From positions 6,324,001 to 6,388,000 of the forward strand of contig NC_090404.1 of NCBI RefSeq assembly GCF_036365525.1: a stretch of 64,000 nucleotides of DNA. The letters run 5' to 3'. The notes under the pieces are model-generated. The model was not told the origin of the DNA, searched no databases, and worked only from the letters and a program-made list of their open reading frames with translations. The position numbers and the translations under genes were made by a program. This document shows, in pieces, positions 1-64,000 of this stretch. Source of the DNA: Heterodontus francisci (lineage: Eukaryota). Within the stretch, counting starts at the first letter, position 1. Each line of letters begins with the position of its first letter.

Positions 1-1290
1 CATGGCCCCTTTTAGCCCTCTTCATTCCTCGTTTCAGATTGGTCCTACATTCCCGATATTCTTTCAAAGCTTCGTCTTTCTTCAGCCTCCTAGACCTTAA
101 GTATGCTTCCTTTTTCCTCTTAGCTAGTCTCACAATTGCACCTGTCATCCATGGTACCCTAATCTTGCCATTTCTATCCCTCATTTTCACAGGAACATGT
201 CTCTCCTGCACGCTAATCAACCTCTCTTTAAAAGCCTCCCACATATCACATGTGGATTTACGATCAAACAGCTGCTCCCAATCTGCATTCCCCAGCTCCT
301 GCCGAATTTTGGTATAGTTGGCCTTCCCCCAATTTAGCACTCTTCCTTTAGGACCACTCTCGTCTTTGTCCATGAGTATTCTAAAACTTACGGAATTGTG
401 ATCACTATTCCCAAAGTAGTTCCCTACTTAAACTTCAACCACCTGGCCGGGCTCATTCCCCAACACCAGGTCCAGTATGGCCCCTTCCCGAGTTGGACTT
501 TTTTTTTTAGAGATACAGCACTGAAACAGGCCCTTCGGCCCACCGAGTCTGTGCCGACCATTAACCACCCATTTATACTAATCCTACACTAATCCCATAT
601 TCCTACCACATCCCCACCTGTCCCTATATTCCCCTACCAACTACCTATACTAGGGGCAATTTATAATGGCCAATTTACCTATCAACCTGCAAGTCTTTTG
701 GCTGTGGGAGGAAACCGGAGCACCCGGAGGAAACCCACGCAGACACAGGGAGAACTTGCAAACTCCACACAGGCAGTACCCAGAATTGAACCCGGGTTGC
801 TGGAGCTGTGAGGCTGCGGTGCTAATCACTGCGCCACTGTGCCGCCCGACTATTTACATACTGCTCTAGAAAACCCTCCTGGATGCTCCTTACAAATTAT
901 GCTCCATCTAGACCTCTAACACAAAGTGAATCCCAGTCAATGTTGGGAAAATTAAAATCTCCTATCACCACCACCCTGTTGCTCCTACATCTTTCCATAA
1001 TCTGTTTACATATTTGTACCTCTATCTCACGCTCGCTGTTGGGAGGCCTGTAGTACAGCCCCAACATTGTTACCGCACCCTTCCTATTTCTGATTTCTGC
1101 CCATATTGCCTCACTGCTCGAGTCCTCCATAGTGCCCTCCTTCAGCACAGCTGTGATATCCTCTTTGACCAGTAATGCAACTCCTCCACCCCTTTTACCT
1201 CCCTCTCTATCCCGCCTGAAGCATCGATATCCTGGGATATTTAGTTGCCAATCATGCCCTTCCCTCAACCAAGTCTCAGTAATAGCAATA
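1..1290 (-). mobile_element. CR1-clade LINE ORF2 fragment (APE endonuclease region), interrupted by a SINE
   Basis: ORF 897..1268(-) has GYRCFRRDR..GGGVALLVK, GLYYRPP and VVIGDFNFP APE motifs; it runs off the left edge and is homologous to the CR1 at 55.8-58.5 kb. Confidence 0.9.
500..847 (-). mobile_element. HE1-type tRNA-derived SINE inserted in CR1
   Basis: Reverse complement starts GGGCGGCACAGTGGCGCAGTG; CR1-like 3' tail; flanked by GACT duplication (496-499 / 848-851). Confidence 0.85.
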
Positions 1291-1622
1291 ACAATCTGAA
1301 ATAATAATCCTCCCCCAACCCTTTTCTTTTGAAGTGGGCATTAAAGCTCCCATGGTTCTACACTGTGTCCTGGACAACATTCCTCCCTCCAACCAACATC
1401 AACTAAAATACGTTAACAGGAATTGAACCGCGTTGCCCTGTTCCAAAAGTATCGATGCACTAATCGGCCACGTTCATCTGGAATTAGTTACACTTTAAAA
1501 CCTTTGGTACCTCCCACAGAAGGTGATGAGCTGGTAAATCACTGCAAGTTGTTTTTTGATACATTACTGTTAGAAACAATAACTGACATCGACATTTTCA
1601 CAATAGGAGCAATGGCAAAGTC

Positions 1623-1641
1623 TGGCCAGCAGATGGCAGTG
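1623..1641 (+). promoter_or_regulatory. CTCF-like motif
   Basis: TGGCCAGCAGATGGCAGTG matches the CCASYAGRKGGCRS core exactly. Confidence 0.6.
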
Positions 1642-1689
1642 AAAGCTTAATTCGTGACACGAAACAGGCGCTGCCTCACTGCACCGGAG

Positions 1690-4625
1690 CCTCTCCCTGT
1701 TTATGTTACACTTCGACTCTGTCTTTGTCTATATTACAGTTTACCATGTCTCTGTTTATATTACTCTAGACAATGTCTCTGTTTATGTTAAACTAGAGCC
1801 TGCCTCTGTTTATATTACACTGGACCGAGACTCTGTTTATATTACTCTCGACAATGTCTCTGTTTATGTTACACTGGACCCTGTCTCTGCGTATATTAGA
1901 ATAGACCCTGCCTCTGTGTATATTACATTTGTACCCTTTCTCTGTTTATATTACACTTAGGCACTGTCTCTGTCTGTATTACACTATACCATGTCTCTGT
2001 TTAAATTAACCTAGACCCCGGCTCTGTTTATATTACACTGGAGCCAGACTCTGTTTATATTACACTCGACCCTCTCTCTGTTTATATCAGAATCAACCCT
2101 GTCTCTGTTTATATTACATTTAGACCCTGTCTGTGTTTATGTTACATGAAATTCTGTCGCTGTTTATATTACACTTCGACACTGTCTCTGTTTATATTAC
2201 TCTAGCTCATGTCTCTGTTTATGTTACACCAGACACTGTCTCTATTTACATTTCACTGGACCATGTCTCTGTTTATATTTCACTAGACCCTGTCTATGTA
2301 CATATTCATATATATTACTCTAGACACTGTCTCTGTTTATATTACACCAGACCATGTCTCTGTTTATATTACTCTAGATCATGTCTCTGTTTATATTACA
2401 GACGGCCTTCACTCACTGCATTTTGACATGACCATATAAATGGAGACAGGGTCCAGTGTAATATAAACATAGATGGTCAATCTTATGGTAAACAGAAACT
2501 CCAGCTCTTATAGCAATAACTGCAAAAGGGCCGAGTGAAGCTAATAAGGCTACAGGACTGGAATAAAATAAACTGAGACAGGGCCTAGTCCAGTGATTAC
2601 TGATACAGGGTCTAGATTAATATAAAACGTGACAGGCCCTAGTGCAGGAATTATTGATACAAGGTCTAGATTATATTTATATTAATAAACTGAGACAGGG
2701 CCTCGTGTAGGAATTAGTGATACAGGAACTATATTAATACAAAGTAAGACAAATCCTGGGCCATCGATGACTTCAATGAGATCACCTATCATTCTTCTAA
2801 ATTCTAGAGAACGTGGGCCCAGTCTTGTCAATCTCTCCTCACAGCACAATCCCTCCATACCAGGGATCAGTCTAGAGAACATTTGTTAACTACTCTTGAT
2901 GGCCATTTCATATGTCAACCACATTGCTGTGGAGCTGGTAGGCTGCCGTGACATGCAGGCCAGACAAGGTAAAACAACAGATTTCCTTCACTAAAGGAAC
3001 CAGGTGGGTTTTCACAACAACGATACCATTATTCAACATGCTTCCAAATCGAATATCACTACCTACTTCGGTGGGATTCGAAACCACGGCCTCAGGATTT
3101 CAACCCGGCCTCAGCTGTAGTAACTTAGTGACAGAACTACTATAACACCAGCTTTGCACAGCATAGCTCCTTTATTCCTATACTCAAATCCTCTTGTATT
3201 AAGGGCCAACATGCTATTTGCCTTCCTAATTGCCTGCTGCACTGCATGTGAGCTTTCAGTGACTTATGAAAAAGGACACCCACGTTCCTTTGGACATCAC
3301 CACTTCCCAATCGCTCACCATTTAAGAAATACTCTGCATTTCTGTTTTTCCGACTAAAGTGGGCAACTACACATTTTTCCACATAATATTCCATCTGCCA
3401 TGTTCTTGCCTACACACTTAGCTGTCTAAATCCCCTTGAAGCCTATTTTCATCTTCCTCACAACTCGCATTCCCACTTAGTTTTGTGTCATTAGCAAACT
3501 TAGAAATATTATACTGATCCTTGCGGTACCTCACTAGTCACAGCCTGCCAATCTGAGAATGACCTGTTGATACCTACTTTCTGTTTTCTGTCTGTTAACC
3601 AATTCTCAATCAATGCCGGTATATTACCTGCAATCCCATGTGGTCGGATTTTGCTTACTAACCTGTCTGGGACCTTATCGAAAGCCTTCTCAAAATCCAA
3701 ATACACCACATCCACTGTTTCCCTTTATCCATTCTGCTAGTTACATACTCAAAAAAGTCTGTCAGGTTTGTCAGCCATGATTTCCCCTCAATAAATCCAT
3801 GTTGACTACGTCCAATCTTACCATATGTTATAACTGTCCAGTTATTACATTATGTATAATAGATTCTAGCATTTTCCCTACTACTGATGTCAGGTTAACA
3901 GGTCTGTCGTTCCCCATTTTCTCCTTCCCTCCTTTCTTAAATATTACACTAGACCCTGTCTCAATTTATATTGAACTAGACCCTGTCTCTGTTTATATTA
4001 GACTAGACACTGACTCAGTTTATTTTAATCCAGACCTGTCTCACTTTATATTAATCTAGTTCCTGTATCAGTCATTCCTGCACTATCTCCTGTCTCAGTT
4101 TATATTAATCCAGACCCTGCATCGGTATTTCCTACTCGAGGCCTTGTCTCACTTTACACTAATCTGGACCTTGTATCAGTAATCACTGGAATATGCCCCG
4201 TCTCAGTTTACTTTATTTCAGTCCTGTCGCTGTCTTAGCTTCATTTGGTCCTGTCTCAGTTATTGCTGCAATATCCAGTGTTTCTGTTTACCATACAATT
4301 GACCATTTCTGTTCATATTGCTCTGGACCATGTCTCTGTTTTTATTACACTCGGCCCTCACTCACTTCATTTCGCCATGACCATATCTTTTTTTAATATA
4401 TTACACTAGGCCACCCTTAGGTCCTAGTTTATATTACTGGAGAACATGTCTAGATTATTAGTGAGCTAGACCATGCCTCTGTTAATTTTACACTAGGCAT
4501 TGTCTCAGTTATTACTGCACAAGTCTTAAGTTATATTATACACAGCCCAGTCTCAGTCAAGAGTGCACTCTATCCTGTCACTTTTTATATTACATTAGGT
4601 CCTATCTTATTTATTGCTGCACTGT
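1690..4625 (+). repeat. 27-bp satellite (CTCTGTTTATATTACACTAGACCCTGT), degenerate, interrupted by LINE/SINE pieces
   Basis: Recurring unit that gives (VSVYITLDP)n pseudo-ORFs on the + strand. Confidence 0.9.
2765..3945 (-). mobile_element. Degenerate CR1 RT fragment with a nested SINE-like piece
   Basis: ORFs with DVVYLDFEKAFDKVP, SEVPQGSV and FSRLIPGMEGL..EERL motifs. Confidence 0.8.
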
Positions 4626-5189
4626 AAAACATCCCATAGAAAGATAGATAGATAGACATACAGACAGTGAGAGTCATTTGTATTATTATGTATAAGAATA
4701 TACGTTTATATGTGAGGATTTAATCATTTTTGGTTGGAAGAATACATTTAGTCTTGTGGTTAGCTATCAGCAGTTGTGTGAAATTTCTAATTCCTCTGGT
4801 ATTATGTGGGTAATATTTGTGTTGAAAGGTTGGGGTGAATCTTGAAACAATCGCCCAGAGATGAACTGGGATTGAGGGACAGGAGTAAAGGTGAGCACTG
4901 CACTGCACTGTATATTACTTAGTGACAAAATCTGTTGTGTTAAAGTTTATTAATTCATAATTATGTTGTACTGTGTCCATTGCTGTCAGTTTGTTTTAAC
5001 GTTAAGGACCTTTTTTCTGCAGGATTTGTTAGTTATCTTCCACCTGACCCATTGCTTGTGTTAGACAGAGTCTGGAACCGTGTTCTCACAGCACCACCAG
5101 ATGGGCTGCCGTAGGGTCCTAATGTGCACCCGATTAGATATCTCTCATCTCATTAAGAGGTGCAATGGAAAACAGCTCACATAAAATGT

Positions 5190-5500
5190 GTTCAATGTGT
5201 ATGTGTGTATCTTTGTGTGTGTATGTGTGAGGATGTGGGTGTATAGGTGGCTTTGTGTGTGTATTTGTGGTGGGGGGGCGGTATGTGTGTTCATGTGAGT
5301 GGGTGTGTATGTGTGGGTGTATGTGCATGTGTGGGTGTATGAGTGTGTGTGGGTGCAGGTGGCAGGTGGCTGTGAGTGTGTGAGTTATGTGTGTTTATTT
5401 TTGTGAGTCTGTGCTGTGTGGATTCCTGTGTGTAGGGGATAGATGTGTGTGTTGTGTGTATGTGTGTGGGTGCATAGTGTGCACATGTTGTATGTGGGTG
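5190..5500. repeat. Imperfect GT-rich microsatellite
   Basis: Dense TG dinucleotide runs. Confidence 0.85.
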
Positions 5501-5819
5501 AAGCATAATTCTTAATGCTTGCAATGATTTCCATCAAGATAAGTGATTATGTCAACCAAGTGTTTTTTCTCAGTATTTTATTCAATTTTGATTTATTAAA
5601 AATGTAATAACATTGAAAATCATCTAATAACAGTAACAACTATTCACAACCCATTCTGTCGTGTGCTCTTCCTTAGAAAATGGTCTTACACTGACCATTC
5701 CGTTACCAATGCGAGCACGTCTGTCACAGAACTCACTGAACCTTTCTCCTCTCTCTTAGTCACTACCAACCTCACTGAACCTCTTTTCTCTCTCTTGGAC
5801 TGAACTCACTGAACCTCTC

Positions 5820-5845
5820 CCCCCTCTGTCTCTCTTCCTCTCTCG

Positions 5846-5876
<31 letters not shown>

Positions 5877-5892
5877 TCTGTCTCTCTCTTTC
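5820..5892. repeat. (CT)n microsatellite
   Basis: Direct observation. Confidence 0.9.
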
Positions 5893-6639
5893 AGACAGAC
5901 GTTGACTCACTTAAAATGTCCCATTTTCCAATAATTCTCTTTGGGGTCAAATCATTCTGTTAATTTCCTCTCATTTCTCCCAGTGATAATCCTCATATCA
6001 TCTCCCATTTCAGTGAATAGATTAAAACCCAAATAAGCTTATGTCCTTTATTCTTTAAAATGTGAGTGAAGGTGAATGCAATGTTGAGACTAGAAACAAT
6101 CTGTGAGCTAGTTCTTGGTGCTGTCAGAGTGAATCCACCGTCAGAGGCAGGAAGACTGTTCATGTTCATAACCTGAAACTGACACCTGCTATTTCATTCT
6201 CCAGCAACACAGCTTCCTGTTTCTCTGCTGCCGGTTCCAAACCACACATCTCACTTCTGAGCAGAAAATAAATCCAGGGCCCACAATCTGTTAGAAACAT
6301 CTGCCAAGGTGGCCTATATCTGTCCACAGAGTCGGTGCAGAGTCACACAGATCACATTGTGGTGACATTTACAAATGAACCTGTTGTTTCTGTTTCGAGT
6401 CACCATTCCCGGACAGAACTGGCAGTGTCTGTGTATAAGTCACTAATCTCCCTCTGCTCTCTGAAGCCGGGAGCTAGTAGCTTGCTCCCTTTCATTTTAA
6501 ATCATTCTCTCTATGCGTTCTTTGTTCCCTCTATTACTTAGCTTTTATCTCTCATTGCCTCGTGTTCTGCCTTTATTGAAGTCACTCTCAGTTTTTCTCT
6601 CCCTCGTTTTCTCCTATCTTTCTCCACCTGTGTGTTCCT

Positions 6640-7030
6640 ATTTAAAAGGCTCAAAATAATGAGGGATTTTTGATAGATTAAACAAGGACAAACAGCGGTT
6701 GTCGTCTTTAAAACCAGGAACGTTAAGGGGAGATTTAATAGAAGTGTGCAAAATCCGGAAGGATTTTTGATCGAGTAGATAGGGAGAAACTGTTTCCAAT
6801 AGCAGGAGAGTTTGTAACCAGAGGGCACAGAGATTTAAGATTTTTGGCAATAGAACCAGTAGGAGAGATGAGGAGAATTTTGTTTTTTCACGGCAATTTG
6901 TTGTGATCTGGAATGTACAGCCCGAAAGGGCGCTGGAAGCAGATTGAACAGTAACTTTCAAAGGGAATTGAATAAATACCTGAAGGGAAGCTAATTAGCA
7001 GCGTTATGGGGAATGGGCCTAATTGGACAG
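6640..7030 (+). mobile_element. CR1 3' fragment
   Basis: Degenerate RLRGDLIEV..KI / TRGHRFK / FFTQRVV..WN-type coding sequence. Confidence 0.7.
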
Positions 7031-7189
7031 CTCACTCATTTTTGCAGTGCTCTGAATTTTCCTCTGGTGAGGTTTGGAAGTTTGATTTTTTCAGTCATCA
7101 TGTGCCTTAAACAGAAGATTTAAAACATTGGTTTTTACGAACGGTCAGATCCGGCCCCTATGTTTCTTTGTAACACGGCGACTGCAAAA

Positions 7190-7650
7190 TAGAAAAAGAA
7201 AGACTTGTATTTATATAGTGCCTTTCACAACAACCCGACGTCTCAAAATGATTTACAGCCAATGAAGGACATTTGAAGTGCGGTCACTGTTGTCATATAG
7301 GAAGGTCAGCAGCGAATTTGCAAACAGCAATGTAATAATGTGAAGATAATCAGTTTTTGTGACGTTGATCGAAGGATAAATGTGCGCCAAGAAAGCGATG
7401 ATAGCTCCCTTTCTCATCTTCTAAATAGCATTTGACATTCACCGTCCTAATAAGACTGTTTTTTTTTGATATTCATCCAAGCAGGCAGGCGGGCTTCTGT
7501 GTAACATCCAATCTGGAAGGCAGCACCGGTGGCAGTCCAGCACTCTACTACAGTGTCAGCCTTGATTTACCTACTCAAGCTCTGGAGTGAGTTTTGAACT
7601 CAAAAGCTTATGATTCAGAGACGAGCATGTTACCAACTGAGGCACAGCTG
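7190..7650 (-). mobile_element. Old SINE (Deu/SacSINE-like), related to 21360-21800 and 62780-63215
   Basis: Shared blocks such as TTGCATTTATATAGCGCCTTT and CAGCCAATGA..TTTGAAGTG, and a tRNA-like end. Confidence 0.55.
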
Positions 7651-10600
7651 ACAGCTGCGAAAAAGCAAAAAGGAACAGATTCTTTTCAGCTCCTCTGAGA
7701 GATGCACCATTGTCACCTCAGATATCAGAAATCTCTGGAGTCCACCATGTTTCCACGGTCATCCCCTTTTTGTATCAACTTAGTCAGGTGGAGTCGGTCA
7801 CACGGGCCTCTGTCATGATGTTTCCACTCCTATTTTGTCACACAAATCCCTGTGGTACTCACCAGAACACAAAAGCCTACATTAGGCCCAAAATATCATG
7901 GCTTCCCTGCACCTTGTCTTCCTGTTGCAATCGGGTGTTTATTGCTTCCCTCAATGTAAGAGTTCTTGCAGTAAAAGCAGCCTCTGTTACTGATACCCTG
8001 GAGCCGGCCTCTGTGATTATTATTATACCAGGTCCCAGTCTGCTCTGGGCCTTGCAGTTGTAACTCCCTTCATAAATCCAAGGGGGAAGAAGTTGGTTTT
8101 TTTAGGAGTGGGTGGGCACGTCAAACCTGCAATGATGCCCCAGGAACCCCGGCCTCGCTGGATGGAGAAGCTGTCCAGAATTGTTCCTTCTGTCAACCCC
8201 CTCACTCCTTCTGAGTCTAAGAAATTAGTAGGCTAAAGAAGAGAAGGACTTGCATTTATACTGGCACTGGGCCCATTGGCCTAGATTATGTGGTCGAATC
8301 TCTGGAGTGGGACTTAAACCCACAATCTTCTGACTCAGGGGTGAGAGTGTCACGAATTAGTCCATGCTGACATGATCCATTCCCATCAGTTCCCATTGCA
8401 CTAAAACGTCCCTGTGTTATGACACTAATTCCATCCCATGCATATTGCAGTCGTCCTTGACGCTGTTATTAGGCATTAGGCAAAGCATTTGCTGTTATGT
8501 CAATAGGTTCTGACTCACGGGCCCTATTATATGAGACCAAAACATTGATTTGGGGCACTAGATACATCATCTTGGATCCAGTGATGTGTTCTGTAATATA
8601 TTGCAGCTTGCCTCTGTTATTATTGGATCAAACAGTCTCTTTGTTATGCTCAAAGTAAGCCTAGTCTTTGATGTTATACTCTATGTCCTGCCTCCACTCT
8701 TATTTTAATAGACCCGGTTTCTGTAATTGTTACACATAGTCGCTGTTATTATTAGAAAAATACCATGTCTGTGATTCCAATTCAAGTGCACACCTCTATT
8801 ATTATTGCTGGAAACTTTGGCTCTGTCAGTTTTCAATAAAAATCTGTTTCTGGTATTGTTAAAGTTGACCCTGCTTCTCTTAGTCTTACACTGCAACGTC
8901 TTTCAGTTATTATTGTACAAAGTATTGTTTCAATTATTATTATATAAAACATGTTTATTCTAGTTTCACCTTAGGTCCTGTCTCTCTGTTATTACTGCAC
9001 TAGCCCATATCTCTGTTTATATTACATGGTATTAAATAATCTGCAATTATAGTTCGAATAACAGGAAATAAAATGCAGAAATTTTTTGGTGAAATAGTTA
9101 TATATCTTTGTGGAAAGACCTTGCAATCATTGCGGATTATTTATTTGGCCCCAACACACACACACACACACATTTGCATACATAACGCATTGTGTGTTCT
9201 CATTTCAGTTGATGAGATGCGAGTGAATATGGTGGACTTTAGGACCCTGCGGCAGCCCGTTGGTTGGTGCTACGAGGTCACTTTTCCAGGCTGTTTCGAA
9301 CACAATCACTGGGTCATGTGAAAGCTAAACTGATAATCCCGCAGTGGAAAAAATTCCTTTACATTAAAAACCGAGCAATTGTCACAGTGCAACACACGTG
9401 AATTAGTAAACTTTAACACAACAGAGTTTGTCACTAAATCGCGTGAAACGCAGTGCACTATTACTGACCTTTAGTCCAGTCCCTCAATCCCAATCCGTCT
9501 CTGGGAGATTGTTACGAGATTCACCCCATCTTTTCAGCACAAATATTCGCCACATTGTACCAGAGCAATTAGAAATTTCACAGCTACTGATCGCTATTAA
9601 CAAGATTAAACATATTCTTCCATAGAGAAAATTATCGCACCCTCTCACACACACAAATATATGAGGTAGAAACTGGTCTCAGGCACTGGCACAGAATGGA
9701 CAGTATTGGATTGACCGCCCGGTATTGGAAGCGCTTGAGATTTAATTTTCTAATGGAACCGAATATCAGGCGCTGCATAGAATGGGTGGATGAGCAAATA
9801 GCGCCCGTTTTGGGCCGGCACCCGAGACCAATTTCCAGTCGAACATCTTTATTTATAATAACATATCTTCATCTCATAGAGACATGGCCTAGTGCAGTGA
9901 TAGCCCGACAGGGTCTAGTGTAATATAAACAGAGACAGGGTCTAGTGTAATATAATCAGAGACAGGGTCTAGTGTGATATAAACAGAGACAGGGTCTAGT
10001 GTGATATAAACAGAGACAGGGTCTAGTGTGATATAAACAGAGACAGGGTCTAGTGTAATATAAACAGAGACAGGGTCTAGTGTAATATAAACAGAGACAG
10101 GGTCTAGTGTAATATAATCAGAGACAGGGTCTAGTGTGATATAAACAGAGACAGGGTCTAGTGTGATATAAACAGAGACGGGGTCTAGTGTGATATAAAC
10201 AGAGACAGGGTCTAGTGTAATATAAACAGAGACAGGGTCTAGTGTAATATAAACACAGACAGGGTCTAGTGTAATATAAACAGAGACAGGGTCCAGTGTG
10301 ATATAAACAGAGACAGGGTCTAGTGTGATATAAACAGAGACAGGGTCTAGTGTGATATAAACAGAGACAGGGTCTTGTGTAATATAAACAGAGACAGGGT
10401 CTAGTGTAATATAAACAGAGACAGGGTCTAGTGTGATATAATCAGAGACAGGGTCTAGTGTAATATAAACAGAGACAGGGTCTAGTGTAATATAAACAGA
10501 GACAGGGTCTAGTGTGATATAAACAGAGACAGGGTCTAGTGTAATATAAACAGAGACGGGGTCTAGTGTGATATAAACAGAGACAGGGTCTAGTTTAATA

Positions 10601-11639
10601 TAAACAGAGGCAGGATCGAGTGTAATATCAACAAATGCAGGGTATAATGTAATATCACCAGAGACAGGGTCTTGTGTAATATAATCAGAGACAGGGCCTA
10701 GTGCAGAAAGAACAGAGAAAGGGCCTAGTGTAATATAAACTGAGACACGGTGAAGTCTGGTGATAACTGACACAGGGTCCAGTGTAATTTAAACAGAGGA
10801 CACAGCGAAGTGCAGTGATCACTGTGACAGGGTCCAGTGTAGTATAAACCGAGAAAGGTTTTAGTGTAATATAAACTGACAAGGTCTAGTTTAATGTAAA
10901 CAGAGACAGGGCCGAGTGTAATAGAAACAGAGATAGGGCCTAGAGCAGTAAGAACAGAGATAGGTTCTAGCATAATATAAACAGAGACACGGCGAAGTCC
11001 AATGATAACTGAGACAGAGTTGAGTGTAATATAAACTGCGGCAGGTGCTAGCATAATATAATATGAGACAGGGCACACTGCAGTTATAACTGAGATAGGA
11101 TTACGTGTAATATAAACAGAGATAGGGCCTAATGTTACATGAACAGAGACGGGCCTATTGGGTTTAGTGGAATATAAACAAAGACTGGAAATAGTGTAAT
11201 ATAAACAGAGGCAGGGCCTAGTGCAGTAAGAACAGAGATAGGATCTCATATAATATAAACAATGGCAGGGCCAACACAATATTAACGCAGAGGGAGGGCC
11301 TAGTTTAATATAAAGAAACATGTTTCAGTGGAGTAATAACAGGGACCTTCTCTAGTATAACATGAACAGAGAAAGAGCCCTACTTTAATATAAATAGAGC
11401 AACAGCCTAGTGGAATATAAACAGAGAAAGAGCCTAGCATAATGTAGCCAACACACGTTTTAGTGTACTATAAACAGGACGGGTCTGGTATAATAAAAGC
11501 AGAGAAAGAACCTGGTGTAATATAAACAGAGACACGGCGAAGTCCAGTGAAAACTGAGGAAGGGTCTAGTGTAATATAAACAGAGACATTGGCTTGTCCA
11601 GCATGAATTGAGAATGGGTTTAGTGTAGTATAAACCAAT

Positions 11640-14600
11640 TATGCAGGACATCTGAAGGGGGAGGGTGAACAATCAGAGGTCCAAACTAATTTGGCAGGGG
11701 GATGGGATACAGAGTGGAGGTACAGTAGGGGATGATGCACAGTCAAACATAAAAGAGAAACTGAGTCAGTCTGGAAGTCGGAGCAAATATAGACCTATTA
11801 CGGCATAAGTGAAAAATGCAAGGCTGGATTGCATCTATTTTAATGCAAGGAGTCTTACTAGTTAGGCAGATGAATTGAGGGCGATGATTAGCACATGGGA
11901 TTATGATATTATTGCTATCACAGACACATGGTTGAGGGAGGGGCAGGACCAGCAGCTCAATATTCCAGGGTATAGAATCTACAGGCGAGACAGGAGAGGG
12001 GGTAAAAGAGGAGGTGGCATTGCACTATTGATCAAGGAGTCAATTACTGCAACAAGGAGGAATGATATCTTGGAAGGTTCCGCAAATGAGGCCATATGGG
12101 TAGAACTTAAAAACAAAAAGGGGCTGGGAGTGTACAACAGGTTTCCAAACAGTCAGGGAGACATAGAGGAGCAGGCATGTAGGCAAATCTCAGAGAGGTG
12201 CAAAAATAACATGGTAATAATAGTAGGGGATTTCAACTTCCCCAATATCAACTGGGATAGTCTTAGGGCAAAAGGATTAAAGGCGTCAGAATTCTTAAAA
12301 TGCATACAGGAGAGCTTTTTGAGCCAGTACGTAGAAAGTTCAACAAGAGAAGGGGCAGTACTGGACATAATCCTCGGGAATGAAGGCGGACAAGTGGTAG
12401 AAGTTTCAATGGTGGGGGTGGGGGGATAGTGACCATAATTCTGTAAGTTTTAAGGTAGCTATGGAAAAGCAAAAATAAGGACCAGAAATAAAGGTACTGA
12501 ATTGGGGGAAGGCCGATTTCAATATGATAAAACAGGGTCTGGCCGAAGTGGACTGGGAGCAGCTACTTGTAGGAAAGTGTACATCAGACCAGTGGGAGTC
12601 ATTCAAGGAGGAAATAGTGAGATTTCAGAGCCAACATGTCCCCGTACAGGTGAAGGGTAGGAATAACAGGTCCAGGGAACCCTGGATGTCAAGGGATAGA
12701 CAGGATTAGACCAGGAAAAAAAGGAGGCTTATGGCAGAGTCAGAGCGCTGAAAACAGCGGAGGCATCAGAGGAGTATAGAAAGTGTAGGGGGTACTTAAA
12801 AATGTAAATAGCAGAGAGAAGAGGGGACATGAAAACTCACTGACGGGCAAGATAAAGGAAAATCCTAAGGCATTTTGTAAGTATATTAAGGGCAAGAGGA
12901 TAACCTGGGATAGAGTTAGGCTCATTAGGGAACAAAGTGGAAATCTGTGTGGAGCCGCAGGACATAGGTGAGGTTTTAAATGATTATTTTTCATCTGTGT
13001 TCACTATGGAGAAGGACCGATGTAGGTGTAGAGATCAGGGAGGGGGATTGTGATAGACTTGAACAAATTAGTATTGAAAGGGATGAATTATTAGCTGTTT
13101 TAGCGGGCATAAATGAGGATAAATCCCCAGGCCCAGATGAGATGTATCCCAGGCTGTTATGCAAGGGAGAAGATAGCAGGGGCTCTGATACAAATTTTCA
13201 AATCCTCTCTGGCCACAAGAGAGGCACCAGAGGATTGGAGTACAATGAATGTCCATTATTCAAGAAGGGTAGCAGGGATAAACCAGGTAATTGCAGGCCG
13301 TTAGGTCTAACATCAGTGGTAGGGAAACCATTGGAAACAATTCTGAGGGACAGAATTAACGTCCACTTGGAGAGGCAGGGATTAATCTGGGATCGTCAAA
13401 ATGGCTTTATCAGGGGGAGATCGTGTCTAACTAACTTGATTGAATTTTTCGAGGCTGTGTCTAGATGTGTAGATGAGGGTAAAGCAGTTGATGTAGCCTA
13501 CATGGACTTCAGTAAGGCTTTTGATAAGGTCCCATATGGGAGATTGGTTAAGAAGGTAAGAGCCCATGGCATCCAGGGAAATTTGGCAAATTGGATCCAA
13601 AATTAGCTTAGGAGGCAGAGGGTGATGGATGATGGTAGTTTTTGCGAGTGGAAGCCTGTGACCAGTGGTGTACCACAGGGATCGGTGATGGGACCCTTGC
13701 TGTTTGTAGGGTACATTAATGATTTAGATGTGAATATAGCAGGTATGATCAGTAAGTTCGCAGATGACACGAAAATTGGTTGAAACGTAAATAGTGAGCT
13801 GGAAAGCCTTAGATTACAGGACGATATAGATGAGTTGGTAAGAGGGACGGAGCAGTGGCAAATGGAATTTAATCCTGAGAAGTGTGACGTGATGCATTTT
13901 GGGAGGACTAAAAAGACAATGGATGGTAGGACCCTAGGAAGTACAGAGGGTCAAAGGGACCTTGGTGTACTTGACCATAGATCACTGAAGGCAGCAGCAA
14001 AGGTAGATAAGGTGGTTAGGAAGGCATATGGGATACTTGCCTTTATTAGCTGATGCATAGAATATAAAAGCAGGGAGGTTATGACTAAGCTGTGTAAAAT
14101 GTTAGTTCGGCCACAGCTGGAGTGCTGTGTACAGTTCTGGGCACCACATTATAGGAAGGACGTGATTGCACTGGAGAGGGTGCAGAGGAGATTCACCAGG
14201 ATGTTGCCTGGGCTGGAGAATTTCAGCTATGAAGAGAGACTGAAAAGGCAAGGGTTGTTTTCCTTAGAGCAGGGAAGGCTGAGGGGGGACATGATTGAGG
14301 TATACAAAATTATGAGGGCCTTGAAAAGGTTAGATAGTTCGAAACTTTTTAGCTTAGCGGAGGTGTCAATAAGCAGGGGGCATAGATTTAAGGTAAGGGG
14401 TAGGTGGTTGAGAGGGGATTTGAGGAAATACTTTTTCATTACGAGGGTGGTTGGAATCTGGAATGCACAGCCTGAAGAGGTGGTAGAGGCAGGAAACCTC
14501 ACAACACTTAAGAAGTATTTGGATGGACACTTGAAACGCCATAGCATACAGGGCTACGCACCAAGTGCTGGAAAATGGGATTAGAATACTAAGTTGCTTG

Positions 14601-14668
14601 TTGGCCAGCACAGACAAGATGGGCTGAAGGGCCTGTTTCTGTGCTGTATGACTCTATGACTCTATTGA
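11640..14668 (+). mobile_element. CR1-clade LINE, near-complete but frameshifted ORF2
   Basis: APE ORF 11875..12429; RT ORFs 12980..13606 and 14081..14584; (TATGACTC)n tail; flanked by TA(T/C)AAACCAAT at 11629-11639 / 14669-14679. Confidence 0.92.
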
Positions 14669-17600
14669 TACAAACCAATACTGTGTCTAGTTCAGTAATT
14701 ACTGAGACAGGGCCTAGTGCAGTAAAACTGAGATTGGGTCTCGTATAGGATTAACAGACATGCTCTGCTGTAATTGAATCAGATACATGTTCCAGGGTAA
14801 TATGAAATGAATCGGGTACAATAATAATTGAGACAGAGTCTCGTGTAATGCGAACAGGGACATGGTATAGTGTCGTCATAAATGAAACAGGGCCTAGTAT
14901 AAGGAAAAAGTTAGACAAGGCCCAGTGCCGTTTTAAGTGATAGAGGACATTGTGCAATATAAATTGAGACAGACCATAGTGCAGTAATACTGATACAGGA
15001 CCTCGATTTCTATGTGCTGAGACATGGACAAGTGCAGCAAAACTTGATTGTAGTCACATTTAACGGAGAGATGGTTTAGTACAGTTATAACTGAGACATG
15101 GTTTTATGTGATGGAAACAGAAACGTGATCTAGTGCAGTAATAACCTAGACAGGACATTGTGTAATACAAGCAGAAAACCAGGTCCACGACATTAACACC
15201 TGAAATTGGGCGAGTGTCGAAATAATTGAGGCATGGACTGCTTTTATATGATTAGAGGCAACGTTTGCTGTAATACAAATAGGAAAATGAGCTAGTAGAA
15301 TAGAAACAGGGATGCCATCTAGCAAAATACAGACTAAAGCAGGCTCTGGCTTCATATAAACTGAGTCAAGTTCCAGTGTAATATAAACGGAGACAGGATC
15401 TTGTGTAATATAAACAGAGACAGGATCTAGGGGAATATAATCAGAGATGGGGTCTAGTGTAACATAAACGGTGACAGAGTGTCATGTAATATAAACAGAG
15501 ACGTGGTCCAGTGTATTATTACCAGAGACAGAGCCTAATTTATTACAAACAGAGAAATGGTTCAGTGCAATATAAACAGAGACAGCATCTGGTGTAAAAT
15601 AAACGGAGACAGGATCTCGTGTACTCTAATCAGAGATGGGGTCTAACATAAACAGTGTAATGTAATGCAAACAGAGACAGGGCCTAGTGTAATATAAACA
15701 GAGACAAGGTCTACAGTAATATAAGCAGAGACAGGGTCGAGTGTAAGATGAACAAGGACAGGGTCTAGTTTAATCTAAACAGAGATACGGCAAAGAACAG
15801 TGATAACTGAGACAGGATGTAGTGTAATATAAAAAGAGACAGGATCTGGTGTAGTATAAACAGAGACAGGGCCTAGTTTAATACAAACAGACAGAGTACA
15901 GTGTAATAGAAACAGTGATAGCATTTAGTGTAATATAAACAGAGACAGGATCTAGTTAATATAATCAGAGATGGGGCCAAGTGTAACATAAATATAGAGA
16001 GGGTGTAGTTTAGTAAAACAGACACAGGGCCTAATATAATATAAACAGAGAAAGGGCCTACTTTAATATAAACTGAGACAGGGTTTACATTAATATAAAC
16101 CGAGGCGGGGTCCAGTGTAGTATTAACAGAGACATGGTATATAGTAACGTAAACAGAGACAGGGTCTTGTATAATATAAACAGAGACAGGGCGTATTGTA
16201 ATACAAACAGGCAGGTACTAGTGTAATATTGACAGAGAAAGGGCTTAGTGTAATATAAACAGAGACAGGTTCTCACATAATATAAACAGAGAACGAGGCT
16301 AATGTAATTTAAACATAGACAGGGTCTACAGTAATATACACAGAGACAGCATCATCAGTAAACAGTAATATAAACAGAGACAGGGCCTAGTTGCATACAA
16401 ACAGATGCAGGGTCCAGTGTATAATAAAATAAACATTTTCTAGTGGAATATAAGAAGAGAGAGGTCTAGTGTAACCATAAACAGAGGCAGGGCCTTGTAT
16501 AATATAAACAGAGGCAGGGTCTAGTGCAATGTAAACACACAGGGCACAGTACAATATAAACACACACAGGGTGTAGTTTAATGTAAACAGAGACATGTTA
16601 CAGTGTAATGTAAACAGAGAGGGTGATCCTAGTGTAATATAAACAGAATATTAATAAAGAGAGACGGCTTAGTTTGATATGAAGAGACATGTTCCAGAGG
16701 AGTAATGGCAGAGACATGGTCCAATTTAATATAAACAGAGATATTGACTTGTCCAGCATTTGAGACTGGGTTTAGTGTAGTACAAACAGACACAGGGTTT
16801 GGTGCAGCAATAACAGATACTTTGCCGAATTTAATATAAACAGAGACATAGTCCTGTGTAGTAACAGCTGAGACAGGATCAAGTGCAGTAGTAACTGAGA
16901 GAGGGACTGATGCAATATGATCGGAAACAGGCTTGTTGTAATATAAATAGGGGCAAAGTCTTGTGCAGGAATACAGAGACAGGGTCACGTGCACCAATCA
17001 TTGATACAGGACCTCTAGTAATATAAACCAACACTGGGTCCAGTTCAGTAATTACTGAAATAGGGCCTAGTGCAGTAAAACTGAGATTGGGTCTCGTGTA
17101 GTATTAACAGACATGGTCTAGTGTAATTTAAACTGAGACATGTTCCAGGGTAATATGAAATGAGTCGAGTACATTAACAATTGAGACGGAGACTCGTGCA
17201 ATGTGTACACGGACATGGTATAGTGTAGTGAAACAGGACCTATTATAAGAAAAACCTGAGGCACGGTCCAGTGCAGTTTTAAGTGATAGAGGACATTGAA
17301 CAAGATAAACTGAGACTGATCCTAGTGCAGTGATACTGACACAGGACCTCGATTTCTGTGAGATGAGACATGGACAAGTGCAGCAATAGGTGAAGCAGGA
17401 TTCCGTGTTTAGTTAGGCATTTAACAGAGAGATGGTTCAGTACAGGAGTAAAAGCGACATGTTTTGTGTGATAGAAACAGAAATATGGTCTAGTTCAGTA
17501 ATAACCTAGACAGGGCATTGAGTAATACAAGCAGAAAGCAGGTCCACTATATAAACAACCGGAGATTAGGCGAATGTCGGAATAATTGAGGCATGGACTG

Positions 17601-17867
17601 CTTTTGTCTGATTAGAGGCAACGTTTGTTGTAATACAAATAGGAAAATGAGCTACTGTAATATAAACAGACACCATCTAGTATAATATAGACGAAAGCAG
17701 GCTCTACTTAATATATACTAAGAGAGGGTCTAGTGTTAGATAAACCGATATTGGAAATAGTGTAATATAAACAGAGACTGGGTCTGCTGTAATATAAGAG
17801 AGACAGGGCCCAGAGCAGTAATAACTGAAGCTGCGCCTGTTTCATGCAATGTGGACAATCGAGCTTT

Positions 17868-17886
17868 CACTGACACCTGGTGGTTG
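17868..17886 (-). promoter_or_regulatory. CTCF-like motif (paralog of 1623-1641)
   Basis: Reverse complement CAACCACCAGGTGTCAGTG, one mismatch in the core. Confidence 0.45.
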
Positions 17887-18118
17887 TGTTTGGCCATTGC
17901 TCCTATTGTGAAAATGTCGATGTCTGTTACTGTTTCTGATATTAATACACCAAGAAACAACTTGCATTGATACACAAGATCATCACCTTCTCTAGGAGGT
18001 CCCAACATTTGAAGTGCAACTAATTCCAGATAAACGTGGCCGATTTGTGTACAGAAACATCAATGATAGAGCAACGTGGCTGAACTCTTGTTTCTGTATT
18101 TTTATTGAAATTGGTTAA

Positions 18119-18265
18119 TTAGTTTGCAGCACCTGCGACAGAATCTGCCTCTCAAAGATTGGCCTTCACAGCCATCAGCAAAGATGCCCCAAGAAAGACA
18201 TCCTACCTAAATGGGTTGCTGGCTGCGTGTGCATCATCTTTCATAGATGGAAGGATGCCAAACCA
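18119..18265 (+). mobile_element. RTE-clade LINE 3' tip
   Basis: Encodes CSTCDRICLSKIGLHSHQQRC (C-terminal zinc finger); TSD TGGTT(A/G)A; absent from the paralogous site at 1389-1395. Confidence 0.75.
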
Positions 18266-19754
18266 TGGTTGAAGGGAGGAATGTTGACCAAGGCACAGTG
18301 TGGGGACCATGGGAGCTTTAATGTCTACCTCAACAGAGAAGCTGGACGGGAGAGATTATTCGTTCATGATATCATCTGAAAGACAGTGGGGCCGATTTTC
18401 CCCAATACTGTAAGTGCCACTGAGCCTCCAATAGAACCAAGGTTAGACCTTCAGCTGAAGCATTGGCTTAGCCCCCGTTTAACGCAAGATGCCATGTTGG
18501 TAAAGGAGTTGACACTTGCGCTCGGATCAGTCGCCCAGAGGATCATTCATCAGCGGATTGTCACTGATACCGCCTCTGAGCCTCATTAAAGAGGCTGTGC
18601 TCCATTTTGGCAACTAATACTTGACCGCCCTTCTCTCCAAACAGCAACCAACTGATTGGGATTAAACAAGTTGTTGCAGATGGTTTCTGTGCTAGTTAAA
18701 GGTACATCACCTTTTACTGTCCATCGGCTGCTGGAAGTTTCAAGAGGACTTTTAAATGTCATCAGGATCATTTCTGGGACACTTTTTCGACTTCGCCAAC
18801 ACGGTATCAATATTTAGCCTGTTCACGCAACTATTTCCTCCAATAGCTTTGATGGTTTAGATCATTAATAACTGAGGCACAAACTGGCATACTGTATGAA
18901 GGGGCATGGTTTAATGGTGTAACTAGAGATATGGCCTTTTGCAACAAAAACTGAGATGCAGCCTAGCATAATATAAAAAGCAACATAGTCTAGTGTAACA
19001 ATGTGGGATATGATTTTGTGTAATATAAATGGGATATGATGTAATGCAGTAATAACTGAGTAAGGCCTAATGTATTATAAACAGAAAAGTGGTCTCCTGC
19101 ACTAATAACTGCACATGGTCTAATGTAGTAAGAAGAGATAGAGCCTTGTGTAATAGAAACAGAGATATGGTCCATTGTAGTAATAAGTGAGACAGGGCCT
19201 AGTTTAATCTGAGCAGAAGCGAAGTCTAGTGTTGTAATAGCCGAAAATGGGTCCTGTGAATATAAAAAAAGAGATGATATAATGCATTGCCAACTGAGAT
19301 AATGTCAAGTGTAACAAACAGGTTCTAGTGAAATATCAGCAGATACTTGATTTAGTTGAGTACTAACTGCGACAGCATCTAGTGCAATAAAATTAGAGAC
19401 ATGGTTTAATCACTGAGACAGGGAGTGGTCAAGATGAACAAAGAGTGAGATGTAGTTTAGTGCGCAAGAACTGAGACATAATCGTGCATAATATACAGAG
19501 GCAATCTTCTGCAATTAAAACGGAAACATGACCATAGTAACATCAACAGAAATACGGACGGCTGTAATGTTACAGAGTCGAGTGTAATGTAATGTGTACC
19601 AAAGGAACATGGATATAGAACCATAGAAAAGTTACGGCACAGTCCCACGTGTCTGCGCCGGCTGAAAAAACTAGCCGCCTAATGTTTATATTACATTAGG
19701 CCTTGTCTCAGTTTTCTTTGCACGAGGCCACAGACTACTCCAGTAGAAAACTAA

Positions 19755-21280
19755 TGATTCTGATAAACCTTTACAAAACACCAGTAGGCCTCAGCTGGAG
19801 TATTGTGTCCAATTCAGGGTACCACATTTTCAGAAGGACATCGAAGCGTTGGAGAAGGTCCAGAAAAGATATTTTAAAATGGTACCAGGTGTGAAAGAGA
19901 GGCTGGAGAAGCTAAGGTCATTCTGCTGAGAGCAGAGAAGGTTAAGAGGAGATTTTGTACAGTTGTTTAAAATCATGAAATGCTTTGATAGAATAAATAA
20001 GATGAAAATATTTCCAGTGGCAAAAGGGTCGATAATCAAAGGGCACAGATTCAAAGTAAATAGCAAAGTAACCAAGGGCTACATATAACTGACTTGGATC
20101 TTGGAATACAGAGTAGAATCTCAAACTTTGCTGATGACACCAAACTTGGAGCTGTAGCAAACAGTCAGAATGATATGAAACGCCTGCAACAGGCCATAGA
20201 TAGGCTAGCGGAGTGGGCAGACAAGTGGCAGATGGACTTTAATACTGACAAGTGTGAAGTGATGCATTTTGGCAGAAGGAATAGGAAGAGGCAATATGCA
20301 CTTAATAGTGCAGTTCTAAAGAGTGTGCAGGAGCAGAGGGACCTGCGGGTGCATGTGCATCTATCTTTGAAGGTAGCATGACATATTGGGAGAGTGGTTA
20401 AAGCATATGGGATCCTGGGCTTCACAAACAGAGGCATTGAGTACAAAAGCAGGGAAGTTATGCTGAACCTTTATAAAGCTCTGGGTAGGTCTCAACTGGA
20501 GTATTGCGTCAAATTCTGGGCACTAAACTTTAGGAATGATGCGAGGATCTTTGGGAGAGATTTATCAGAATTGTTCCAGGGATGGTGAATTTTTGTTACA
20601 AGGTTAGGTTGGAAAAACCTGGGTTATTCTCCTTAGAACAAAGGAGATTCAGAGGAGAGTTAATAGAAACGTACAAGATTATGACAGGCTTAGGTAAGTT
20701 AGACAAGGAAAAACTGTTCACATTAATTAATGGTACAAGGACTAGGGGACACAGATTGAAGGTTTAGGGTAAGAGATGCAGGGGGAATATGGGGAAACAC
20801 TTTTTTACACAGTGGATGGCAATAACCAGGAAGTCGCTGCCCATGAGTGTGTTGGAAGTGGAGACAAGAAATTACTTCAAAAGGAAATTGGATAACCACT
20901 TGAAGGAAATAGACTTGCAGAGCTACAAGGAACAAGCGAGACAGTGGGACTGACTGAATACCTCTGCGAGGAGCCGGCATGGATTCGATGGGCCGAATGG
21001 CCTCATTCTGTGCCGCAAATGTCTCGATAATCCAATGACTCTCGGCCATATGAGGGGGATGATAAATGACAGAGCAAGTTGTTATTATCTGGAATGTACT
21101 GCCTGAAAGGGTGGTGGAAGCAAATTGAATAATAACTCTAAAAAGGGAATTGAATAAACACTTAAAATGGAAAAAAAATGCACGGCTCTTGGAAAACAGC
21201 AGAGAGTGGTGGAATAATATGCTAGTTCTTTGAAGAGCTGGGACAGTCCTGAAAGGCTGAATGGCCTCCTTCTCAGCTTT
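19755..21280 (+). mobile_element. Nested CR1 RT/3' fragments
   Basis: FADDTKLG, KWQMDFNTDKCEVMHFG and LEYCVKFW motifs. Confidence 0.85.
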
Positions 21281-21359
21281 ATTATTATAGGAGTGCATGA
21301 TTTACCGGCTCAATCCAACACCCCTTTTACACCTGTTGTTAATAAAAAGAACAAAAGAA

Positions 21360-21800
21360 AAAAGTTGCATTTGTGTGGCGTCTTTCATGACCACAGTATG
21401 TCTCAAAGGCTTTGCAGCCAATGAGCTACTTGTGAAGTGTCGTTCCTGCTGTAATGTAGGAAATGCGGCCCACGATTTTCACGTAGAAAACTTCACAAAT
21501 GGCAATATGGTAATGCCCATATAATCTGCTTTTGTCATGTTGATTGAAGGATAAATATTGATCAGGACACCGGGGATAACTCCCACGCACTGCTTCCAAA
21601 TAGTGTCGTGGGATCTTTTACACCTGAGAGGGCAGATGGCACCCTTTCGAACCAGTGTAGGGGTTTCATGTCCCATCCGAAAAACGGTATCACTGACAGT
21701 GCAGCACTCCACTTGAGTGCGGTGTAATTTTTTTGCTCATTTCCTGGAGTAGGATTTGAAACTGGGACGTGCTCGTTCCAACTGAGCCACGGCCGATGAG
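21360..21800 (-). mobile_element. Old SINE (Deu/SacSINE-like)
   Basis: Homologous to 7190-7650 and 62780-63215. Confidence 0.55.
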
Positions 21801-23695
21801 CTGGGTTTGTTTTGCGAATTAAAGAAGAAGAAATAGGTAAATAGAACTCCCGGATTTTAACAGTTCCACTTCAGATTATATACACACACGGCGCGCAGTA
21901 CAGACACTAGCTACAATTGTGCTCTTGAATCCAACATCAGAATAGCTCTGCCATTCTGGGACTTGTACTATAACATCCAACCATTTAGTCGATTACCCAG
22001 AACTGCACAATAATTTCTCGCCTACGTGGACAAAGTTGGTCATTTTCTACAAAAGAAATTTCAGTGGACTATGAATCATTAAATAATTACCGATCATTAA
22101 TAGATTGAGATACATTAATCGATTGGAAGTGATGAAAGGCTTTGGAATCATTGATACATTGGCAGACATCAATCAGTAGCAAGTTATCAATTGCTTGAGA
22201 AAGTTGATGGCTGCGGATGTATCAATAGGTTGGAAACATCAATGGATTGAGAAACATTTAATGTTTGGGAAACACGACGAAGGACAAGAATTTTGAGAAA
22301 TATCATTTGCTTTGAATATGACACCCACGTAACCCCACCCTTGTGTACGAGGGAAATGCCTATAGATTCGCAAATGTCTGTCTGTCCATCTGTTTCTGTT
22401 AGTTGGCGCAGAGACAGTTTGTTACCCCTGATGAACGTGAATGGGAACTGTGCACAAACCAGATTAATTATCCTAGATTATGGGAGAGAGTCTCTTATAC
22501 AAGGAGTGGGATCAATTGGGAATCGATAAACCGGGAGCCGTTCATCTAAAAACACATCATCAATTATACCTCAATATTAATAATACATTTTGTAGCGCCT
22601 TGGAACATTCGGAGCACAAATTTGTGTGGAGAAATAATTACTGAATATTGACATACTGGCATCTTATTGGAGGTTTTATATCCATGCAGCGGGTTTCCCC
22701 GACACAAAACATGTCTAACACAGAAGTGCAACCAGATGAAAAGCAGGATTCTGCATTAACCTCATGCTATAGAGTACGGGCCTGAGAATAATCTTCAAAA
22801 TTGTGATTGAAATCACCATATTCAGCACCATCACTGACTCATCTCTGTCCGGCTCATATACCATGCCCACTCTTACCATATGTCTCCATCCGGCTCCTGC
22901 TTATGTGCTGATATTTGTTGTTGAAACAGGAATCAAGACTCATGGGGGCAGGCAGCAAAGTGGAGTAAGACCACAATCAGATCAACCATGATCTTATTGA
23001 ATGGTGGAGCAAGCTCGAGCGGCCGAATAGCCTACTCCTGCATCGATTTCTTATGATATTATCACAGTGACCCTAAACCACCAACCTAAGCAGATCCCAT
23101 TGAAATCCTGACCTGACCCGTCCAATTCATTTAGTGCATCAATGGACTGAATGGAGAGGCTCTGGGGAGAGTGGTTAAAGGAGTTCAGGACATTTGAATT
23201 TGCAACCACAATGTCTAATGCCCACAGAATATATTTCACTGTGGCAATGACTTAGAATGACTATATGGAGGTACAAAAAAGTTAGAATTCATATTCTGTT
23301 AATGTGTGACCTTCCTAGTCTCTATTGGAGGGAAGAGGAAAAACGTATCCAATAGATTGCTATTTTTCTGCTGTGATTAAAGTAATTCGGGTAAAGGTGT
23401 TCTGTGTGCTTTGTTGTACATGAAAAACCACATGTCTACAAATAATGAAATTGCCCCTTCTCCACCCAGTCATATTTTTGAGACGAAGATTCTCCATCAG
23501 CAGAGAAGGACCATCAGTACCACAGGGATATCTCCAGGCATCTCATTGTGAATTCAACTCAGGTCCATCTATTCATTTCTCACATAGACATCCAACTGTC
23601 CACTCATTCCAGCATCGCTGCATCTGTCCCTCCATCCACGCAAATAAGCATATTCATCTATTTCAGAATGTATCGCCTCTCTGATATCCTCATTA

Positions 23696-23696
<1 letters not shown>

Positions 23697-23775
<79 letters not shown>
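23697..23775. repeat. (TCTG)n(TCTA)n tetranucleotide microsatellite
   Basis: Direct observation. Confidence 0.95.
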
Positions 23776-23776
<1 letters not shown>

Positions 23777-25383
23777 TATTATGATGTGCTGCACAGATCC
23801 TCCAGTGCACTGTTGCTACTAACAGGGTGTCTGAGACGTTGGATGTATTTCCTTTCCTGAGATGGGAATAATTCACATAGTTTCACAACTGAAAAAATAA
23901 AATTGATTCCAGTATTGTTGCTGGGTAGATTTGTTTATGAATATGCCTCATTGGCAATGTTAAGGGTTTGAAGTTGGCTTGCAGCCAAGCGGTCAGTAAT
24001 GAGGAAAGAGATCTTTGATTGACTGCACAGAACCCCCAGATGCTTCCTGTAAATAACATTTACACCTCCTTGACAACAGTCGGTTGGATTGCAGCCAAAT
24101 ACTGTGTGAGGCAGATTAGCGTGAATATGAAAGGACAAAGACAGGATTTAACCATTTGAACATTAACTTATCAGCAGTGATCTTCCAAAAAAAAAGCATT
24201 TTACGAGGTATCACATTTAAAGAATAATTTTCTGTAAATTCAGTTAGCATATTATGATAAAATGGGAGCGCCAAATAATAAATTGACCCACGTGATAATT
24301 AAATATAATTCTGGATAATTAAGATCATTTAATTCGGGCTGCTTGAAATTCTGGAGAGAACTTTTAATGACACCCCCCAAACACACACACACCGGAATGA
24401 GATATTGGGAATTGCAAAATGAATAAATAGGTGGAATTGTCTTGAACCCGCTGCATTTCCTTGAATATTCTCACAGAGCTGTGAATCACATTCAGCTAAA
24501 TACTCCTTTATTACTGATAACAGCTGCGTGCTATACAGTTTAATTTATCATAATTTGGATTGCTTAACAAGCCTTTTCATTGCCAGGCTACCAATGGGTA
24601 GAGAAATTCCCAGTTTATGATATGATTCTGCAGCAGATAAAGCGTTTATTCTTGTGATATTCAGTAGCATAGCGCTAAGTACTGATCTATCGCGTTCCTG
24701 AGACCAGTGCATATTGAACAGTGTGTCGCTAATAAAGTTAGCTGCAACGCTTTGCTGATCGCCATATCGGTTCTGATTCACCAGCTCCTCTTTTTCAAAA
24801 GCTGGTATGAATTTTACGTGTCACTCTTTAATTATCAGGCAAGCGGACTTCTTTTGCAAATAATTTTCAAAGCTTGGCTTCGGATCACAGAGTCAAGAGC
24901 AATTTGTGAAATACAGAGAGTGAGACACACTTGTATAATGTGAGGCGTTTCTATTCACTCTGGTCCTAAATTGTGTAACTACAGCCATTCGCACTGCAAA
25001 TAGAATCACTTTACTAATATCTCGCATTTAGTTGCACAAATTGATAACAATTCAAATTATCGGTGGTACGTTATTGGTGTAGATTGAAAGAATAGATCGA
25101 CCGGGATGGATTAACATCTACTAACAGTCACTTTGGACCCTGGCAACATAACTTAATCTAAAAGATTCACATGCCCTCTGAAGAGGTGAGAGAATAAAGG
25201 GATTTAATTCGCAGCCCACAATGCAATTATTTATTATTGAACAAATTTTCAACTGCAATATCTCCATTTACGACCAAGTAACACTTTGCACTGAAATCAT
25301 ACCGTCCTATGAATTTCCATGGATACAGATAAAATGTTCACATTTACTAGTAGTCCAATGTAATGATATGAGTCCGTTCTGTT

Positions 25384-25481
25384 AGTGATGTGGAAGGTGG
25401 GACGTGGATCCAGTAACCGCCTCTATCAGGGAATCAATAGGCGGCGCCTATAACCTCGCCCCCTTCTGCCGGGTATTTAAA
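25384..25481 (+). promoter_or_regulatory. VH promoter: decamer-like AGTGATGTGG (25384-25393) and TATA box TATTTAAA (25474-25481)
   Basis: TATA about 90 bp upstream of the leader ATG; no perfect octamer nearby. Confidence 0.7.
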
Positions 25482-25572
25482 TGCCGGTCACTGGGACCGC
25501 AATACAACAGTCCGGGAGCCGGTTTGCTCAGTGAGTTCTTACCAGAACCATTTTCCCCGAATTGCCAGAAGG

Positions 25573-25618
25573 ATGAGGTCGGCGATTACTCTCAGTCTGT
25601 TGCTGGTTTTCTTATCCC
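25573..25618 (+). CDS. IGHV: IgH V leader exon (MRSAITLSLLLVFLS-)
   Basis: ATG, hydrophobic signal peptide, phase-1 donor C|GTGAGT; 126-bp intron. Confidence 0.95.
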
Positions 25619-25744
25619 GTGAGTAGTTTTTATTGTCCAAGTCTCTCGCTGTTACTGTCACAGTATTCGACTCTCTCTGAAATGTTACAGAGTCAGGAAT
25701 CATTTCACCAGGATTAATCCTAAGGGTTTTTGATATTTTTACAG

Positions 25745-26049
25745 GTGTCCATTCGGATGTCGTGTTGACTCAGCCAGAGGCAGAGACCGGGAAACCCGGA
25801 GGCTCCCTGAGACTGACCTGTAAAACCAGCGGGTTCGATCTTAGCAGCGCTTACATGCACTGGGTCCGACAGGTTCCCGGGCAGGGGCTGGAGTGGTTGG
25901 TTTACTACTATAGTTCATCCAACAATGCTTACGCCCCAGAGATTAAGGATCGATTTACTGCGTCCAAAGACACTTCAAACAACATCTTCGCTTTGGACAT
26001 GAAAAACCTGAAGACAGAAGACACCGCCATCTATTACTGTGCAAGAGAT
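25745..26049 (+). CDS. IGHV: IgM VH exon, germline and open
   Basis: Acceptor TTTTACAG|; [45 protein letters not shown] with canonical Cys/Trp/Cys. Confidence 0.98.
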
Positions 26050-26088
26050 CACAGTGACAGGAACCAGGGCTGGACCCGTACAATAACA
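26050..26088 (+). other. VH 3' RSS, 23-bp spacer
   Basis: CACAGTG (26050-56), 23 bp, ACAATAACA (26080-88). Confidence 0.96.
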
Positions 26089-26471
26089 GATCATGAGCGA
26101 ATTCGACAAATTCTATTCTAACCTGACGGTCAGTAATTGTATTAAATACAATCTTAACGGCAGCGTTCAGAACCAGACCATATACAGTCTCTTACAGAAC
26201 TAACACAGTGAAAATTCAATGGTGCAAATTTAAGACACTGACCGATGTTCTGATGAGTATCTTTGGCTGTGCTGATTTTTAATGTTAACAGTGTTAGCAG
26301 TTGCAGACCTGGATAAGATGTTAGTTTAATTTAACTGATTCCTAGAGCGAGTTACTTGCAGTCACTTCCTGCTGCATGGTGTAAACGTTTGGATATATTC
26401 TGAACTAGATCAGAAGCGAATTCATATTTGAAGTGAATATTGAGAGGCAGTACTGAACAGAGAGTGAGTGC

Positions 26472-26499
26472 AGTATTTGTGCGGTTTCGTGTCACTGTG
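26472..26499 (-). other. D1 5' RSS, 12-bp spacer
   Basis: AGTATTTGT, 12 bp, CACTGTG. Confidence 0.93.
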
Positions 26500-26514
26500 G
26501 GTACAGCAGTGGGT
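26500..26514 (+). CDS. IGHD: DH1 segment GGTACAGCAGTGGGT
   Basis: 15 nt between two RSSs; open in all three frames (GTAVG / VQQW / YSSG). Confidence 0.93.
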
Positions 26515-26552
26515 CACGGTGCTATACAGATGGAGTTCCTCATACAAAAACC
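26515..26552 (+). other. D1 3' RSS, 22-bp spacer
   Basis: CACGGTG, 22 bp, ACAAAAACC. Confidence 0.93.
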
Positions 26553-26865
26553 CCAGACAGGGAGTTTGCTCAAACTTACGATCACTGCCACGGCAGAATG
26601 GCCGTAAACAATGAGGTTTAAATAAAATGATGGGGAAAACGTAATATAGATTTCTAAAAATGTATAAAAGTCTCCTGCTTTATTAGTGCTGAATGTCACC
26701 TTACATCAGCACAGATGCTTCAGAAATATTCCGATCTCTTTATAAATATAATGACCAGTACGTACTGAATTATCTAATTGATGTACTCTTCTGGTAGTCA
26801 GAATCAGTTTTTTTTGAGAGCACTGTGGAATTTGATCTCTGTATTTTACAATTACAGTCCACCGC

Positions 26866-26893
26866 AGTATTTGACACGGTGTGTCTCACTGTG
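26866..26893 (-). other. D2 5' RSS, 12-bp spacer
   Basis: AGTATTTGA, 12 bp, CACTGTG. Confidence 0.92.
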
Positions 26894-26906
26894 ATATACT
26901 GGGTGG
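26894..26906 (+). CDS. IGHD: DH2 segment ATATACTGGGTGG
   Basis: 13 nt between two 12-RSSs; open in all three frames (IYWV / YTGW / ILG). Confidence 0.92.
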
Positions 26907-26934
26907 CACAGCAGTTACTGTCAATACAAAAACT
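26907..26934 (+). other. D2 3' RSS, 12-bp spacer
   Basis: CACAGCA, 12 bp, ACAAAAACT. Confidence 0.92.
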
Positions 26935-27260
26935 CCCTCAACACTAATTGATGAGTCTGGGTCAGTGCTCGCTTTTACAATCCAACTGCATATACAGTGA
27001 AGTACTATTTGTGTCCAGCACTGTCCTCCTAGCACGGTTTATTATGGATAAACTGATTAATTACTCATTCATCAGTTGGTGATTTCAATAATTGCTGATA
27101 TGTTACTGTGTGAAATATAAATCATCAGGGAAATTAATAAAGAGTGAAAAGAATTATTAACGCAGTTATAATTTTACAAAGAACCCTCAAGAATTTATTT
27201 TGCCTCTGGGGTGTGGATATTTAAAATAATAATGGAATTCTCACTATTCTGTGCAGAGCC

Positions 27261-27299
27261 AGTTATTGTGTGACCCAGCCCAGGGAATGTAACACTGTG
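27261..27299 (-). other. JH 5' RSS, 23-bp spacer
   Basis: AGTTATTGT, 23 bp, CACTGTG. Confidence 0.94.
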
Positions 27300-27347
27300 A
27301 CTATCTTGACTACTGGGGACAAGGGACCATGGTGACGGTGACTGCAG
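27300..27347 (+). CDS. IGHJ: JH segment (YLDYWGQGTMVTVTA)
   Basis: WGxG motif; donor G|GTAAG. Confidence 0.97.
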
Positions 27348-27439
27348 GTAAGAAACATGCATTTATTCAGTAACTGTTTTATTTGTGTTTTTCTTTTATA
27401 TTTCGATTTATTTTAATGATACATTCGTTCACTGAAATG

Positions 27440-28650
27440 TGGGCTCAATGGATTCTATGTTGAGAGTTGTTGCATAGTTTTATGTGATTTTGCTGTAAAG
27501 GGATTATAGAATTTAATGTCTTTTCCACAAACGGTGCTGTTGAGGGATTCAGTTACTGTTTGATGTGATTTGGTGTTTATTTGCTGATGAGATTGTGTGT
27601 TTAGGCTACTTTAAATACCTAATTGTTGTGAAACTGACGTTTCTGTCATGTTTAATCTTGATGACATCTAGTTGCTGCAGGTTTTCTGATCGAACACAAA
27701 CAATACGTGTTTAATTATGTTTGAAAGATTATAGGCAGAAAGCTTCAGCAGTCAAAATAGCCTAACGATATTTCGATCTATTTTTATTTGTGGTAATTAA
27801 ATTGGCATCTATCAATCTACTGCTCACGAACGCTCATATGTAATACAATAAGATTTGATATAATTATGAACTACATAAGTAACAAATTTGCAGATTAAGA
27901 TTAATATAATCTCACTTATTAAAATGTTGTGATATCAGCCAATATCAATGAAATATGCTATAGTATCAACGATAATTTATTAAACAATTTCTGTACTAAC
28001 AATTCTGCTACCATTATGTTATATATCGCGCAACTTCAGTAACTAACTTGTTCCGAGACAGCCGGGCTCGATGGAGTCTGTACTGAGATCTTTTGCAATG
28101 TTTCATTGGATTCTGTTGAAAGTTTTTTGTATAATTAAGCTGCTTCTCCATGAAATGTACTGTGGCAGGATTCAGTCCGTCAGTGATGTGATTTGGTGTT
28201 TATCTGCTGAAGAGAGTGTGTTACTTTAAATAAGTAAAATTTGTGAAACAGTTTGGCATTTCGGCATTGTTTAATCTCGAGCGGCTGCAGGTTTTCCAAT
28301 TGAATGGAAACATTCTATGTGTTTAAAACTGTTTGAAAGCCGATTGTAGCCGGAAAACTGGCAGGTTTCAGAAATGATAAGAAGCATTTTAAGATATTTC
28401 AAGGTTTTTAAAAAAAATTTACGTGCTAATTGCAGATTAAACTATGAAGCTGTGGTTTGCGACGCTCATTCAGTACGTGAAATGTTACTGCAATGACACG
28501 CTGCATAATTAGAAAGTTTACAGATTGAAGAGTAAAGTTAATGTCATTCAAACAATTATAATGTGACAATATCTCCTCATATAAACCAAATATGTTTTAA
28601 TATGAACATCGAATCATTATTCATTAATCACCTGTCACACTTCTGGTGTG
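27440..28650 (+). repeat. Diverged tandem duplication (about 0.6-kb unit) in the JH-C-mu intron
   Basis: GGATTCAGT..GATGTGATTTGGTGTTTAT at 27545 and 28168; CTGCAGGTTTTC and TGTTTGAAAG recur collinearly. Confidence 0.75.
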
Positions 28651-30024
28651 CCATGCGCACAATTATCGTGACCTGAAAAATTTGTGGGCTGGAGACAATT
28701 TTTAATTATGCTTGAAATTATTTCAATAAGAGCGAATTTATTCCAGTGCTGTGTTCAGTTTTATAAATGCTTTTGAATTAATTGTTATACTCCTGATTAA
28801 AACAAGTGAATTACAGCAAGTATTTATTTATAATTATCAATAATTATCACTAATCTAATATTAACATTTTCCTGAGACAGGAAGTTGCTGGCAGTCAAAG
28901 AATTGCAGATATGATTTTATTTAAATTGAAGAAAATTGCAAACTGCGTAAGGCGAGAGCCAAACAAATAACACCTTGAAATTCAAGCAGATTCAATTAAT
29001 TACAAAGGGTTGATATTAGTTTTGTATTCAATAACAGCATCCTGTCACCCATAGCTGTGCTGCACACAGGATAGCATTATAGGCAAAGAACAGATTATAC
29101 CTGAGAGTTATTCTTAATTCTTACTCAATATTAAATTGATCAACAAAATCTCGACCACATTTGTTCATTAAGTTTCAAATGTCGCAGATGGTCTGAAAGA
29201 AGTATTCTCATCCAATTTTACAGTGATCATTTTGGAGCTTCTTTCAATTAAAAAAGGACAATATATTTAGCAATTAATTTACAGGGATTGTGTGCATTAC
29301 GAGAGTAAAATATAAAAACATTGTGTGATTAAATAGTGGCAGCACCGTTACTGATCGCAAACTGCCCGGATGTTTTTGATATTTTTCTTATATGGTTAAG
29401 ATTTATGACAATATTTAAACACCAGAGTCCTGCTTTCACAAACAGGCGATGTTATAGCCCATGAACAGTTAGTGAGATGTGACCCTGGCTAGGCTTGAAA
29501 CTATTTAAAATGTTCCACTCTTAAATTCATCGTGTGAAATACTCGCTGAGAATAGATGGAGTTTATGATATATCAACACATTCAGATACATGCACAGTTT
29601 ACAAATTTGTAGATAGGAAACAAGGTGGGAGTAGAAATTATTGTTCATTTCAAATTATTGAACTGTGATTCGATTTCAGTAAAAGGAATTAATTTGTCTG
29701 AATGTTTTCATCTATTAATATGACGTTTATTATTTAATATTGATTAAGTGTCATAATAATTTAATTAAAACCCCATTATTTCACAAGGTGCCAGGCAGAA
29801 ACTGGTCTTGAATTAATATTAACTAATGTTTAAAAATACTGCATTAAATCAGCTAACATGAATTTTAACTGAGAATATAATAGTGCTAATTCATTAAACA
29901 TAAATGAGCTCCCACAATTCAGTAGTATAATTGCCAGGATTCAAATGAGTGCAAAATCTCAAGGGCCGGGGAGAATTTTGAATTATGCCTAAACATAACT
30001 TAAAGAACAATAGATTTCTTACTC

Positions 30025-30250
30025 AAATAAAAACAAGAAATGCTGGAAATACTCATCAGGTCTTGTAGCATCTGTGCAGAGAGAAGCAGAGTTAACGTTT
30101 CAGGTCAGAGACTGAGTTCTGAAGAAGGGTCTCTGACCTACAACGTTAACTCTGCTTCTCTCTGCACAGATGCTGCCGGACCTGCTGCATATTTCCAGCA
30201 TTTCTTGTTCTTATTTCAGATTTCCAGCATCTGCAGTATTTTGCTTTTAC
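30025..30250. mobile_element. Palindromic short interspersed element (MITE- or Penelope-derived)
   Basis: About 190-bp self-complementary hairpin; a related half copy at 49815-49944 has a 10-bp TSD. Confidence 0.7.
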
Positions 30251-30984
30251 ATTTCTTCCTCAGCTGTTCTCAGCTCGATAAGGTGTCACCGCAGATTTTA
30301 ATGAATTAACTTTGTGTCTTGGTTCATTTTTTTGGCAAAACTGAATTAAGAACTTATATCAAACCAGTGGGTAAATGTCTCCTGATTTTTTAAATTCTTA
30401 CTCTGCCACTGTGTTCCTGTTACAGACATCAAATTTTCCTGAATGTGAATTGTTTTGATGTACTCATTTGAAGGGAGACTATCTCTTACATGTATTTAAG
30501 ATTGCAAACAGAAAGGGAGAAACAGTTGGAGGTCGAAGGGAGTTTTTGAAATGATTATTAGTTTAATTTCAAAGAGCTTACAGACTTAGAGTGATCACAA
30601 TTTGACAATTGAATCAATTGATAAATTAGAATCAAACAGCCTCGTTGAAATTGACAGATTGAACAGATCTATCTGCTAAGAGCCCAAATATTACACCGTT
30701 TGTGTCTGTTCTGTTTCTGTGCACCTGCTCACGGTATCTGGACGAGGATTCCTCCATACAGGTTGTAAACAGTCTGGGTCGTTCTCCTGCAAAGCAAGGA
30801 ATGCAACTTGATCCATTTATTTAAGAAACTTGTACCTGTGAGAAACTTAAAATTTTGACTTTAAGTTTGATGAGGCGCCTCAGCAATGAGATCAGTATCC
30901 CAGTCTGTGACAATCAGAAATAACAGTTCAAAGATACGACAGACAGACTGTAGAAGGAAATTTGGTCAGTTTGTAATCAGTAAT

Positions 30985-31330
30985 GTACCTCCCTTGGGAG
31001 TGTTTGATTCGGCAATGCAGAGGAAACTTTACTGTATATTTAATCCATACTGTAACTGTCCTGGAACCGTTTGCTGAGGACAGTGTAGAGGGAGAAATTA
31101 CACTGTATCTAAAGCGGGTTCAACCTGTCCTGGATGTATTTGATAGCACAGCATAGAGGGAGTTTTATTTTATATTAAACTAGTGCTGTACCTGACCCAG
31201 AGTGACAGTGCCTGTGGCTTTCCACGGAATATAACAATTGCGATGACCTTCAGGTCATGACAGGGCCGTACAAGGGGGTCTTTACTATATAGCTTAACTT
31301 TCCTGTACCTGACCCGAGAGTGATAGCCCC
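30985..31330 (+). repeat. Degenerate ~68-bp minisatellite
   Basis: Unit like GTACCTG(T/C)CCTGGGAGTGTTTGATGGGACAGTGTAGAGGGAGCTTTACTGTATCTAA; inverted copy at 43825-44060. Confidence 0.7.
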
Positions 31331-32029
31331 ACAGTATTCAAGGACCCTTAATCTGCATGTAACTAATAAGTTGTGAGTTGTCGACCCAGGTATATGAAAA
31401 TAAATTATTCAATTGCCCAGATGAAACAACGCAAATTAATTGATGTAAATATACTTTCATGGCCAAATTTTAATGAATTAATAATATCTAAAAATGTTAA
31501 GTATCCGATAATTATTGAATGAGATGGGCCTGATTTTGAGCGCACTTTCAGAACAAAGAGTTTCAGGAAGTGACCGTAACGCTCTGTTCTGATCTGATGG
31601 GAGACTGGAAGTTCTTTCGGCGCTTTAAATTGAGAAAGTCGACACTCCCGCTCCCAATAACCATCATGATCATTTCATGTTTGAAACTATTATTTCGTTC
31701 AAGTATTTTCAAAAGGTAACAGGCAGTGATAAACTCTGGTGAGATGCAGTTATTGGACTGGGTCACAGCTGAAGTTACAAAACCACTGCAGTAAGCTTCT
31801 GTGAAACTTTTGAAGTGATACAGTTAGCCCGCAATCAATGTCAATCACAATAAGCTTGAAGTCACTGACAGTATCTGATTGACTCATTTGTATTAAATCC
31901 TTCAGATCCTCTTATTTTAAAAGTCCTCTTTCGTTATAACAAGCAATAAAAATATATGTCACAGAGTTGTTCAAATTTATGAAGCCTTTCCTCCCATTAA
32001 ATTGGAAAGAGCTAATTCTACTGACTTGA

Positions 32030-33175
32030 GTAGAATCATAGAATCTTCTCGCATGTAATGTGGCCATTCAGCCCGCCATGCCTGTGTTCACTCTCAAAGA
32101 GCTCTCCAATTTAATCCTACAAGCCAGCTTTTTCCTCATAACCATGCAAATTAGTCTCCTTCTAGGACATGTCCTGTTGCCTTGTGCACTCCAGATGCGC
32201 TTACAGAGAGCATGCACAGACAGGACAGGTTGAATCGTCTCCCTTTGTGTTGTAACCGTTCAATGCTTCTATGAAAATCACTCTCTGTCAGTAAAGAGAT
32301 CTCCTTCCGCAGCCACCACCCCGCCCACACTCCATTTTGTTGTCAAATATTTATTTTGCTACTGAATCACTTGCCAGAGGAAACAGTTTCTCCGTATCTG
32401 TTATATCAAACATCCCATAATTTTGAACATACCTATTCGGTAACCGCCGAAGAAGAACAATTCTACTTATATAATCTCTCTACATAACTGAACTCCCTCA
32501 TTCTTGACATCATGCTGGTAAACTCCCTCTGCACTCTCCCCAAAGCCTTGGCATCCTTCTGAAAGTATGTTGGCCAGAATTGTGTGAACATATTTCAGCC
32601 TAATCAGTGATTTGTAAAGCTTTAATATGACTTCCTTGTTTTTTGTATTCAATACTCCATTTTACAAGAGCAAGTATCCCATTTGCTTTTTTAACCACCT
32701 TCAAAACATTGTGAATATACACCTTAGGTCCCTCTACATTTCTACCCTCTTCAAAATAGGACCATTTGGATCACATTAACTTTCTGTGTTATTCCTCAGT
32801 AAGTGCAATACTTCATATTTAACCGCATTAAATTGCATCTGCTATGTCCTTGAACATTTCACCAGTCTGTCTATGTCCTCCTGAACTCTGTTACTATCCA
32901 GATCTCTGCTTGCTTTGTATCATCCTCTAACTTCGAAATTCTACTCCCCATACTCAAGACCACGTCATTATATTGAACAAAAAAACAATGACCCTCCGAC
33001 TGACCAAGGGGGATCACAATGCTTTTTTTTTTCCAATTAGAAAAGCATTGGTTCACCGTCTCTCTCTCTGCTTCCTATACTTGAGCAGGTTACCACCATC
33101 CCTTTAATCCATACACTTCTATTTTCTGAATGTTCTCTTTTGTGGTATATTTTCGAATGCCATTTGAAAGCCCAC
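32030..33175 (-). mobile_element. Degenerate CR1 fragments in the J-C intron
   Basis: KNKEVILKLYKSLIR and ISKLEDDTK remnants; CR1 tail. Confidence 0.7.
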
Positions 33176-33920
33176 ATGTCCTACTTTTGCGCCACCAGCA
33201 TCGACAATCTCTCGGTGAGCCAGCTTTCAATAGCTGACCAATAAGCCTCAAGTGGTTGAATTGTCCACAGAAGTGAGAGTTGACCATGTCAGCAATAACA
33301 CTTCACTAATTTTTGTCCTTCTGATATTCACTCGATGTATAATGTGTAAGTGATGTCAATATCTGATATTTATAGAAGAAACCTGTCCTGATGTTCACAT
33401 TATGGTCGGTGCAAGCAGCAAGAAGAGGTGTCTGTAACGACACAGTCAGCAACACCAGTTATCACTGGTGAGGGGTGGGAAGATACTTTGGAAAACTAAA
33501 AGGACTATTGAAAGAACATCATTCCAGATGTCCGACTTTTAGGAATCGGATTTAATTCGGATTATTAATTTATTTGGAGAGAGAAGCAAACTCCGGAGAG
33601 ATCCATTCAGTAGAATAAGATAGAACACAAATCACAATCCTCAAGCACTGAGAAGGAAAGTGATAGCCTAGAGTCAATGCTGAGTCATATAAAACTTTAA
33701 TTCCAGAAACTAGGTTGTGTAAAATTCCCCTCTAAAATCTGTGTACTATATGATTCAGTCCATATTTTAACGGAAACTTCAATTATTATTCTAAAAATTC
33801 TTTATTGTCAAGGGGATGTAGAAGATTAAGCGAGTTGGGCTGTAGAGGAAGAATGAAGGAAGAGGGTATGAATCTACTTTTCTACAAAGGGGGTTGTTAG
33901 GATCTGGGATGATCTGGGAT

Positions 33921-34255
33921 GGGCGGCACAGTGGCGCAGTGGTTAGCACCGCAGCCTCACAGCTCCAGGGACCTGGGTTCGATTCCAGGTACTGCCTGTG
34001 TGGAGTTTGCAAGTTCTCCCTGTGTCTGCGTGGGGTTTCCTCCCACAAGCCAAAAGACTTGCAGGTTGATAGGTAAATTGGCCATTATAAATTGTCACTA
34101 GTATAGGTAGGTGGTAGGGAAATATAGGGACAGGTGGGGATGTTTGTTGGGAATATGGCATGAGTGTAGGATTAGTATAAAAAATGGGTGGTTGATGTTC
34201 AGCACAGACTCGGTGGGCCGAAGGGCCTGTTTCAGTGCTGTATCTCTAATCTAAT
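33921..34255 (+). mobile_element. HE1-type SINE
   Basis: GGGCGGCACAGTGGCGCAGTGGTTAG (A box), GGTTCGATTCC (B box), CR1-like tail. Confidence 0.88.
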
Positions 34256-34866
34256 TTATCAGAAAGAGGGTTGTAGACAGAATCCAAAATAGCTGGGTAA
34301 AATGGAACTTTTGAAAAGAAGGTCAGTGGGATCTTTCACAGGCCTGATGGACACTACCCAGAACTGCACCTGGGTCGCTGGGTCTCTGAGGCTGCGGTGC
34401 GAACCGCTGCATCACTGTGCCGCCCGAAACGTAGTCGATGGTTTTTAGGCGGCTTGGGGTGGGGGAACGCAGCAGTCTATTTGCAGAGAGCAAATTTCCA
34501 GAACTGCAATTAAAAAGGTCGAGTGTTTTTTTTGACAAAATGCTGCTGGTTAGGAATAAATACTGACCGAAATAACGGGGAAACTCCTCTTCCAGTTTAA
34601 CCCAATGGAAGGTAGTTTATAGAGATGACTTCAAAAGGTTATTACTTTAGTAATGTGACAGGTCCTGAAAGAGAGGTGTTTTCCTGAACAGGGGACCCGA
34701 CAGGTGATGATCACCAAATGATGGAACTGATGAAGCTCAAATGCGGATGAAGGTTTTAACCAGAAAATATTGGAATCAGTTTCTAGCTGGAGTCAAATTC
34801 CGAGTTGTCTGGTTAATAAGCATGAATCACAGAGTCTAACTTGTTCAAAATGTCATTCTTTCCCAG

Positions 34867-35163
34867 CGACACCGTCTCCCCCAACACTTTACGGCCTGTG
34901 CTCCTGTGACCAACCCAACACCGGCGGCTCCGTGGCCTACGGCTGTTTGGCGATGGACTACATCCCCCAAATCACCCGCGTTTCCTGGAAGAAAGATAAA
35001 GAGCCGATCACCACTGGATTGAAGACTTACCCGTCAGTGCTGAACAAGAAGGGAACCTACACCCTGAGCAGCCAGTTAACCATCACCGAGTCAGAGGTGG
35101 GAAGCAGCAAAATCTACTGCGAGGTTCAACGCGGAGAGTCAGTCTGGATCAAAGAAATTCCAG
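34867..35163 (+). CDS. IGHM: C-mu1 exon
   Basis: Acceptor TTCCCAG|; [39 protein letters not shown]; donor G|GTTAG. Confidence 0.96.
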
Positions 35164-35358
35164 GTTAGTGTTGTGGAAACTGTGAAAAACAGAAAAGGTA
35201 TCGTTATCTTGTGTAGAGGTTTGGCTATCGTGCACAGTTCTGATCCCTGGAAACTCCAGTTAGTGTCTGCTTGACAGCAAAAAACCTGTAAAATTATTAG
35301 AACAGTTTGAGTTAGTTATAAACGTCTTCCAGAAATGTCTAACATGTTTTTCTTGAAG

Positions 35359-35676
35359 ATTGTAAAGGTGACATCGTCCATCCAACTGTTATCCTCACCC
35401 AGAGTTCCAGTGAAGAAATCACAAGCAGCAGATTTGCAACTGTCGTGTGTTCAATCATCGATTTCCATCCAGAGTCAATAACCGTGAGTTGGTTGAAGGA
35501 TGGACAACCCATGGATTCGGGTTTCGTCACCTCTCCCGCCTGTGAAGCAAACGGAAACTTCTCGGCGACCAGCCGGCTGACAGTCCCCGCTGGGGAATGG
35601 TTCACCAACACGGTCTATACCTGCCAGGTCTCCCATCAAGAGGTCACCCAAAGCCGAAACATCACCGGATCTCAGG
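35359..35676 (+). CDS. IGHM: C-mu2 exon
   Basis: Acceptor TTGAAG|; [40 protein letters not shown]; donor G|GTAAG. Confidence 0.96.
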
Positions 35677-36009
35677 GTAAGAGACACAAACCGAGGAAGA
35701 TCCAGATCATTTTGTGCTCCGATGATAATCAAATGTAACAATTTATTGGAATTATTACAAAGCACTGAATATTTTTCCAATTCGCCATCGTGCAGTTGTA
35801 TGCCTCAATCCGCTGCGAGTGCTGAATTAGAATTGCTCACAGTTCAACATGTCATCACATCACCAAAGAATGTTTCCTTCTGCTTTGATGGCATACAGTG
35901 AGTGAGGTGGCCTTGATATCAGGTTGATCGTGATTTGGCCGATCATATTCGAAGCGGCAATAGGTGTTTGGAACTCTTTCCTGGTCACAACCTCGGCATC
36001 AAGTGCCAG

Positions 36010-38240
36010 AATGAGCATCTTCCCTATTTAGAAAATTGTGTTCAATTCTGGACTCATGAGCTCAGGAAGAATATATTGGCCTTGGGAGTGATGCAACACA
36101 CATTGAGTAGAATGATAGCGGGGCTGAACTGGTTAAATTAAGAGGACAGAATTCACAGGCAAAACTTTGTGTATAGAAGATGAAAGGGTGATTTGCTTGA
36201 GGTGTTTAAGATGTTTACTGGAATTGATGGAGCCGATGGAAAAAAATATTTCCTCTGGTGGGGACTCCAGAACAAGATGGCATAACTTTCAAATTAGACC
36301 AAGGTCATTCAGGGATGATTATCAGGAAAGCTATTCACACAGTGGGTGGAGGAAATCTGGAATTCTCTCCCTCAACTCGCTCTTGAGGTTTGGAATCAAT
36401 TGAAAATTTTCATTTTGAGATTGATAGTTCGAAGTTTGGCAAAAGTATTAAGGGATACATATGGGCTGGATGGATTGCATCCCAGGTTGTTAAAGGAAAC
36501 CAGGGAGGAAATAACGGATGCGCTGAGGATCATCTTCGGATCCTCACTAGATACAGGAGAGGTACCAGACGACTGGAGGTCTGAGAAAGTTGTACCATTG
36601 TTTTCAAAGGATGCGAGTGATAGGCCAGTCAGTCTGACCTCGGTGGTGGGTAAATTGTTAGAATCTGTTCTGAGGGACAAGATAAACTGCCACTTAGGAA
36701 GGCACGGAGTAATCAGCGATAGTCAGCATGGATGTTTTAAGGGAAGGGTATGTCTTTCTAACTTAATTTAGTTTTTTGAGGAGGTAACAAGAAGGATTGA
36801 TGAGGGTAATGCAGTGGATGAGGTCTACATGGACTTTAGTAAGTCATTTGACAAGGTCCCACAGGGCAGACTGCTCAGTACAATGAAAGCCCATGGGATA
36901 CAGGAGAATGTGGCAGGTTGGATCCAGAATTGGCTCAGGGCCAGGAAACAAAGGGTATTTGTCGACGGATGTTTTTGTGAATGGAAAACTGTTTCCAGTG
37001 GGGTTCCACAAGGTTCAATTTTGTATCCCTTGTTGTTTGTGGTATATATTAACGATTTGGACATAAATGTGAGAGGCATGATTGGGAAATTTGCTGGTGA
37101 CACAAAAATTGGCCGTGTAGTTGATAGTGAAGAGGATAGCCGTAGACTCCAGAAAGATATCAATGGTTTGGTTGAGTGGATGGAAAAGTGGCAAATGGAA
37201 ATCAATCCACAACGGTGTGAGGTACTAGATTTGGGGAGGGCAAATAAAACAGAATGATATTGAGATGGGTGGAAGAAGTGAGAGACCTTGGAGTGCATGT
37301 CCATAGGTCCCAGAAGGTGGTAGGACAGGTGGATAGAGTGGGGGTGAGGGGGGGGGGGGGGTTGTTGGGGGAGGTGAAGAAGGCACATGGAATGCTTTCC
37401 TTTATTGACCAAGGTATAGAATTCAAAAGTAGGGATGTAATGCTGGAACGATATAAAATGCTGGTTAGGCCGCAGTTGGAGTATTGCGTGCAGTTCTGGT
37501 CACCACATGACAGAAAGGGCATGATTGCTCTGGAGCGAGTACAGTGGAGATTTCCAAGAATGTTGCCAGGGCTTGAGAGTTGCAGCTATGAGGAAAGGTT
37601 TGATAGGCTCGGGTTGTTTTCCTTGGAACGGAGGAGGCTGAGGGGTGACTTAATAGTGGAGTCATAGAGTCATAGTGTTATACTGCACAGAAACAATCCG
37701 CTCGGCCCATCATGTCTGTGCTGGCCATCAAGCATCTAACTATTTTAATCCCATTGTTCAGCACTTGGCTCGTAGTCTTGTGCATAATTGTAAGGGTCCG
37801 AGATAGAGTAGACAGGACGGATCTGTTTCCCCAAGTGGAGAGGTCTATTACCAAGGGCACAGATTTAAGGTGATTGGTAGGAGGGTTAGAGGGGACATGA
37901 GGAAAAACTTTGCTACCCAGAGGATGGTGGATGTCTGGATTTCACTGCCAGGAGCGGTGGTGGAGGGAGAAACTCTCAATTCGTTTAAAAGGTACCTGGA
38001 CATACATCTGAAGAGCTGTAACTGGCAAGGCTATGGACCAGGACCTGGAAGGTGGGATTGGATTGGGCGGTTAGTTTTTCTTCCGGCCGGCCCGCCACGA
38101 CGGGCTGAATGACCTCCTTCTGTGCCATAATTTTTCTATGGTTCTATGGTAGCCTGTATTAAGATACAGATCAGCCATTGTCTATTGATTGGCGAAACAG
38201 GCTCGAGGGGCTGAATGGGCAACTCTTTTTTTCTATGTTT
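36010..38240 (+). mobile_element. Composite CR1 fragments in the C-mu2/C-mu3 intron
   Basis: RT motifs YMDFSKSFDKVP, GVPQGS, KFAGDTK, PQLEYCVQFWSP; TTCTATG tails. Confidence 0.88.
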
Positions 38241-38971
38241 CTATTATTGCCCTCTGGTCGGATCGCCTTCTGAACCCTGACTGACATATGAGGAGTTCTC
38301 ACTCATGACAGATATTAGCAAGCTGTCTTACACCATAATTGCAAATTATTCTCCTCAAAAAGACTCCGTGGAACTGCATTTTCCCGACCTTTCACCCCTC
38401 CTCCTACGTTTTTCCAGTACCCCAAATATGGTGACAAGACGCCAGAAAATTAAGTTTGTTACCCGTTGGGCCTAAAATTCTGAATTTCATTTGACACTCG
38501 TTTTGAGCCAGTGTGAATTACATGCACAGCTCGTGTCCTTGGATGGCAGAGCCATTATATTCAGCGGAGATGTGATCCGTTGCAAGGATCGATGGACGGG
38601 CGGAAATACGAACACACGAATTAGAGGCAGTAGTGTGCCACTCGGCCCCTCGAGCCTGTTCTGCCAGGGATTTTAGGAAGAACTTTATTTAGTGCATAAC
38701 ACAATTTCGCCCACAATTATTCGGTTTTTACGCCGGGTACTTGCTTCAAAGCCCATTGCTGCCTTCTTAGGGTGCAAATACACAGTATAAGTTATAGAAT
38801 CTTCCGGAAGCGTTTTCAGGTTGTTGTCTTTCCAATCAACGATATTATTTCAACAACAGCTAGAGATTGATATCTCGAAGTTGATTTATTCTCCGAGAGA
38901 CAGTGAAGGCTGAATATTGGTGTCTGATTCTGAAGATGAATCTTTGTTTGTCTTTCATTTCTGTTTTACAG

Positions 38972-39280
38972 TTCCTTGTTCCTGCAATGATCCAGTAATT
39001 AAACTACTGCCACCATCAATAGAACAGGTCTTACTGGAGGCGACGGTGACCTTAACCTGCGTCGTGTCTAATGCTCCTTATGGCATCAACGTGTCCTGGA
39101 CACAAGAACAGAAACCTTTGAAATCAGAGATTGCCGTCCAACCCGGAGAGGATTCCGACAGTGTGATCAGCACCGTAGACATCTCGACACAATCCTGGCT
39201 GAGTGGGGTTGATTTCTTCTGCGTGGTGAGCCATCAGGATCTGCCGACTCCTCTCAGAGATTCCATCCACAAGGAAGCAG
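38972..39280 (+). CDS. IGHM: C-mu3 exon
   Basis: Acceptor TTTACAG|; [38 protein letters not shown]; donor G|GTGAG. Confidence 0.96.
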
Positions 39281-39765
39281 GTGAGCGGTGAGATTGAAAA
39301 AAAAATAGTGAGAGGTTGTGCTTATTTCCAGTGTTTGTGCAAGGCCCAATTCAACCTGTTAAATGGTTGAATGGATTACTCTGATAATTTAATTGTAATT
39401 CACTAACGAACCTCTCTGGAACCATCAGTGATGCATTTAAAGGCAAACTAGAAACGTAGATGATGGAGAAAGGAATAGAAGGAATTGAAGTAAGGTGAGA
39501 GGAGATTCGTGTGCAGCATAAACACCAGCACAGGCTAGTTGGGCCGAATGGCCTGTTCCCGTGCTGTAAGTTCTATGTAATTTTTCATTCCAATCCTTTA
39601 CGTTGTCAGCCAGGGGAATGCACCCGCCTCTGCTCTGGGCTGGAATGCGGGCCAGGCCCCAGAGGGGAAAAGGAAAACCTTGAAAATTTCTCTCACATCT
39701 AACCACTGGTTTCATTGTATCTGTAATTCTCCAGTTTATTAATATTTATTTTATTTTTTCTGCAG

Positions 39766-40157
39766 TTAAACATCTGCGGGAACCGTTCGTGTCTGTCCTC
39801 CTGCCCCCGGCAGAAGATGTCTCCGCTCAGAGGTTTCTCTCCCTCACCTGCTTAGTGAGAGGTTTCTCCCCCAGGGAGATCTTCATCAAGTGGACCGTCA
39901 ATGACAAGTCGGTGAATCCCGGCAACTACAAGAACACCGAGGTGATGGCGGAGAACGACAATAGCTCCTTCTTCATCTACAGCCTGTTATCCATTGCAGC
40001 GGAGGAGTGGGCCAGCGGCGCTTCTTACTCCTGTGTGGTGGGACATGAAGCGATCCCCTTGAAGATCATCAACAGAACAGTTAATAAATCCAGCGGTAAA
40101 CCGAGTTTTGTGAACATTTCCCTTGCACTGTTGGACACTGTCAATTCATGTCAATGA
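39766..40157 (+). CDS. IGHM: C-mu4 exon plus secretory tailpiece (internal donor after 40095 for the membrane form)
   Basis: Acceptor TCTGCAG|; [22 protein letters not shown]..; tailpiece [20 protein letters not shown] with N-glycan site and penultimate Cys; AGCG|GTAAA donor. Confidence 0.97.
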
Positions 40158-40185
40158 GAATCTTTCGATTGCATTTCAATTCCTA

Positions 40186-40201
40186 AATAAAAATCAATAA
40201 A
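40186..40201 (+). terminator. Secretory poly(A) signals (two AATAAA)
   Basis: AATAAA at 40186-40191 and 40196-40201, just after the stop. Confidence 0.85.
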
Positions 40202-41264
40202 GACCTTTTCTTCCAATCGCGTTTAAATACACATCCGCTCAATTAATTTTGCTTCCCACATCTGCTAAGTGTAGGTCTATTGATCTAACGAACGGTATTT
40301 CCTGCTCTGGGGCCCAAGTCTTGTAGAACCAGTGCTCCCAGCTCAGATACACCACAGATTATTGACGGAGAAAAGCTGATTTGTTGCAGGATTCCAGTAA
40401 CTTCTGAAACTTTGCTGATTTCTATTGGCTGTGGTCAGGAGGCGGGGTGGGGTGGTGCGGTGAGGTTATGGAATATGAAATTTTCTCTTTTCTAACAAAC
40501 ACCAGCAGCCCATTTAGATGTCTGCTGTTCCTGCTTCTCGTGTTGTCCATCCCTTCAGAACTGGTGTCAGTTTTAAGTTGCAGCATCGCACCCACTAGGA
40601 GCTGAAATGAGGGCCACACACGAATACGAACTAGACCCATAATCCCACATCAGAAAGAAGGGAAAGGATAGTTTACTAACCCACTGTGTCATCACTTCCT
40701 AAATAGAGACAGGAAAAGGACAATTGTTAGTCCATTGTAACTCTACTTCTCTAATAGAGAGAGCAAAGGCTGCAATCCCTTCCCGCAATTCCTCCAACAG
40801 ATAAAGGAGCAAGGACATTTCGTAACCCACTATACTCCCACTCCCCCGGCAGAGGTTTGGCTGTCAACTGCTCTCTATTATATGGCCTCAATTGCCATTA
40901 GTACAACGTCAGCTTCTAGCTCACTGTACGAAGGTTTTAAGCTTTCTACATGAAAATCATATTGTAAACTACAGATGTATGCAACATAATATCTTTAAAC
41001 TTTTCCCGGTATATCTTATTCGAACAGATTGAATTCTAATAGTCCAAATGTAACTGGTGATAGAAAACTCCTCTATATTCTTTTACTCTTGTGTTCCTGA
41101 CGATTCCGAGGTCCTTCAGTTGCATTCAGCTGATGTCATATTACATCTCGCTCAGAATACATTTATGCACAGAACGGCGAAGAATATTCTCTACAATGCG
41201 CACCGTCAAAGCCAGACCCGGTTATTGGTTCTCTGTGGAACTTTGAAAAAGAACAAAAATGTAC

Positions 41265-42175
41265 AGGCACACGGACACAAACACACACATAAACATACTC
41301 ACATGCACTACCACACACACATGCACCTGCATACAGGAACAGACCCAAACACAGATATGAATGCTCCCACAGTCAAAGACACAAACATAAACATAAACAC
41401 ACACCTTAGTGCAGTCTCACTTACACAGAAACATAGACATAAAAATACACACTAGGATTCACATTAATACACGCGCATGGATGCACATACTCGTACATTA
41501 ACAAAATCATACACGTACACACAAAGACATAGATAAATAGACACATTAACCCACTCACACACACAAATAAACACCAACATTAATATACTGACACACAAAC
41601 GCATGGAAACACAAACACGCACAGAAACACATACAGTAGCACACGTACACATAATTATACATTAACACACGCAATAATTCATTAACGTAGACATCAATGC
41701 AAAAGCACACAAATTATCACAATTATGGGGGCACATCACACATAAACAAACACCTTAACACACCTTTATACACAGTCATTCACACATAAACACACATTAA
41801 CTTAAAGGGACCCACAAACACATCCAGCAACACAGAAACACAGGTGAATAAGCTGATGGGGACACAAACACACATAACCAAATATTAACACGCTCATACA
41901 TACACATGGACAGATAGACACAACACACCCAAATACACATACAGGCGGTCACTTGAATACATACATCAATGCTCATTGGCACGCTAACACACATTAACCT
42001 ACATGGATACATACACACAGCCATCAACATATAAAGAAACACATTAATGCACCCGATTTTGGGTATACAAACAAATAAACACATTCATTCACACTCACAC
42101 AAACTCACACATGGATACACAAACACAGAGTAATGCAAAGCAAGAGATACTCATACACACATACACAAACAAAAA
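41265..42175 (+). repeat. Long imperfect CA-rich tract in the C-mu4/TM1 intron
   Basis: About 0.9 kb of CA/ACAC-rich sequence on the sense strand. Confidence 0.88.
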
Positions 42176-42743
42176 TGCCAGATTATAGACGAAAGCAGAA
42201 TTCAAATGCGCTATTTGAACAGACACCGTCTTCAACATTTTTCCTCATACATGTAAGACCTACAATTTCAATGAAGCAATGTTTTCACTTAGAAACTGAG
42301 ATAAGTTATTGATTTTTAAATAAACAAGCAAAATTGGAACTCGCATCCGATCCCTTACCCAACAACATTGACAATCTCCAAATAAGTATCTATCTGAACC
42401 TATCTTCAATATAATTGCTATCAATCGGTAAACCTCCCTCTATATCTCACCATAATAATGCCCAATGATAGAACAAAATCGATCTAAACTAAAATAGCGC
42501 CTGACACTGAAAAAAAAACTGACATATTTTCCAACACGACCTGGGCGAGGATCATAAGGCAAGAACGCTGAGGAGTGACAGAGATAGCTGGCTGAACATG
42601 ATTAACTGACTCGATAAACATTGAAAATTAAATTGAAGAACAAAATAATGGCTCAAGGAAGTAAATTGCGAATGTAAAAGAGCAATCTTATATTTAGGAT
42701 TAATAAGAGATCTAAATACATTTCCTCCCCTACATCTCCGTAG

Positions 42744-42871
42744 ATTCATCAGACCACATCTGGATTGAAGACAATGAGGAAGAGAGCGGCAACATCTGGA
42801 CAACCGCTTCCACATTCATCATCCTGTTCTTCCTGAGCATTTTCTACAGTGCTGCTGTCACTCTGGTGAAG
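42744..42871 (+). CDS. IGHM: IgM TM1 exon
   Basis: Acceptor CCGTAG|; DSSDHIWIEDNEEESGNIWTTASTFIILFFLSIFYSAAVTLVK (CART motif); donor AAG|GTGAG; missed by the ORF track. Confidence 0.96.
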
Positions 42872-43016
42872 GTGAGAATACTCAATCCACTCACATTTCA
42901 AGTTGATTGAAGCTGTTTGACAAGTCTCTAAAGTTTTCACAGATTAAAATAAACCTGCGAGATGTATGTCCCAGAACACCAAATCTCTGCTTCATTCTTT
43001 TATCCCTCTTTTACAG

Positions 43017-43025
43017 GTCAAGTAA
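43017..43025 (+). CDS. IGHM: IgM TM2 exon (VK-stop)
   Basis: Polypyrimidine tract then TTACAG|GTC AAG TAA, giving the KVK cytoplasmic tail. Confidence 0.93.
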   Translation, partial: VK

Positions 43026-43246
43026 TCGCTTGAATTTCGGCCGCCCTGGATTTTCCTCATTTTTTAAAACCTCTTTGCATTATCAAAAAACTGTAAAATT
43101 AAAATGCCTTCAATTTATGTTTCCGAATCCGTAGATGAGAAAATCGGAAGCACTGTTTCAGTTTTTCTGTTTGAAATGTATGATATAATCGTGGTTATAA
43201 TGTAAATGTATCTTCGAGATTCACCGTTGTCTGAATTTCATGTGTA

Positions 43247-43252
43247 AATAAA
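43247..43252 (+). terminator. Membrane-form poly(A) signal
   Basis: First AATAAA after TM2, followed by T-rich sequence. Confidence 0.7.
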
Positions 43253-43824
43253 TAACTATTCTTTATTCACAATTGTTTTCTTCCCTTTATGTTGAGCCCC
43301 TGTTTTTTTCTCTCTGGTCTGTTACAGTTTTATAGACAGCTGGCATCTCGGACCGCATGTGTACTGTTCTTGATGTGTCACGCAGTTGTTATTATTCAGT
43401 TTGAACCTTTTTAAAAATTTATTCTTTTGAAAATTGTTAATAAAACTTGAATAACAAATGGAATAAGTTGCCGAATTCCTTAACACAAGGCCCATCTACA
43501 CGCTGCATTTTCCCCATTACAAGTTTTTCCCCTTTCCTGACAGCTATTTTTCACCGGTCCTGTTTGGGTTGGGTTTCAATGCACTCCGGTGAAAGAGATG
43601 CTGCGCCATCCAGTGTCCCATCAGAGTAAACACTCCTTTTCCCCTGCTTGATGATGTCAATCTCCAGAGACATTATGACCGCAGAGCGACCAGGAGCATC
43701 TCACTGACATCTTTCATTTTCGGGTCGGTCACAGTCACGTGCCAGGTTATGTCAAAGGGCAACACTCTGCTCCATCATAGCCTGACATACAACAGTATAT
43801 GGAAGATATGTTAAAATAGTGTAT

Positions 43825-44060
43825 GTCACATCAAACTTTTCCAGGGAAGGCATGGCATCGATTAGATACAGAGTAAAGCTCTCTCTACTTTGTCCCATCA
43901 AACACTGCCAGGGCAGGAACGGGCCAGGTTAAATAAAAAAGTAAAACTCTCCCTACACTGTGCCATTAAACACTGTCAGGGCATGCACAGCACGGGTTAG
44001 ATAGAGGGTACTGCTCCCTCTACATTGACCCATCAAATACTGCCAGGACAGGTAAAGCAC
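43825..44060 (-). repeat. ~68-bp minisatellite, inverted relative to 30985-31330
   Basis: CCCATCAAACACTGCCAGGGCAGG..AGATACAGAGTAAAGCT units. Confidence 0.7.
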
Positions 44061-44584
44061 AGTGTAGTTATATGACAGACACGTGGGGAAGTACAAATCC
44101 TGAGAAGCATTACTAGAGACCTGTGCCTATGCAGCATCAAGCACAAATGCTGGCAATCATTCCAAGAGCCTGGGGTCCATCTGACACGCCAGGGAGCACA
44201 AACTCGAGGAATGATCCCAGAGCTTGGGGACTATCTCATGCACCAGAGTGATTTGCAAAGCCTGAAGTCTATGTGACAAACAAGGAAGCAAAAGTGGTGG
44301 GATGATTCCCAGTGTTTGAGGCTTATCTAACAGAAGAGAGTGCATAAACTGTGGGAATGATTAACGCAGTCTGATCCTATCCAATACAGAGACTCTAACT
44401 TGACATTTTCTGTTTTGCACACAAACAGAAACTCTCCACCTGCTCTGCTCAAACACACAATCCAATTTTCTGTCATGCACATGGCGAATCTCCACCTCCA
44501 CCTTTTCTATTATACTTGGTACCCCTGACGCTCTGTCACATGTTTGCCTGCTGAACCTCCTCTCTGCTCTGTTTCAATCCGTCT

Positions 44585-45400
44585 GATACCATCTACCTAA
44601 ATTCACTGAACATTATCCCAGGGATCCTATCTCCCTGCTCCATTCCCTCTGGTACCATCTCCCTGAACTCAAACATCACCCCAGGGATCCTCTCTCCCTG
44701 CTCCATTCCCTCTGGTACCATCTTCCTGAACTCAAACATCACCCCAGGGATCCTCTCTCCCTGCTCCATTCCCTCTGGTACCATCTTCCTGAACTCAAAC
44801 ATCACCCCAGGGATCCTCTCTCCCTGCTCCTTTCCCTCTGATGCCATCTCCCTGAACTCACTGAACATCATCCCAGGGATCCTATCTCCCTGCTCCATTC
44901 CCTCTGGTACCATCTCCCTGAACTCAAACATCACCCCAGGGATCCTCTCTCCCTGCTCCTTTCCCTCTGATGCCACCTCCCTGAATTCACTGATCATCAC
45001 CCCAGGGATCCTACCTCCCTGCTCCATTCCCTCTGCCACCTTCGCCATGAACTCAAACATCACCCCAGGGATCCTCTCTCCCTGCTCCATTCCCTCTGAT
45101 GCCATCTACCTGAAATCACTGAACATCACCCCAGGGATCCTATCTCCCTGCTCCATTCCCTCTGCCACCTTCGCCATGAACTCAAACATCACCCCAGAGA
45201 TCCTCTCTCCCTGCTCCATTCCCTCTGATGCCATCTCCCTGAAATCACTGAACATCACCCCAGGGATCCTCTCTCCTTGCTCCATTCCCTCTGCCACCTT
45301 CGCCATGAACTCAGTGAACATCACCCCAGGGATCCTCTCTCCCTGCTCAATTCCATCCCATGCCATCTTCCTGAACTCACCGAACATCACACCAGGCTTC
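44585..45400. repeat. 63/66-bp minisatellite, 12 full units plus a partial one
   Basis: Unit ATCACCCCAGGGATCCTCTCTCCCTGCTCCATTCCCTCTG(GTA/ATG)CCATCTCCCTGAACTC(ACTG/A)AAC. Confidence 0.95.
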
Positions 45401-45569
45401 GCCGGTGACCGTCACACTTTCTCTTCCTGAGGTTTCACTCCACCCCATTCACCATCTCATCAGATTTTTCAGAGTCCCCGGTCACGGGAACATTTTCAAA
45501 CGTTTCTGATCAGACCCGAATAACTTCTGACATTTTCATTCTGAACCTGAACCACATCTATCAGAACGA

Positions 45570-48500
45570 TTCTGCGAAGTTTAATGATAGGTCGGAAGAC
45601 TGGATAAAATTTAAAGACCGGAAAGGAATGACTAAAAAAATGAGGTGGAAATTAGCGTTCGAGAGAAAGCTACCTAGAAATAGAAAGCAGGTAGTAAGAG
45701 TTTCTACAAATATTTGAAAAGGAAAAGAGTACAAAAAGTGAGCGTCGGTCTTCTGGAGAGTGAATCTGGGGAATTAATAATGGGAAACGAGGAAATGGCA
45801 AAAGCGTTGAACAGATATTTTGTGTGTCTTCAACATAGAAGACACACGTAACATCTGAGAAATGCTTCTAAGCCTCACCTCTTGAGGTGAAAGGAAGGGA
45901 GGAACTTAAATCAATCGCAATCACCAGGTAAAGGGTACTGAGAAAACTATTGGGACTAAATGCAAGCAAGTCCCCAGGACATGATGGACTTCATCCTGGG
46001 ATCTTAAGTGTTTACAGAAATAATAGATGCATTGGTTGTAATTTCCCGAACATCCCTAGATTCTGGAAAAGTCCCATCAAATTGGAAAATAAAAAAATAT
46101 GGTCTTCCTATTCAAGAAAGGATATAGACAGAAGGCAGGCAACTACAGGCCAGTTAGCCTAACATCTGTCTTAGGGAAAGTGATAGAATCTATCATTAAG
46201 GCAAGAAAAGCAGGGCACTTAAAAATTTTAAACAGGCAGAGTCAACAAGTTTATGAAAGGGAAATCGTGTTTATTTTTATTTATTTATTTAATTATAATT
46301 TATTTGAGGAAGTAACAATCTACGCGGATAAAGGTGAACATATTGACCTGGTGTCCTTCGGTGACCAAAAGACGTTTTGCAGGTGCCACATCAAAGGTTA
46401 CGACACAGAATAAGAGCTTATCATGTAGGGGTAATATATTATTGGTTGGCGGACAGGAAACAAACAGTAGGAATAAACGGGTCTTTTTTCGAGCGGCAGG
46501 CAGTGACTAGTGGGGTACCGCAGGGATCAGTGCTAGGACCAGCTATTCACAATATATATTAATGATAGAGATGAGGGAATTAAATGTAATATATCCAAGT
46601 TTGCAGATGACACAAAGCTGGGTGGCAGTCTGAGCTGTGAGGATGATATAGAGATGCTCGTGGGTGATTTGGACAGATAGAATGAGTGGGCAAATACATG
46701 GCAGATGCAGTGTAATGAGGATAAATATGAGGTTATCCACTTTGGTGGCAAAAACAGAAAGACAAATTATTATCTGAACGTCGATAGATTGGGATAGGGG
46801 GAGATGCAGCGCGATCTGGGTGTCCTTGTGCACCAGTCGCTGAAAGTAAGCATGCAGGCAGAGAAGAAGGCAAATGGTATTTATTATTTATTTAGAGATA
46901 GAGCACTGAAACAGGCCCTTCGGCCCACCGAGTCTGTGCCGACCTTCAACCACTCATTTAGACTAATCCTACATTAATCCCATTACCCTCTCACATCCCC
47001 ACCTTCCCCCTACCACCGACCTATACTAGGGGCAATTTATAATGGCTAATTTAACTATCAACCTTCAAGTCTCTGGCTGTGGGAGGAAACCGGAGCACCC
47101 GGCAAAAAGCCACGCAGTCAGAGGGAGAACTTGCAAACTCCGCACAGCCAGTACCCAGAATCGAACTCCGGGTACTGGAGCCGTGAGGCTGCGGTCCTAA
47201 CCACTGCGCCGCCCATGTTGGCCTTCATAGCGAGAGCATTCGAGTACAGGAGCAAGGAAGTCTTGCTGCTATTATACAAAGCCTTGGTGAGACCACGTCT
47301 GGAGTATTGTGTTCCGTTTTGGTCTCCTTATCTGAGGAAGGATGTTCTTGCTATGGAAGGAGTGCAGCGAAGTTTCGCCTGACTGATTGCTGGGATGGCA
47401 GGACTTAAGTATGTAGAGGGATTTGGTCGATTAGGCTTGTATTCGCTAGAGTTTAGAAGAATGAGAGGGGAACTCATAGAAACCTACAAAATTCTAACAG
47501 AAATGGGCCGACTAGATGCAGGAAGGATGTTCCCAATGGCAGGGGAGTCCAGGACCAGGATTCACAATCTAAGGTTAAGGGGTAAGCATTTAGGACTGAG
47601 ATCAGGAGACATTTTTTTTCACCCAGAGATTGGTGGACCTGTGGAATTCTCTAATACGGAAAGCAGCTGAGACAAATCATTAAATATATTCAAGACACAG
47701 TTAAATATAGTTCTTAGGACTAATGGGATCAAGGGATACGGGGAGAAAGCGGGAACAGGTTACTGAGTTTGGATGATCAGCCACGATCCCATTGAATGTC
47801 GGAGTAGGCTCGAAGTGCCGAATGGCCAACTCCTGTTCCTATTTTCCTACGTTTCTCTTAGCTTGCATAAAGGACTGCTTAGCTAACAGGAATCAGAGAG
47901 TTGGGGTACTGGCTCATTTTCGGGTTAGTAAGCTGTAACTAGTGCAGTGCCACAGGGATCACTGCTGGGGCCTTAACTGTTTACAATCTATATCAATGCC
48001 TTGGATGAAGGGACTGAATGTAAGGCTGCTAAATTTTCTGATAATGCGGAGATAGGTAGAAAAAGTAAATTGTGGCGACATAATGAGTTTACAATGGGAT
48101 ATAGATAGATTACCTAACTGGCTAAAAATTGGCAGGTGGAGTATAATGTGGGAAATGTGAACTTGTCAACTTTGGTAGGAAGAATAGAAAAGCGGCATAT
48201 CATTTAAATGGAGAGAGATTGCAAAACTCTGCGGTACAGAGGGACTTGGGTGTCCTGGTACGTCAGCCACAAAAAGTTAGTATGCAGCTCCAGCAAGTGA
48301 TTAGGAAGACAAATGAGATGTCGTTTATTGCAATGGGAACAGAATATAAAAGTAAGGAAGTTTTGCTGCAGTTGTAAATGGCGTTGGTGAGACCACATCT
48401 GGAGTACTGTGTACAGTTTTCGGCTTCTTACTTAGGAATGGCCCCTGTGGAAACAGGCGGATAATTAATTGACTTTAGAGGGTGAAATATCAGACTGTAA

Positions 48501-51470
48501 AAGACACCTTTCAGAAAAGAGAAATAACAACATCGGGTAACACCATTCGGGATCTCAGGACATCCGAAAGCGCTTTACGGCAGATGAAATAATTATCAGG
48601 TGTAGTTCCTGTTGTAATGTAGAAATAATTATTTACACAAAGGGATCTGTAGAATCGTAGAATAGTTACAGCGCAAAAGAGGCCAATTAGCCCGTCATAT
48701 CTGCCCCATCTCTGTGTAAGCACAACGCAGCTAGTCCCACACTCCTGCCTTTTGCTTGTAACCCTGAAAATATTTTCTCTTCAGGTAAATAGACAACTCT
48801 CTTTTGAAGGCCTCTATTGAATGTGCCTCCACCACATTCTCTGGCAGTGCATTCCAGATCCTAACCACCTGCTGTGTAAAGACCTTATTTGCTTCATGTC
48901 GCCATTGGTTCTTTTGCCAATCATCTTAAACTGGTGTTCTCTGGTTCTCGATCCGTCCAGCAATGGAAACAGTTTCCCTCTGTCCCCTCGTGACTTTGAA
49001 CACCTCCATCAAATCTTCTTTCAATCGTTTATCCAAGGAGGAAAGCACCAGCTTCTCCAATCTATCCCTGTAACGGAAGTTCCTCGCATCTGGAACTAAT
49101 CTCATAACTCTTTTCTGCACACCCTCTATAATGCCTTCACATCCTTCCTAAGGTGAGGTGCCCAGAACTGGACTCAATACTTTAGTTGAGGTCGAACCAG
49201 TGCATTATGCAGGATTATCACAACTTCCTTGCTTTTGTACTCCATGCCATTATTTATAAGTCCTAGCATCCCGTATGCTCTATTAACCAATCTCACAACC
49301 TGCCCTGCAATCTTCAATGATTCGCCCACATCTACCCTGGTCTCTTTGCTCCTGCACCTCTTTTAGAATTGTACCCTTTATTTTACACACGAACATACAA
49401 ATTAGGAGCAGGAGAAGGTCACTCGGCTCCTCAAGCCTGCTCCCCCATTCAATAAGATCATGGCTGATCTGATCATAACCTCAACTTCACATTCCTACCT
49501 ACCCCCAATAACCATTCACCACTTGCTCCTATGTAGAATCGATGTACCAGTCTTAAAAATATTCAAAGACTTATCTTCCATGGCCTTTTGAAGTAGAAAA
49601 TTCCAAAGACTCACGAACCTCTGAGAGAGAAAATAAAATCTCCTTACCTCTGTCTTAAATGGGCGACATCTCCTTTTTAAGCAATGGCCCCTAGTCCGAG
49701 ATTCTCCCACAAGAATCCAAACATTCTTTCCACATTCACCCTGTCGAGACCTCTCAGGATTTTACCTGTTTCTATCAAGTCACCTCTTACTCTTCTAAAC
49801 ACCAGCGGATACAATAATATAAAAGCAAAATACTGCAGATGCTGGAAAACTGAAATAAAAATAAAAATGCTGGAAATACCAAGCAGGTCTGCGGGGAGAG
49901 AAGCAGAGTTAACGTTTCAGGCCCGTGTCTTTTCAACAGAACAGGCAGATACAAGCCTAGCCTGCCCAATCTTTTATCATAAGACAGACCGTCCATTGCA
50001 GGTATTTGTCTAGTAAACCTTCTTTGTACTGCTTCCAACTGCATTTATGTCCTTCCTTAATTAAGGAGAGCAATAATGTACACAGTACTCCAGATCTGTT
50101 CTCACCAATGCCCTGTATAACTGAAGCATAACCTCCCTCCTTGTGTATTCATTTCCCCTCGCAATGAGCGACAAAATTCCATTCGCTTTCCTAATTATTC
50201 GGTGAACCTTCATATTAACCTTCTGCGATTCATGCACGAGGACACCCAGATCCCTCTGCATCTCAGAGCTCTGCAATCTCTCATCATTCACATAATATGC
50301 TTCTTTTTATTCTTCCTGCCAAAATGGACAATTGCACATTTTCCTATATGATACCCCATTTGCCTGATCTTTGCCCACTCACTTGACCTATCTATATCCC
50401 TTTGCAGACTCCTTATGTCCTTTTCACAACATATTTTCCTACCAATTTTTGTGTCATCAGCAAATTTATCAACCATACCTTCGGTCCCTTCATGCAAGTC
50501 ATTTATATAAATTGTAAAAGGTTGAGGCCCAAGCATTCATCCCTTGGCACACCACTCGTTACATCTTAGAATTGAAGGTGGCAGGACAGGTTGAGAAAGC
50601 AGTTGATAATGTATTTCCTTCATATTCTTTCATAGAACATGGGCGTTGATGGCAAGGCCAGCATTTGGTGACCATCCTTAATTGCTCTTAAACTGAGTGG
50701 CTTGTTAGGTCACTTCAGAGCACAGTTAAGAGTCAACCACATTGTTCTGGGTCTGGAGTCACATACAGGCCAACCCAGATAAGGACAGCAGATTTCCTTC
50801 CGTAACAGACATTCGTGAATTACATGGGTTTTTACGAGAATCAATGATAATTTCATGGCACCAATACTGAAACGAGCTTTCAACTCCAGATTCCCATTAA
50901 TTAATTGATTTTAAATTTCAACAGCTGCCGTGGTGGGATTTTAACCCAAGTGCCCAGGACTTACTACTTGGCTTCTGGATTACTGCGCCTGTGATATTAT
51001 CACTATCCCACTGTCTCCCATAGAGAAAGAGTGATATATTGCCTCTCCTCGTTCATCCTAGAAAATGAATCGCATTATACTTCTTTGCATTAACTTTGAA
51101 CTGCCGCTTGTCCACCCATTCCACTAGCCTGTCTGCGTCCTTTTGAAGTGTATCCCTATCTTCCTCACACTTCACAGTACTCCCAAGTTTGGTGTCATTG
51201 GCAAATTTTGAAATTGTGCCCTGTACACTCAACTCTATGTCATTAATATATCAAGAAAACCAGTGGCCCTAACACTAACCCCGGGTGAACCGCACTACAA
51301 ACCTTTCTCCAATCCAAAAAAACAACTGGTCATCATTAGTCTCTGTTTCTTCTCATTCCGATAATTTCGCATCCATGTTGCTACTGCCCCTTTTATCCCA
51401 TGAGCAAGAACTTTGAAGCCAAGCCTGTTATATGACACTTTATCAAATGCCTTTTGGAATCAATATACAT
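45570..51470. mobile_element. Nested CR1 fragments (both strands) with SINE insertions
   Basis: Several RT remnants ([37 protein letters not shown]). Confidence 0.85.
46881..47214 (-). mobile_element. HE1-type SINE inside CR1
   Basis: Homologous to 500-847; splits the CR1 sequence GCAAATGGTAT|GTTGGCC. Confidence 0.85.
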
Positions 51471-51499
51471 CTTGGCATTTCTTCACGGACGAAGATTTT

Positions 51500-51842
51500 G
51501 GGAAGGTTGTACTCACTGGTTGCAGTCCAGCTGGTGGCTAATCAGGTCTATCCATGACAGGCAGATTCTCCCAGAGAGGGTACAAGTGAAGGTGTAGTCG
51601 CTGCTGGGGGCAATTGGATCTATCCCTCTCCTATTTTTCTCTTTCATGCTGGTTCTTCACTCATTCTCAAAGGTGTCTGTAGTATTCCTAATGTCGCATT
51701 TCGAGGGATCACAATCTATGACCTGCACTTCCCACTGGCGATGATCGATGTGCCACACAGAGAGGGATTTCTTCAGGGAGCCCTTGAAACGTTTGCATGA
51801 GGCCCCTCTGTTCCTTTTACCAGTAGTCAGCTCTCCATACAA
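51500..51842 (-). mobile_element. RTE-clade LINE 3' fragment
   Basis: YGELTTGKRNRGASCKRFKGSLKKSL..IDHRQWE, typical of the RTE C-terminus. Confidence 0.75.
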
Positions 51843-52109
51843 CCTAGAGAGGACCGAGTTTAAAATAAAGAGACATATTTCATTGGATTAATAACAGGGA
51901 CCTACTCTTGTATAATATAAGCAGAGAAACAGCCGAATGTCATATAAATAGAGCAAGAGTGTAGTGCAATATAAACAGAGAAAGAGCCTAGTATAATGTA
52001 ACAGACAAAGGGTCTAGTGTTATATAAGAACAGAAAGAGTCTAGTGTAATATCGTCAGAGACAGGGACTCATGTAATATAAAAAGAGACAGTCGTACTTA
52101 ATATAATTA

Positions 52110-52420
52110 CATAGGAAGAAACATTTTCCCTTAGTGGAGGGATCAATAACCAGGGGCATAGATTTAAGGTAAGGGGCAGGAGGCTTAGGGTGGATTTAAG
52201 GAAAAAAAATTCACCCAGAGGGTGGTTGGAATCTGGAACGCAATGCCAGAAGAGGTGGTAGAGGCAGGAACCATCACAACATTTAAGAAGTATTTAGATG
52301 AGCACTTGAAGCGCCATAGCATACAAGGCTATGGGCCAAGTGCTGGAAAATTGGATTAGAATTGATGGCCGGCACAGACACGATGGGTCGACTGGCCTGT
52401 TTCTGTGCTGTATGACTCTA
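52110..52420 (+). mobile_element. CR1 3' fragment inserted in the satellite
   Basis: Closely similar to 14340-14660; TATGACTCTA tail. Confidence 0.85.
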
Positions 52421-55400
52421 CAAACAGAGACTGGGCCTGGTTTAATATACACAGATACAGGTTCAAGTGAACCAGGAACAGAGAAAAGGCCTAGTGTAGT
52501 ATAAACAGAGACAGGGTCCAGTGAAATATAAACAGAGACCTGGTCCAGTCTAAGATAAATAGAAACAATGCCTGGCATAATATAAACAGAGGCAGCTTCT
52601 AATGTTATATAAACAGAGACAGGGTCCAGTGCAATATTAGCAGACACATATTCTACTGTAATATAAACAGAACGAGGTCTAGTGCAACATAAACAGACGG
52701 GGTGTAGTGTAATTTAAACGGAGACAGGGTTCAAAGCCATATAAGCAGACACATGTTGTAGTGTACTATAAACAGAGAGAGGGTGTACATTGATATAAAT
52801 GGAGACAGTGCTGAGTGTAGTATCAACAGAGACGTGGTCTGGTTTAATATCAACAGAGACAGGGCCTAGTGTAATAGAAACCGAGATAGGTCTGGAGCAG
52901 TAATAACAGAGATAGGCTATAGTGTAATATAAACAGAGACACGATGAAGTCCAATGAGAACTGAGACAGGGTTGAATGTAATATAAACTGAGGCAAGGCG
53001 TAGTGGAACATAAACTGAGACGGGGCACACTGTAGTAATAACTGAAATAGGATCTAGTGTAATATACACAGAGACAGGGCCTAATTTAATATAAACGGAG
53101 ACAGGGCCTACTGGAGTAATATCAGAGATAAGACCAAATGCAACATAAACAGAGACAGAGTCTAGTGTAATTTAAATATGGAAGGGTCTGGTGTAATTTA
53201 AACAGATACATATTCAACTGTAATATGAAATGAGCCAGCCACAATAATAATTGAGATAGAGTCTCTGACTCTATGAATCAGAGTTTCATAAGTGAAACAG
53301 GGCCTAGTATAAGAAAAACTGAGACAAGGCCCAGTGCAGTTTTAACTGATAGAGGACATTGTGAAATATAAACTGATACAGACCCTAGTGCAGTAGTTAG
53401 TGATGCAGGACCTCGAATTCTATGAGCTGAGACATGGACAAGTGCAGCAATACATGAGACAGGATTCCATGTTCTAGTAACATTTAACAGAGAGATGCTT
53501 CAGTACAGTAATAACAGAGACATGGATTTGTGCAATAGAAACAGAAACGTGATCTAGTGCAGTAATAACCTATTCCCGGCATTGTGCAGCACAAAAGAAG
53601 CCAGGTCCACTATGTTAACACCTGAAATTGGGCGAATGTAGAAATAACTGAGGCATGGACTGCTTTAATATGATTAGAGGCAATGTTTGTCGCAATACAA
53701 AAATGAGCTAATGTAATATAAACAGGGACAACATCTAGTATAATGCAGACTAAAGCAGGATCTGGCTTAATATAAACGGAGTAAAGTTACAGTGTAATAT
53801 AAACAGAGACAGGGCCTAGTTTAATACAAACTGACAGGGTACAGTGTACTTTAAAGAGCGACAGCATCTTGTGTAATATAAACAGAGACTGTATGTTGGA
53901 TAATATAATCAGAGATGGGGACTAGTGTATCATAGGCAGAGACAGGGTCAAGTGTAATATAATCAGAGAATGGGTCTACTATTATATAAACAGAGACAGG
54001 GTCTACATTAATATAGACAGCGGCAGAGTCCGCCATAATATTAGCAGAAACAGGGTCTACAGTTATGTAAACAGGAACAGTGTAATAGTGTAATATAAAC
54101 AGAGACAGCATCTCGTGTAATATAAACAGAGACAGGGCCAAGTGCAATATATACACAGACAGGACCTTGAGTAGTATCAACATAGACAGGGCCTAGTGTA
54201 ATGTAAACCGAGACAAGGTCAACAGTAATATAAGCAGAGTCAGGGACGAGTGTAATGAGAAGAGACAGAGCCTAGTGTAATATAAACAGAAACCTGGTCT
54301 AGTGTAATATAAACAGACAGCTCCTAGTGTAATGTAAAGAGAAACAGGATCCAGTGTAGTATAAACAGAGACAGAGTCTGCAGTAATATACACAGAGATA
54401 GTGTTGCGTGTAATGTGAACAACAACAAAGCCGAGTTGAATATCAACAGAGATACAGCAAAGTCCAGTGATAACTGAGAGAGAGTCGAGTGTAATATAAA
54501 CAAAGACAAGATCTAGTGTAAAATAAAAAGATACAGGGCCTAATTTAATTCAAGCAGACAGAGTACAGTGTAATAGAAACAATGACAGGATTTAGTGTAA
54601 TATAAACAGAGACATGATCTAGTGTAATATAATCAGAGATGGGGCCAAGTGTAACATAAACATATACAGGGTTTAGTGTAATACAAACAGAAACAGGGCC
54701 TAGTGTAATATAAACACGTAAAAGGCTGACTGTAATATAATGTAATATGGTCCTGTATAGTAACAGCTGAGACAGGATCGAGTGCAGTGGTAACTGAAAG
54801 AGGGACTGATGCAATATGATCGGAGGCAGGCTTGTTGTATTATACATAGGAGCAAGGTCTTGTGTGGAAATACTGAGACAGGGCCTAGTGTACCAATTCT
54901 TGATACAGGACCTACAGTAATATAAACCAGCACTGTGCCGAGTTCAGTAATTACTGAGGCAGGGCCTAGTGCAGTAAAACTGAGATTGGGTCTCGTGCAG
55001 TATAGCCATGCTCCAGTGTAATTTAAACAGTTACATGTTCCAGAATAATATGAAACGAGTCGAGTACATTAACAATTGAGACAGAGATTCGTGAAATGCG
55101 AACAGGGAAATGGTATAGTATAGCCATAAGTGAAACAGGGCCTGTTATAAGAAAAAGCTGAGACACGCCCCAGTGCAGTTTTAAGTGAGAAAAGACATTG
55201 GGCAATATAAACTGATACAGATTCTAGTGCAGTAATTGCTCATACAGGACCTCGATTGCTATGAGCTGAGACACGGCCAAATGCAGCAATACGTGAAGCA
55301 GGATTCTATGTTCTCGTAACATTTAACAGCGAGATGGTTCAGTACAGTAATAACAGAGACGTGGCTTTGTGTGATAGAAACAGAAACATGGTCTAGTGCA

Positions 55401-55753
55401 ATAATAACCTAGACAGGGCATTCTGTAATACAAGCTGAAACATGGTCCACTATATTAACACCTGAGATTGGGCCAATGTAGAAATAACTGAGGTATGCAG
55501 TACTTTTGTCTGATTAGACGCATCGTTTCTTGTATTACAAATAGGAAAATGAGCGAGTGTAATATAAACAGGGACACCATCTAGTATAATATATGCTAAA
55601 GCAGGCTCTACTTAATATAAATTGAGAGAGTGTCTAGTGTAATATAAACAGACAATATCTAGTGTAATTATAAACAGAGACTGGATATAGTGTAATATAA
55701 ACAGAGACAGGGTCTAGAGCAGTAATAACTGAGGCAGCGCCTGCTTCATGTAA

Positions 55754-58451
55754 TAAAGAACAAACAAAGAACAAAGAACAGTACAGCACAGGAACAGGCC
55801 ATTCGGACCTCCAAGCCTGTGCCGATCTTGATGCCTGCCTAAACTAAAACCTTCTACACTTCTGGGGACCGCATCCCTCTATTCCCATCCTATTCGTGTA
55901 TTTGTCAAGATGACTCTTAAACGTCGCTATCGTACCTGCTTCCACCACCTCCCCCGGCAGCAAGTTCCAGGCACTCACCACCCTCTGTGTAAAGAACCTG
56001 CCTCGCACATCCCCTATAAACTTTGCCACTCTCACCTTAAACCTATGCCTCCGAGTAACTGACTCTTCCACACAGGGAAAAAGTTTCTGACTATCCGCTC
56101 TTTCCATACCGCTCATAACTTTGTAAACCTCTATCATATCACCACACCACCTCCGTCGTTCCAGTGAAAACAATCCGAGTCTATCCAACCTTTCCTCATA
56201 GCTAATGCCCTCCAGACCAGGCAACATCCTGGTAAACCTCTTCTGTACCCTCTCCAAAGCCTCCACGTCCTTCTGGTAGTGTGGCGACCAGAATTGCACG
56301 CAATATTCTAAGTGTGGCCTAACTAAAGTTCTGTACAGCTGCAGCATGACTTGCCTATTTTTATACACTATGCCCCGACCGATGAAGGCAAGCACTCCGT
56401 ATGCCTTCTTGACTACCTTATCCACCTGCGTTGCCACTTTCAGTGACCTGTGGATCTGTACGCCCAGATCTCTCTGCCTGTCAATACTCCTAAGGGTTCT
56501 GCAATTTACTGTATACTTCCTACCTGCATTAGACCTTCCAAAATGCATTACCTCACATTTGTCCGGATTAAACTCCATCTGCCATTTCTCCGCCCAAGTC
56601 TCCAACCGATCTATATCCTGCTGTATCCTCTGACAATCCTCATCACTATCCGCAACTCCACCAACCTTTGTGTAGTCCACAAACTTACTAATCAGACCAG
56701 CTACATTTTCCTCCAAATCATTTATATATACGACAAACAGCAAAGGTCCCAGGCTGATCCCTGCAGAACACCATTAGTCACATCCCTACATTCAGAAAAA
56801 CACCCTTCGAATGCTACCCTCTATCTTCTATGACTGAGTCAATTCTGTATCCATCTTGCCAGCTCACCTCTGATCCTGTGTGACTTCAACTTTTGTACCA
56901 GTCTGCCATGAGGGACCTTGTCAAAGGCTTTACTGAAGTCTATATAGATAACATCCACTGCCCTTCCTTCATCAATCATCTTTGTCACTTCCTCAAAAAA
57001 CTCAATCCAATTAGTGAGACACGACCTCCCTTTCACAAAACCATGTTGCCTCTCGCTAATAAGTTCGTTTGTTTCCAAATGGGAGTAAATCCTATCCCTA
57101 AGAATCCTCTCCAATAATTTTCCTACCACTGACTTAAGGCTCACCGGCCTATAATTTCCTGGATTATCCTTGCTACCCTTCTTAAACAAAAAGACAACAT
57201 TGGCTATTCTCCAGTCCTCTGGGACCTCACCTGTAGCCAATGAGGATGCAAAGATTTCTGTCAAGGCCCCAGCAATTTCTTCCCTTGCCTCCCTCAGTAT
57301 TCTGGGGTAGGTCCCATCAGGCCCTGGGGACTTATCTACCTTAATGCTTTGCAAGACACCCAACACCTCCTCCTTTTCGATAATGAGATGACTGAGACTA
57401 TCTACACTCCCTTCCCTAGGCTCATCATCCACCAAGTCCTTCTCTTTGGTGAATACTGATGCAAAATACTCATTTAGCACCTCGCCCATTTCCTCTGGCT
57501 TCACACTTAGATTCCCTTCTCTGTCCTTGAGTGGGCCAACCCTTTCCCTAGTTACCCTCTTGCTCTTTATATACATATAAAAAGCCATGGGATTTTCCTT
57601 AATCCTGTTTGCCAATGACCTTTCATGACCACTTTTAGCCCTCCTGACTCCTTGCTTAAGTTCCTTCCTACTGTCTTTATATTCCTCAAGGGATTCGTCT
57701 GTTCTTAGCCTTCCAGCCCTTACGAATGCTTCCTTTTTCTCTTTGACGAGGCTCACAATATCCCGCGTTATCCAAGGTTCCCGAAACTTGCCAAACTTAT
57801 CCTTCTTCCTCACAGGAACATGCTGGTGCTGGATTCTAATCAACTGACATTTGAAAGGCTCCCACATGTCAGATGTTGATTTACCCTCAAATAGCCACCC
57901 CCAATCTAAATTCTTCAGTTCCCGCCTAATATTCTTATAATTAGCCTTCCCTCAATTTAGCACCTTCACCCGAGGACTGCTCTTACCCTTATCCAAAAGT
58001 ACCTTAAAACTTATGGAATTATGGTCACTGTTCCCGAAATGGTCCCCTACTGAAACTTCGACCACCTGGCCGGGCTCATTCCCCAATACCAGGTCCAGTA
58101 CGGCCCCATCCCTAGTTGGACTGTCTACATATTGTTTCAAGAATCCCTCCTGGATGCTCCTTACAAATTCTGCCCCATCCAAGCCCCTAGCACTAAGTGA
58201 GTCCCAGTCAATATAGGGGAAGTTAAAATCACCCACCACTACAACCTTGTTACCTTTACATCTTTCCAAAATCTGTCAACATATATGCTCCTCTACCTCC
58301 CGCTGGCTTTTGGGAGGCCTGCAGAAGACCCTCAACATCGTGACTGCACCCTTCCTATTCCTGAGCTCCACGCATATTGCCTCACTGCACGACCCCTCCG
58401 AGGTGTCCTCCCGCAGTACAGCTGTGATATTCTCCTTAACAAGTAATGCAA
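55754..58451 (-). mobile_element. Young 5'-truncated CR1 LINE with 13-bp TSD
   Basis: ORFs 57952..58269, 56839..57867, 55844..56743; (TTCTTTG)n tail; TSD CTGCTTCATGTAA / CTGTTTCATGGAA; empty site at 17837-17849. Confidence 0.95.
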
Positions 58452-58477
58452 CTGTTTCATGGAAACAATCAGCCTTT

Positions 58478-58496
58478 CATTGACACCTGGTGGCTG
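58478..58496 (-). promoter_or_regulatory. CTCF-like motif (paralog of 1623 and 17868)
   Basis: Reverse complement CAGCCACCAGGTGTCAATG. Confidence 0.4.
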
Positions 58497-58728
58497 TGTT
58501 TGGCCATTGCTCCTATTGGGAAAAAGTCGATGTCAGTTACTGTTTCTGATATTAATACATCAATAAACAATTTTCATTGAGATACCAGCTCATCACCTTC
58601 TCTAGGAGGTCCCAACATTTGAGGTGAAACTAATTCCAGATGAATGTGGCCGATTTGTGCACAAAAACATCAGTAATAGAGCGAAGTGGCTGAACTCTTG
58701 TTAATGTATTTTTGTTGATCTTGGTTGA

Positions 58729-58884
58729 TTAGGTCGCGCCTTTGTGGCACTTATGACAGAGCCTGCCTCTCAAAGATTGGACTTCACAGCCATCAACAAA
58801 GATGCGCCAAGAGAAGACACCCCACCTAAATGGATTGTTTGCCGTGCATGCATCATCTTTCATAGATGGAAGGATGTCAAACCA
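58729..58884 (+). mobile_element. RTE 3' tip, paralog of 18119-18265
   Basis: Perfect TGGTTGA TSD at 58722-58728 / 58885-58891. Confidence 0.75.
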
Positions 58885-60639
58885 TGGTTGAAGGGAGGAA
58901 TGTTGACCAGGACACAGTGTGGCTACCATGGGAGCTTTGATGTCCGCATCAACAGAGAAGAGGGAGAGGAGAAATTATTGATTCATGATATCACCTGAAA
59001 GACAGTGGGGGCGATTTCCCCCGATACTGTAAGTGCCGCTGAGCCTCCAATGGAACCAAGGTTGGACTTGAAGCGGAAGCATTGGTTTAGCCTGCGTTAA
59101 ACGGAAGATGCCATCTTGGTAAAGGAATAGACACTTGCGCTCGGATCGGTCGCCCAGAGGATCATTCATCAGCTGACTCTCACTAATATCGCCTGTGAGC
59201 CTCGTTAAAAAGGCCACGCTCCAATTTCATAACTAGTACTTCACCGCCCCTCTCTCTAAACAGCAACCAACTGATAGGTAGTAAACAAGTTGTTACAGAG
59301 GGTTTCTGCTCTAATTAAAGTTACATCACCTTTTACTGTACATTGGCTACTGGAAGTTTCAAGAGGACTTTTGAAACCCATCAGGATAATTTCTGGGACA
59401 CTTTTTCGACTTCGCCAACACCCTATCAACATTTATTCTTGGAACGTCTCTAAGGGCCTCACCCAAAAAGAGTAAAATCTGTGTGACTTGACCTTATATG
59501 CGTCACCAGGAGAAAGAGAGTGCTTAGACATTGGCGTCTTGCTGGCTGGACGAATGGGGAGGACATGAGGCCAGGCAGAGCAGCCCCAGCTTCTGCAGGA
59601 GAGTGAGACCGAAGGGTGAGGTGGTGTACTGCCCCATTGCGGGCACAGGACATCCCTCCTCCTCTGGATCTTCTCCACTAGGACCTACAATACGGTGTCT
59701 GAGAATATGTGCACACACTCAGTTGTTTCCTGAGCCATCCTGAAACATGTCACTATCTGTCAGCCAGGCCACCCCACACTTATCGTAGAAGTGGATGCAT
59801 GGATCCCACATATACTACTTCAAGAAAATTGCAGTTAATCAGCACTTGCGTGCTAAATCTACAGGTCTCTGGATTAGCAACTCCTGGCAAGTTCAATTCT
59901 GGCAATAAGCAATTAGGATCAAAATTGTGTGCTGCATCCAGACACTCAACCAGGGGTGTTTCATTAACACAGTGCCCATTTAACCCCTGCTTTCACTCTT
60001 TCACCAAATAACCCCGAAGGGTTTGTTAAATATGCATGTGTATATATGTGCAAAATACGGCATATTGTTTTCAATTCCACAAACAGAAATAATTATCTTC
60101 AACAATTATTTATTTTTTACATTTATTTAATTCAAAACATAATTGAAGATTGAGGGTAATGAGCAACTACCCACCAGTATCTGCACTTAATTGTTAAGTG
60201 ATCTCCTCACCAATCCACAGAAGCTGCTGGTAAATACTTCGTGTGTGTGATGATTTGTGCAAGTGATGATAAAAATGAAACTATCTGTACCTGGCGTGAC
60301 GTTAATGAATCCGTAAATGACTGATTTATTACTTCCCTAGTTTGCAAAGGAATGAAAAACTTGCTGCATTCCAGTGAATTTCGCACCATTTCTGGTTCCA
60401 CAGATTTTATTTTTAGCCTGTTAACTAAACTATTTCCTCCCCTGCATCTTCCAATCGTTTATTTGGTTTAGATCATTAATAACTGAGGCACAAACTGACA
60501 TACTATAAAAAGTGACGTTGTGTAGTGGTATAAATAGACACATGGCTTATTGCAACAAAAAACTGAGACACAAGCTAACATAATACAAAAAACAACATAG
60601 TCTAGTGTAATATAAGTGGGATATGATATCGTGCAGTAA

Positions 60640-60957
60640 GGCTCCTGAGACAGCATCTTCCAAACCCGCGACCTCTACCAACTAGAAGGACAAATGCAAC
60701 AAATGCATGGGAACAAATTCCCCTCCAAGTCACACACCGTCCTGCCTTGGAACTATATTGCCGTTCCATCACTGTCGCTGGGTAAAAATCCTGGAACTCC
60801 CTTCCTAACAGCACTGTGGGTGTACCTACATCACATGGACTGCAGAGCTTCAAGAAGGCAGCTCACGACCATCTTCTCAAGGGCAATTAGGGATGGGTAA
60901 TAAATGCTTGCCTAGCTAGCGACACCCACATCCCATGAATGAATAATTTAAAACAAA
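60640..60957 (+). mobile_element. LINE 3' fragment (CR1/L2 group)
   Basis: Absent from the paralog near 19050; AGTAA TSD (60635-39 / 60958-62); A-rich tail. Confidence 0.7.
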
Positions 60958-61205
60958 AGTAATAACTGAGCAAGGCCTAATGTATTATAAACAGGCAAAT
61001 TGGCTTCTGCACTAATAACTGCACATGGCCTAACGTAGTAAATAGCGACGGAGTCTTGTATAATAGAAACAGAGATATGGTTCAGTGCAGAAATAAGTGA
61101 GACAGAGCCTCGCGTAATCGAATGTAAGCGTAGTCTAGTGTTGTAAAAACCTAGAATGGATCGCGTGCAATATGACCTAAGAGATGATCTAATGCAGTGC
61201 CAACT

Positions 61206-62700
61206 AATGAACTTTTACAAAACACCGGTAGGCCTCAGCGGGAGTGCTGTGTCCAATTCAGGATACCACATTTTCAGAAGGACATCCAGGCATTGGAGAG
61301 GGTCCAGAAAAGATATTCTAAAATGGTACCAGGTATGAAAGAGAGGCTGGAGAAGCTGAGATCATTCTGCTGATAGCAGAGAAGGTTAAAAGGAGATTTT
61401 GTACAGCTGTTCAAAATCTTGAAGTGTTTTGATAGAATAAATGAGATGAAAATATTTCCAGTGGCAAAAGCATCGATAACCAAAGGGCACAGATTCAAAG
61501 TAAATAGCAAAGTAACCAAGGGCTACATATAGCTGACTTGGATCTTGGAATACAGAGTCGAATCTGAAAATTTGCTGATGACAACAAACTTGGAGCTGTG
61601 GCAAGAAGTGAGAATAATGTGAAACACCTGCAACAGGCCATAGATAGGCTGGCGGAATGGGCAGGCAGGTGGCAGATGGAATTTATTACTGACAAGTGTG
61701 AAATGATGCATTTTGGCAGAAGGAAGGGGGAGAGGCAATATACACTTAATGGTGCAATTCTAATGAGTGTGCAGGAACGGAGGGACCTGGGAGTGCATCT
61801 TTGAAGGTAGCAGGTATTAAGAGAGTGATTAGTAAAGCTTATGAGATCTTGAACTTCATAAACCGAGGCATTGAATACAAAAGCAGGCAAGTTATGCTAA
61901 ACCTTTATAACGCTGTGGTCAGGTCCCAACTGGAGTACTGCGTACAGTTCTGGTCACTAAACTTTAGGAACGATGCGAGGGTCCTTGAGAGAGATTTAGC
62001 AGAATTATTCCAGGGATGCAGGATTTTTGTTACAAGGTTAGGTTGGAAAAACTTGGGTTACTCTGCATAGAACAAAGGAGATTCCGAGGGGAGTTAATAG
62101 AAATGCACAGGATTTTGGCAGGCAGTTAGTAAGTTAGACAAAAAAAAATTGTTCACATTAATCAATGGTACAAGGACTAGGGGACACAGATTGAAGGTTT
62201 AAGGCAAGAGATGCAGGGGGAATATGAGGAAACACTTTTTTATCCATTGGATGGTAATGACCTGAAACTTGCTGCCCACGAAGGTGGTGTAAGTGGAGAC
62301 AAGAAATGACTTCATAAGGACATTGGATAACCAGATGAGGGAAATAGACTTACAGGGCTACGAGGATCAAGTGGGGGAGTGGGATGACTGAAAATCTCTG
62401 TGAGGAGCCGGCATGGATTCGATGGGCAGAATAGCCGTAAATGTCTCTATAACCCAATAAATTTCGACGATATGAGGGGGACGATAAATGACAGAGCAAA
62501 TTGATATTATCTGGAATGTACTGCCTGAAAGGATGGTGGAAACAAATTAAATGAATACTTTAAAAAGGGAATTGAATAAATACTTCCAATAGAACAAATG
62601 TTGCACGGCACTTGGAAAACAGCAGGGAGTATTTGAATAATTTGTTAGTTCTTTGAAGAGCTGGTACAGTCCTGAAAGGCTGAATGGCCTCCTTCTCAGC
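61206..62700 (+). mobile_element. Nested CR1 fragments, paralog of 19755-21280
   Basis: Same fragments and junctions as the upstream copy. Confidence 0.85.
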
Positions 62701-63619
62701 TTTATCATTATAGGATTGTATGATTTACCGGTTCAATCCAACACCCCTTTTTACACCTATTGTTGATAAAAAAGAACAAAACGAAAAATGTTGCATTTAT
62801 ATAGCGCCTTTCGCGACCACAGGACGCCTCAAAGGCTTTGTAGCCAATGAGCTACTTGCGAAGTGTCGTTCCTGTGTCATGGAGGAAACCCGGTACACGA
62901 TTTTCACACAGAAAACTCCACAAACGGCAATATGTTAATACCCATATAATCTGCTGGTCATGTTGATTGAGGGATATATATTGATCAGGATAACTCTCCT
63001 GCACTGGTTCCAAATAGTGTTATGGCATCTTTTACACCTGAGAGGGCAGATGGTACCATTTCGAACCAGTGCAGGGGTTCCATGTCCCATCCAAAAAACG
63101 GTATCACTGACAGTGCAGCACTCCACTTGAGTGCCGGTGTAATTTCTTTGCTCAATTCCTGGAGTAGGTTTTGAAACTGGAACGTGCTCGTTCCAACTGA
63201 GCCACGGCCGATGATCTAGGTTTGTTTCGCGAAGTAATCAAGAAGAAATAAGAGAATAGAATTCCAGGCATTCAACAGTTCCACTTATATCAGAAAAAGT
63301 CTGGAATTATACTGCAACTTTCAACCATTTATTAGATAACCCAGAACTGCACGAATGATGAACGTGAATGGGAACTGTGCACAAACCAGATTAATAATCC
63401 TAGATCACGGTAGAGAGTCTCTTATACAAGGCGTGGGATCAATTGGGAATCGATAAACCGGGAGCCGTGCAACTAAAAACACATCATCAATTATACCTCA
63501 ATATAATAATATATTTTGTAGCGCCTTGGAACATTCGGAGCAGAAATTTGTGTGGAAAAGCAATTCCTGAATATTGACATACTGGCATCTTATTGGAGGC
63601 TTTATATCCATACAGTGGG

Positions 63620-63928
63620 TGTTAGCGGGAATGAATCTAGAAGAATCATTCGACACTCAGGTCTGCTCCAATGTCAAACAGTTTATTTTGTTCCGCCAGC
63701 GGGGAGCAGGTCACTGGGCTGTCCAGATGCCTCTCCACTGAACAAAGGAAAATCATCCAGACTTATACATTTTCAAACAGTTACTCAGCCCATCCCAGCC
63801 GGACATGGTCCAATCACAATGATTATCGATTATATACATTGATTATTAGAGCCAATAGAAGCGGTTACTAGGCATGACCGGCCCATACACAGATAGGGGA
63901 TTACTCATGATGTTTTCACCTCGTTACA
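63620..63928 (-). mobile_element. Possible LTR-like insertion
   Basis: Starts exactly where paralogy ends; TGTTAGCG...CGTTACA termini; minus-strand AATAAA; no clear TSD. Confidence 0.35.
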
Positions 63929-64000
63929 GGATAGCACCTTTGTCAGCATTCCACAAGGGTGTCTGCTTTTCATTTTACTAAGCCTTTTGTTTGATATTGG

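Follow-up and report, generated by a model that had tools for sequence, protein, structure and literature searches.

The 64-kb window analysed here (the whole stretch of Heterodontus francisci DNA) contains an IgM cluster, and part of the DNA upstream of its VH gene recurs in inverted orientation near the left end. The initial annotation interpreted this as a large inverted duplication whose left arm may lead into an oppositely oriented IgH cluster or its relic, both clusters sharing a central spacer. The question is whether such a second cluster is to be expected left of position 1. Our answer is that the mirrored blocks are likely (probability of roughly 0.6) what is left of a partial inverted duplication that happened long ago, in which a cassette composed of a block B, a 27-bp satellite and a block A was copied, and that a second IgH cluster beyond them is unlikely.

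IgM cluster in the window

The leader and the VH-D1-D2-JH segments were found at 25573..27347 of the plus strand by a Pfam V-set match (E 2.3e-18), an RSS scan and the J translation. VH lies at 25747-26049, D1 at ~26500-26514, D2 at ~26894-26906 and JH at ~27300-27347, and the RSS scan gave spacers of 23 for V, 12/22 for D1, 12/12 for D2 and 23 for J. The exons C1-C4, the secretory tail and two membrane exons follow on the same strand at 34867..43027, as recognized by four C1-set matches and by translations; the tail ends at 40157 with a penultimate Cys and the membrane exons are placed at 42744-42871 and ~43017, the second being read from the sequence. Full-length PDB matches were mostly mu chains; the match with the top summed score is an IgG hybrid and the next ones covering the tail are mostly mu. 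With VH, two D and JH within ~2 kb carrying compatible RSS, and with four C1-set exons, a secretory tail and membrane exons, the cluster has the composition of a cartilaginous-fish IgM minilocus.

It resembles the nurse shark IgM minilocus (PMC2435157) in having a single VH, two D segments and a single JH within 1.8 kb that obey the 12/23 rule, and a C1 several kb downstream that opens a series of four C exons, secretory tail and membrane exons, although the JH-C1 distance is 7.5 kb here and 6.3-6.8 kb in nurse shark. On the minus strand, neither an Ig exon nor a complete RSS set was found within the 64-kb window.

Mirrored blocks upstream of VH

We refer to the left arm as copy L, to the right arm as copy R and to a third, direct copy as T. 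Block A is found at 1297..1678 (minus) in L and at 17826..18366 (plus) in R, which agrees with the proposed mirroring of 1297-1690 by 17820-18365. The two align in two pieces, with ~150 bp of extra sequence between them on the right (~18116-18266); 286 of 369 columns of a three-way alignment are identical (77.5%) and the local score is 291, against 23.3+/-3.2 in 200 shuffles. Block B, at 4698..5229 (minus) and 9155..9660 (plus), likewise bears out the mirroring described for 4720-5170 and 9200-9640, with 395 identical positions in 497 columns (79.5%) and a local score of 426 against 23.7+/-3.3 in shuffles. The inward end of its left copy is a TG microsatellite and the right copy begins at a CA run. 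A and B stand in matching inverted order at both ends of the satellite arrays, and the satellite/A junction is common to both arms. The right arm also runs, as had been stated, into VH-upstream DNA, the remainder of this flank occupying 18367..25572 (plus) up to the leader at 25573, with several paralogous contigs at 21.9-23.7 kb; the best 15 minus-strand matches of this remainder to 1-9900 are all satellite.

The duplication was said to be large, and in this respect the description did not hold: the arms measure 3,934 and 9,212 bp, yet outside generic satellite only ~870 columns align, in A and B only. Continuous colinear homology along the two arms was not found, since the left satellite lacks the variant blocks of the right arm and the LINEs of the two arms are not orthologous. 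Ten reading frames taken from A, B, 59.3-59.7 kb, 63.6 kb and 14.1 kb were compared with Pfam; eight matched no family, and the remaining two gave one RVT_1 and one chance match below the cut-off.

The left arm ends in a 5'-truncated LINE of the endonuclease-RT type (1..1296, minus), which we take to be a CR1. It has a Pfam Exo_endo_phos match (E 1.1e-10 on 897-1340), is 76-79% identical to 57624-58453 and is interrupted at ~500-847 by a short interspersed repeat; ~1.87 kb more of the element is expected left of position 1. The initial annotation had held beforehand that its proposal would fall if homology stopped at this element and no minus-strand VH or upstream module lay to the left; within the window homology does stop there, at 1297. 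Against our own reading, the LINE may simply have been inserted here, in which case A would continue ~1.9 kb left of the window, and copy T likewise goes on for 5 kb beyond A; the sequence that decides the matter is situated left of position 1, outside the window. A further LINE fragment, in the left satellite (3127..3934, minus), is 68% identical to 13262-14115 in the right arm and 71% to 46117-46881, which is an unrelated copy; it is not orthologous to the LINE of the right arm.

27-bp satellite and central spacer

The satellite totals ~11 kb of the 64-kb window. On the left it forms an array at 1682..2411 (minus), no nearer to the right-arm variants than to a pure unit array, and a degenerate stretch at 3933..4620 (minus, by unit scan); on the right it covers 9878..17829 (plus), interrupted by a LINE at ~11637-14665. 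The segment 2434..2752 (plus) is a local fold-back, an inverted copy of the variant satellite at 4037-4345 (80.3% over 309 columns, score 355 against 204 for a pure unit array). A 27-bp profile scan, whose background is 0-2 units per shuffled 64 kb (5 shuffles), detected minus polarity at 1695-2411, 3933-4605, 7827-8008, 8848-9037 and 19680, and plus polarity at 2446-2631 and 9908-19598. Instead of the single change of polarity around a unique spacer that had been described, the first 20 kb show four flips, and minus satellite and repeats occur within the spacer itself. An ESM Atlas search with the open frame of the satellite was uninformative (best 0.87, recognition 705).

The spacer (5230..9154) is asymmetric and contains microsatellites, degenerate minus satellite at 7827-9037 and repeat fragments at 6718-6989 and 7186-7428 which match repeats at other sites in the window. 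Internal inverted symmetry was looked for in the spacer and none was found, its ORF 7641-8060 gave no Pfam family, and Rfam had no match in the whole window. The spacer also matches 19.9-21.6 kb directly and colinearly, but a depth of 20,000-120,000 shows these matches to be high-copy repeats and they were set aside; a GATA match between 4636-4667 and 23697-23728 was dismissed as a microsatellite. The idea of a regulatory spacer shared by two clusters has no support; nothing marks the spacer as regulatory.

Third copy and order of branching

Copy T (51846..63620, plus) comprises satellite, A and upstream flank in direct orientation, its homology breaking at 63620. It extends 5 kb beyond A and had not been mentioned in the initial annotation. 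Its core, 54747-63620, corresponds to 16848-22694, and R and T are identical in 4,176 of 4,773 columns (87.5%) in five blocks. At its satellite/A junction a LINE was inserted (55755-58451) with a target-site duplication. For the variant satellite blocks of R, colinear counterparts (83-89%) occur in T but not in L. T is without block B, of which no third copy exists within the 64-kb window. A LINE insertion apparently common to R and T (14341-14644 and 52118-52408, 84.5%) is not claimed because its flanks differ.

The arms are not each other's closest copies. Three-way identity is 77.5% for L-R, 78.3% for L-T and 87.5% for R-T, and sites shared by one pair only (among the 369) number 17 for L and R, 20 for L and T (p 0.74) and 54 for R and T (p 1e-5 against L and R). 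The ~150-bp insertion, presumably an RTE-type 3' end, is present only in R and T, with TGGTT duplicated at its flanks, and L has the single site. It matched no Pfam family and is high-copy (depth ~56,000 at 18188 against 12-15 for single-copy contigs). Because the insertion site is empty in L and L is equidistant from R and T, L split first and is not the mirror twin of R. The inverted duplication that had been postulated did occur, as the inverted order of A and B and their common satellite junction indicate, but it is old and partial and its left copy is the outgroup to the other two.

Copy number of block A

In depth set X1 the summed contig depth was 289-363 at the satellite end of A, with means of 88-102 in the VH-proximal flank and 12.2-14.6 for perfect-match contigs; near the insertion the depth of A is 59-100, the level of the VH-proximal flank. 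This gives an estimate of ~20-30 copies of A against 6-8 of the flank, depth not being true copy number, and A is therefore probably a weak cluster marker; the 64-kb window holds three copies of A and one VH. The search had a floor of 80% identity, below which L-type copies (77%) fall. Sets X1, X3 and X4 are one sample, and the raw reads X5, which are capture data with depth <3 in low-copy bins, were not usable because they are too thin. That A is a high-copy SINE or LINE, for which thousands of genomic copies are expected, was rejected, its depth being ~360 as against ~56,000 for the insertion and ~308,000 for LINE pieces (X1). An exact 32-base probe from A had no match in metagenome contigs.

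It is conceivable, and in our opinion quite unlikely, that B-satellite-A is a low-copy dispersed unit, either a non-autonomous mobile element or a satellite-end module, that landed twice independently, the IgH flank never having been inverted and duplicated. The tens of copies of A, by depth densest at the satellite end, are consistent with this, as are the bracketing of the satellite by B and A in both arms and the fact that beyond A, among the best 15 matches, L and R have nothing in common in the window except satellite. Terminal repeats or a target-site duplication of the cassette were however not identified in an unsystematic look at outer ends that are both disturbed, Pfam had no match in the frames tried, and T lacks B.

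An assembly artefact might be suspected with so much satellite in 64 kb and with T-type contigs at half the depth of R-type contigs. We consider it extremely improbable, as the divergence of 12-22% between the copies greatly exceeds sequencing error, and R is matched by contigs with 0 differences and T by contigs that have exactly its 71 differences, although order and orientation cannot be confirmed from short contigs. In addition, 73-87% of sampled words from 5900-9870 were present in four runs, which may be the window's own source.

Comparison with known IgH clusters

The partial flank copies are found at distances of 16 kb (inverted) and 41 kb (direct); neighbouring IgM clusters of nurse shark, by contrast, are spaced by at least 120 kb (PMC2435157). 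In table S1 of PMC12227049, adjacent great white IgM pairs are at least 171 kb apart in eight of eight cases and divergent in four of eight; minus/plus head-to-head neighbours are 171, 172, 849 and 1,637 kb apart for great white IgM and 187 and 273 kb for stingray IgW. The divergent pairs in that table are annotated C-bearing models, some without V or flagged pseudo and with TCR V genes between, while here no second Ig exon was seen in the window and the implied gap would be ~35 kb.

These spacings bear on the proposal that the left arm, interrupted by the LINE, represents the flank upstream of an IgM cluster in the opposite orientation, be it intact or a pseudogene. We regard this as unlikely, and equally so the position it implies, with VH ~9 kb and C exons ~18-27 kb left of position 1. 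The matching inverted order with its common junction, the low copy number of A and the existence of divergent IgH pairs in great white shark and stingray (PMC12227049 table S1) speak for it, and the flank has indeed been duplicated as a unit, in copy T and in other paralogous contigs at 22.0-22.9 kb. It has to contend with homology that ends at 1297, an L copy that is an outgroup 22% divergent, a satellite end of A that is 3-4x deeper than the VH-proximal flank (depth not equalling copy number), a spacer without any regulatory mark, and a VH-to-VH distance of ~35 kb, ~5x tighter than the closest divergent pair published, 171 kb. Further points in the same direction weigh against the remnant reading that we prefer: A is low-copy, and IgM clusters occur in comparable numbers (~15 in nurse shark, 37 in bamboo shark and as many as 100); near the insertion the depth of A is equal to that of the VH-proximal flank; and divergent IgM pairs are common in great white (four of eight adjacent pairs in PMC12227049 table S1).

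In the literature covered by our searches, descriptions of the 27-bp satellite, of blocks A and B and of duplicated shark IgM flanks did not turn up. Old interspersed segmental duplications with satellite and LINE turnover have colinear diverged blocks, ends in repeats, and both common and copy-specific insertions from which the order of the copies can be read. The mirrored blocks resemble them in their diverged colinear blocks, copy-ordering insertions and repeat ends.

Proposed origin and significance

The order of events under the preferred reading, that of an old partial inverted duplication, is inferred from shared characters. Duplication would have begun in a shark-type IgM flank, probably by recombination or template switching in repeats, the B-satellite-A cassette being copied in inverted orientation with its inner ends at the CA/TG microsatellite. 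The right-arm lineage would then have gained the ~150-bp retro-element piece in A, and roughly half as far back in time satellite, A and 5 kb of flank may have been recopied, in direct orientation, 41 kb downstream. Separate LINE insertions in each copy probably followed, with the satellite expanding, homogenising and flipping locally.

A bolder and very unlikely view is that the 27-bp-satellite cassette is the multiplication unit of shark IgM clusters, its three copies here each heading a cluster, which would give an intact head-to-head pair ~35 kb apart on the left and a head-to-tail neighbour 41 kb to the right. If true, IgM spacing would be far tighter than published, and the 3.9-kb shared spacer would be a test bed for coupled activation and heavy-chain exclusion. 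A head-to-head IgM pair alone would not be new, because the published table has such pairs (PMC12227049 table S1). As found, the locus offers one dated example of the piecemeal copying of shark IgM flanks. It would carry larger weight only if clusters turned out to follow one another at 35-41 kb with the cassette as their boundary. The breakpoints at which clusters multiply would then be visible, and two closely linked clusters would be at hand for asking how sharks come to activate a single IgH minilocus out of many.

Inverted blocks around the spacer

Self-BLAST of the window with the 27-bp satellite masked identified two diverged blocks, repeated in inverted orientation on both sides of a spacer (5230-9154). 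Block A (1297-1678 and 17826-18366) presents 77.5% identity over 369 columns and block B (about 4698-5229 and 9155-9660) 79.5% over 497 columns, with local scores of 291 and 426, respectively, against about 23 for shuffled sequences (200 per block). Both are genuine matches and bear out the mirrored pairs of the initial annotation (1297-1690 with 17820-18365, 4720-5170 with 9200-9640). Moving outward on either side the order is B, satellite, A, as expected of an inverted copy. Of the large inverted duplication that had been proposed, these two blocks and their inverted order stand; outside generic satellite nothing else in the arms (3,934 and 9,212 bp) could be aligned. When compared with right-arm satellite, the left arrays scored no higher than they did with an array of pure units, and for the right arm's variant satellite blocks the left arm offers no partner. 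The LINE pieces within the two arms are 68% alike, whereas the left piece is closer to an unrelated copy (71%). We favour, at a probability of roughly 60%, an old partial inverted duplication that would have arisen in repeats and is today a relic.

The reversal of satellite polarity around a unique spacer, also invoked in the initial annotation, fails as an argument, since a profile scan revealed four flips in all (shuffled 64-kb sequences, n=5, gave 0-2 units apiece). Units lie on the minus strand at 1695-2411, on the plus strand at 2446-2631, on the minus strand at 3933-4605, 7827-8008 and 8848-9037, and on the plus strand at 9908-19598, with a single minus-strand unit at 19680. The first flip is a local fold-back, 2434-2752 being an inverted copy (80%) of 4037-4345. 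The spacer contains satellite, its sequence is not unique, and no inverted symmetry was found within it.

The fold-back (2434-2752 and 4037-4386) also has a non-satellite junction motif, common to 2403-2437 and 4350-4386. A higher-order variant block of the satellite, about 0.8 kb long, is present in four copies of 78-88% (14660-15440, 17013-17800, 53203-53834 and 54900-55700). In our literature search neither the 27-bp unit nor the flank duplicates of this window were found described, and the accessible part of PMC11406177 does not mention this satellite.

A third, direct copy

A younger direct copy, absent from the initial annotation, lies at 51846-63620 (plus strand) and consists of satellite, A and VH-upstream flank, 41 kb downstream of the flank that it copies. 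Its segment 54747-63620 agrees with 16848-22694 at 4,176 of 4,773 columns (87.5%), spread over five colinear blocks, and through variant satellite blocks the similarity reaches back as far as about 51.8 kb. In block A, the right and third copies are 87.5% identical, compared to 77.5% for left and right and 78.3% for left and third; among the 369 columns, those that group these pairs number 54, 17 and 20, respectively. Moreover, the right and third copies have in common an insertion of about 150 bp bounded by a TGGTT duplication, where the left copy has a single empty site. This insertion, at about 4,000 times single-copy depth, we take to be RTE, a label drawn from no repeat library. The shared insertion and the column groupings suggest that the left copy branched off before the other two split, and the larger, younger duplication of the window is the direct one, pointing right.

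Private insertions occur as well. A LINE (55755-58451) with long open frames (RVT_1) and a target-site duplication of about 10 bp sits exactly at the satellite/A junction of the third copy. A moderately repeated piece (18384-18816 and 59435-60409, depth 285-575), possibly a DNA-transposon fragment, follows A, and after it the third copy carries about 1 kb extra of unrelated or deleted sequence. The third copy stops at 63620, 2.9 kb before the leader position, a colinear leader being expected at about 66.5 kb; the copy may stand at the head of a tandem cluster or represent a further relic. The interrupting sequence (63620-64000) starts with TG, has CCAAT-like motifs, gave no Pfam match in one frame, and is, we assume, possibly a long terminal repeat.

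The IgM minilocus and the predicted second VH

The window contains one complete IgM minilocus of cartilaginous-fish type on the plus strand, with the leader at 25573, VH (Pfam V-set) at 25747-26049, four C1-set exons with secretory tail at 34.9-40.2 kb and membrane exons at 42.7-43.0 kb. The RSS spacers of VH, D1, D2 and JH are 23, 12 and 22, 12 and 12, and 23. This layout matches that of nurse shark IgM in the accessible part of PMC2435157. Searches with this cluster's exons (tblastn and blastn) detected no further Ig exon in the window, whether on the plus or the minus strand. Within the AT-rich J-C intron, immediately 3' of JH, a 300-bp direct duplicate (27441-27744 and 28064-28359, 68%) might be a site to look for a putative intronic enhancer. 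Another minisatellite (44558-45396; 63/129-bp period, 13 units), directly downstream of the membrane exons, has a plus-strand open frame of 291 codons.

The left-arm homology ends at 1297, where a minus-strand LINE starts within its endonuclease region (Pfam); the labels CR1 and SINE are our assumption, taken from no repeat library. The junction shows a few bases of microhomology and would fit either a 5'-truncated LINE insertion or a deletion. If the related copy at 55.8-58.5 kb is taken as a guide, another 1.87 kb or so of LINE is expected to the left of position 1, and on the right side 7.2 kb separate the end of A from the leader. Together these distances would place a mirror VH about 9 kb outside the window on its left, some 35 kb from the window's VH.

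Whether A marks a cluster was approached through depth. Contigs (three runs, all from a single sample) and raw capture reads (a second sample), together four of the eight listed runs and possibly stemming from the window's own source, were aligned to 17830-23680 at 80% likeness. In one run, contigs with zero differences had a depth of 12.2-14.6. Its summed contig depth, which does not equal copy number and in which left-type copies fall below the 80% floor, began at 363 in A's first bin, was 289 at 17973 and dropped to 100 and 59 near the insertion; means in the VH-proximal bins were 88 (21.9-22.9 kb) and 102 (23.1-23.7 kb), and the LINE pieces reached about 308,000. In the runs, contigs with the third copy's difference count (71 substitutions, 0 gaps, across 18274-18796) had about half the depth of perfect right-copy contigs. 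Taken as approximate ratios, these depths would make A a low-copy repeat that, where it meets the satellite, has some 20-30 copies and is 3-4 times as frequent as the VH-proximal flank, an excess that resembles the in-window ratio of three to one. The depth near the insertion equals that of the VH-proximal flank and speaks for A as a one-to-one cluster marker; as a whole, the depths, which are not copy numbers, give a mixed picture and lean against it. The mirrored order B, satellite, A agrees with the head-to-head cluster predicted by the initial annotation, and the end of the homology at the LINE counts against it; a minus-strand VH, intact or broken, at about 9 kb from the left edge of the window is in our opinion unlikely. 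A dispersed cassette as the origin of the mirrored blocks appears slightly less probable still.

Comparison with published clusters

In the accessible parts of the sources, nurse shark IgM miniloci are spaced at least 120 kb apart (PMC2435157), and the bamboo shark has 37 IgM clusters over seven chromosomes (PMC8692893). For great white shark IgM (nine C-bearing rows, V-only rows excluded, some models flagged pseudo or without V), PMC12227049 table S1 shows divergent orientation in four of the eight adjacent pairs, whose members lie 171, 172, 849 and 1,637 kb apart, 171 kb being the minimum among all eight. Divergent stingray IgW neighbours lie 187 and 273 kb apart in the same source (PMC12227049). 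Since divergent pairs are already published, a head-to-head pair here would be no new kind, and its novelty would lie in the tight spacing only.

Follow-up and report, generated by a model that had tools for sequence, protein, structure and literature searches.

A CTCF-type motif recurs in the duplicated flanks of an IgM minicluster of Heterodontus francisci

Introduction

It has long been asked why shark immunoglobulin (Ig) miniclusters rearrange only internally, and how each B cell comes to have just one or a few of them active. In the nurse shark, wide spacing offers an easy answer to cluster autonomy: the loci lie at least 120 kb apart and no role is seen for long-distance recombination (PMC2435157). 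In the Heterodontus francisci locus described here, the spacing appears to be ~41 kb, as opposed to at least 120 kb in the nurse shark (PMC2435157), and with the next cluster seemingly so close a boundary element would matter more.

CTCF sites are candidates for such an element. Mouse Igl and Tcrg clusters carry convergent bound CTCF sites on their flanks, and mouse Igl V genes rearrange solely within their own cluster (PMC5859386). Loop extrusion is reported in a cartilaginous fish, with oriented CTCF sites at skate TAD borders (PMC10115646). While the CTCF-flanked mouse clusters are already known, we found no report of a shark counterpart: in our literature search, judged by its listings and largely without subscription papers, no listed paper appeared to address CTCF at the Ig loci of sharks, and the term "CTCF" occurs zero times in the text of PMC12227049, PMC2435157, and PMC5192425 that was searched. 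A sequence-only reading of the window (the whole 64,000-nucleotide stretch analyzed here) had named five CTCF-like sites, and in 5/5 cases the letters and strands are as it gave them.

Results

The window contains an intact, unrearranged IgM cluster of the horn shark type, with all segments in one orientation. A leader exon (25573-25618) and a VH exon (25745-26049) with a 23-bp-spacer RSS (together 25573..26088, plus strand) are followed on the same strand by D1 (26500..26514; 12-bp 5′ RSS and 22-bp 3′ RSS), D2 (26894..26906; 12-bp RSS on each side), JH (27300..27349; 23-bp RSS), and Cmu (34866..43025), which comprises CH1-CH4, the secretory tail, TM1 (~42737-42877), and TM2 (43017-43025). The V-D-D-J-Cmu order with 23/12-22/12-12/23 RSS is that of a shark IgM minicluster, and it resembles described shark IgM miniloci in its V-D-D-J-C layout and its segments ~400 bp apart (PMC2435157). 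CH1 is 92% identical to the Heterodontus francisci IgM heavy chain (UniRef entry P0001), and a PDB search confirmed the VH domain. Since V to J spans merely 1.8 kb, proximity alone could explain joining within the cluster.

We scored 127,964 positions with a reconstruction of the MA0139.1 count matrix (column sums 908-913 as a check). The three main sites of the sequence-only reading all score highly by this reconstructed matrix: site A (1623..1641, plus; 24.0 bits, p 3e-9), which lies within an older inverted arm of the flank; site B (17868..17886, minus; 18.9 bits, p 2e-7), 7.7 kb 5′ of the VH start codon and aimed off the cluster; and site C (58478..58496, minus; 17.7 bits, p 6e-7), within the paralogous copy of an upstream flank and 15.5 kb 3′ of the final Cmu exon. 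Their cores match well past background (p<=6e-7), as in vertebrate CTCF elements. At p<=1e-6 there are 3 sites where 0.13 are expected, and at p<=1e-4 there are 19 versus 12.8. Across 100 block-wise dinucleotide shuffles the highest score was 21.7 bits, below that of site A; two sites of at least 18 bits occurred in 0/100 shuffles and three of at least 14 bits in 4/100. As the sites are aligned paralogs, they represent one ancestral event and are counted once. All three likely bind CTCF.

Of the two weaker candidates proposed earlier, one is a medium match: 25454..25472 (minus; 13.5 bits, p 6e-6) lies in the VH promoter, immediately upstream of its TATA-like box. The other, 5091 (plus), is ruled out as a CTCF site at 2.4 bits, and its paralog in the inverted copy of the surrounding block has decayed. 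A further medium match, absent from that reading, lies at 43601..43619 (minus; 13.0 bits), 0.6 kb past TM2. Scanning metagenome contigs with the 19-base pattern gave eight loci, all eight matching over 20-22 bases only, as expected by chance.

Every main motif has a ~1 kb "head" on one side and a 27-bp minisatellite on the other, and the three sites are aligned paralogs within this shared arrangement, which bears out the proposal that the motif is carried in a duplicated flank module. In arm A, a truncated head (1297..1647, plus), cut on its left by LINE-like DNA and sharing 77-80% identity with heads B and C, is followed by the minisatellite (1652..4640, plus, interrupted) and by a tail, block X (4735..5156, plus), which contains the failed 5091 candidate. 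The tail of arm B is the inverted copy of block X (9209..9622, minus; 76%), in which the 5091 counterpart is the decayed one; then come the minisatellite (9863..17840, minus), divided by LINE-like DNA at ~11.9-14.6 kb, and head B (17855..18816, minus; ~1 kb). In arm C, the minisatellite (51874..55759, minus) is parted by LINE-like DNA (55.8-58.45 kb) from head C (58465..59435, minus), which is 86-87% identical to head B. Heads B and C, and not head A, contain an inserted 3′ piece of a high-copy repeat (18117..18265, plus, in head B), which, by its motif, is probably the end of an RTE-type LINE.

The paralogy of B and C continues past the heads toward the V gene, through a flank block (19760..21871, plus; shared with 61204-63286 at 87-89%) and a proximal block (22429..22694, plus; shared with 63356-63620 at 94%). 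Overall it joins about 9.9-22.7 kb to 51.9-63.6 kb at 86-94% identity, comes up to 2.9 kb from the VH start, and ends at 63620. A V gene adjoins one of the three flank copies in the window (B), while A and C run toward the window edges. The flank bearing 58478 (minus) is probably the upstream flank of the next cluster, and 58478 would be the upstream site of a cluster whose V is expected to begin beyond the window, near 66.5 kb. The searched passages on shark IgM clusters make no mention of such a flank module.

No protein or RNA family was found in head B. A 12-frame Pfam search of the head gave a single match (E=0.11) and nothing more, a protein candidate search of the head gave 0/64, the 67-aa frame across site B had no match among 1.84 billion representatives, and Rfam had none within the window. 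The variable columns of the head fall 28/25/20 by codon phase (87 columns each), showing no codon-phase signal; with the protein searches this rules out a coding origin. The open frame of the minisatellite likewise yielded no protein (0/8000 candidates).

The sequence-only reading had raised greater conservation of the motif than of its flanks as a test, and by count there is no such excess: differences number 6/19 in the core versus 47/210 in the flank between A and B, and 2/19 versus 26/210 between B and C. Their distribution is more suggestive. In the three-way alignment, 10/10 columns are invariant at the position of an upstream ZF9-11 motif, 2/9 across the linker and the first three, low-information, core columns, and 10/13 across columns 4-16 of the core. 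Information content at the 7 variable core columns is lower than at random picks (P=0.04, three copies), and two of the three inner core changes are swaps between favored bases. The linker differences may be a single event. The most conserved 32-column block (30/32, P=0.055) reaches past the expected CTCF coverage, and none of the 40 rows listed in the variant table (of 283) falls inside the core. Taken from the alignment, the conservation of the motif across paralogs is suggestive.

An upstream motif, a CTGCAGTTCC-like block, is known 2-7 bp before the CTCF core (PMC12885311). The upstream block here agrees with 5/10 published consensus positions at a linker of 6, a level that 38% of random positions likewise reach. 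The upstream block is invariant in 3/3 copies, and a stricter pattern, chosen post hoc, has a background of 0.09%. The sites resemble ZF9-11 CTCF sites (PMC12885311, PMC10484683) in having an invariant 10-base block 6 bases ahead of the leading triplet of the core and a variable linker, and differ from them in a consensus identity (5/10) that is at background level by that measure.

These data bear on the possibility that the motif is a passenger, an ordinary CTCF site caught in a 40-kb duplication unit and drifting, bound or not, without an Ig role. Sites A, B, and C trace to one ancestral event, and under a neutral model from the best possible ancestor (100,000 runs) three sites persist at >=17.6 bits in 26% and at >=13 bits in 55%. 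A disfavored G>T at core column 14 is common to B and C, and C has one more disfavored change, making the copies nearest the Ig genes the weaker ones. CTCF sites are also commonplace in vertebrate genomes, usually one every few tens of kb. In mouse pre-B cells, 42,250 CTCF peaks were counted genome-wide (PMC5859386). The 1.8-kb V-to-J span and the lack of a role for long-distance recombination in the nurse shark passages (PMC2435157) point the same way. Against drift, however, changes avoid the informative columns, the upstream-motif position is invariant where the linker is not, and in sequencing data at 80% likeness the motif bins rank with the deepest of the head's non-repeat bins, which would be expected had more paralogs remained alike at the motif. 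We regard the passenger explanation as unlikely, though a serious contender.

The same sequencing data speak to the size of the head family. Summed contig depth, which is not copy number, was 300-510 over the motif (near-exact contigs, 4-15) and 9,000-177,000 over the inserted repeat, with three of the four sequencing runs coming from one sample; raw reads from a second sample also showed a several-hundred-fold gap between motif and inserted repeat. This suggests a family of tens of copies and not a high-copy transposon, and the remaining tens of copies are presumably Ig-linked as well. Among the contigs are forms with 10-20% other letters, and the inserted repeat is present in some and absent from others, indicating that the head family is old and varied. 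A high-copy mobile element enclosing the motif was rejected, since depth is hundreds-fold lower over the motif than over the inserted repeat, which lies 230 bp from it, and no protein family was found.

Tens of copies is also the order of shark Ig cluster numbers, which reach up to two hundred in certain species (PMC5192425).

Head and minisatellite could still constitute a low-copy dispersed repeat, independent of Ig, with the CTCF motif carried along. The family is, as noted, old and varied with respect to the insertion, and the head-satellite-X layout recurs in arm A at only ~77% identity, with no adjoining Ig exon in the window. B2-type repeats have spread CTCF sites in rodents. However, B/C similarity extends ~4 kb beyond the head toward V and includes shared LINE-like pieces, which argues for a segmental copy over the insertion of an element; the head shows no transposase-like or other protein and no codon-phase signal, and its depth falls hundreds-fold short of a true dispersed repeat. 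A dispersed repeat is accordingly improbable.

Strong motifs lie on both sides of the cluster, and the two that directly flank it (17868 and 58478, 40.6 kb apart) share the minus strand and so stand in tandem. The repeat unit has one strong site, facing away from its V gene. An inward-facing pair for each cluster, as in mouse Igl and Tcrg, is not present, and the best plus-strand score within 17900-58400 is 10.1 bits. Convergence across the IgM cluster, as stated in the sequence-only reading, holds solely for 1623 (plus) and 58478 (minus), 56.8 kb apart, and not for the direct flankers. That bracket exists because the older inverted arm (~77%) lies on the left, and its forward anchor has no adjoining Ig exon in the window. 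The nearest convergent pair, 1623 and 17868, encloses 16.2 kb and no Ig segment. Under the convergence rule, 1623 (plus) and 58478 (minus) would confine any cohesin that loads at the cluster.

The earlier idea that every mini-cluster has its own insulator cassette, with a closed convergent loop confining RAG and so giving autonomy, is very doubtful: this bracket would enclose exactly one cluster and the mouse Igl and Tcrg flanks (PMC5859386) are a precedent, but the unit offers one site and no pair, the other forward candidate (5091) fails with its paralog decayed, and the next tandem cluster would again find its nearest strong forward site at 1623, with the present cluster inside the loop. 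What stands of the idea is that a strong motif travels with the flank, in a head family of roughly tens of copies; the two-sided sense falls, with one outward site per unit. Reported isotype switching between shark clusters (PMC5192425) also indicates that clusters are not sealed. The CTCF-type sites do not form a two-sided insulator for each cluster.

Discussion

Our preferred reading, held tentatively and at a little less than an even chance, is that one ancestral CTCF-type site in the far 5′ flank of an IgM cluster was recopied with that flank and acts between clusters as a partial cohesin stop. As each copy aims away from its own V, the stop would be mostly one-way. In a tandem array, the site would point upstream on the 5′ side of its own cluster, oriented like mouse IGCR1 CBE1, and the same site would point inward on the 3′ side of the previous cluster, as the mouse 3′ Igh CBEs do. 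Genuine convergence around a cluster would arise only where a flank is inverted, e.g., at 1623.

The closest counterparts are the mouse Igl and Tcrg loci (PMC5859386), which share the cluster-type organization, CTCF motifs on both sides, and rearrangement within the cluster; the main Tcrg cluster measures 41 kb and the B to C distance 40.6 kb. The mouse sites are ChIP-proven and convergent, whereas the shark flankers are tandem copies of one predicted site, and the shark forward site sits in an inverted remnant 16 kb farther out. In layout, the locus also recalls mouse Igh (PMC10293834): site B aims upstream like CBE1, and site C lies 3′ of Cmu and aims back into the locus like the 3′ Igh CBEs. 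Unlike mouse Igh, the shark locus has neither a divergent CBE1/CBE2 pair nor a ten-site 3′ array, and site B lies upstream of V where IGCR1 lies between V and D. CBE1 is the stronger impediment to RAG scanning in mouse, and inverted CBEs retain substantial activity (PMC10293834), so the upstream-pointing shark site is not disqualified.

Under the preferred reading, the 400-bp distances between segments, together with local activation, would most likely account for joining within the cluster; the CTCF-type site would be a back-up and may also restrict the sharing of enhancers. The site likely helps to partition the clusters without being what confines V(D)J joining to one of them, and the motif finding does not yet explain cluster autonomy. 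A stronger version can be formulated, in which every IgM minicluster of this shark would have a single CTCF site, bipartite and under selection, ~8 kb upstream of V, serving as its own 5′ barrier and as the 3′ anchor of the previous cluster; this single element would partition the tandem array into recombination and enhancer domains, aid cluster autonomy and H-chain exclusion, and represent, in function, the precursor of both IGCR1 CBE1 and the 3′ Igh CBEs. In this full form we consider it a long shot.

As a passenger, the motif would be just an ordinary CTCF site within a segmental duplication. Otherwise, the question of shark cluster autonomy would gain a specific, countable element, one that predicts one-sided stripes in tandem arrays and closed loops only at inversions.

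CTCF-type motifs in a duplicated cluster flank

The 64-kb window carries a single intact, unrearranged IgM heavy-chain minicluster, read on the plus strand. Its leader and VH occupy 25573-26049 and its JH 27300-27349, with D1 and D2 in between; CH1-CH4 and the secretory tail follow at 34.9-40.2 kb, and the second of two TM exons ends at 43025. The RSS layout is V23 / 12-D1-22 / 12-D2-12 / 23-J, the stretch from V through J takes up 1.8 kb, and CH1 shares 92% identity with Heterodontus francisci IgM. An MA0139.1 count matrix for CTCF was run over both strands (127,964 positions). The three best matches in the window, A (1623-1641, +; 24.0 bits), B (17868-17886, -; 18.9 bits) and C (58478-58496, -; 17.7 bits), are the three main motifs of the sequence-only reading, all five of whose sites were found where it placed them. 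At p<=1e-6, 3 sites were observed against 0.13 expected, and 24 bits was never attained in 100 shuffles (top score 21.7). Since A, B and C align as paralogs, however, the score evidence amounts to one strong ancestral site.

The next-ranked matches were 25454(-), at 13.5 bits, and 43601(-), at 13.0 bits and absent from that reading, whose weaker candidate 5091(+) was rejected (only 2.4 bits, with a decayed paralog). The first (25454-25481) adjoins a TATA-like box some 90 bases 5' of the VH start, where the DNA is rich in CpG (o/e 0.82 vs 0.44); it may be a GC box or, by analogy with mouse Tcra V genes, a V-promoter CTCF site. The VH promoter has no exact octamer, the only ones in the window being at 9172 and, inside the 7.5-kb J-C intron, at 32144. 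The latter, together with a 300-base degenerate direct repeat 3' of JH (27441-27744 and 28064-28359), marks a possible intronic enhancer region. The second match (43601-43619) lies 0.6 kb beyond the last Cmu exon, directed back into the cluster, and is a nearer analogue of the mouse 3' CTCF-binding element (CBE) than 58478. A 63/66-bp tandem array with marked strand skew occupies 44558-45396, 1.5 kb past Cmu.

Each strong site sits at the boundary of a roughly 1-kb head and a degenerate 27-bp minisatellite, oriented into the satellite. The proposal that the motif travels in a duplicated flank is borne out. Arm B (minus strand) comprises the head (17855-18816), a satellite broken up by LINE-like DNA (9.9-17.8 kb) and, at its far end, block X (9209-9622). 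Arm A repeats this layout in inverted form and is older (76-80% identity), with a truncated head (1297-1647, +), satellite and block X (4735-5156, +). The intervals 1297-5156 and 9209-18366 form a large, old inverted duplication (~77%), its arms tail to tail, which may point to a neighbouring cluster, arranged head to head, beyond the window's left edge. Arm C is 86-89% identical to arm B across the head and additional blocks, rising to 94% in a 265-base stretch whose end lies 2.9 kb short of the VH start codon; given this resemblance, the simplest reading of C is as the 5' flank of another cluster, whose V would by offset start near 66.5 kb, beyond the window. The similarity ends at 63620, and no second V was found within the window. 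The implied cluster period (17868 to 58478, ~41 kb) is far below that of nurse shark, whose IgM loci lie at least 120 kb apart according to the available portion of PMC2435157.

The 265-base non-coding block (22429-22694 and 63356-63620) is better conserved than the CTCF head, with neighbouring blocks at 87-89%; its 16 differences give P=4e-4 at 12.5% divergence for a block chosen post hoc, and it is a candidate for a conserved regulatory element in the upstream region or for a tract of gene conversion. The minisatellite (1690-2400, 9907-11588, 15354-17840 and 51874-55759) spans several kb per flank and includes a young, homogeneous tract near 10.0-10.8 kb; no protein matched its open frames, which are spurious repeats. 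For the head, protein searches and a codon-phase test gave no coding origin, and no RNA family matched. An inserted ~150-base piece of a high-copy repeat, presumably an RTE-type LINE end, is present in heads B and C and missing from A.

Conservation and copy number

Whether the motif is better conserved than its flank depended on the measure. By count the core is unprotected, A and B differing at 6/19 core and 47/210 flank positions. By pattern it may be protected among the three copies compared: the seven variable core columns are the low-information ones (P=0.04, n=3 copies), and all ten columns at the position of the upstream ZF9-11 motif (PMC12885311, available text) are invariant, against 2/9 in the linker and first triplet (n=3 copies). 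Against the published consensus this upstream block scores 5/10, which 38% of random positions equal; a stricter pattern fits, but was picked post hoc. B and C have a disfavoured column-14 change in common. That the motif is a neutral passenger of the duplication seems to us unlikely but deserving of weight, as all three sites stayed at or above 17.6 bits in 26% of neutral simulations from a best-case ancestor.

It is improbable that the head is instead a low-copy dispersed repeat. Sequencing runs were compared with 17820-19020 at 80% likeness (4 of the 12 listed, three of them one sample, possibly the assembly's source). Summed contig depth, which the tool warns is not a copy number, was ~300-510 in the motif bins and 9,000-177,000 over the inserted repeat; contigs with 0-1 differences had depths of 3.9-14.5. 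Among the listed variant columns of 17854-18094, each occurred in 8-25 contigs, and some contigs lacked the insertion, as arm A does. Raw reads of a second sample stood at ~0-6 on the head vs 230-640 on the inserted repeat. With summed depth only a proxy, these figures, the variant columns and the insertion-free contigs point to a head family of tens of copies. A 40-base depth spike (18476-18516, ~2,200) with consistent loose ends at 18512 suggests a short piece common to another repeat family.

Orientation and a possible role between clusters

The minus strand carries B, C, 25454 and 43601 alike. In the forward direction A is the sole strong site in the window, with nothing above 10.1 bits between B and C; the duplication unit thus holds one strong site. 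B lies 7.7 kb upstream of V and faces away from its own cluster. The convergence claimed earlier holds for A(+) and C(-), a pair 56.8 kb apart with one cluster inside, but B and C share a strand, and the bracket exists because a local inversion supplies A. Cohesin loading within this cluster would meet B from the rear and run past it, halting at A and at C; a tandem cluster coming next would bring no forward anchor with it. A closed insulator cassette for each cluster, as the earlier reading had it, is therefore the least probable account, the unit having a single strong, outward-facing site.

In mouse, cluster-type antigen-receptor loci with CTCF sites on their flanks are already described: convergent bound sites bracket the main Tcrg cluster (41 kb) and those of Igl (PMC5859386, in part), whereas the shark unit has one outward-facing candidate site. 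Within the literature open to our search, which took in few subscription papers, no publication on CTCF at the Ig loci of sharks came to light, and CTCF is not mentioned in the available portions of PMC12227049, PMC2435157 and PMC5192425. We also drew on accessible parts of PMC10484683 and bioRxiv 10.64898/2026.10.19.759930.

We tentatively favour, at somewhat short of even confidence, a site that binds CTCF and would act as a partial, mainly one-way cohesin stop between clusters. With respect to its own cluster it is oriented like mouse IGCR1 CBE1, and with respect to the preceding cluster like the mouse 3' Igh CBEs. In mouse, CBE1 is the stronger impediment to RAG scanning and inverted CBEs retain much activity (PMC10293834, available text); in skate, oriented CTCF sites mark TAD borders (PMC10115646, likewise). 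The site probably does not underlie cluster autonomy, for which it had been suggested as a possible basis, since V through J takes up 1.8 kb whereas any inter-cluster partner lies ~40 kb away, and switching between shark clusters is reported (PMC5192425, in part). The CTCF reading, drawn from the sequence of one ancestral motif, is a real lead and open to testing: a site that would stand as a barrier to cohesin, partial and mostly in one direction, between neighbouring clusters.

Follow-up and report, generated by a model that had tools for sequence, protein, structure and literature searches.

The immunoglobulin heavy chain (IgH) genes of sharks are arranged as many self-contained miniloci, and the multiplication and independent rearrangement of these have been inferred mostly from cDNAs and from widely spaced nurse-shark loci. 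Horn-shark clusters measure 18-20 kb and have a VH identity of >90% (PMC2191167). The linked nurse-shark IgM loci G2A and G5 lie 120 kb apart, the IgM spacing being at least 120 kb (PMC2435157), and a further paper gives distances of 120 to >200 kb between IgM clusters and of 82 to >200 kb between those of IgW (PMC5192425). In four elasmobranchs clusters of the same isotype stand together on one linkage group, and linked IgH clusters are found on the TCR-alpha/delta linkage group (PMC12227049). From Table S1 of that paper, limited to a single linkage group in each species, we computed 190-2097 kb between the 9 listed IgM models of the great white and 102-2400 kb between the 4 models of the stingray; the table also has IgW models of the stingray at distances of 24-35 kb, and these were dropped as a measure of cluster spacing, since most carry the label 'C only' and could stem from the splitting of a model. 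In the literature found, where earlier mapping work on horn shark and nurse shark is incompletely represented, there was nothing on horn-shark inter-cluster spacing or on duplicated IgH flanks.

Repeats that enclose a gene can be substrates of non-allelic homologous recombination (NAHR). For human meiosis >95-97% identity and 300-500-bp segments are cited as its needs, the low-copy repeats active in it being at least 10 kb long and >95% identical (PMC2583991; human figures, not shark). In the present work an IgM cluster flanked by two directly repeated blocks, A and B, was compared with these systems. The window is the whole stretch of 64,000 nucleotides that was analysed.

Results

An intact IgM minilocus of the bullhead-shark type, with open frames, is situated at 25573-43025 between the two blocks. 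Its exons were placed with shark IgM proteins (8 shark heavy-chain queries over the window) as follows:

25573-25618, plus strand: leader, start ATG at 25573
25745-26049, plus strand: VH, followed by RSS23
about 26500-26514, plus strand: D1, RSS 12/22
about 26894-26906, plus strand: D2, RSS 12/12
about 27300-27347, plus strand: JH, preceded by RSS23
34867-35163, plus strand: Cmu1, open frame, GT-AG sites
35359-35676, plus strand: Cmu2, open frame, GT-AG sites
38972-39280, plus strand: Cmu3, open frame, GT-AG sites
39766-40157, plus strand: Cmu4 and secretory tail, open frame, GT-AG sites
42744-42871, plus strand: TM1, open frame, GT-AG sites
43017-43025, plus strand: TM2, open frame, GT-AG sites

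A single VH, a pair of D and a single JH, each with its RSS, stand inside about 2 kb in the RSS order 23, 12/22, 12/12, 23, and the leader-to-JH region (25573-27347, plus strand) is unrearranged. The secretory and the membrane splice forms both translate, with the terminal stop as sole stop. Among proteins, Cmu4 matches best with the membrane C region of H. francisci (94%), the remaining domains reaching 87-90%. Segment order, orientation and RSS pattern are identical to those of the horn shark (Heterodontus) VH-D1-D2-JH-Cmu minilocus, the gene itself showing no differences, and the 17.5 kb from the ATG to the TM2 stop agree with the cluster length of 18-20 kb in that species (PMC2191167). On the evidence of its sequence 25573-43025 is a real elasmobranch IgM minilocus. 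The same queries detected no V or C remnant outside the cluster in the window, and Rfam gave 0 matches over the whole window.

The features of the flanking blocks are these:

9878-11635, plus strand: 27-bp satellite array holding the left edge of the A/B homology, nearly homogeneous at 9907-10600
11291-22693, plus strand: block A, flanking the cluster on its 5' side and made up of 27-bp satellite, a CR1 copy, a non-coding core, the CR1 mosaic and a SINE-like piece; from the alignment to B
11636-14664, plus strand: CR1-type LINE that interrupts the satellite as an insertion; B has kept only the final ~310 bp of it (14330-14660 in A)
14665-17836, plus strand: degenerate 27-bp satellite in two higher-order units, from unit-by-unit identity to B
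17837-22693, plus strand: core of A, 3,824 columns to B, 88.0%, K2P about 0.13
19749-21330 in A and 61202-62750 in B, plus strand: three-fragment CR1 mosaic with recurring junctions, diagnostic of segmental duplication
22009-22428, plus strand: 420 bp in A and other paralogs, missing from B (alignment and contig joint 22008->22429)
22429-22693 in A and 63356-63619 in B, plus strand: last A/B segment, 93.9%, 16/264 mismatches
22694-25572, plus strand: promoter-ward flank, single copy in the window, with divergent paralogous contigs on the part up to 23680
51846-63619, plus strand: block B, paralog of A by alignment; LINE fragments piled up at 45.4-51.8 kb adjoin its left edge
55755-58452, minus strand: CR1-type LINE of B only, splitting the satellite/core junction, with endonuclease and RT Pfam matches
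59430-60408, no strand assigned: ~980-bp stretch of B only, without Pfam match
63620-64000, minus strand: LTR-like sequence cutting B, so described from its motifs

The two blocks align in ten segments comprising 6,576 columns at 87.0% identity and span 11,403 bases in A and 11,774 in B. About 2.4 kb of these columns are degenerate 27-bp satellite, and about 770 bp of the B satellite are out of order relative to A. At the right end the offset is 40,926-40,927 bp, and along the blocks it drifts between 37.8 and 41.9 kb because of indels of 0.3-2.8 kb. An earlier note had described collinear direct paralogs at 11285-22694 and 51843-63620, offset by about 40.9 kb at their right ends and sharing nested TE junctions, the upstream copy stopping about 2.9 kb before the VH leader and the downstream copy being cut at 63620. 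All this was borne out: the blocks align as 11291-22693 and 51846-63619, three CR1 fragments stand in the same order with matching points beside a common CR1 3' end, the homology of A ends 2,879 bp before the ATG at 25573, and unrelated, LTR-like sequence starts at 63620. The '~11-kb direct repeats' of that note are correct in orientation and span and overstated in extent, 6,576 columns being what aligns. As to its unit of about 41 kb, no collinear homology was detected between 1-11290 and 40200-51845, left of the blocks (4 plus-strand matches, all short repeat fragments), so that one 41-kb interval is observed and no repeating period. A regular leftward period would place the previous TM exons near 2 kb, and neither an Ig exon nor a collinear match was found left of A. 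Read from sequence, this blank left flank fits a single tandem event and is not compatible with a regular array.

Backward jumps in ORF2 coordinates occur in the CR1 mosaic at 20058/20079 and 21066 in A and at 61502/61523 and 62479 in B. Because this three-fragment mosaic is common to both blocks in the same order, A and B are judged to be a true segmental duplication. The CR1 3' end 14330-14660 of A corresponds to 52107-52420 of B at 86%, compared with 75% to the intron copy; the longer among the window's CR1 fragments are 57-79% identical to the CR1 reference copy, as against 88.0% in the A/B core. Satellite unit 1 of A is 87.8% identical to unit 1 of B (83.8% in the other pairing), and unit 2 is 86.2% identical to unit 2 (84.3%). 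The 27-bp satellite is present elsewhere in the window too.

The longest perfect A/B run in the six core segments is 51 bp. Divergence of the core is fairly even (83-94% identity in 200-column windows), with no recently homogenised tract; identity is highest in the right-end segment (93.9%; Fisher p=0.001, p=0.08 after window-scan correction). Pfam returned 0 families on five non-coding stretches (six frames of four and three frames of the fifth; 27 read-throughs). The blocks appear to be the eroded relics of an old duplication. An absolute date was rejected: a K2P of 0.13 at the epaulette-shark pedigree rate of 7e-10 per generation (PMC10587355) gives about 9e7 generations, which is implausibly many, hence the duplication is called only 'old'. 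A third, inverted and more diverged partial copy of the flank is found at 1297-5156 (80-84%).

B stops 2.88 kb short of the equivalent of the VH ATG. The sequence at the break begins with TG on the plus strand (63620) and ends with ...TAACA on the minus strand, where ATTGG (inverted CCAAT) at 63856 and 63814, TATAA at 63767 and AATAAA at 63687 are also present; motifs of LTR type thus start exactly at the break. An LTR insertion starting at 63620 is likely, judged by the motifs and by the one end that lies inside the window; no target-site duplication is visible.

Of 8 listed runs 4 were capture or RAD data; contigs of the other 4, whole-genome runs that contain the stretch, were compared with 21850-23680 at 80% likeness. 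The four runs come from one sample of one study, two are equal in size and maybe one data set, and the sample is possibly the source of the assembly, so the runs are not independent. Matches were dominated by the repeat tail 22966-23041, the results being drawn from 40 of the 559 variant rows, 15 of the 19 joints, 24 of the 791 loose ends and 32 of the 56,699 pieces, and contig depth was not taken as copy number. The B-type joint 22008->22429 appeared in 1 contig in each of the 4 runs (one sample), so the DNA represented in them includes B. Divergent contigs span 22694 unbroken in 3 of the 4 runs (22475-22896, 57 other letters), as does one in the fourth run (22455-22816, 58 other letters), and at each of 9 listed sites from 22674 to 22866 the other letter is carried by 4-7 contigs. 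Since these paralogs cross 22694 unbroken, this position is no natural edge of the duplicon and the break is specific to B. Homology past the break of B probably resumes. Among the 24 listed of the 791 loose ends, all from the repeat tail 22966-23041, no contig joined the far end of the insertion to 22694. The joint 22613->22694 was discarded as the far junction of B: the match between B and A is good throughout 22614-22693, and the other paralogs carry different letters at 22691 and 22693, so that their alignment would start at 22694 anyway.

Discussion

We propose, with a probability of about 0.58, that A and B are what is left of an ancient tandem duplication in which the IgM cluster was copied together with its 5' flank. 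Unit 1 would begin in the 27-bp satellite at ~11.3 kb, take in the cluster and end at ~51.8 kb; unit 2 would start at B, the 5' flank of the next unit, interrupted at 63620 by the likely LTR insertion. After the duplication B would have acquired the 2.7-kb CR1, the LTR-like element and stretches of ~980 bp and ~325 bp, and would have lost 2.8 kb and 420 bp. We expect with good confidence that homology to 22694 onward picks up after the insertion, and we lean slightly towards the presence of a VH, or of what remains of one, at about 66.5 kb with the length of the insertion added; an intact second cluster downstream is less likely than not. That a tandem cluster follows is plausible, as B ends at an LTR-like insertion and other paralogs run on towards the promoter. 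Counted against the proposal is the inverted copy at 1297-5156, which shows that flank pieces also move by local rearrangement, and against a second cluster the much wider published IgM spacing.

Like the linked IgH clusters of the nurse shark and other elasmobranchs, the locus would then belong to several duplication-born miniloci of one chromosome. Unlike G2A and G5, the spacing would be ~41-50 kb if B heads a cluster, and the flank can be traced as a duplicated unit, from which the extent and the relative age of one duplication unit can be read. The implied ~41-50 kb would be less than half of the shortest IgM spacing found reported. The mechanism of duplication is ordinary, and only this VH-to-VH spacing would be a notable point. 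It is unlikely that a second IgM cluster, intact and equally oriented, begins ~41-50 kb after this one and that 27-bp satellite arrays at the left edges mark the sites of IgH cluster duplication. Were a second cluster to stand no more than 50 kb away, repertoire data on this close, same-orientation pair could be scored for V-D/J joining between clusters and for co-activation. The pair would then lend itself naturally to testing what confines V(D)J joining to one cluster and how neighbours are switched on independently of each other. If no cluster follows, this is an ordinary decayed duplication.

B might alternatively be an orphan, either because the flank alone was duplicated or because a later deletion, possibly at the LTR, removed the second cluster, with no VH within 20 kb. 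The absence of V or C remnants elsewhere in the window, the published IgM spacing of 100 kb or more, the large indels in B and the inverted partial copy, which consists of flank pieces without a visible gene, are all consistent with this. However, the homology reaches to 2.88 kb from the ATG and stops only at insertion-like sequence, other paralogs run on through the break point, and identity peaks at the break end (93.9%, corrected p=0.08). We consider an orphan B a serious but rather doubtful alternative.

The earlier note had offered two branches: a tandem cluster following B, or the repeats as unequal-crossover substrate for cluster birth and death. Tandem duplication would make B the 5' flank of the next unit, thus the two are not mutually exclusive. 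As a present-day misalignment substrate, adding or deleting an IgM cluster, the blocks have the right geometry (direct orientation, 41-kb separation, the whole cluster between), and resemble NAHR low-copy repeats also in their span of about 11 kb (PMC2583991). Moreover, short matches can serve close repeats, under 50 bp sufficing at 5 kb distance in alpha-globin (PMC2583991), and an old conversion may have left its trace in the 93.9% end segment. Nevertheless, the identity is 87.0% over 6.6 kb instead of >95% over 10 kb, and 87-88% identity with a 51-bp longest perfect core run, where uninterrupted identity of a few hundred bp is needed in human NAHR, falls far below the published needs. The register is broken by the 0.3-2.8 kb indels, the even core divergence holds no recent homogenised tract, and a second cluster, if there is one, would make the cluster cores, with their >90% VH identity, the better substrates. 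A present role in crossover is therefore unsupported and improbable. The blocks, probably part of the duplicated unit and not an independent repeat, are better read as product of the duplication than as its substrate, and would now be too diverged for frequent unequal crossover.

Independent insertion of the same repeats, or an assembly duplication, is very improbable: both blocks derive for the most part from repeats, namely 27-bp satellite, CR1 and SINE-like sequence, and copies of the satellite recur in the window, but several unrelated fragments keep their order and junctions, the 88% between A and B exceeds the 57-79% of independent CR1 copies, a false duplicate would be near 100% identical, and the B-specific joint is present in contigs.

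Duplication of the 5' flank

Self-alignment of the window joined block A (11291-22693, +), the 5' flank of the IgM cluster, and block B (51846-63619, +) into a collinear chain, which places the paralogous blocks where the earlier note had seen them. The identity alignment proposed there gave ten segments with 87.0% identity over only 6,576 columns, and its description of direct repeats of ~11 kb holds for the span (11,403 and 11,774 bases), not for the homology. The core (17837-22693 in A, 58452-63619 in B) reached 88.0% over 3,824 columns; its longest uninterrupted match measures 51 bp, and its K2P is ~0.13.

The nested transposon junctions had been described as shared, and indeed three fragments of CR1 (like SINE and RTE below, a family name which we presume) step backwards in ORF2 coordinates at equivalent points of A (19749-21330) and B (61202-62750), with 88.7% identity across this mosaic; identity to the reference copy is 57-79% for the window's longer CR1 fragments. 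With the CR1 3' end at 14330-14660, 52107-52420 shares 86% identity and the intron copy 75%, and two higher-order units of the 27-bp satellite pair 1-1 and 2-2 between the blocks. Since independent insertions of the same repeats cannot yield this CR1 and satellite pattern, and a duplicate made in assembly should approach 100% identity, the claimed duplication is real.

Each block has stretches that the other lacks: B carries a 2.7-kb CR1 with endonuclease and RT domains (Pfam) and stretches of ~980 bp and ~325 bp, and A, compared with B, a 2.8-kb piece of a CR1 plus stretches of 457 bp and 420 bp. The satellite of B at 52420-53187 (~770 bp) pairs with A out of order. The offset is not constant: it takes values of 37.8-41.9 kb and stands at 40,926 bp at the right end (~40.9 kb had been claimed).

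One unrearranged IgM heavy-chain minilocus lies between the blocks:

25573-25618, +, leader
25745-26049, +, VH
to 27347 (JH end), +, D1, D2, then JH
to 43025, +, Cmu1-4, secretory tail and two TM exons

Its RSS spacers along VH-D1-D2-JH are 23, 12/22, 12/12 and 23; the secretory and membrane splice forms are translated with a terminal stop only, and every splice site is GT-AG. The top named protein by identity for Cmu4 was the membrane C region of Heterodontus francisci (94%), and the remaining C domains gave 87-90%, which marks the genome as one of bullhead-shark type; eight shark heavy-chain queries found no further V or C exons in the 64-kb window. The span of 17.5 kb matches the size of horn-shark clusters, 18-20 kb (PMC2191167).

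Ends of the blocks

Homology ends at 22693/63619, 2,879 bp upstream of the ATG, close to the ~2.9 kb noticed earlier. Identity rises to 93.9% in the final 264 columns, from 87.5% in the rest (Fisher p=0.001; with correction for the scan, 0.08), which hints weakly at conversion or constraint close to the gene. The sequence after 63619 starts with TG and contains, on the minus strand, two inverted CCAAT boxes, a TATA, AATAAA and a terminal TAACA; judged by these motifs, it would be the 3' end of an LTR in reverse orientation. Of the insertion said to cut B here, the homology break stands, and its insertion nature is read from the LTR-type motifs. No target-site duplication is visible, the window holding only the 63620 end of the element.

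The stretches that precede A and B share no collinear match, only four short repeat matches, and the eight heavy-chain queries found no TM exons at the window's left, so a regular 41-kb array is not seen in the window. Exactly this left-end pattern would be expected if one tandem event had its breakpoint within the 27-bp satellite, but the pile of LINE fragments adjoining B on the left may conceal where B really starts.

Four contig runs of one sample, possibly the assembly's source, were compared with 21850-23680 at 80% likeness. The B-type joint 22008->22429 was present in one contig in each of the four runs. Other paralogs among the contigs of this sample retain the skipped 420 bp (22009-22428), therefore B lost them. 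Divergent contigs run through 22694 without a break (three runs, 22475-22896; fourth run, 22455-22816), and 4-7 contigs per site carry another letter at nine sites among the matches listed (22674-22866). Because the contigs carry both joint types and cross 22694, the flank of the IgM cluster is a multi-copy family, the continuation of A past 22694 is the shared state and the break is private to B. Four joints with an equal depth value (6.11 in runs X1-X3) suggest one contig, collinear from ~22400 to beyond 23360. The loose ends among the matches listed (24/791) were all repeat tail, and the insertion->22694 junction was not among them.

Origin of the duplication

The most likely mechanism (probability about 0.58) would be an ancient tandem duplication of the cluster with its 5' flank, then decay specific to each copy, and finally insertion of the LTR-like element into B. 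The prediction of a tandem cluster is reasonable, and a second leader would be expected at about 66.5 kb with the length of the insertion added. In our judgement, not by computation, homology probably resumes past the insertion, the odds are slightly in favour of a VH or VH remnant following, and an intact second cluster is rather doubtful.

The main rival, that B is an orphan flank, is possible but clearly less probable; here published spacing is relevant. In the nurse shark, neighbouring IgM miniloci are separated by no less than 120 kb (PMC2435157). A review puts the distances at 120 to >200 kb for IgM and at 82 to >200 kb for IgW (PMC5192425), and in four elasmobranchs clusters of the same isotype share a single linkage group (PMC12227049). 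Start-to-start distances computed from Table S1 of the last are 190-2097 kb for nine great-white IgM models, 102-2400 kb for four stingray IgM models and 141-343 kb for twelve stingray NAR models. These distances weigh against a 41-50-kb spacing, but no horn shark, with its higher cluster numbers, is among those species. Our search, which most subscription papers lay outside, found no literature on horn-shark spacing or duplicated flanks. Cluster multiplication by duplication is expected for shark IgH; a further intact cluster no more than 50 kb away would add to the significance.

Present-day unequal crossover between A and B, for which the earlier note had offered them as substrate, is very improbable: PMC2583991 cites >95% identity and perfect segments of 300-500 bp for human NAHR, in conflict with 87-88% and a 51-bp run, although exchange over <50 bp is noted there too, for repeats at a distance of 5 kb.

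Other repeats in the window

A third, inverted and more diverged partial flank copy (80-84%) lies at 1297-5156 (minus), matching 9209-9622, the satellite and 17837-18366 with internal order kept, and is cut by a CR1 at 1-1291. A left-facing IgH cluster may stand head-to-head beyond the left edge; the great-white table includes divergent IgM pairs (PMC12227049, Table S1).

Within the otherwise degenerate array, 9907-10600 is almost homogeneous 27-bp satellite, a sign of recent local turnover, and yields a spurious repeat ORF of 299 aa (9889-10788, minus). A SINE-like element of ~340 bp, which we take to resemble the shark HE1 SINE, has three copies (499-847, 33921-34249, 46884-47210; 80-88%), two of them inside CR1 copies. 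The broken frame directly adjoining the left edge of B (51481-51842, minus) had no Pfam match and presumably resembles the C-terminus of an RTE-type LINE.

Cmu4 also matches, at 86% identity, a protein recorded under Aeromonas veronii, where shark sequence has probably contaminated the bacterial entry. Immediately 3' of JH, 27441-27744 and 28064-28359 form an old direct duplication (68%), in a position that would suit an intronic enhancer, and the J-C intron holds a 200-bp self-inverted, MITE-like element (30022-30219, 85%) with related pieces at 49816-49942. A 63/129-bp minisatellite (44558-45396, units matching at 84-91%), 1.3 kb past the IgM polyA region, contains a stop-free frame of 291 aa with no sign of coding.

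Follow-up and report, generated by a model that had tools for sequence, protein, structure and literature searches.

The primate IgH 3′RR carries, in hs1.2, a 40-mer that is repeated up to 12 times in chimpanzee and whose reporter activity rises with copy number; these repeats are attached to a conserved enhancer core, and binding of Oct1, Sp1 and NF-kB has been shown (PMC3068965; PMC9936319). The channel catfish enhancer Emu3′ lies immediately 3′ of the mu gene and has a core of two variant octamers and a muE5 site; its published account names neither EBF nor YY1, and no repeat is described where it sets out the enhancer (PMC1800861). The upstream octamer is absent from shark IgH genes, and limiting trans-factors have been proposed for the few of 15–100 shark clusters that rearrange per cell (PMC2435157). 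The word ‘enhancer’ is absent from the accessible sections of a review of fish immunoglobulins (PMC5192425), and we found no shark IgH enhancer or 3′ repeat described in the open-access literature.

Here we analyse a minisatellite that lies behind an IgM cluster in a 64-kb stretch of Heterodontus francisci DNA (the window). Like the 40-bp monomer of hs1.2, it is a tandem repeat 3′ of an IgH constant region, and copy-number tuning, proposed for hs1.2, is likewise part of the enhancer reading of the array; it differs in unit length and motif, in having no octamer or NF-kB match across 43210–45700, and in being known from sequence alone. A first reading of the DNA, made from its letters only (the sequence-only reading), had drawn an analogy with catfish Emu3′, which holds for the place 3′ of the mu gene but breaks down on motifs, with no octamer and no CANNTG in the array. 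The host locus shares exon order, an octamer-less V promoter and tens of paralogous clusters with the IgM clusters of cartilaginous fish. As a repeat, the array has the features of a VNTR-type vertebrate minisatellite (63/66-bp units, 13 copies, 88% identity, a 129-bp alternation and a decayed edge unit), but differs from an ordinary one in adjoining an apparently expressed IgM cluster and in holding an EBF-type motif in nine units. We favour, at a probability of about 0.57, the reading that it is a passenger minisatellite, locally expanded and copied with a subfamily of IgM clusters, with no selected enhancer role.

Results

The window contains one complete IgM cluster of the cartilaginous-fish type on the + strand, ordered V-D-D-J-Cmu1-4-TM1-TM2. 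Its upstream part (25573..40154, + strand) comprises leader/V, two D segments, J, Cmu1–Cmu4 and the secretory tail; Pfam gave a V-set match in V and C1-set matches in the four C exons, and the two D segments and single J carry heptamers. Best matches of the Cmu4 exon were shark IgM heavy chains, the closest being the Heterodontus francisci membrane form (94% over 85% of the query); this membrane-IgM protein, P0037, aligned to the four C exons at 87–94% and to TM1 at 81%. A further protein, P0041, is labelled Aeromonas veronii and is 86% identical to shark Cmu4, probably reflecting host contamination in a bacterial record. Scanning the V promoter (25000–25575) on both strands revealed no ATGCAAAT octamer, in agreement with PMC2435157 and with the sequence-only reading, which had called the cluster octamer-less.

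Five of the 12 listed public sequencing runs contain the stretch; they derive from a single sample of a single organism, which may be the window’s own source, and none is listed as RNA. Four of them were compared over 42640–44720 at 85% likeness, a span that ends 163 bp into the array; the 0.00 share given for X6 and X12 is left out of account. TM1 (42744..42871, + strand) was located by tblastn of P0037, P0039 and P0042 and by a spliced loose end in run X5 that joins Cmu4 sequence to TM1. The TM2 exon and 3′ UTR (43017..43444, + strand) were placed by VK-stop at 43017–43025, an exact 374-base X5 contig over 43034–43406 and AATAAA at 43439, near which the poly(A) site would lie, some 1.1 kb before the array. 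X5 is labelled RNA on a software guess and behaves as RNA by its exon-only depth, which was 1800–8900 on TM1 versus 0–1.4 on the flanking introns. Given this depth, the Cmu4–TM1 join and the exact 3′ UTR contig, the cluster appears to be transcribed and expressed.

Most TM1 contigs and reads over 42640–43330 carry another letter at 42748 and 42856, and with fewer than two close equivalents of its TM introns the cluster seems to stand apart from its paralogues. Past the poly(A) signal, at 43550–43690, depth was slightly raised in the DNA run X1 (4.5–6.8 equivalents) and the capture run X8 (1.5–3.9), which could mark a conserved 3′ element or another small repeat.

The minisatellite spans 44558–45396 (no strand assigned); TRF assigned it a period of 63 (84% matches, 13.0 copies) and, above this, a higher-order period of 129. 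Cut at a common anchor, it resolves into 12 full 63/66-bp units, whose start-to-start spacings (63, 63, 63, 66, 63, 66, 63, 66, 63, 66 and 66) comprise six of 63 and five of 66, and one decayed unit at the upstream edge (44559–44613; nhmmer E 2.7e-7), placing the true start about 27 bp to the left of 44585, the start given previously. Head-to-tail units within 10–100 bp, in many copies, are those of a minisatellite, and an array of this order is well outside what chance would produce. Any two units are on average 88% identical, with no difference at all between units 2 and 3, and a 129-bp alternation runs through the 3′ two thirds of the array: units two apart differ by 4.1 substitutions versus 8.4 between neighbours, from which we infer that 129-bp blocks were recently duplicated. 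No further degenerate units were detected in either flank beyond the decayed one (p 0.34 and 0.53), and no second array of the same unit elsewhere in the window.

The array begins 1533 bp past the TM2 stop, beyond the 3′ UTR, and its first EBF-type site lies at 1590 bp, confirming the earlier placement 3′ of mu TM2. This position needs no special cause, because tandem arrays (20 after merging, five of them of at least 500 bp) fill 8.6 of the 64 kb. CpG observed/expected is 0.12 in the array versus 0.44 in the window, a weak point in favour of the passenger reading, since it reflects one unit. Folding of three units as DNA showed nothing unusual (z −1.31), and Rfam over 42500–46500 returned two weak matches, far below the gathering score and neither in the array. 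An origin of the unit in the window’s LINE copies, considered because one frame reads PQGS, was rejected, as blastn and nhmmer gave no match to the LINEs. A 24-base word of the unit had no match in metagenome and viral contigs, a search that is uninformative for shark sequence.

Several other repeats were noted in the window. A 39-bp repeat at 5723–5827 has a 13-base word in common with the minisatellite unit (E 0.16; shuffle p ~0.03), perhaps through a common origin. Right behind the array, 45397–45600 is a CpG-undepleted stretch of 200 bp (o/e 1.02, 10 CpG), followed by a LINE-like fragment; an o/e of 0.75 is reached by 14% of 220-bp tiles. Long arrays of a 27-bp satellite stand on both sides of the cluster (1682–2400, 9907–11635, 15354–16647 and 52422–54737) and produce long stop-free frames.

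Mammalian S regions are enriched in AGCT/WGCW and have a G-rich non-template strand. The array is likewise a tandem, strand-skewed repeat beside an Ig gene (G 96, C 356; + strand 69% pyrimidine, GC 54%), as would be expected of a switch-like or recombinogenic repeat serving AID-driven exchange between clusters in the manner of S or 3′RR repeats. It contains no AGCT, however, and 30.8 WGCW per kb versus 34.1 in the window; G-richness falls on the template strand, the opposite of S regions, and a G4Hunter-type score of −1.2 is reached in only 1.7% of 25-base windows. We regard a switch-like role as very improbable.

An open + frame of 291 codons (44555–45430) crosses the array, and the unit lengths keep this frame, as they would in a coding or formerly coding repeat. 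Their 3-bp difference, the only length change, is nevertheless a single event, and among 23 distinct unit variants there was no synonymous bias in any of six frames (3–7 synonymous of 22–23 changes; expected share 0.20–0.30). Searches with the minus frame, over 3653 and 6495 candidates, yielded no homologue; the 31 hits to the plus frame were 19–37% identical, and the five inspected were unrelated low-complexity repeats; Pfam returned no match above its cut-off. With no coding signal detected in these tests, a coding origin is scarcely credible.

The motif content of the units was scanned with consensus strings rather than PWMs; the EBF, YY1 and octamer strings were taken from papers. EBF1 binds the palindrome TCCCNNGGGA (PMC4312928), and the in-vivo consensus of Collier, CCCnnGGGA, has been described as like that of mouse EBF (PMC4512700). 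CCCAGGGA occurs in 11 of the 12 units, nine times as ACCCCAGGGA and twice as ATCCCAGGGA, exactly as first counted, and is replaced by CCCAGAGA in unit 10. The nine ACCCCAGGGA sites (44678..45332, + strand; starts at 44678, 44741, 44804, 44933, 44999, 45062, 45128, 45257 and 45323) match CCCnnGGGA and differ from TCCCNNGGGA at one position; the ATCCCAGGGA of units 1 and 5 and the ACCCCAGAGA of unit 10 differ from it at two, and the full palindrome is found in none of the 12. Sites in the array are four mismatches from the 14-bp SELEX palindrome. The proposal that the array consists of EBF-like sites is borne out by the nine of 12 units that match the in-vivo consensus, but not by the full palindrome, nor, as set out below, by any extra conservation.

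Among 20,000 dinucleotide shuffles of one unit, 5.0% held CCCnnGGGA and 13% a site within one mismatch of TCCCNNGGGA; 58% of 10,000 unit shuffles had at least one of 14 B-cell motifs and 18% one of nine longer ones. When the window itself is cut into 1001 tiles of 63 bp, CCCnnGGGA appears in only three, which makes the ancestral match less frequent than the shuffles imply, if still no rarity. Elsewhere in the window there are five CCCNNGGGA matches versus a shuffle mean of 5.18. The nine EBF-type sites are copies of one ancestral site, a single amplified event, and their number is therefore not an independent statistic. Across the array, variation affects two of the 10 site columns and 20 of the remaining 53, and 25% of all 10-column windows are at least as constant as the EBF site. 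Conservation of the site is no greater than that of the rest of the unit’s 5′ half, and three of 12 units fail CCCnnGGGA. The passenger reading supposes that one unit happened to hold an EBF-type site and that the array then probably grew by slippage and unequal exchange. Whatever their origin, the nine good sites, spread over 650 bp, could still be bound by EBF1.

The alternative reading, put forward from the sequence alone, is a repeat-built B-cell 3′ enhancer, in which EBF1 dimers on nine CCCCAGGGA sites would open chromatin and raise the activity of the V promoter, which lies 19 kb upstream and lacks an octamer, with unit number tuning output. The nine consensus-matching units, a position like that of catfish Emu3′, the absence of an octamer from the V promoter the apparent expression of the cluster (the exact X5 3′ UTR contig and exon-only depth) and the occurrence of the flank–array junction at a second locus, described below, are all consistent with it. 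So are the hs1.2 precedent of a tandem-repeat IgH enhancer, with its copy-dependent reporter activity at up to 12 copies (PMC3068965), and the de novo opening of chromatin by EBF1, together with E2A motifs, in mouse progenitors (PMC9437269). Against it stand the absence of the full TCCCNNGGGA, the four mismatches to the SELEX palindrome, and the lack of extra conservation and of the partner features considered next.

YY1, a ubiquitous factor, binds CCGCCATNTT (PMC7554316). The count of (G/A)CCATCT given in the sequence-only reading was correct (nine, one of them in the decayed unit), as was the single GCCATCTT, a YY1/muE1-like core on the + strand at 45362..45369. As YY1/muE1 sites these fare poorly: CCGCCATNTT is found in none of the 12 units, the best matches, including the GCCATCTT core, having two mismatches; CCATNTT occurs in three of 12, with its further copies at 44718 and 44781 (+ strand), and GCCATNTT in one of 12. 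Units 2, 3 and 12 carry CCCnnGGGA and CCATNTT together, and two of the longer motifs were found together in 1.6% of shuffles, a post hoc point against the passenger reading.

The suggestion that a 63-bp period would keep the sites in helical phase did not survive, because every 66-bp unit adds a 103-degree turn before the site that follows. With a helix of 10.5 bp per turn, the angles of the 12 anchors are 0, 0, 0, 0, 103, 103, 206, 206, 309, 309, 51 and 154 degrees, with R = 0.23 (0.16 for the nine good sites), and R is at most 0.41 at 10.4 or 10.6 bp per turn. Within the array there is no octamer of either form (ATGCAAAT or ATGTAAAT), no E-box CANNTG, and no match to the GAGGAA and NF-kB patterns; a minus-strand CAGGTG stands at 44442, upstream of the array. 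The catfish core’s variant octamer, ATGTAAAT, is present at 43200–43207 in the TM 3′ UTR, one of five such matches in the window.

The J–C intron is the position of the mammalian intronic enhancer and a more conventional enhancer site. It holds the only perfect TCCCNNGGGA of the 64 kb (30990–30999), at the edge of a stretch of 68-bp satellite, with ATGTAAAT at 31443, CAGCTG at 31766, and ATGCAAAT at 32144 beside a minus-strand GAGGAA at 32137. That the perfect palindrome stands here, within 1.2 kb of ATGTAAAT and ATGCAAAT, rather than in the array speaks against the enhancer reading, although each of these intron motifs (30990–32151) alone is at chance frequency.

Copies of the array elsewhere were sought in the same-species runs. 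In X1, exact contigs stand at a depth of about 7.1, on which scale TM1 has 67–91 equivalents, the TM introns 1.6–1.8, the upstream flank (44250–44529) 2.3–5.9 and the 68-bp satellite 17,000. The flank–array junction (44418..44644, no strand assigned) is covered in X1 by an exact contig and by a paralogous one of 220 bp (44418–44632), about 88% identical, with 21 other letters and five gaps, which runs from flank into array. A paralogous junction of flank and array is therefore present at a second locus, judged from a contig whose 220 bp stop short of any TM2. Co-duplication within a few close clusters, as the passenger reading holds likely, is expected to give such a paralogous junction and flank equivalents of 2.3–5.9 against 1.6–1.8 for the introns, and both fit.

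Array depth in X1 corresponds to about 106–111 units in total, or some 1.5 units per TM1 versus about 12 if every cluster had the array, although these depths are not copy numbers, because overlapping contigs are counted twice, and short repeat contigs and units less than 85% like unit 1 are lost. This shortfall from a 12-unit array in every cluster counts against the enhancer reading. Raw reads of X8 gave 32 units per TM1 (about 11–120, on only four to five TM1 reads), a ratio to be expected if each cluster had an array. Relative to X1, though, X8 is enriched 16–36 times more at the array and the unique flank beside it than at TM1, suggesting a capture bias. The X1 contig data thus lean against an array behind TM2 in most IgM clusters, with the limit that diverged arrays in other clusters could be missed, because the introns of the window’s cluster have few close relatives.

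The 68-bp satellite, a dispersed and very high-copy element of which some three to four decayed copies lie at 43830..44100 (no strand assigned), served as an internal control. Its stretches in the 3′ flank and in the J–C intron (30985–31210) are in opposite orientations and 72% alike, and it is abundant in the transcript-like runs. Array depth was 34-fold (X8) to 262-fold (X1) below that of this neighbouring satellite. In the transcript-like runs X5 and X7, satellite depth reached 267,000 and 156,000 and no contig fell on the array, where a dispersal through transcribed DNA like that of the satellite predicts a depth of 600–1000; missing contigs are, in themselves, no proof of absence. The array unit is accordingly neither unique to this copy, in view of the paralogous junction and the roughly 100 unit-equivalents of X1, nor a high-copy dispersed satellite, in both respects in keeping with the sequence-only reading.

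These figures bear equally on a further possibility, that the array belongs to a minisatellite family of low to moderate copy number with arrays at non-Ig loci, its place behind TM2 being incidental. The ~100 unit-equivalents of X1 exceed what two to three close paralogues of 13 units would supply, X8 allows thousands of units, and the 66-bp form makes up 4% (X1) and 16% (X8) of matched units versus six of 12 here, fractions biased by the 85% cut-off; the 13-bp word in the 39-bp repeat also points this way. The deficit relative to the 68-bp satellite, the missing array contigs in the transcript-like runs and the lack of a second array in the window argue against it. We consider such a family unlikely, but the most plausible of the alternatives.

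Discussion

The passenger reading accounts for the array as a minisatellite that probably expanded in place and was probably duplicated together with the IgM clusters of a small subfamily, likely without a selected enhancer role. That repeated copying in tandem turned one EBF1 site into a 3′ enhancer for such a subfamily is, on the evidence above, doubtful, and we rate the enhancer reading as a whole as distinctly improbable, behind a dispersed family. A copy-number-tuned IgH 3′ enhancer is, moreover, no new category, given the primate hs1.2 precedent.

Were the enhancer reading true, it would bear on how octamer-less shark IgH genes work and why few clusters rearrange per cell. Nine EBF1 dimers would replace the octamer/E-protein logic of bony fish and mammals, the length of the array would set each cluster’s chance of opening in a developing B cell, and there would be a handle on heavy-chain exclusion among ~100 loci. 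The array is probably a real but ordinary repeat, and as a passenger minisatellite it would have little importance beyond that of a marker for one subfamily of IgM clusters.
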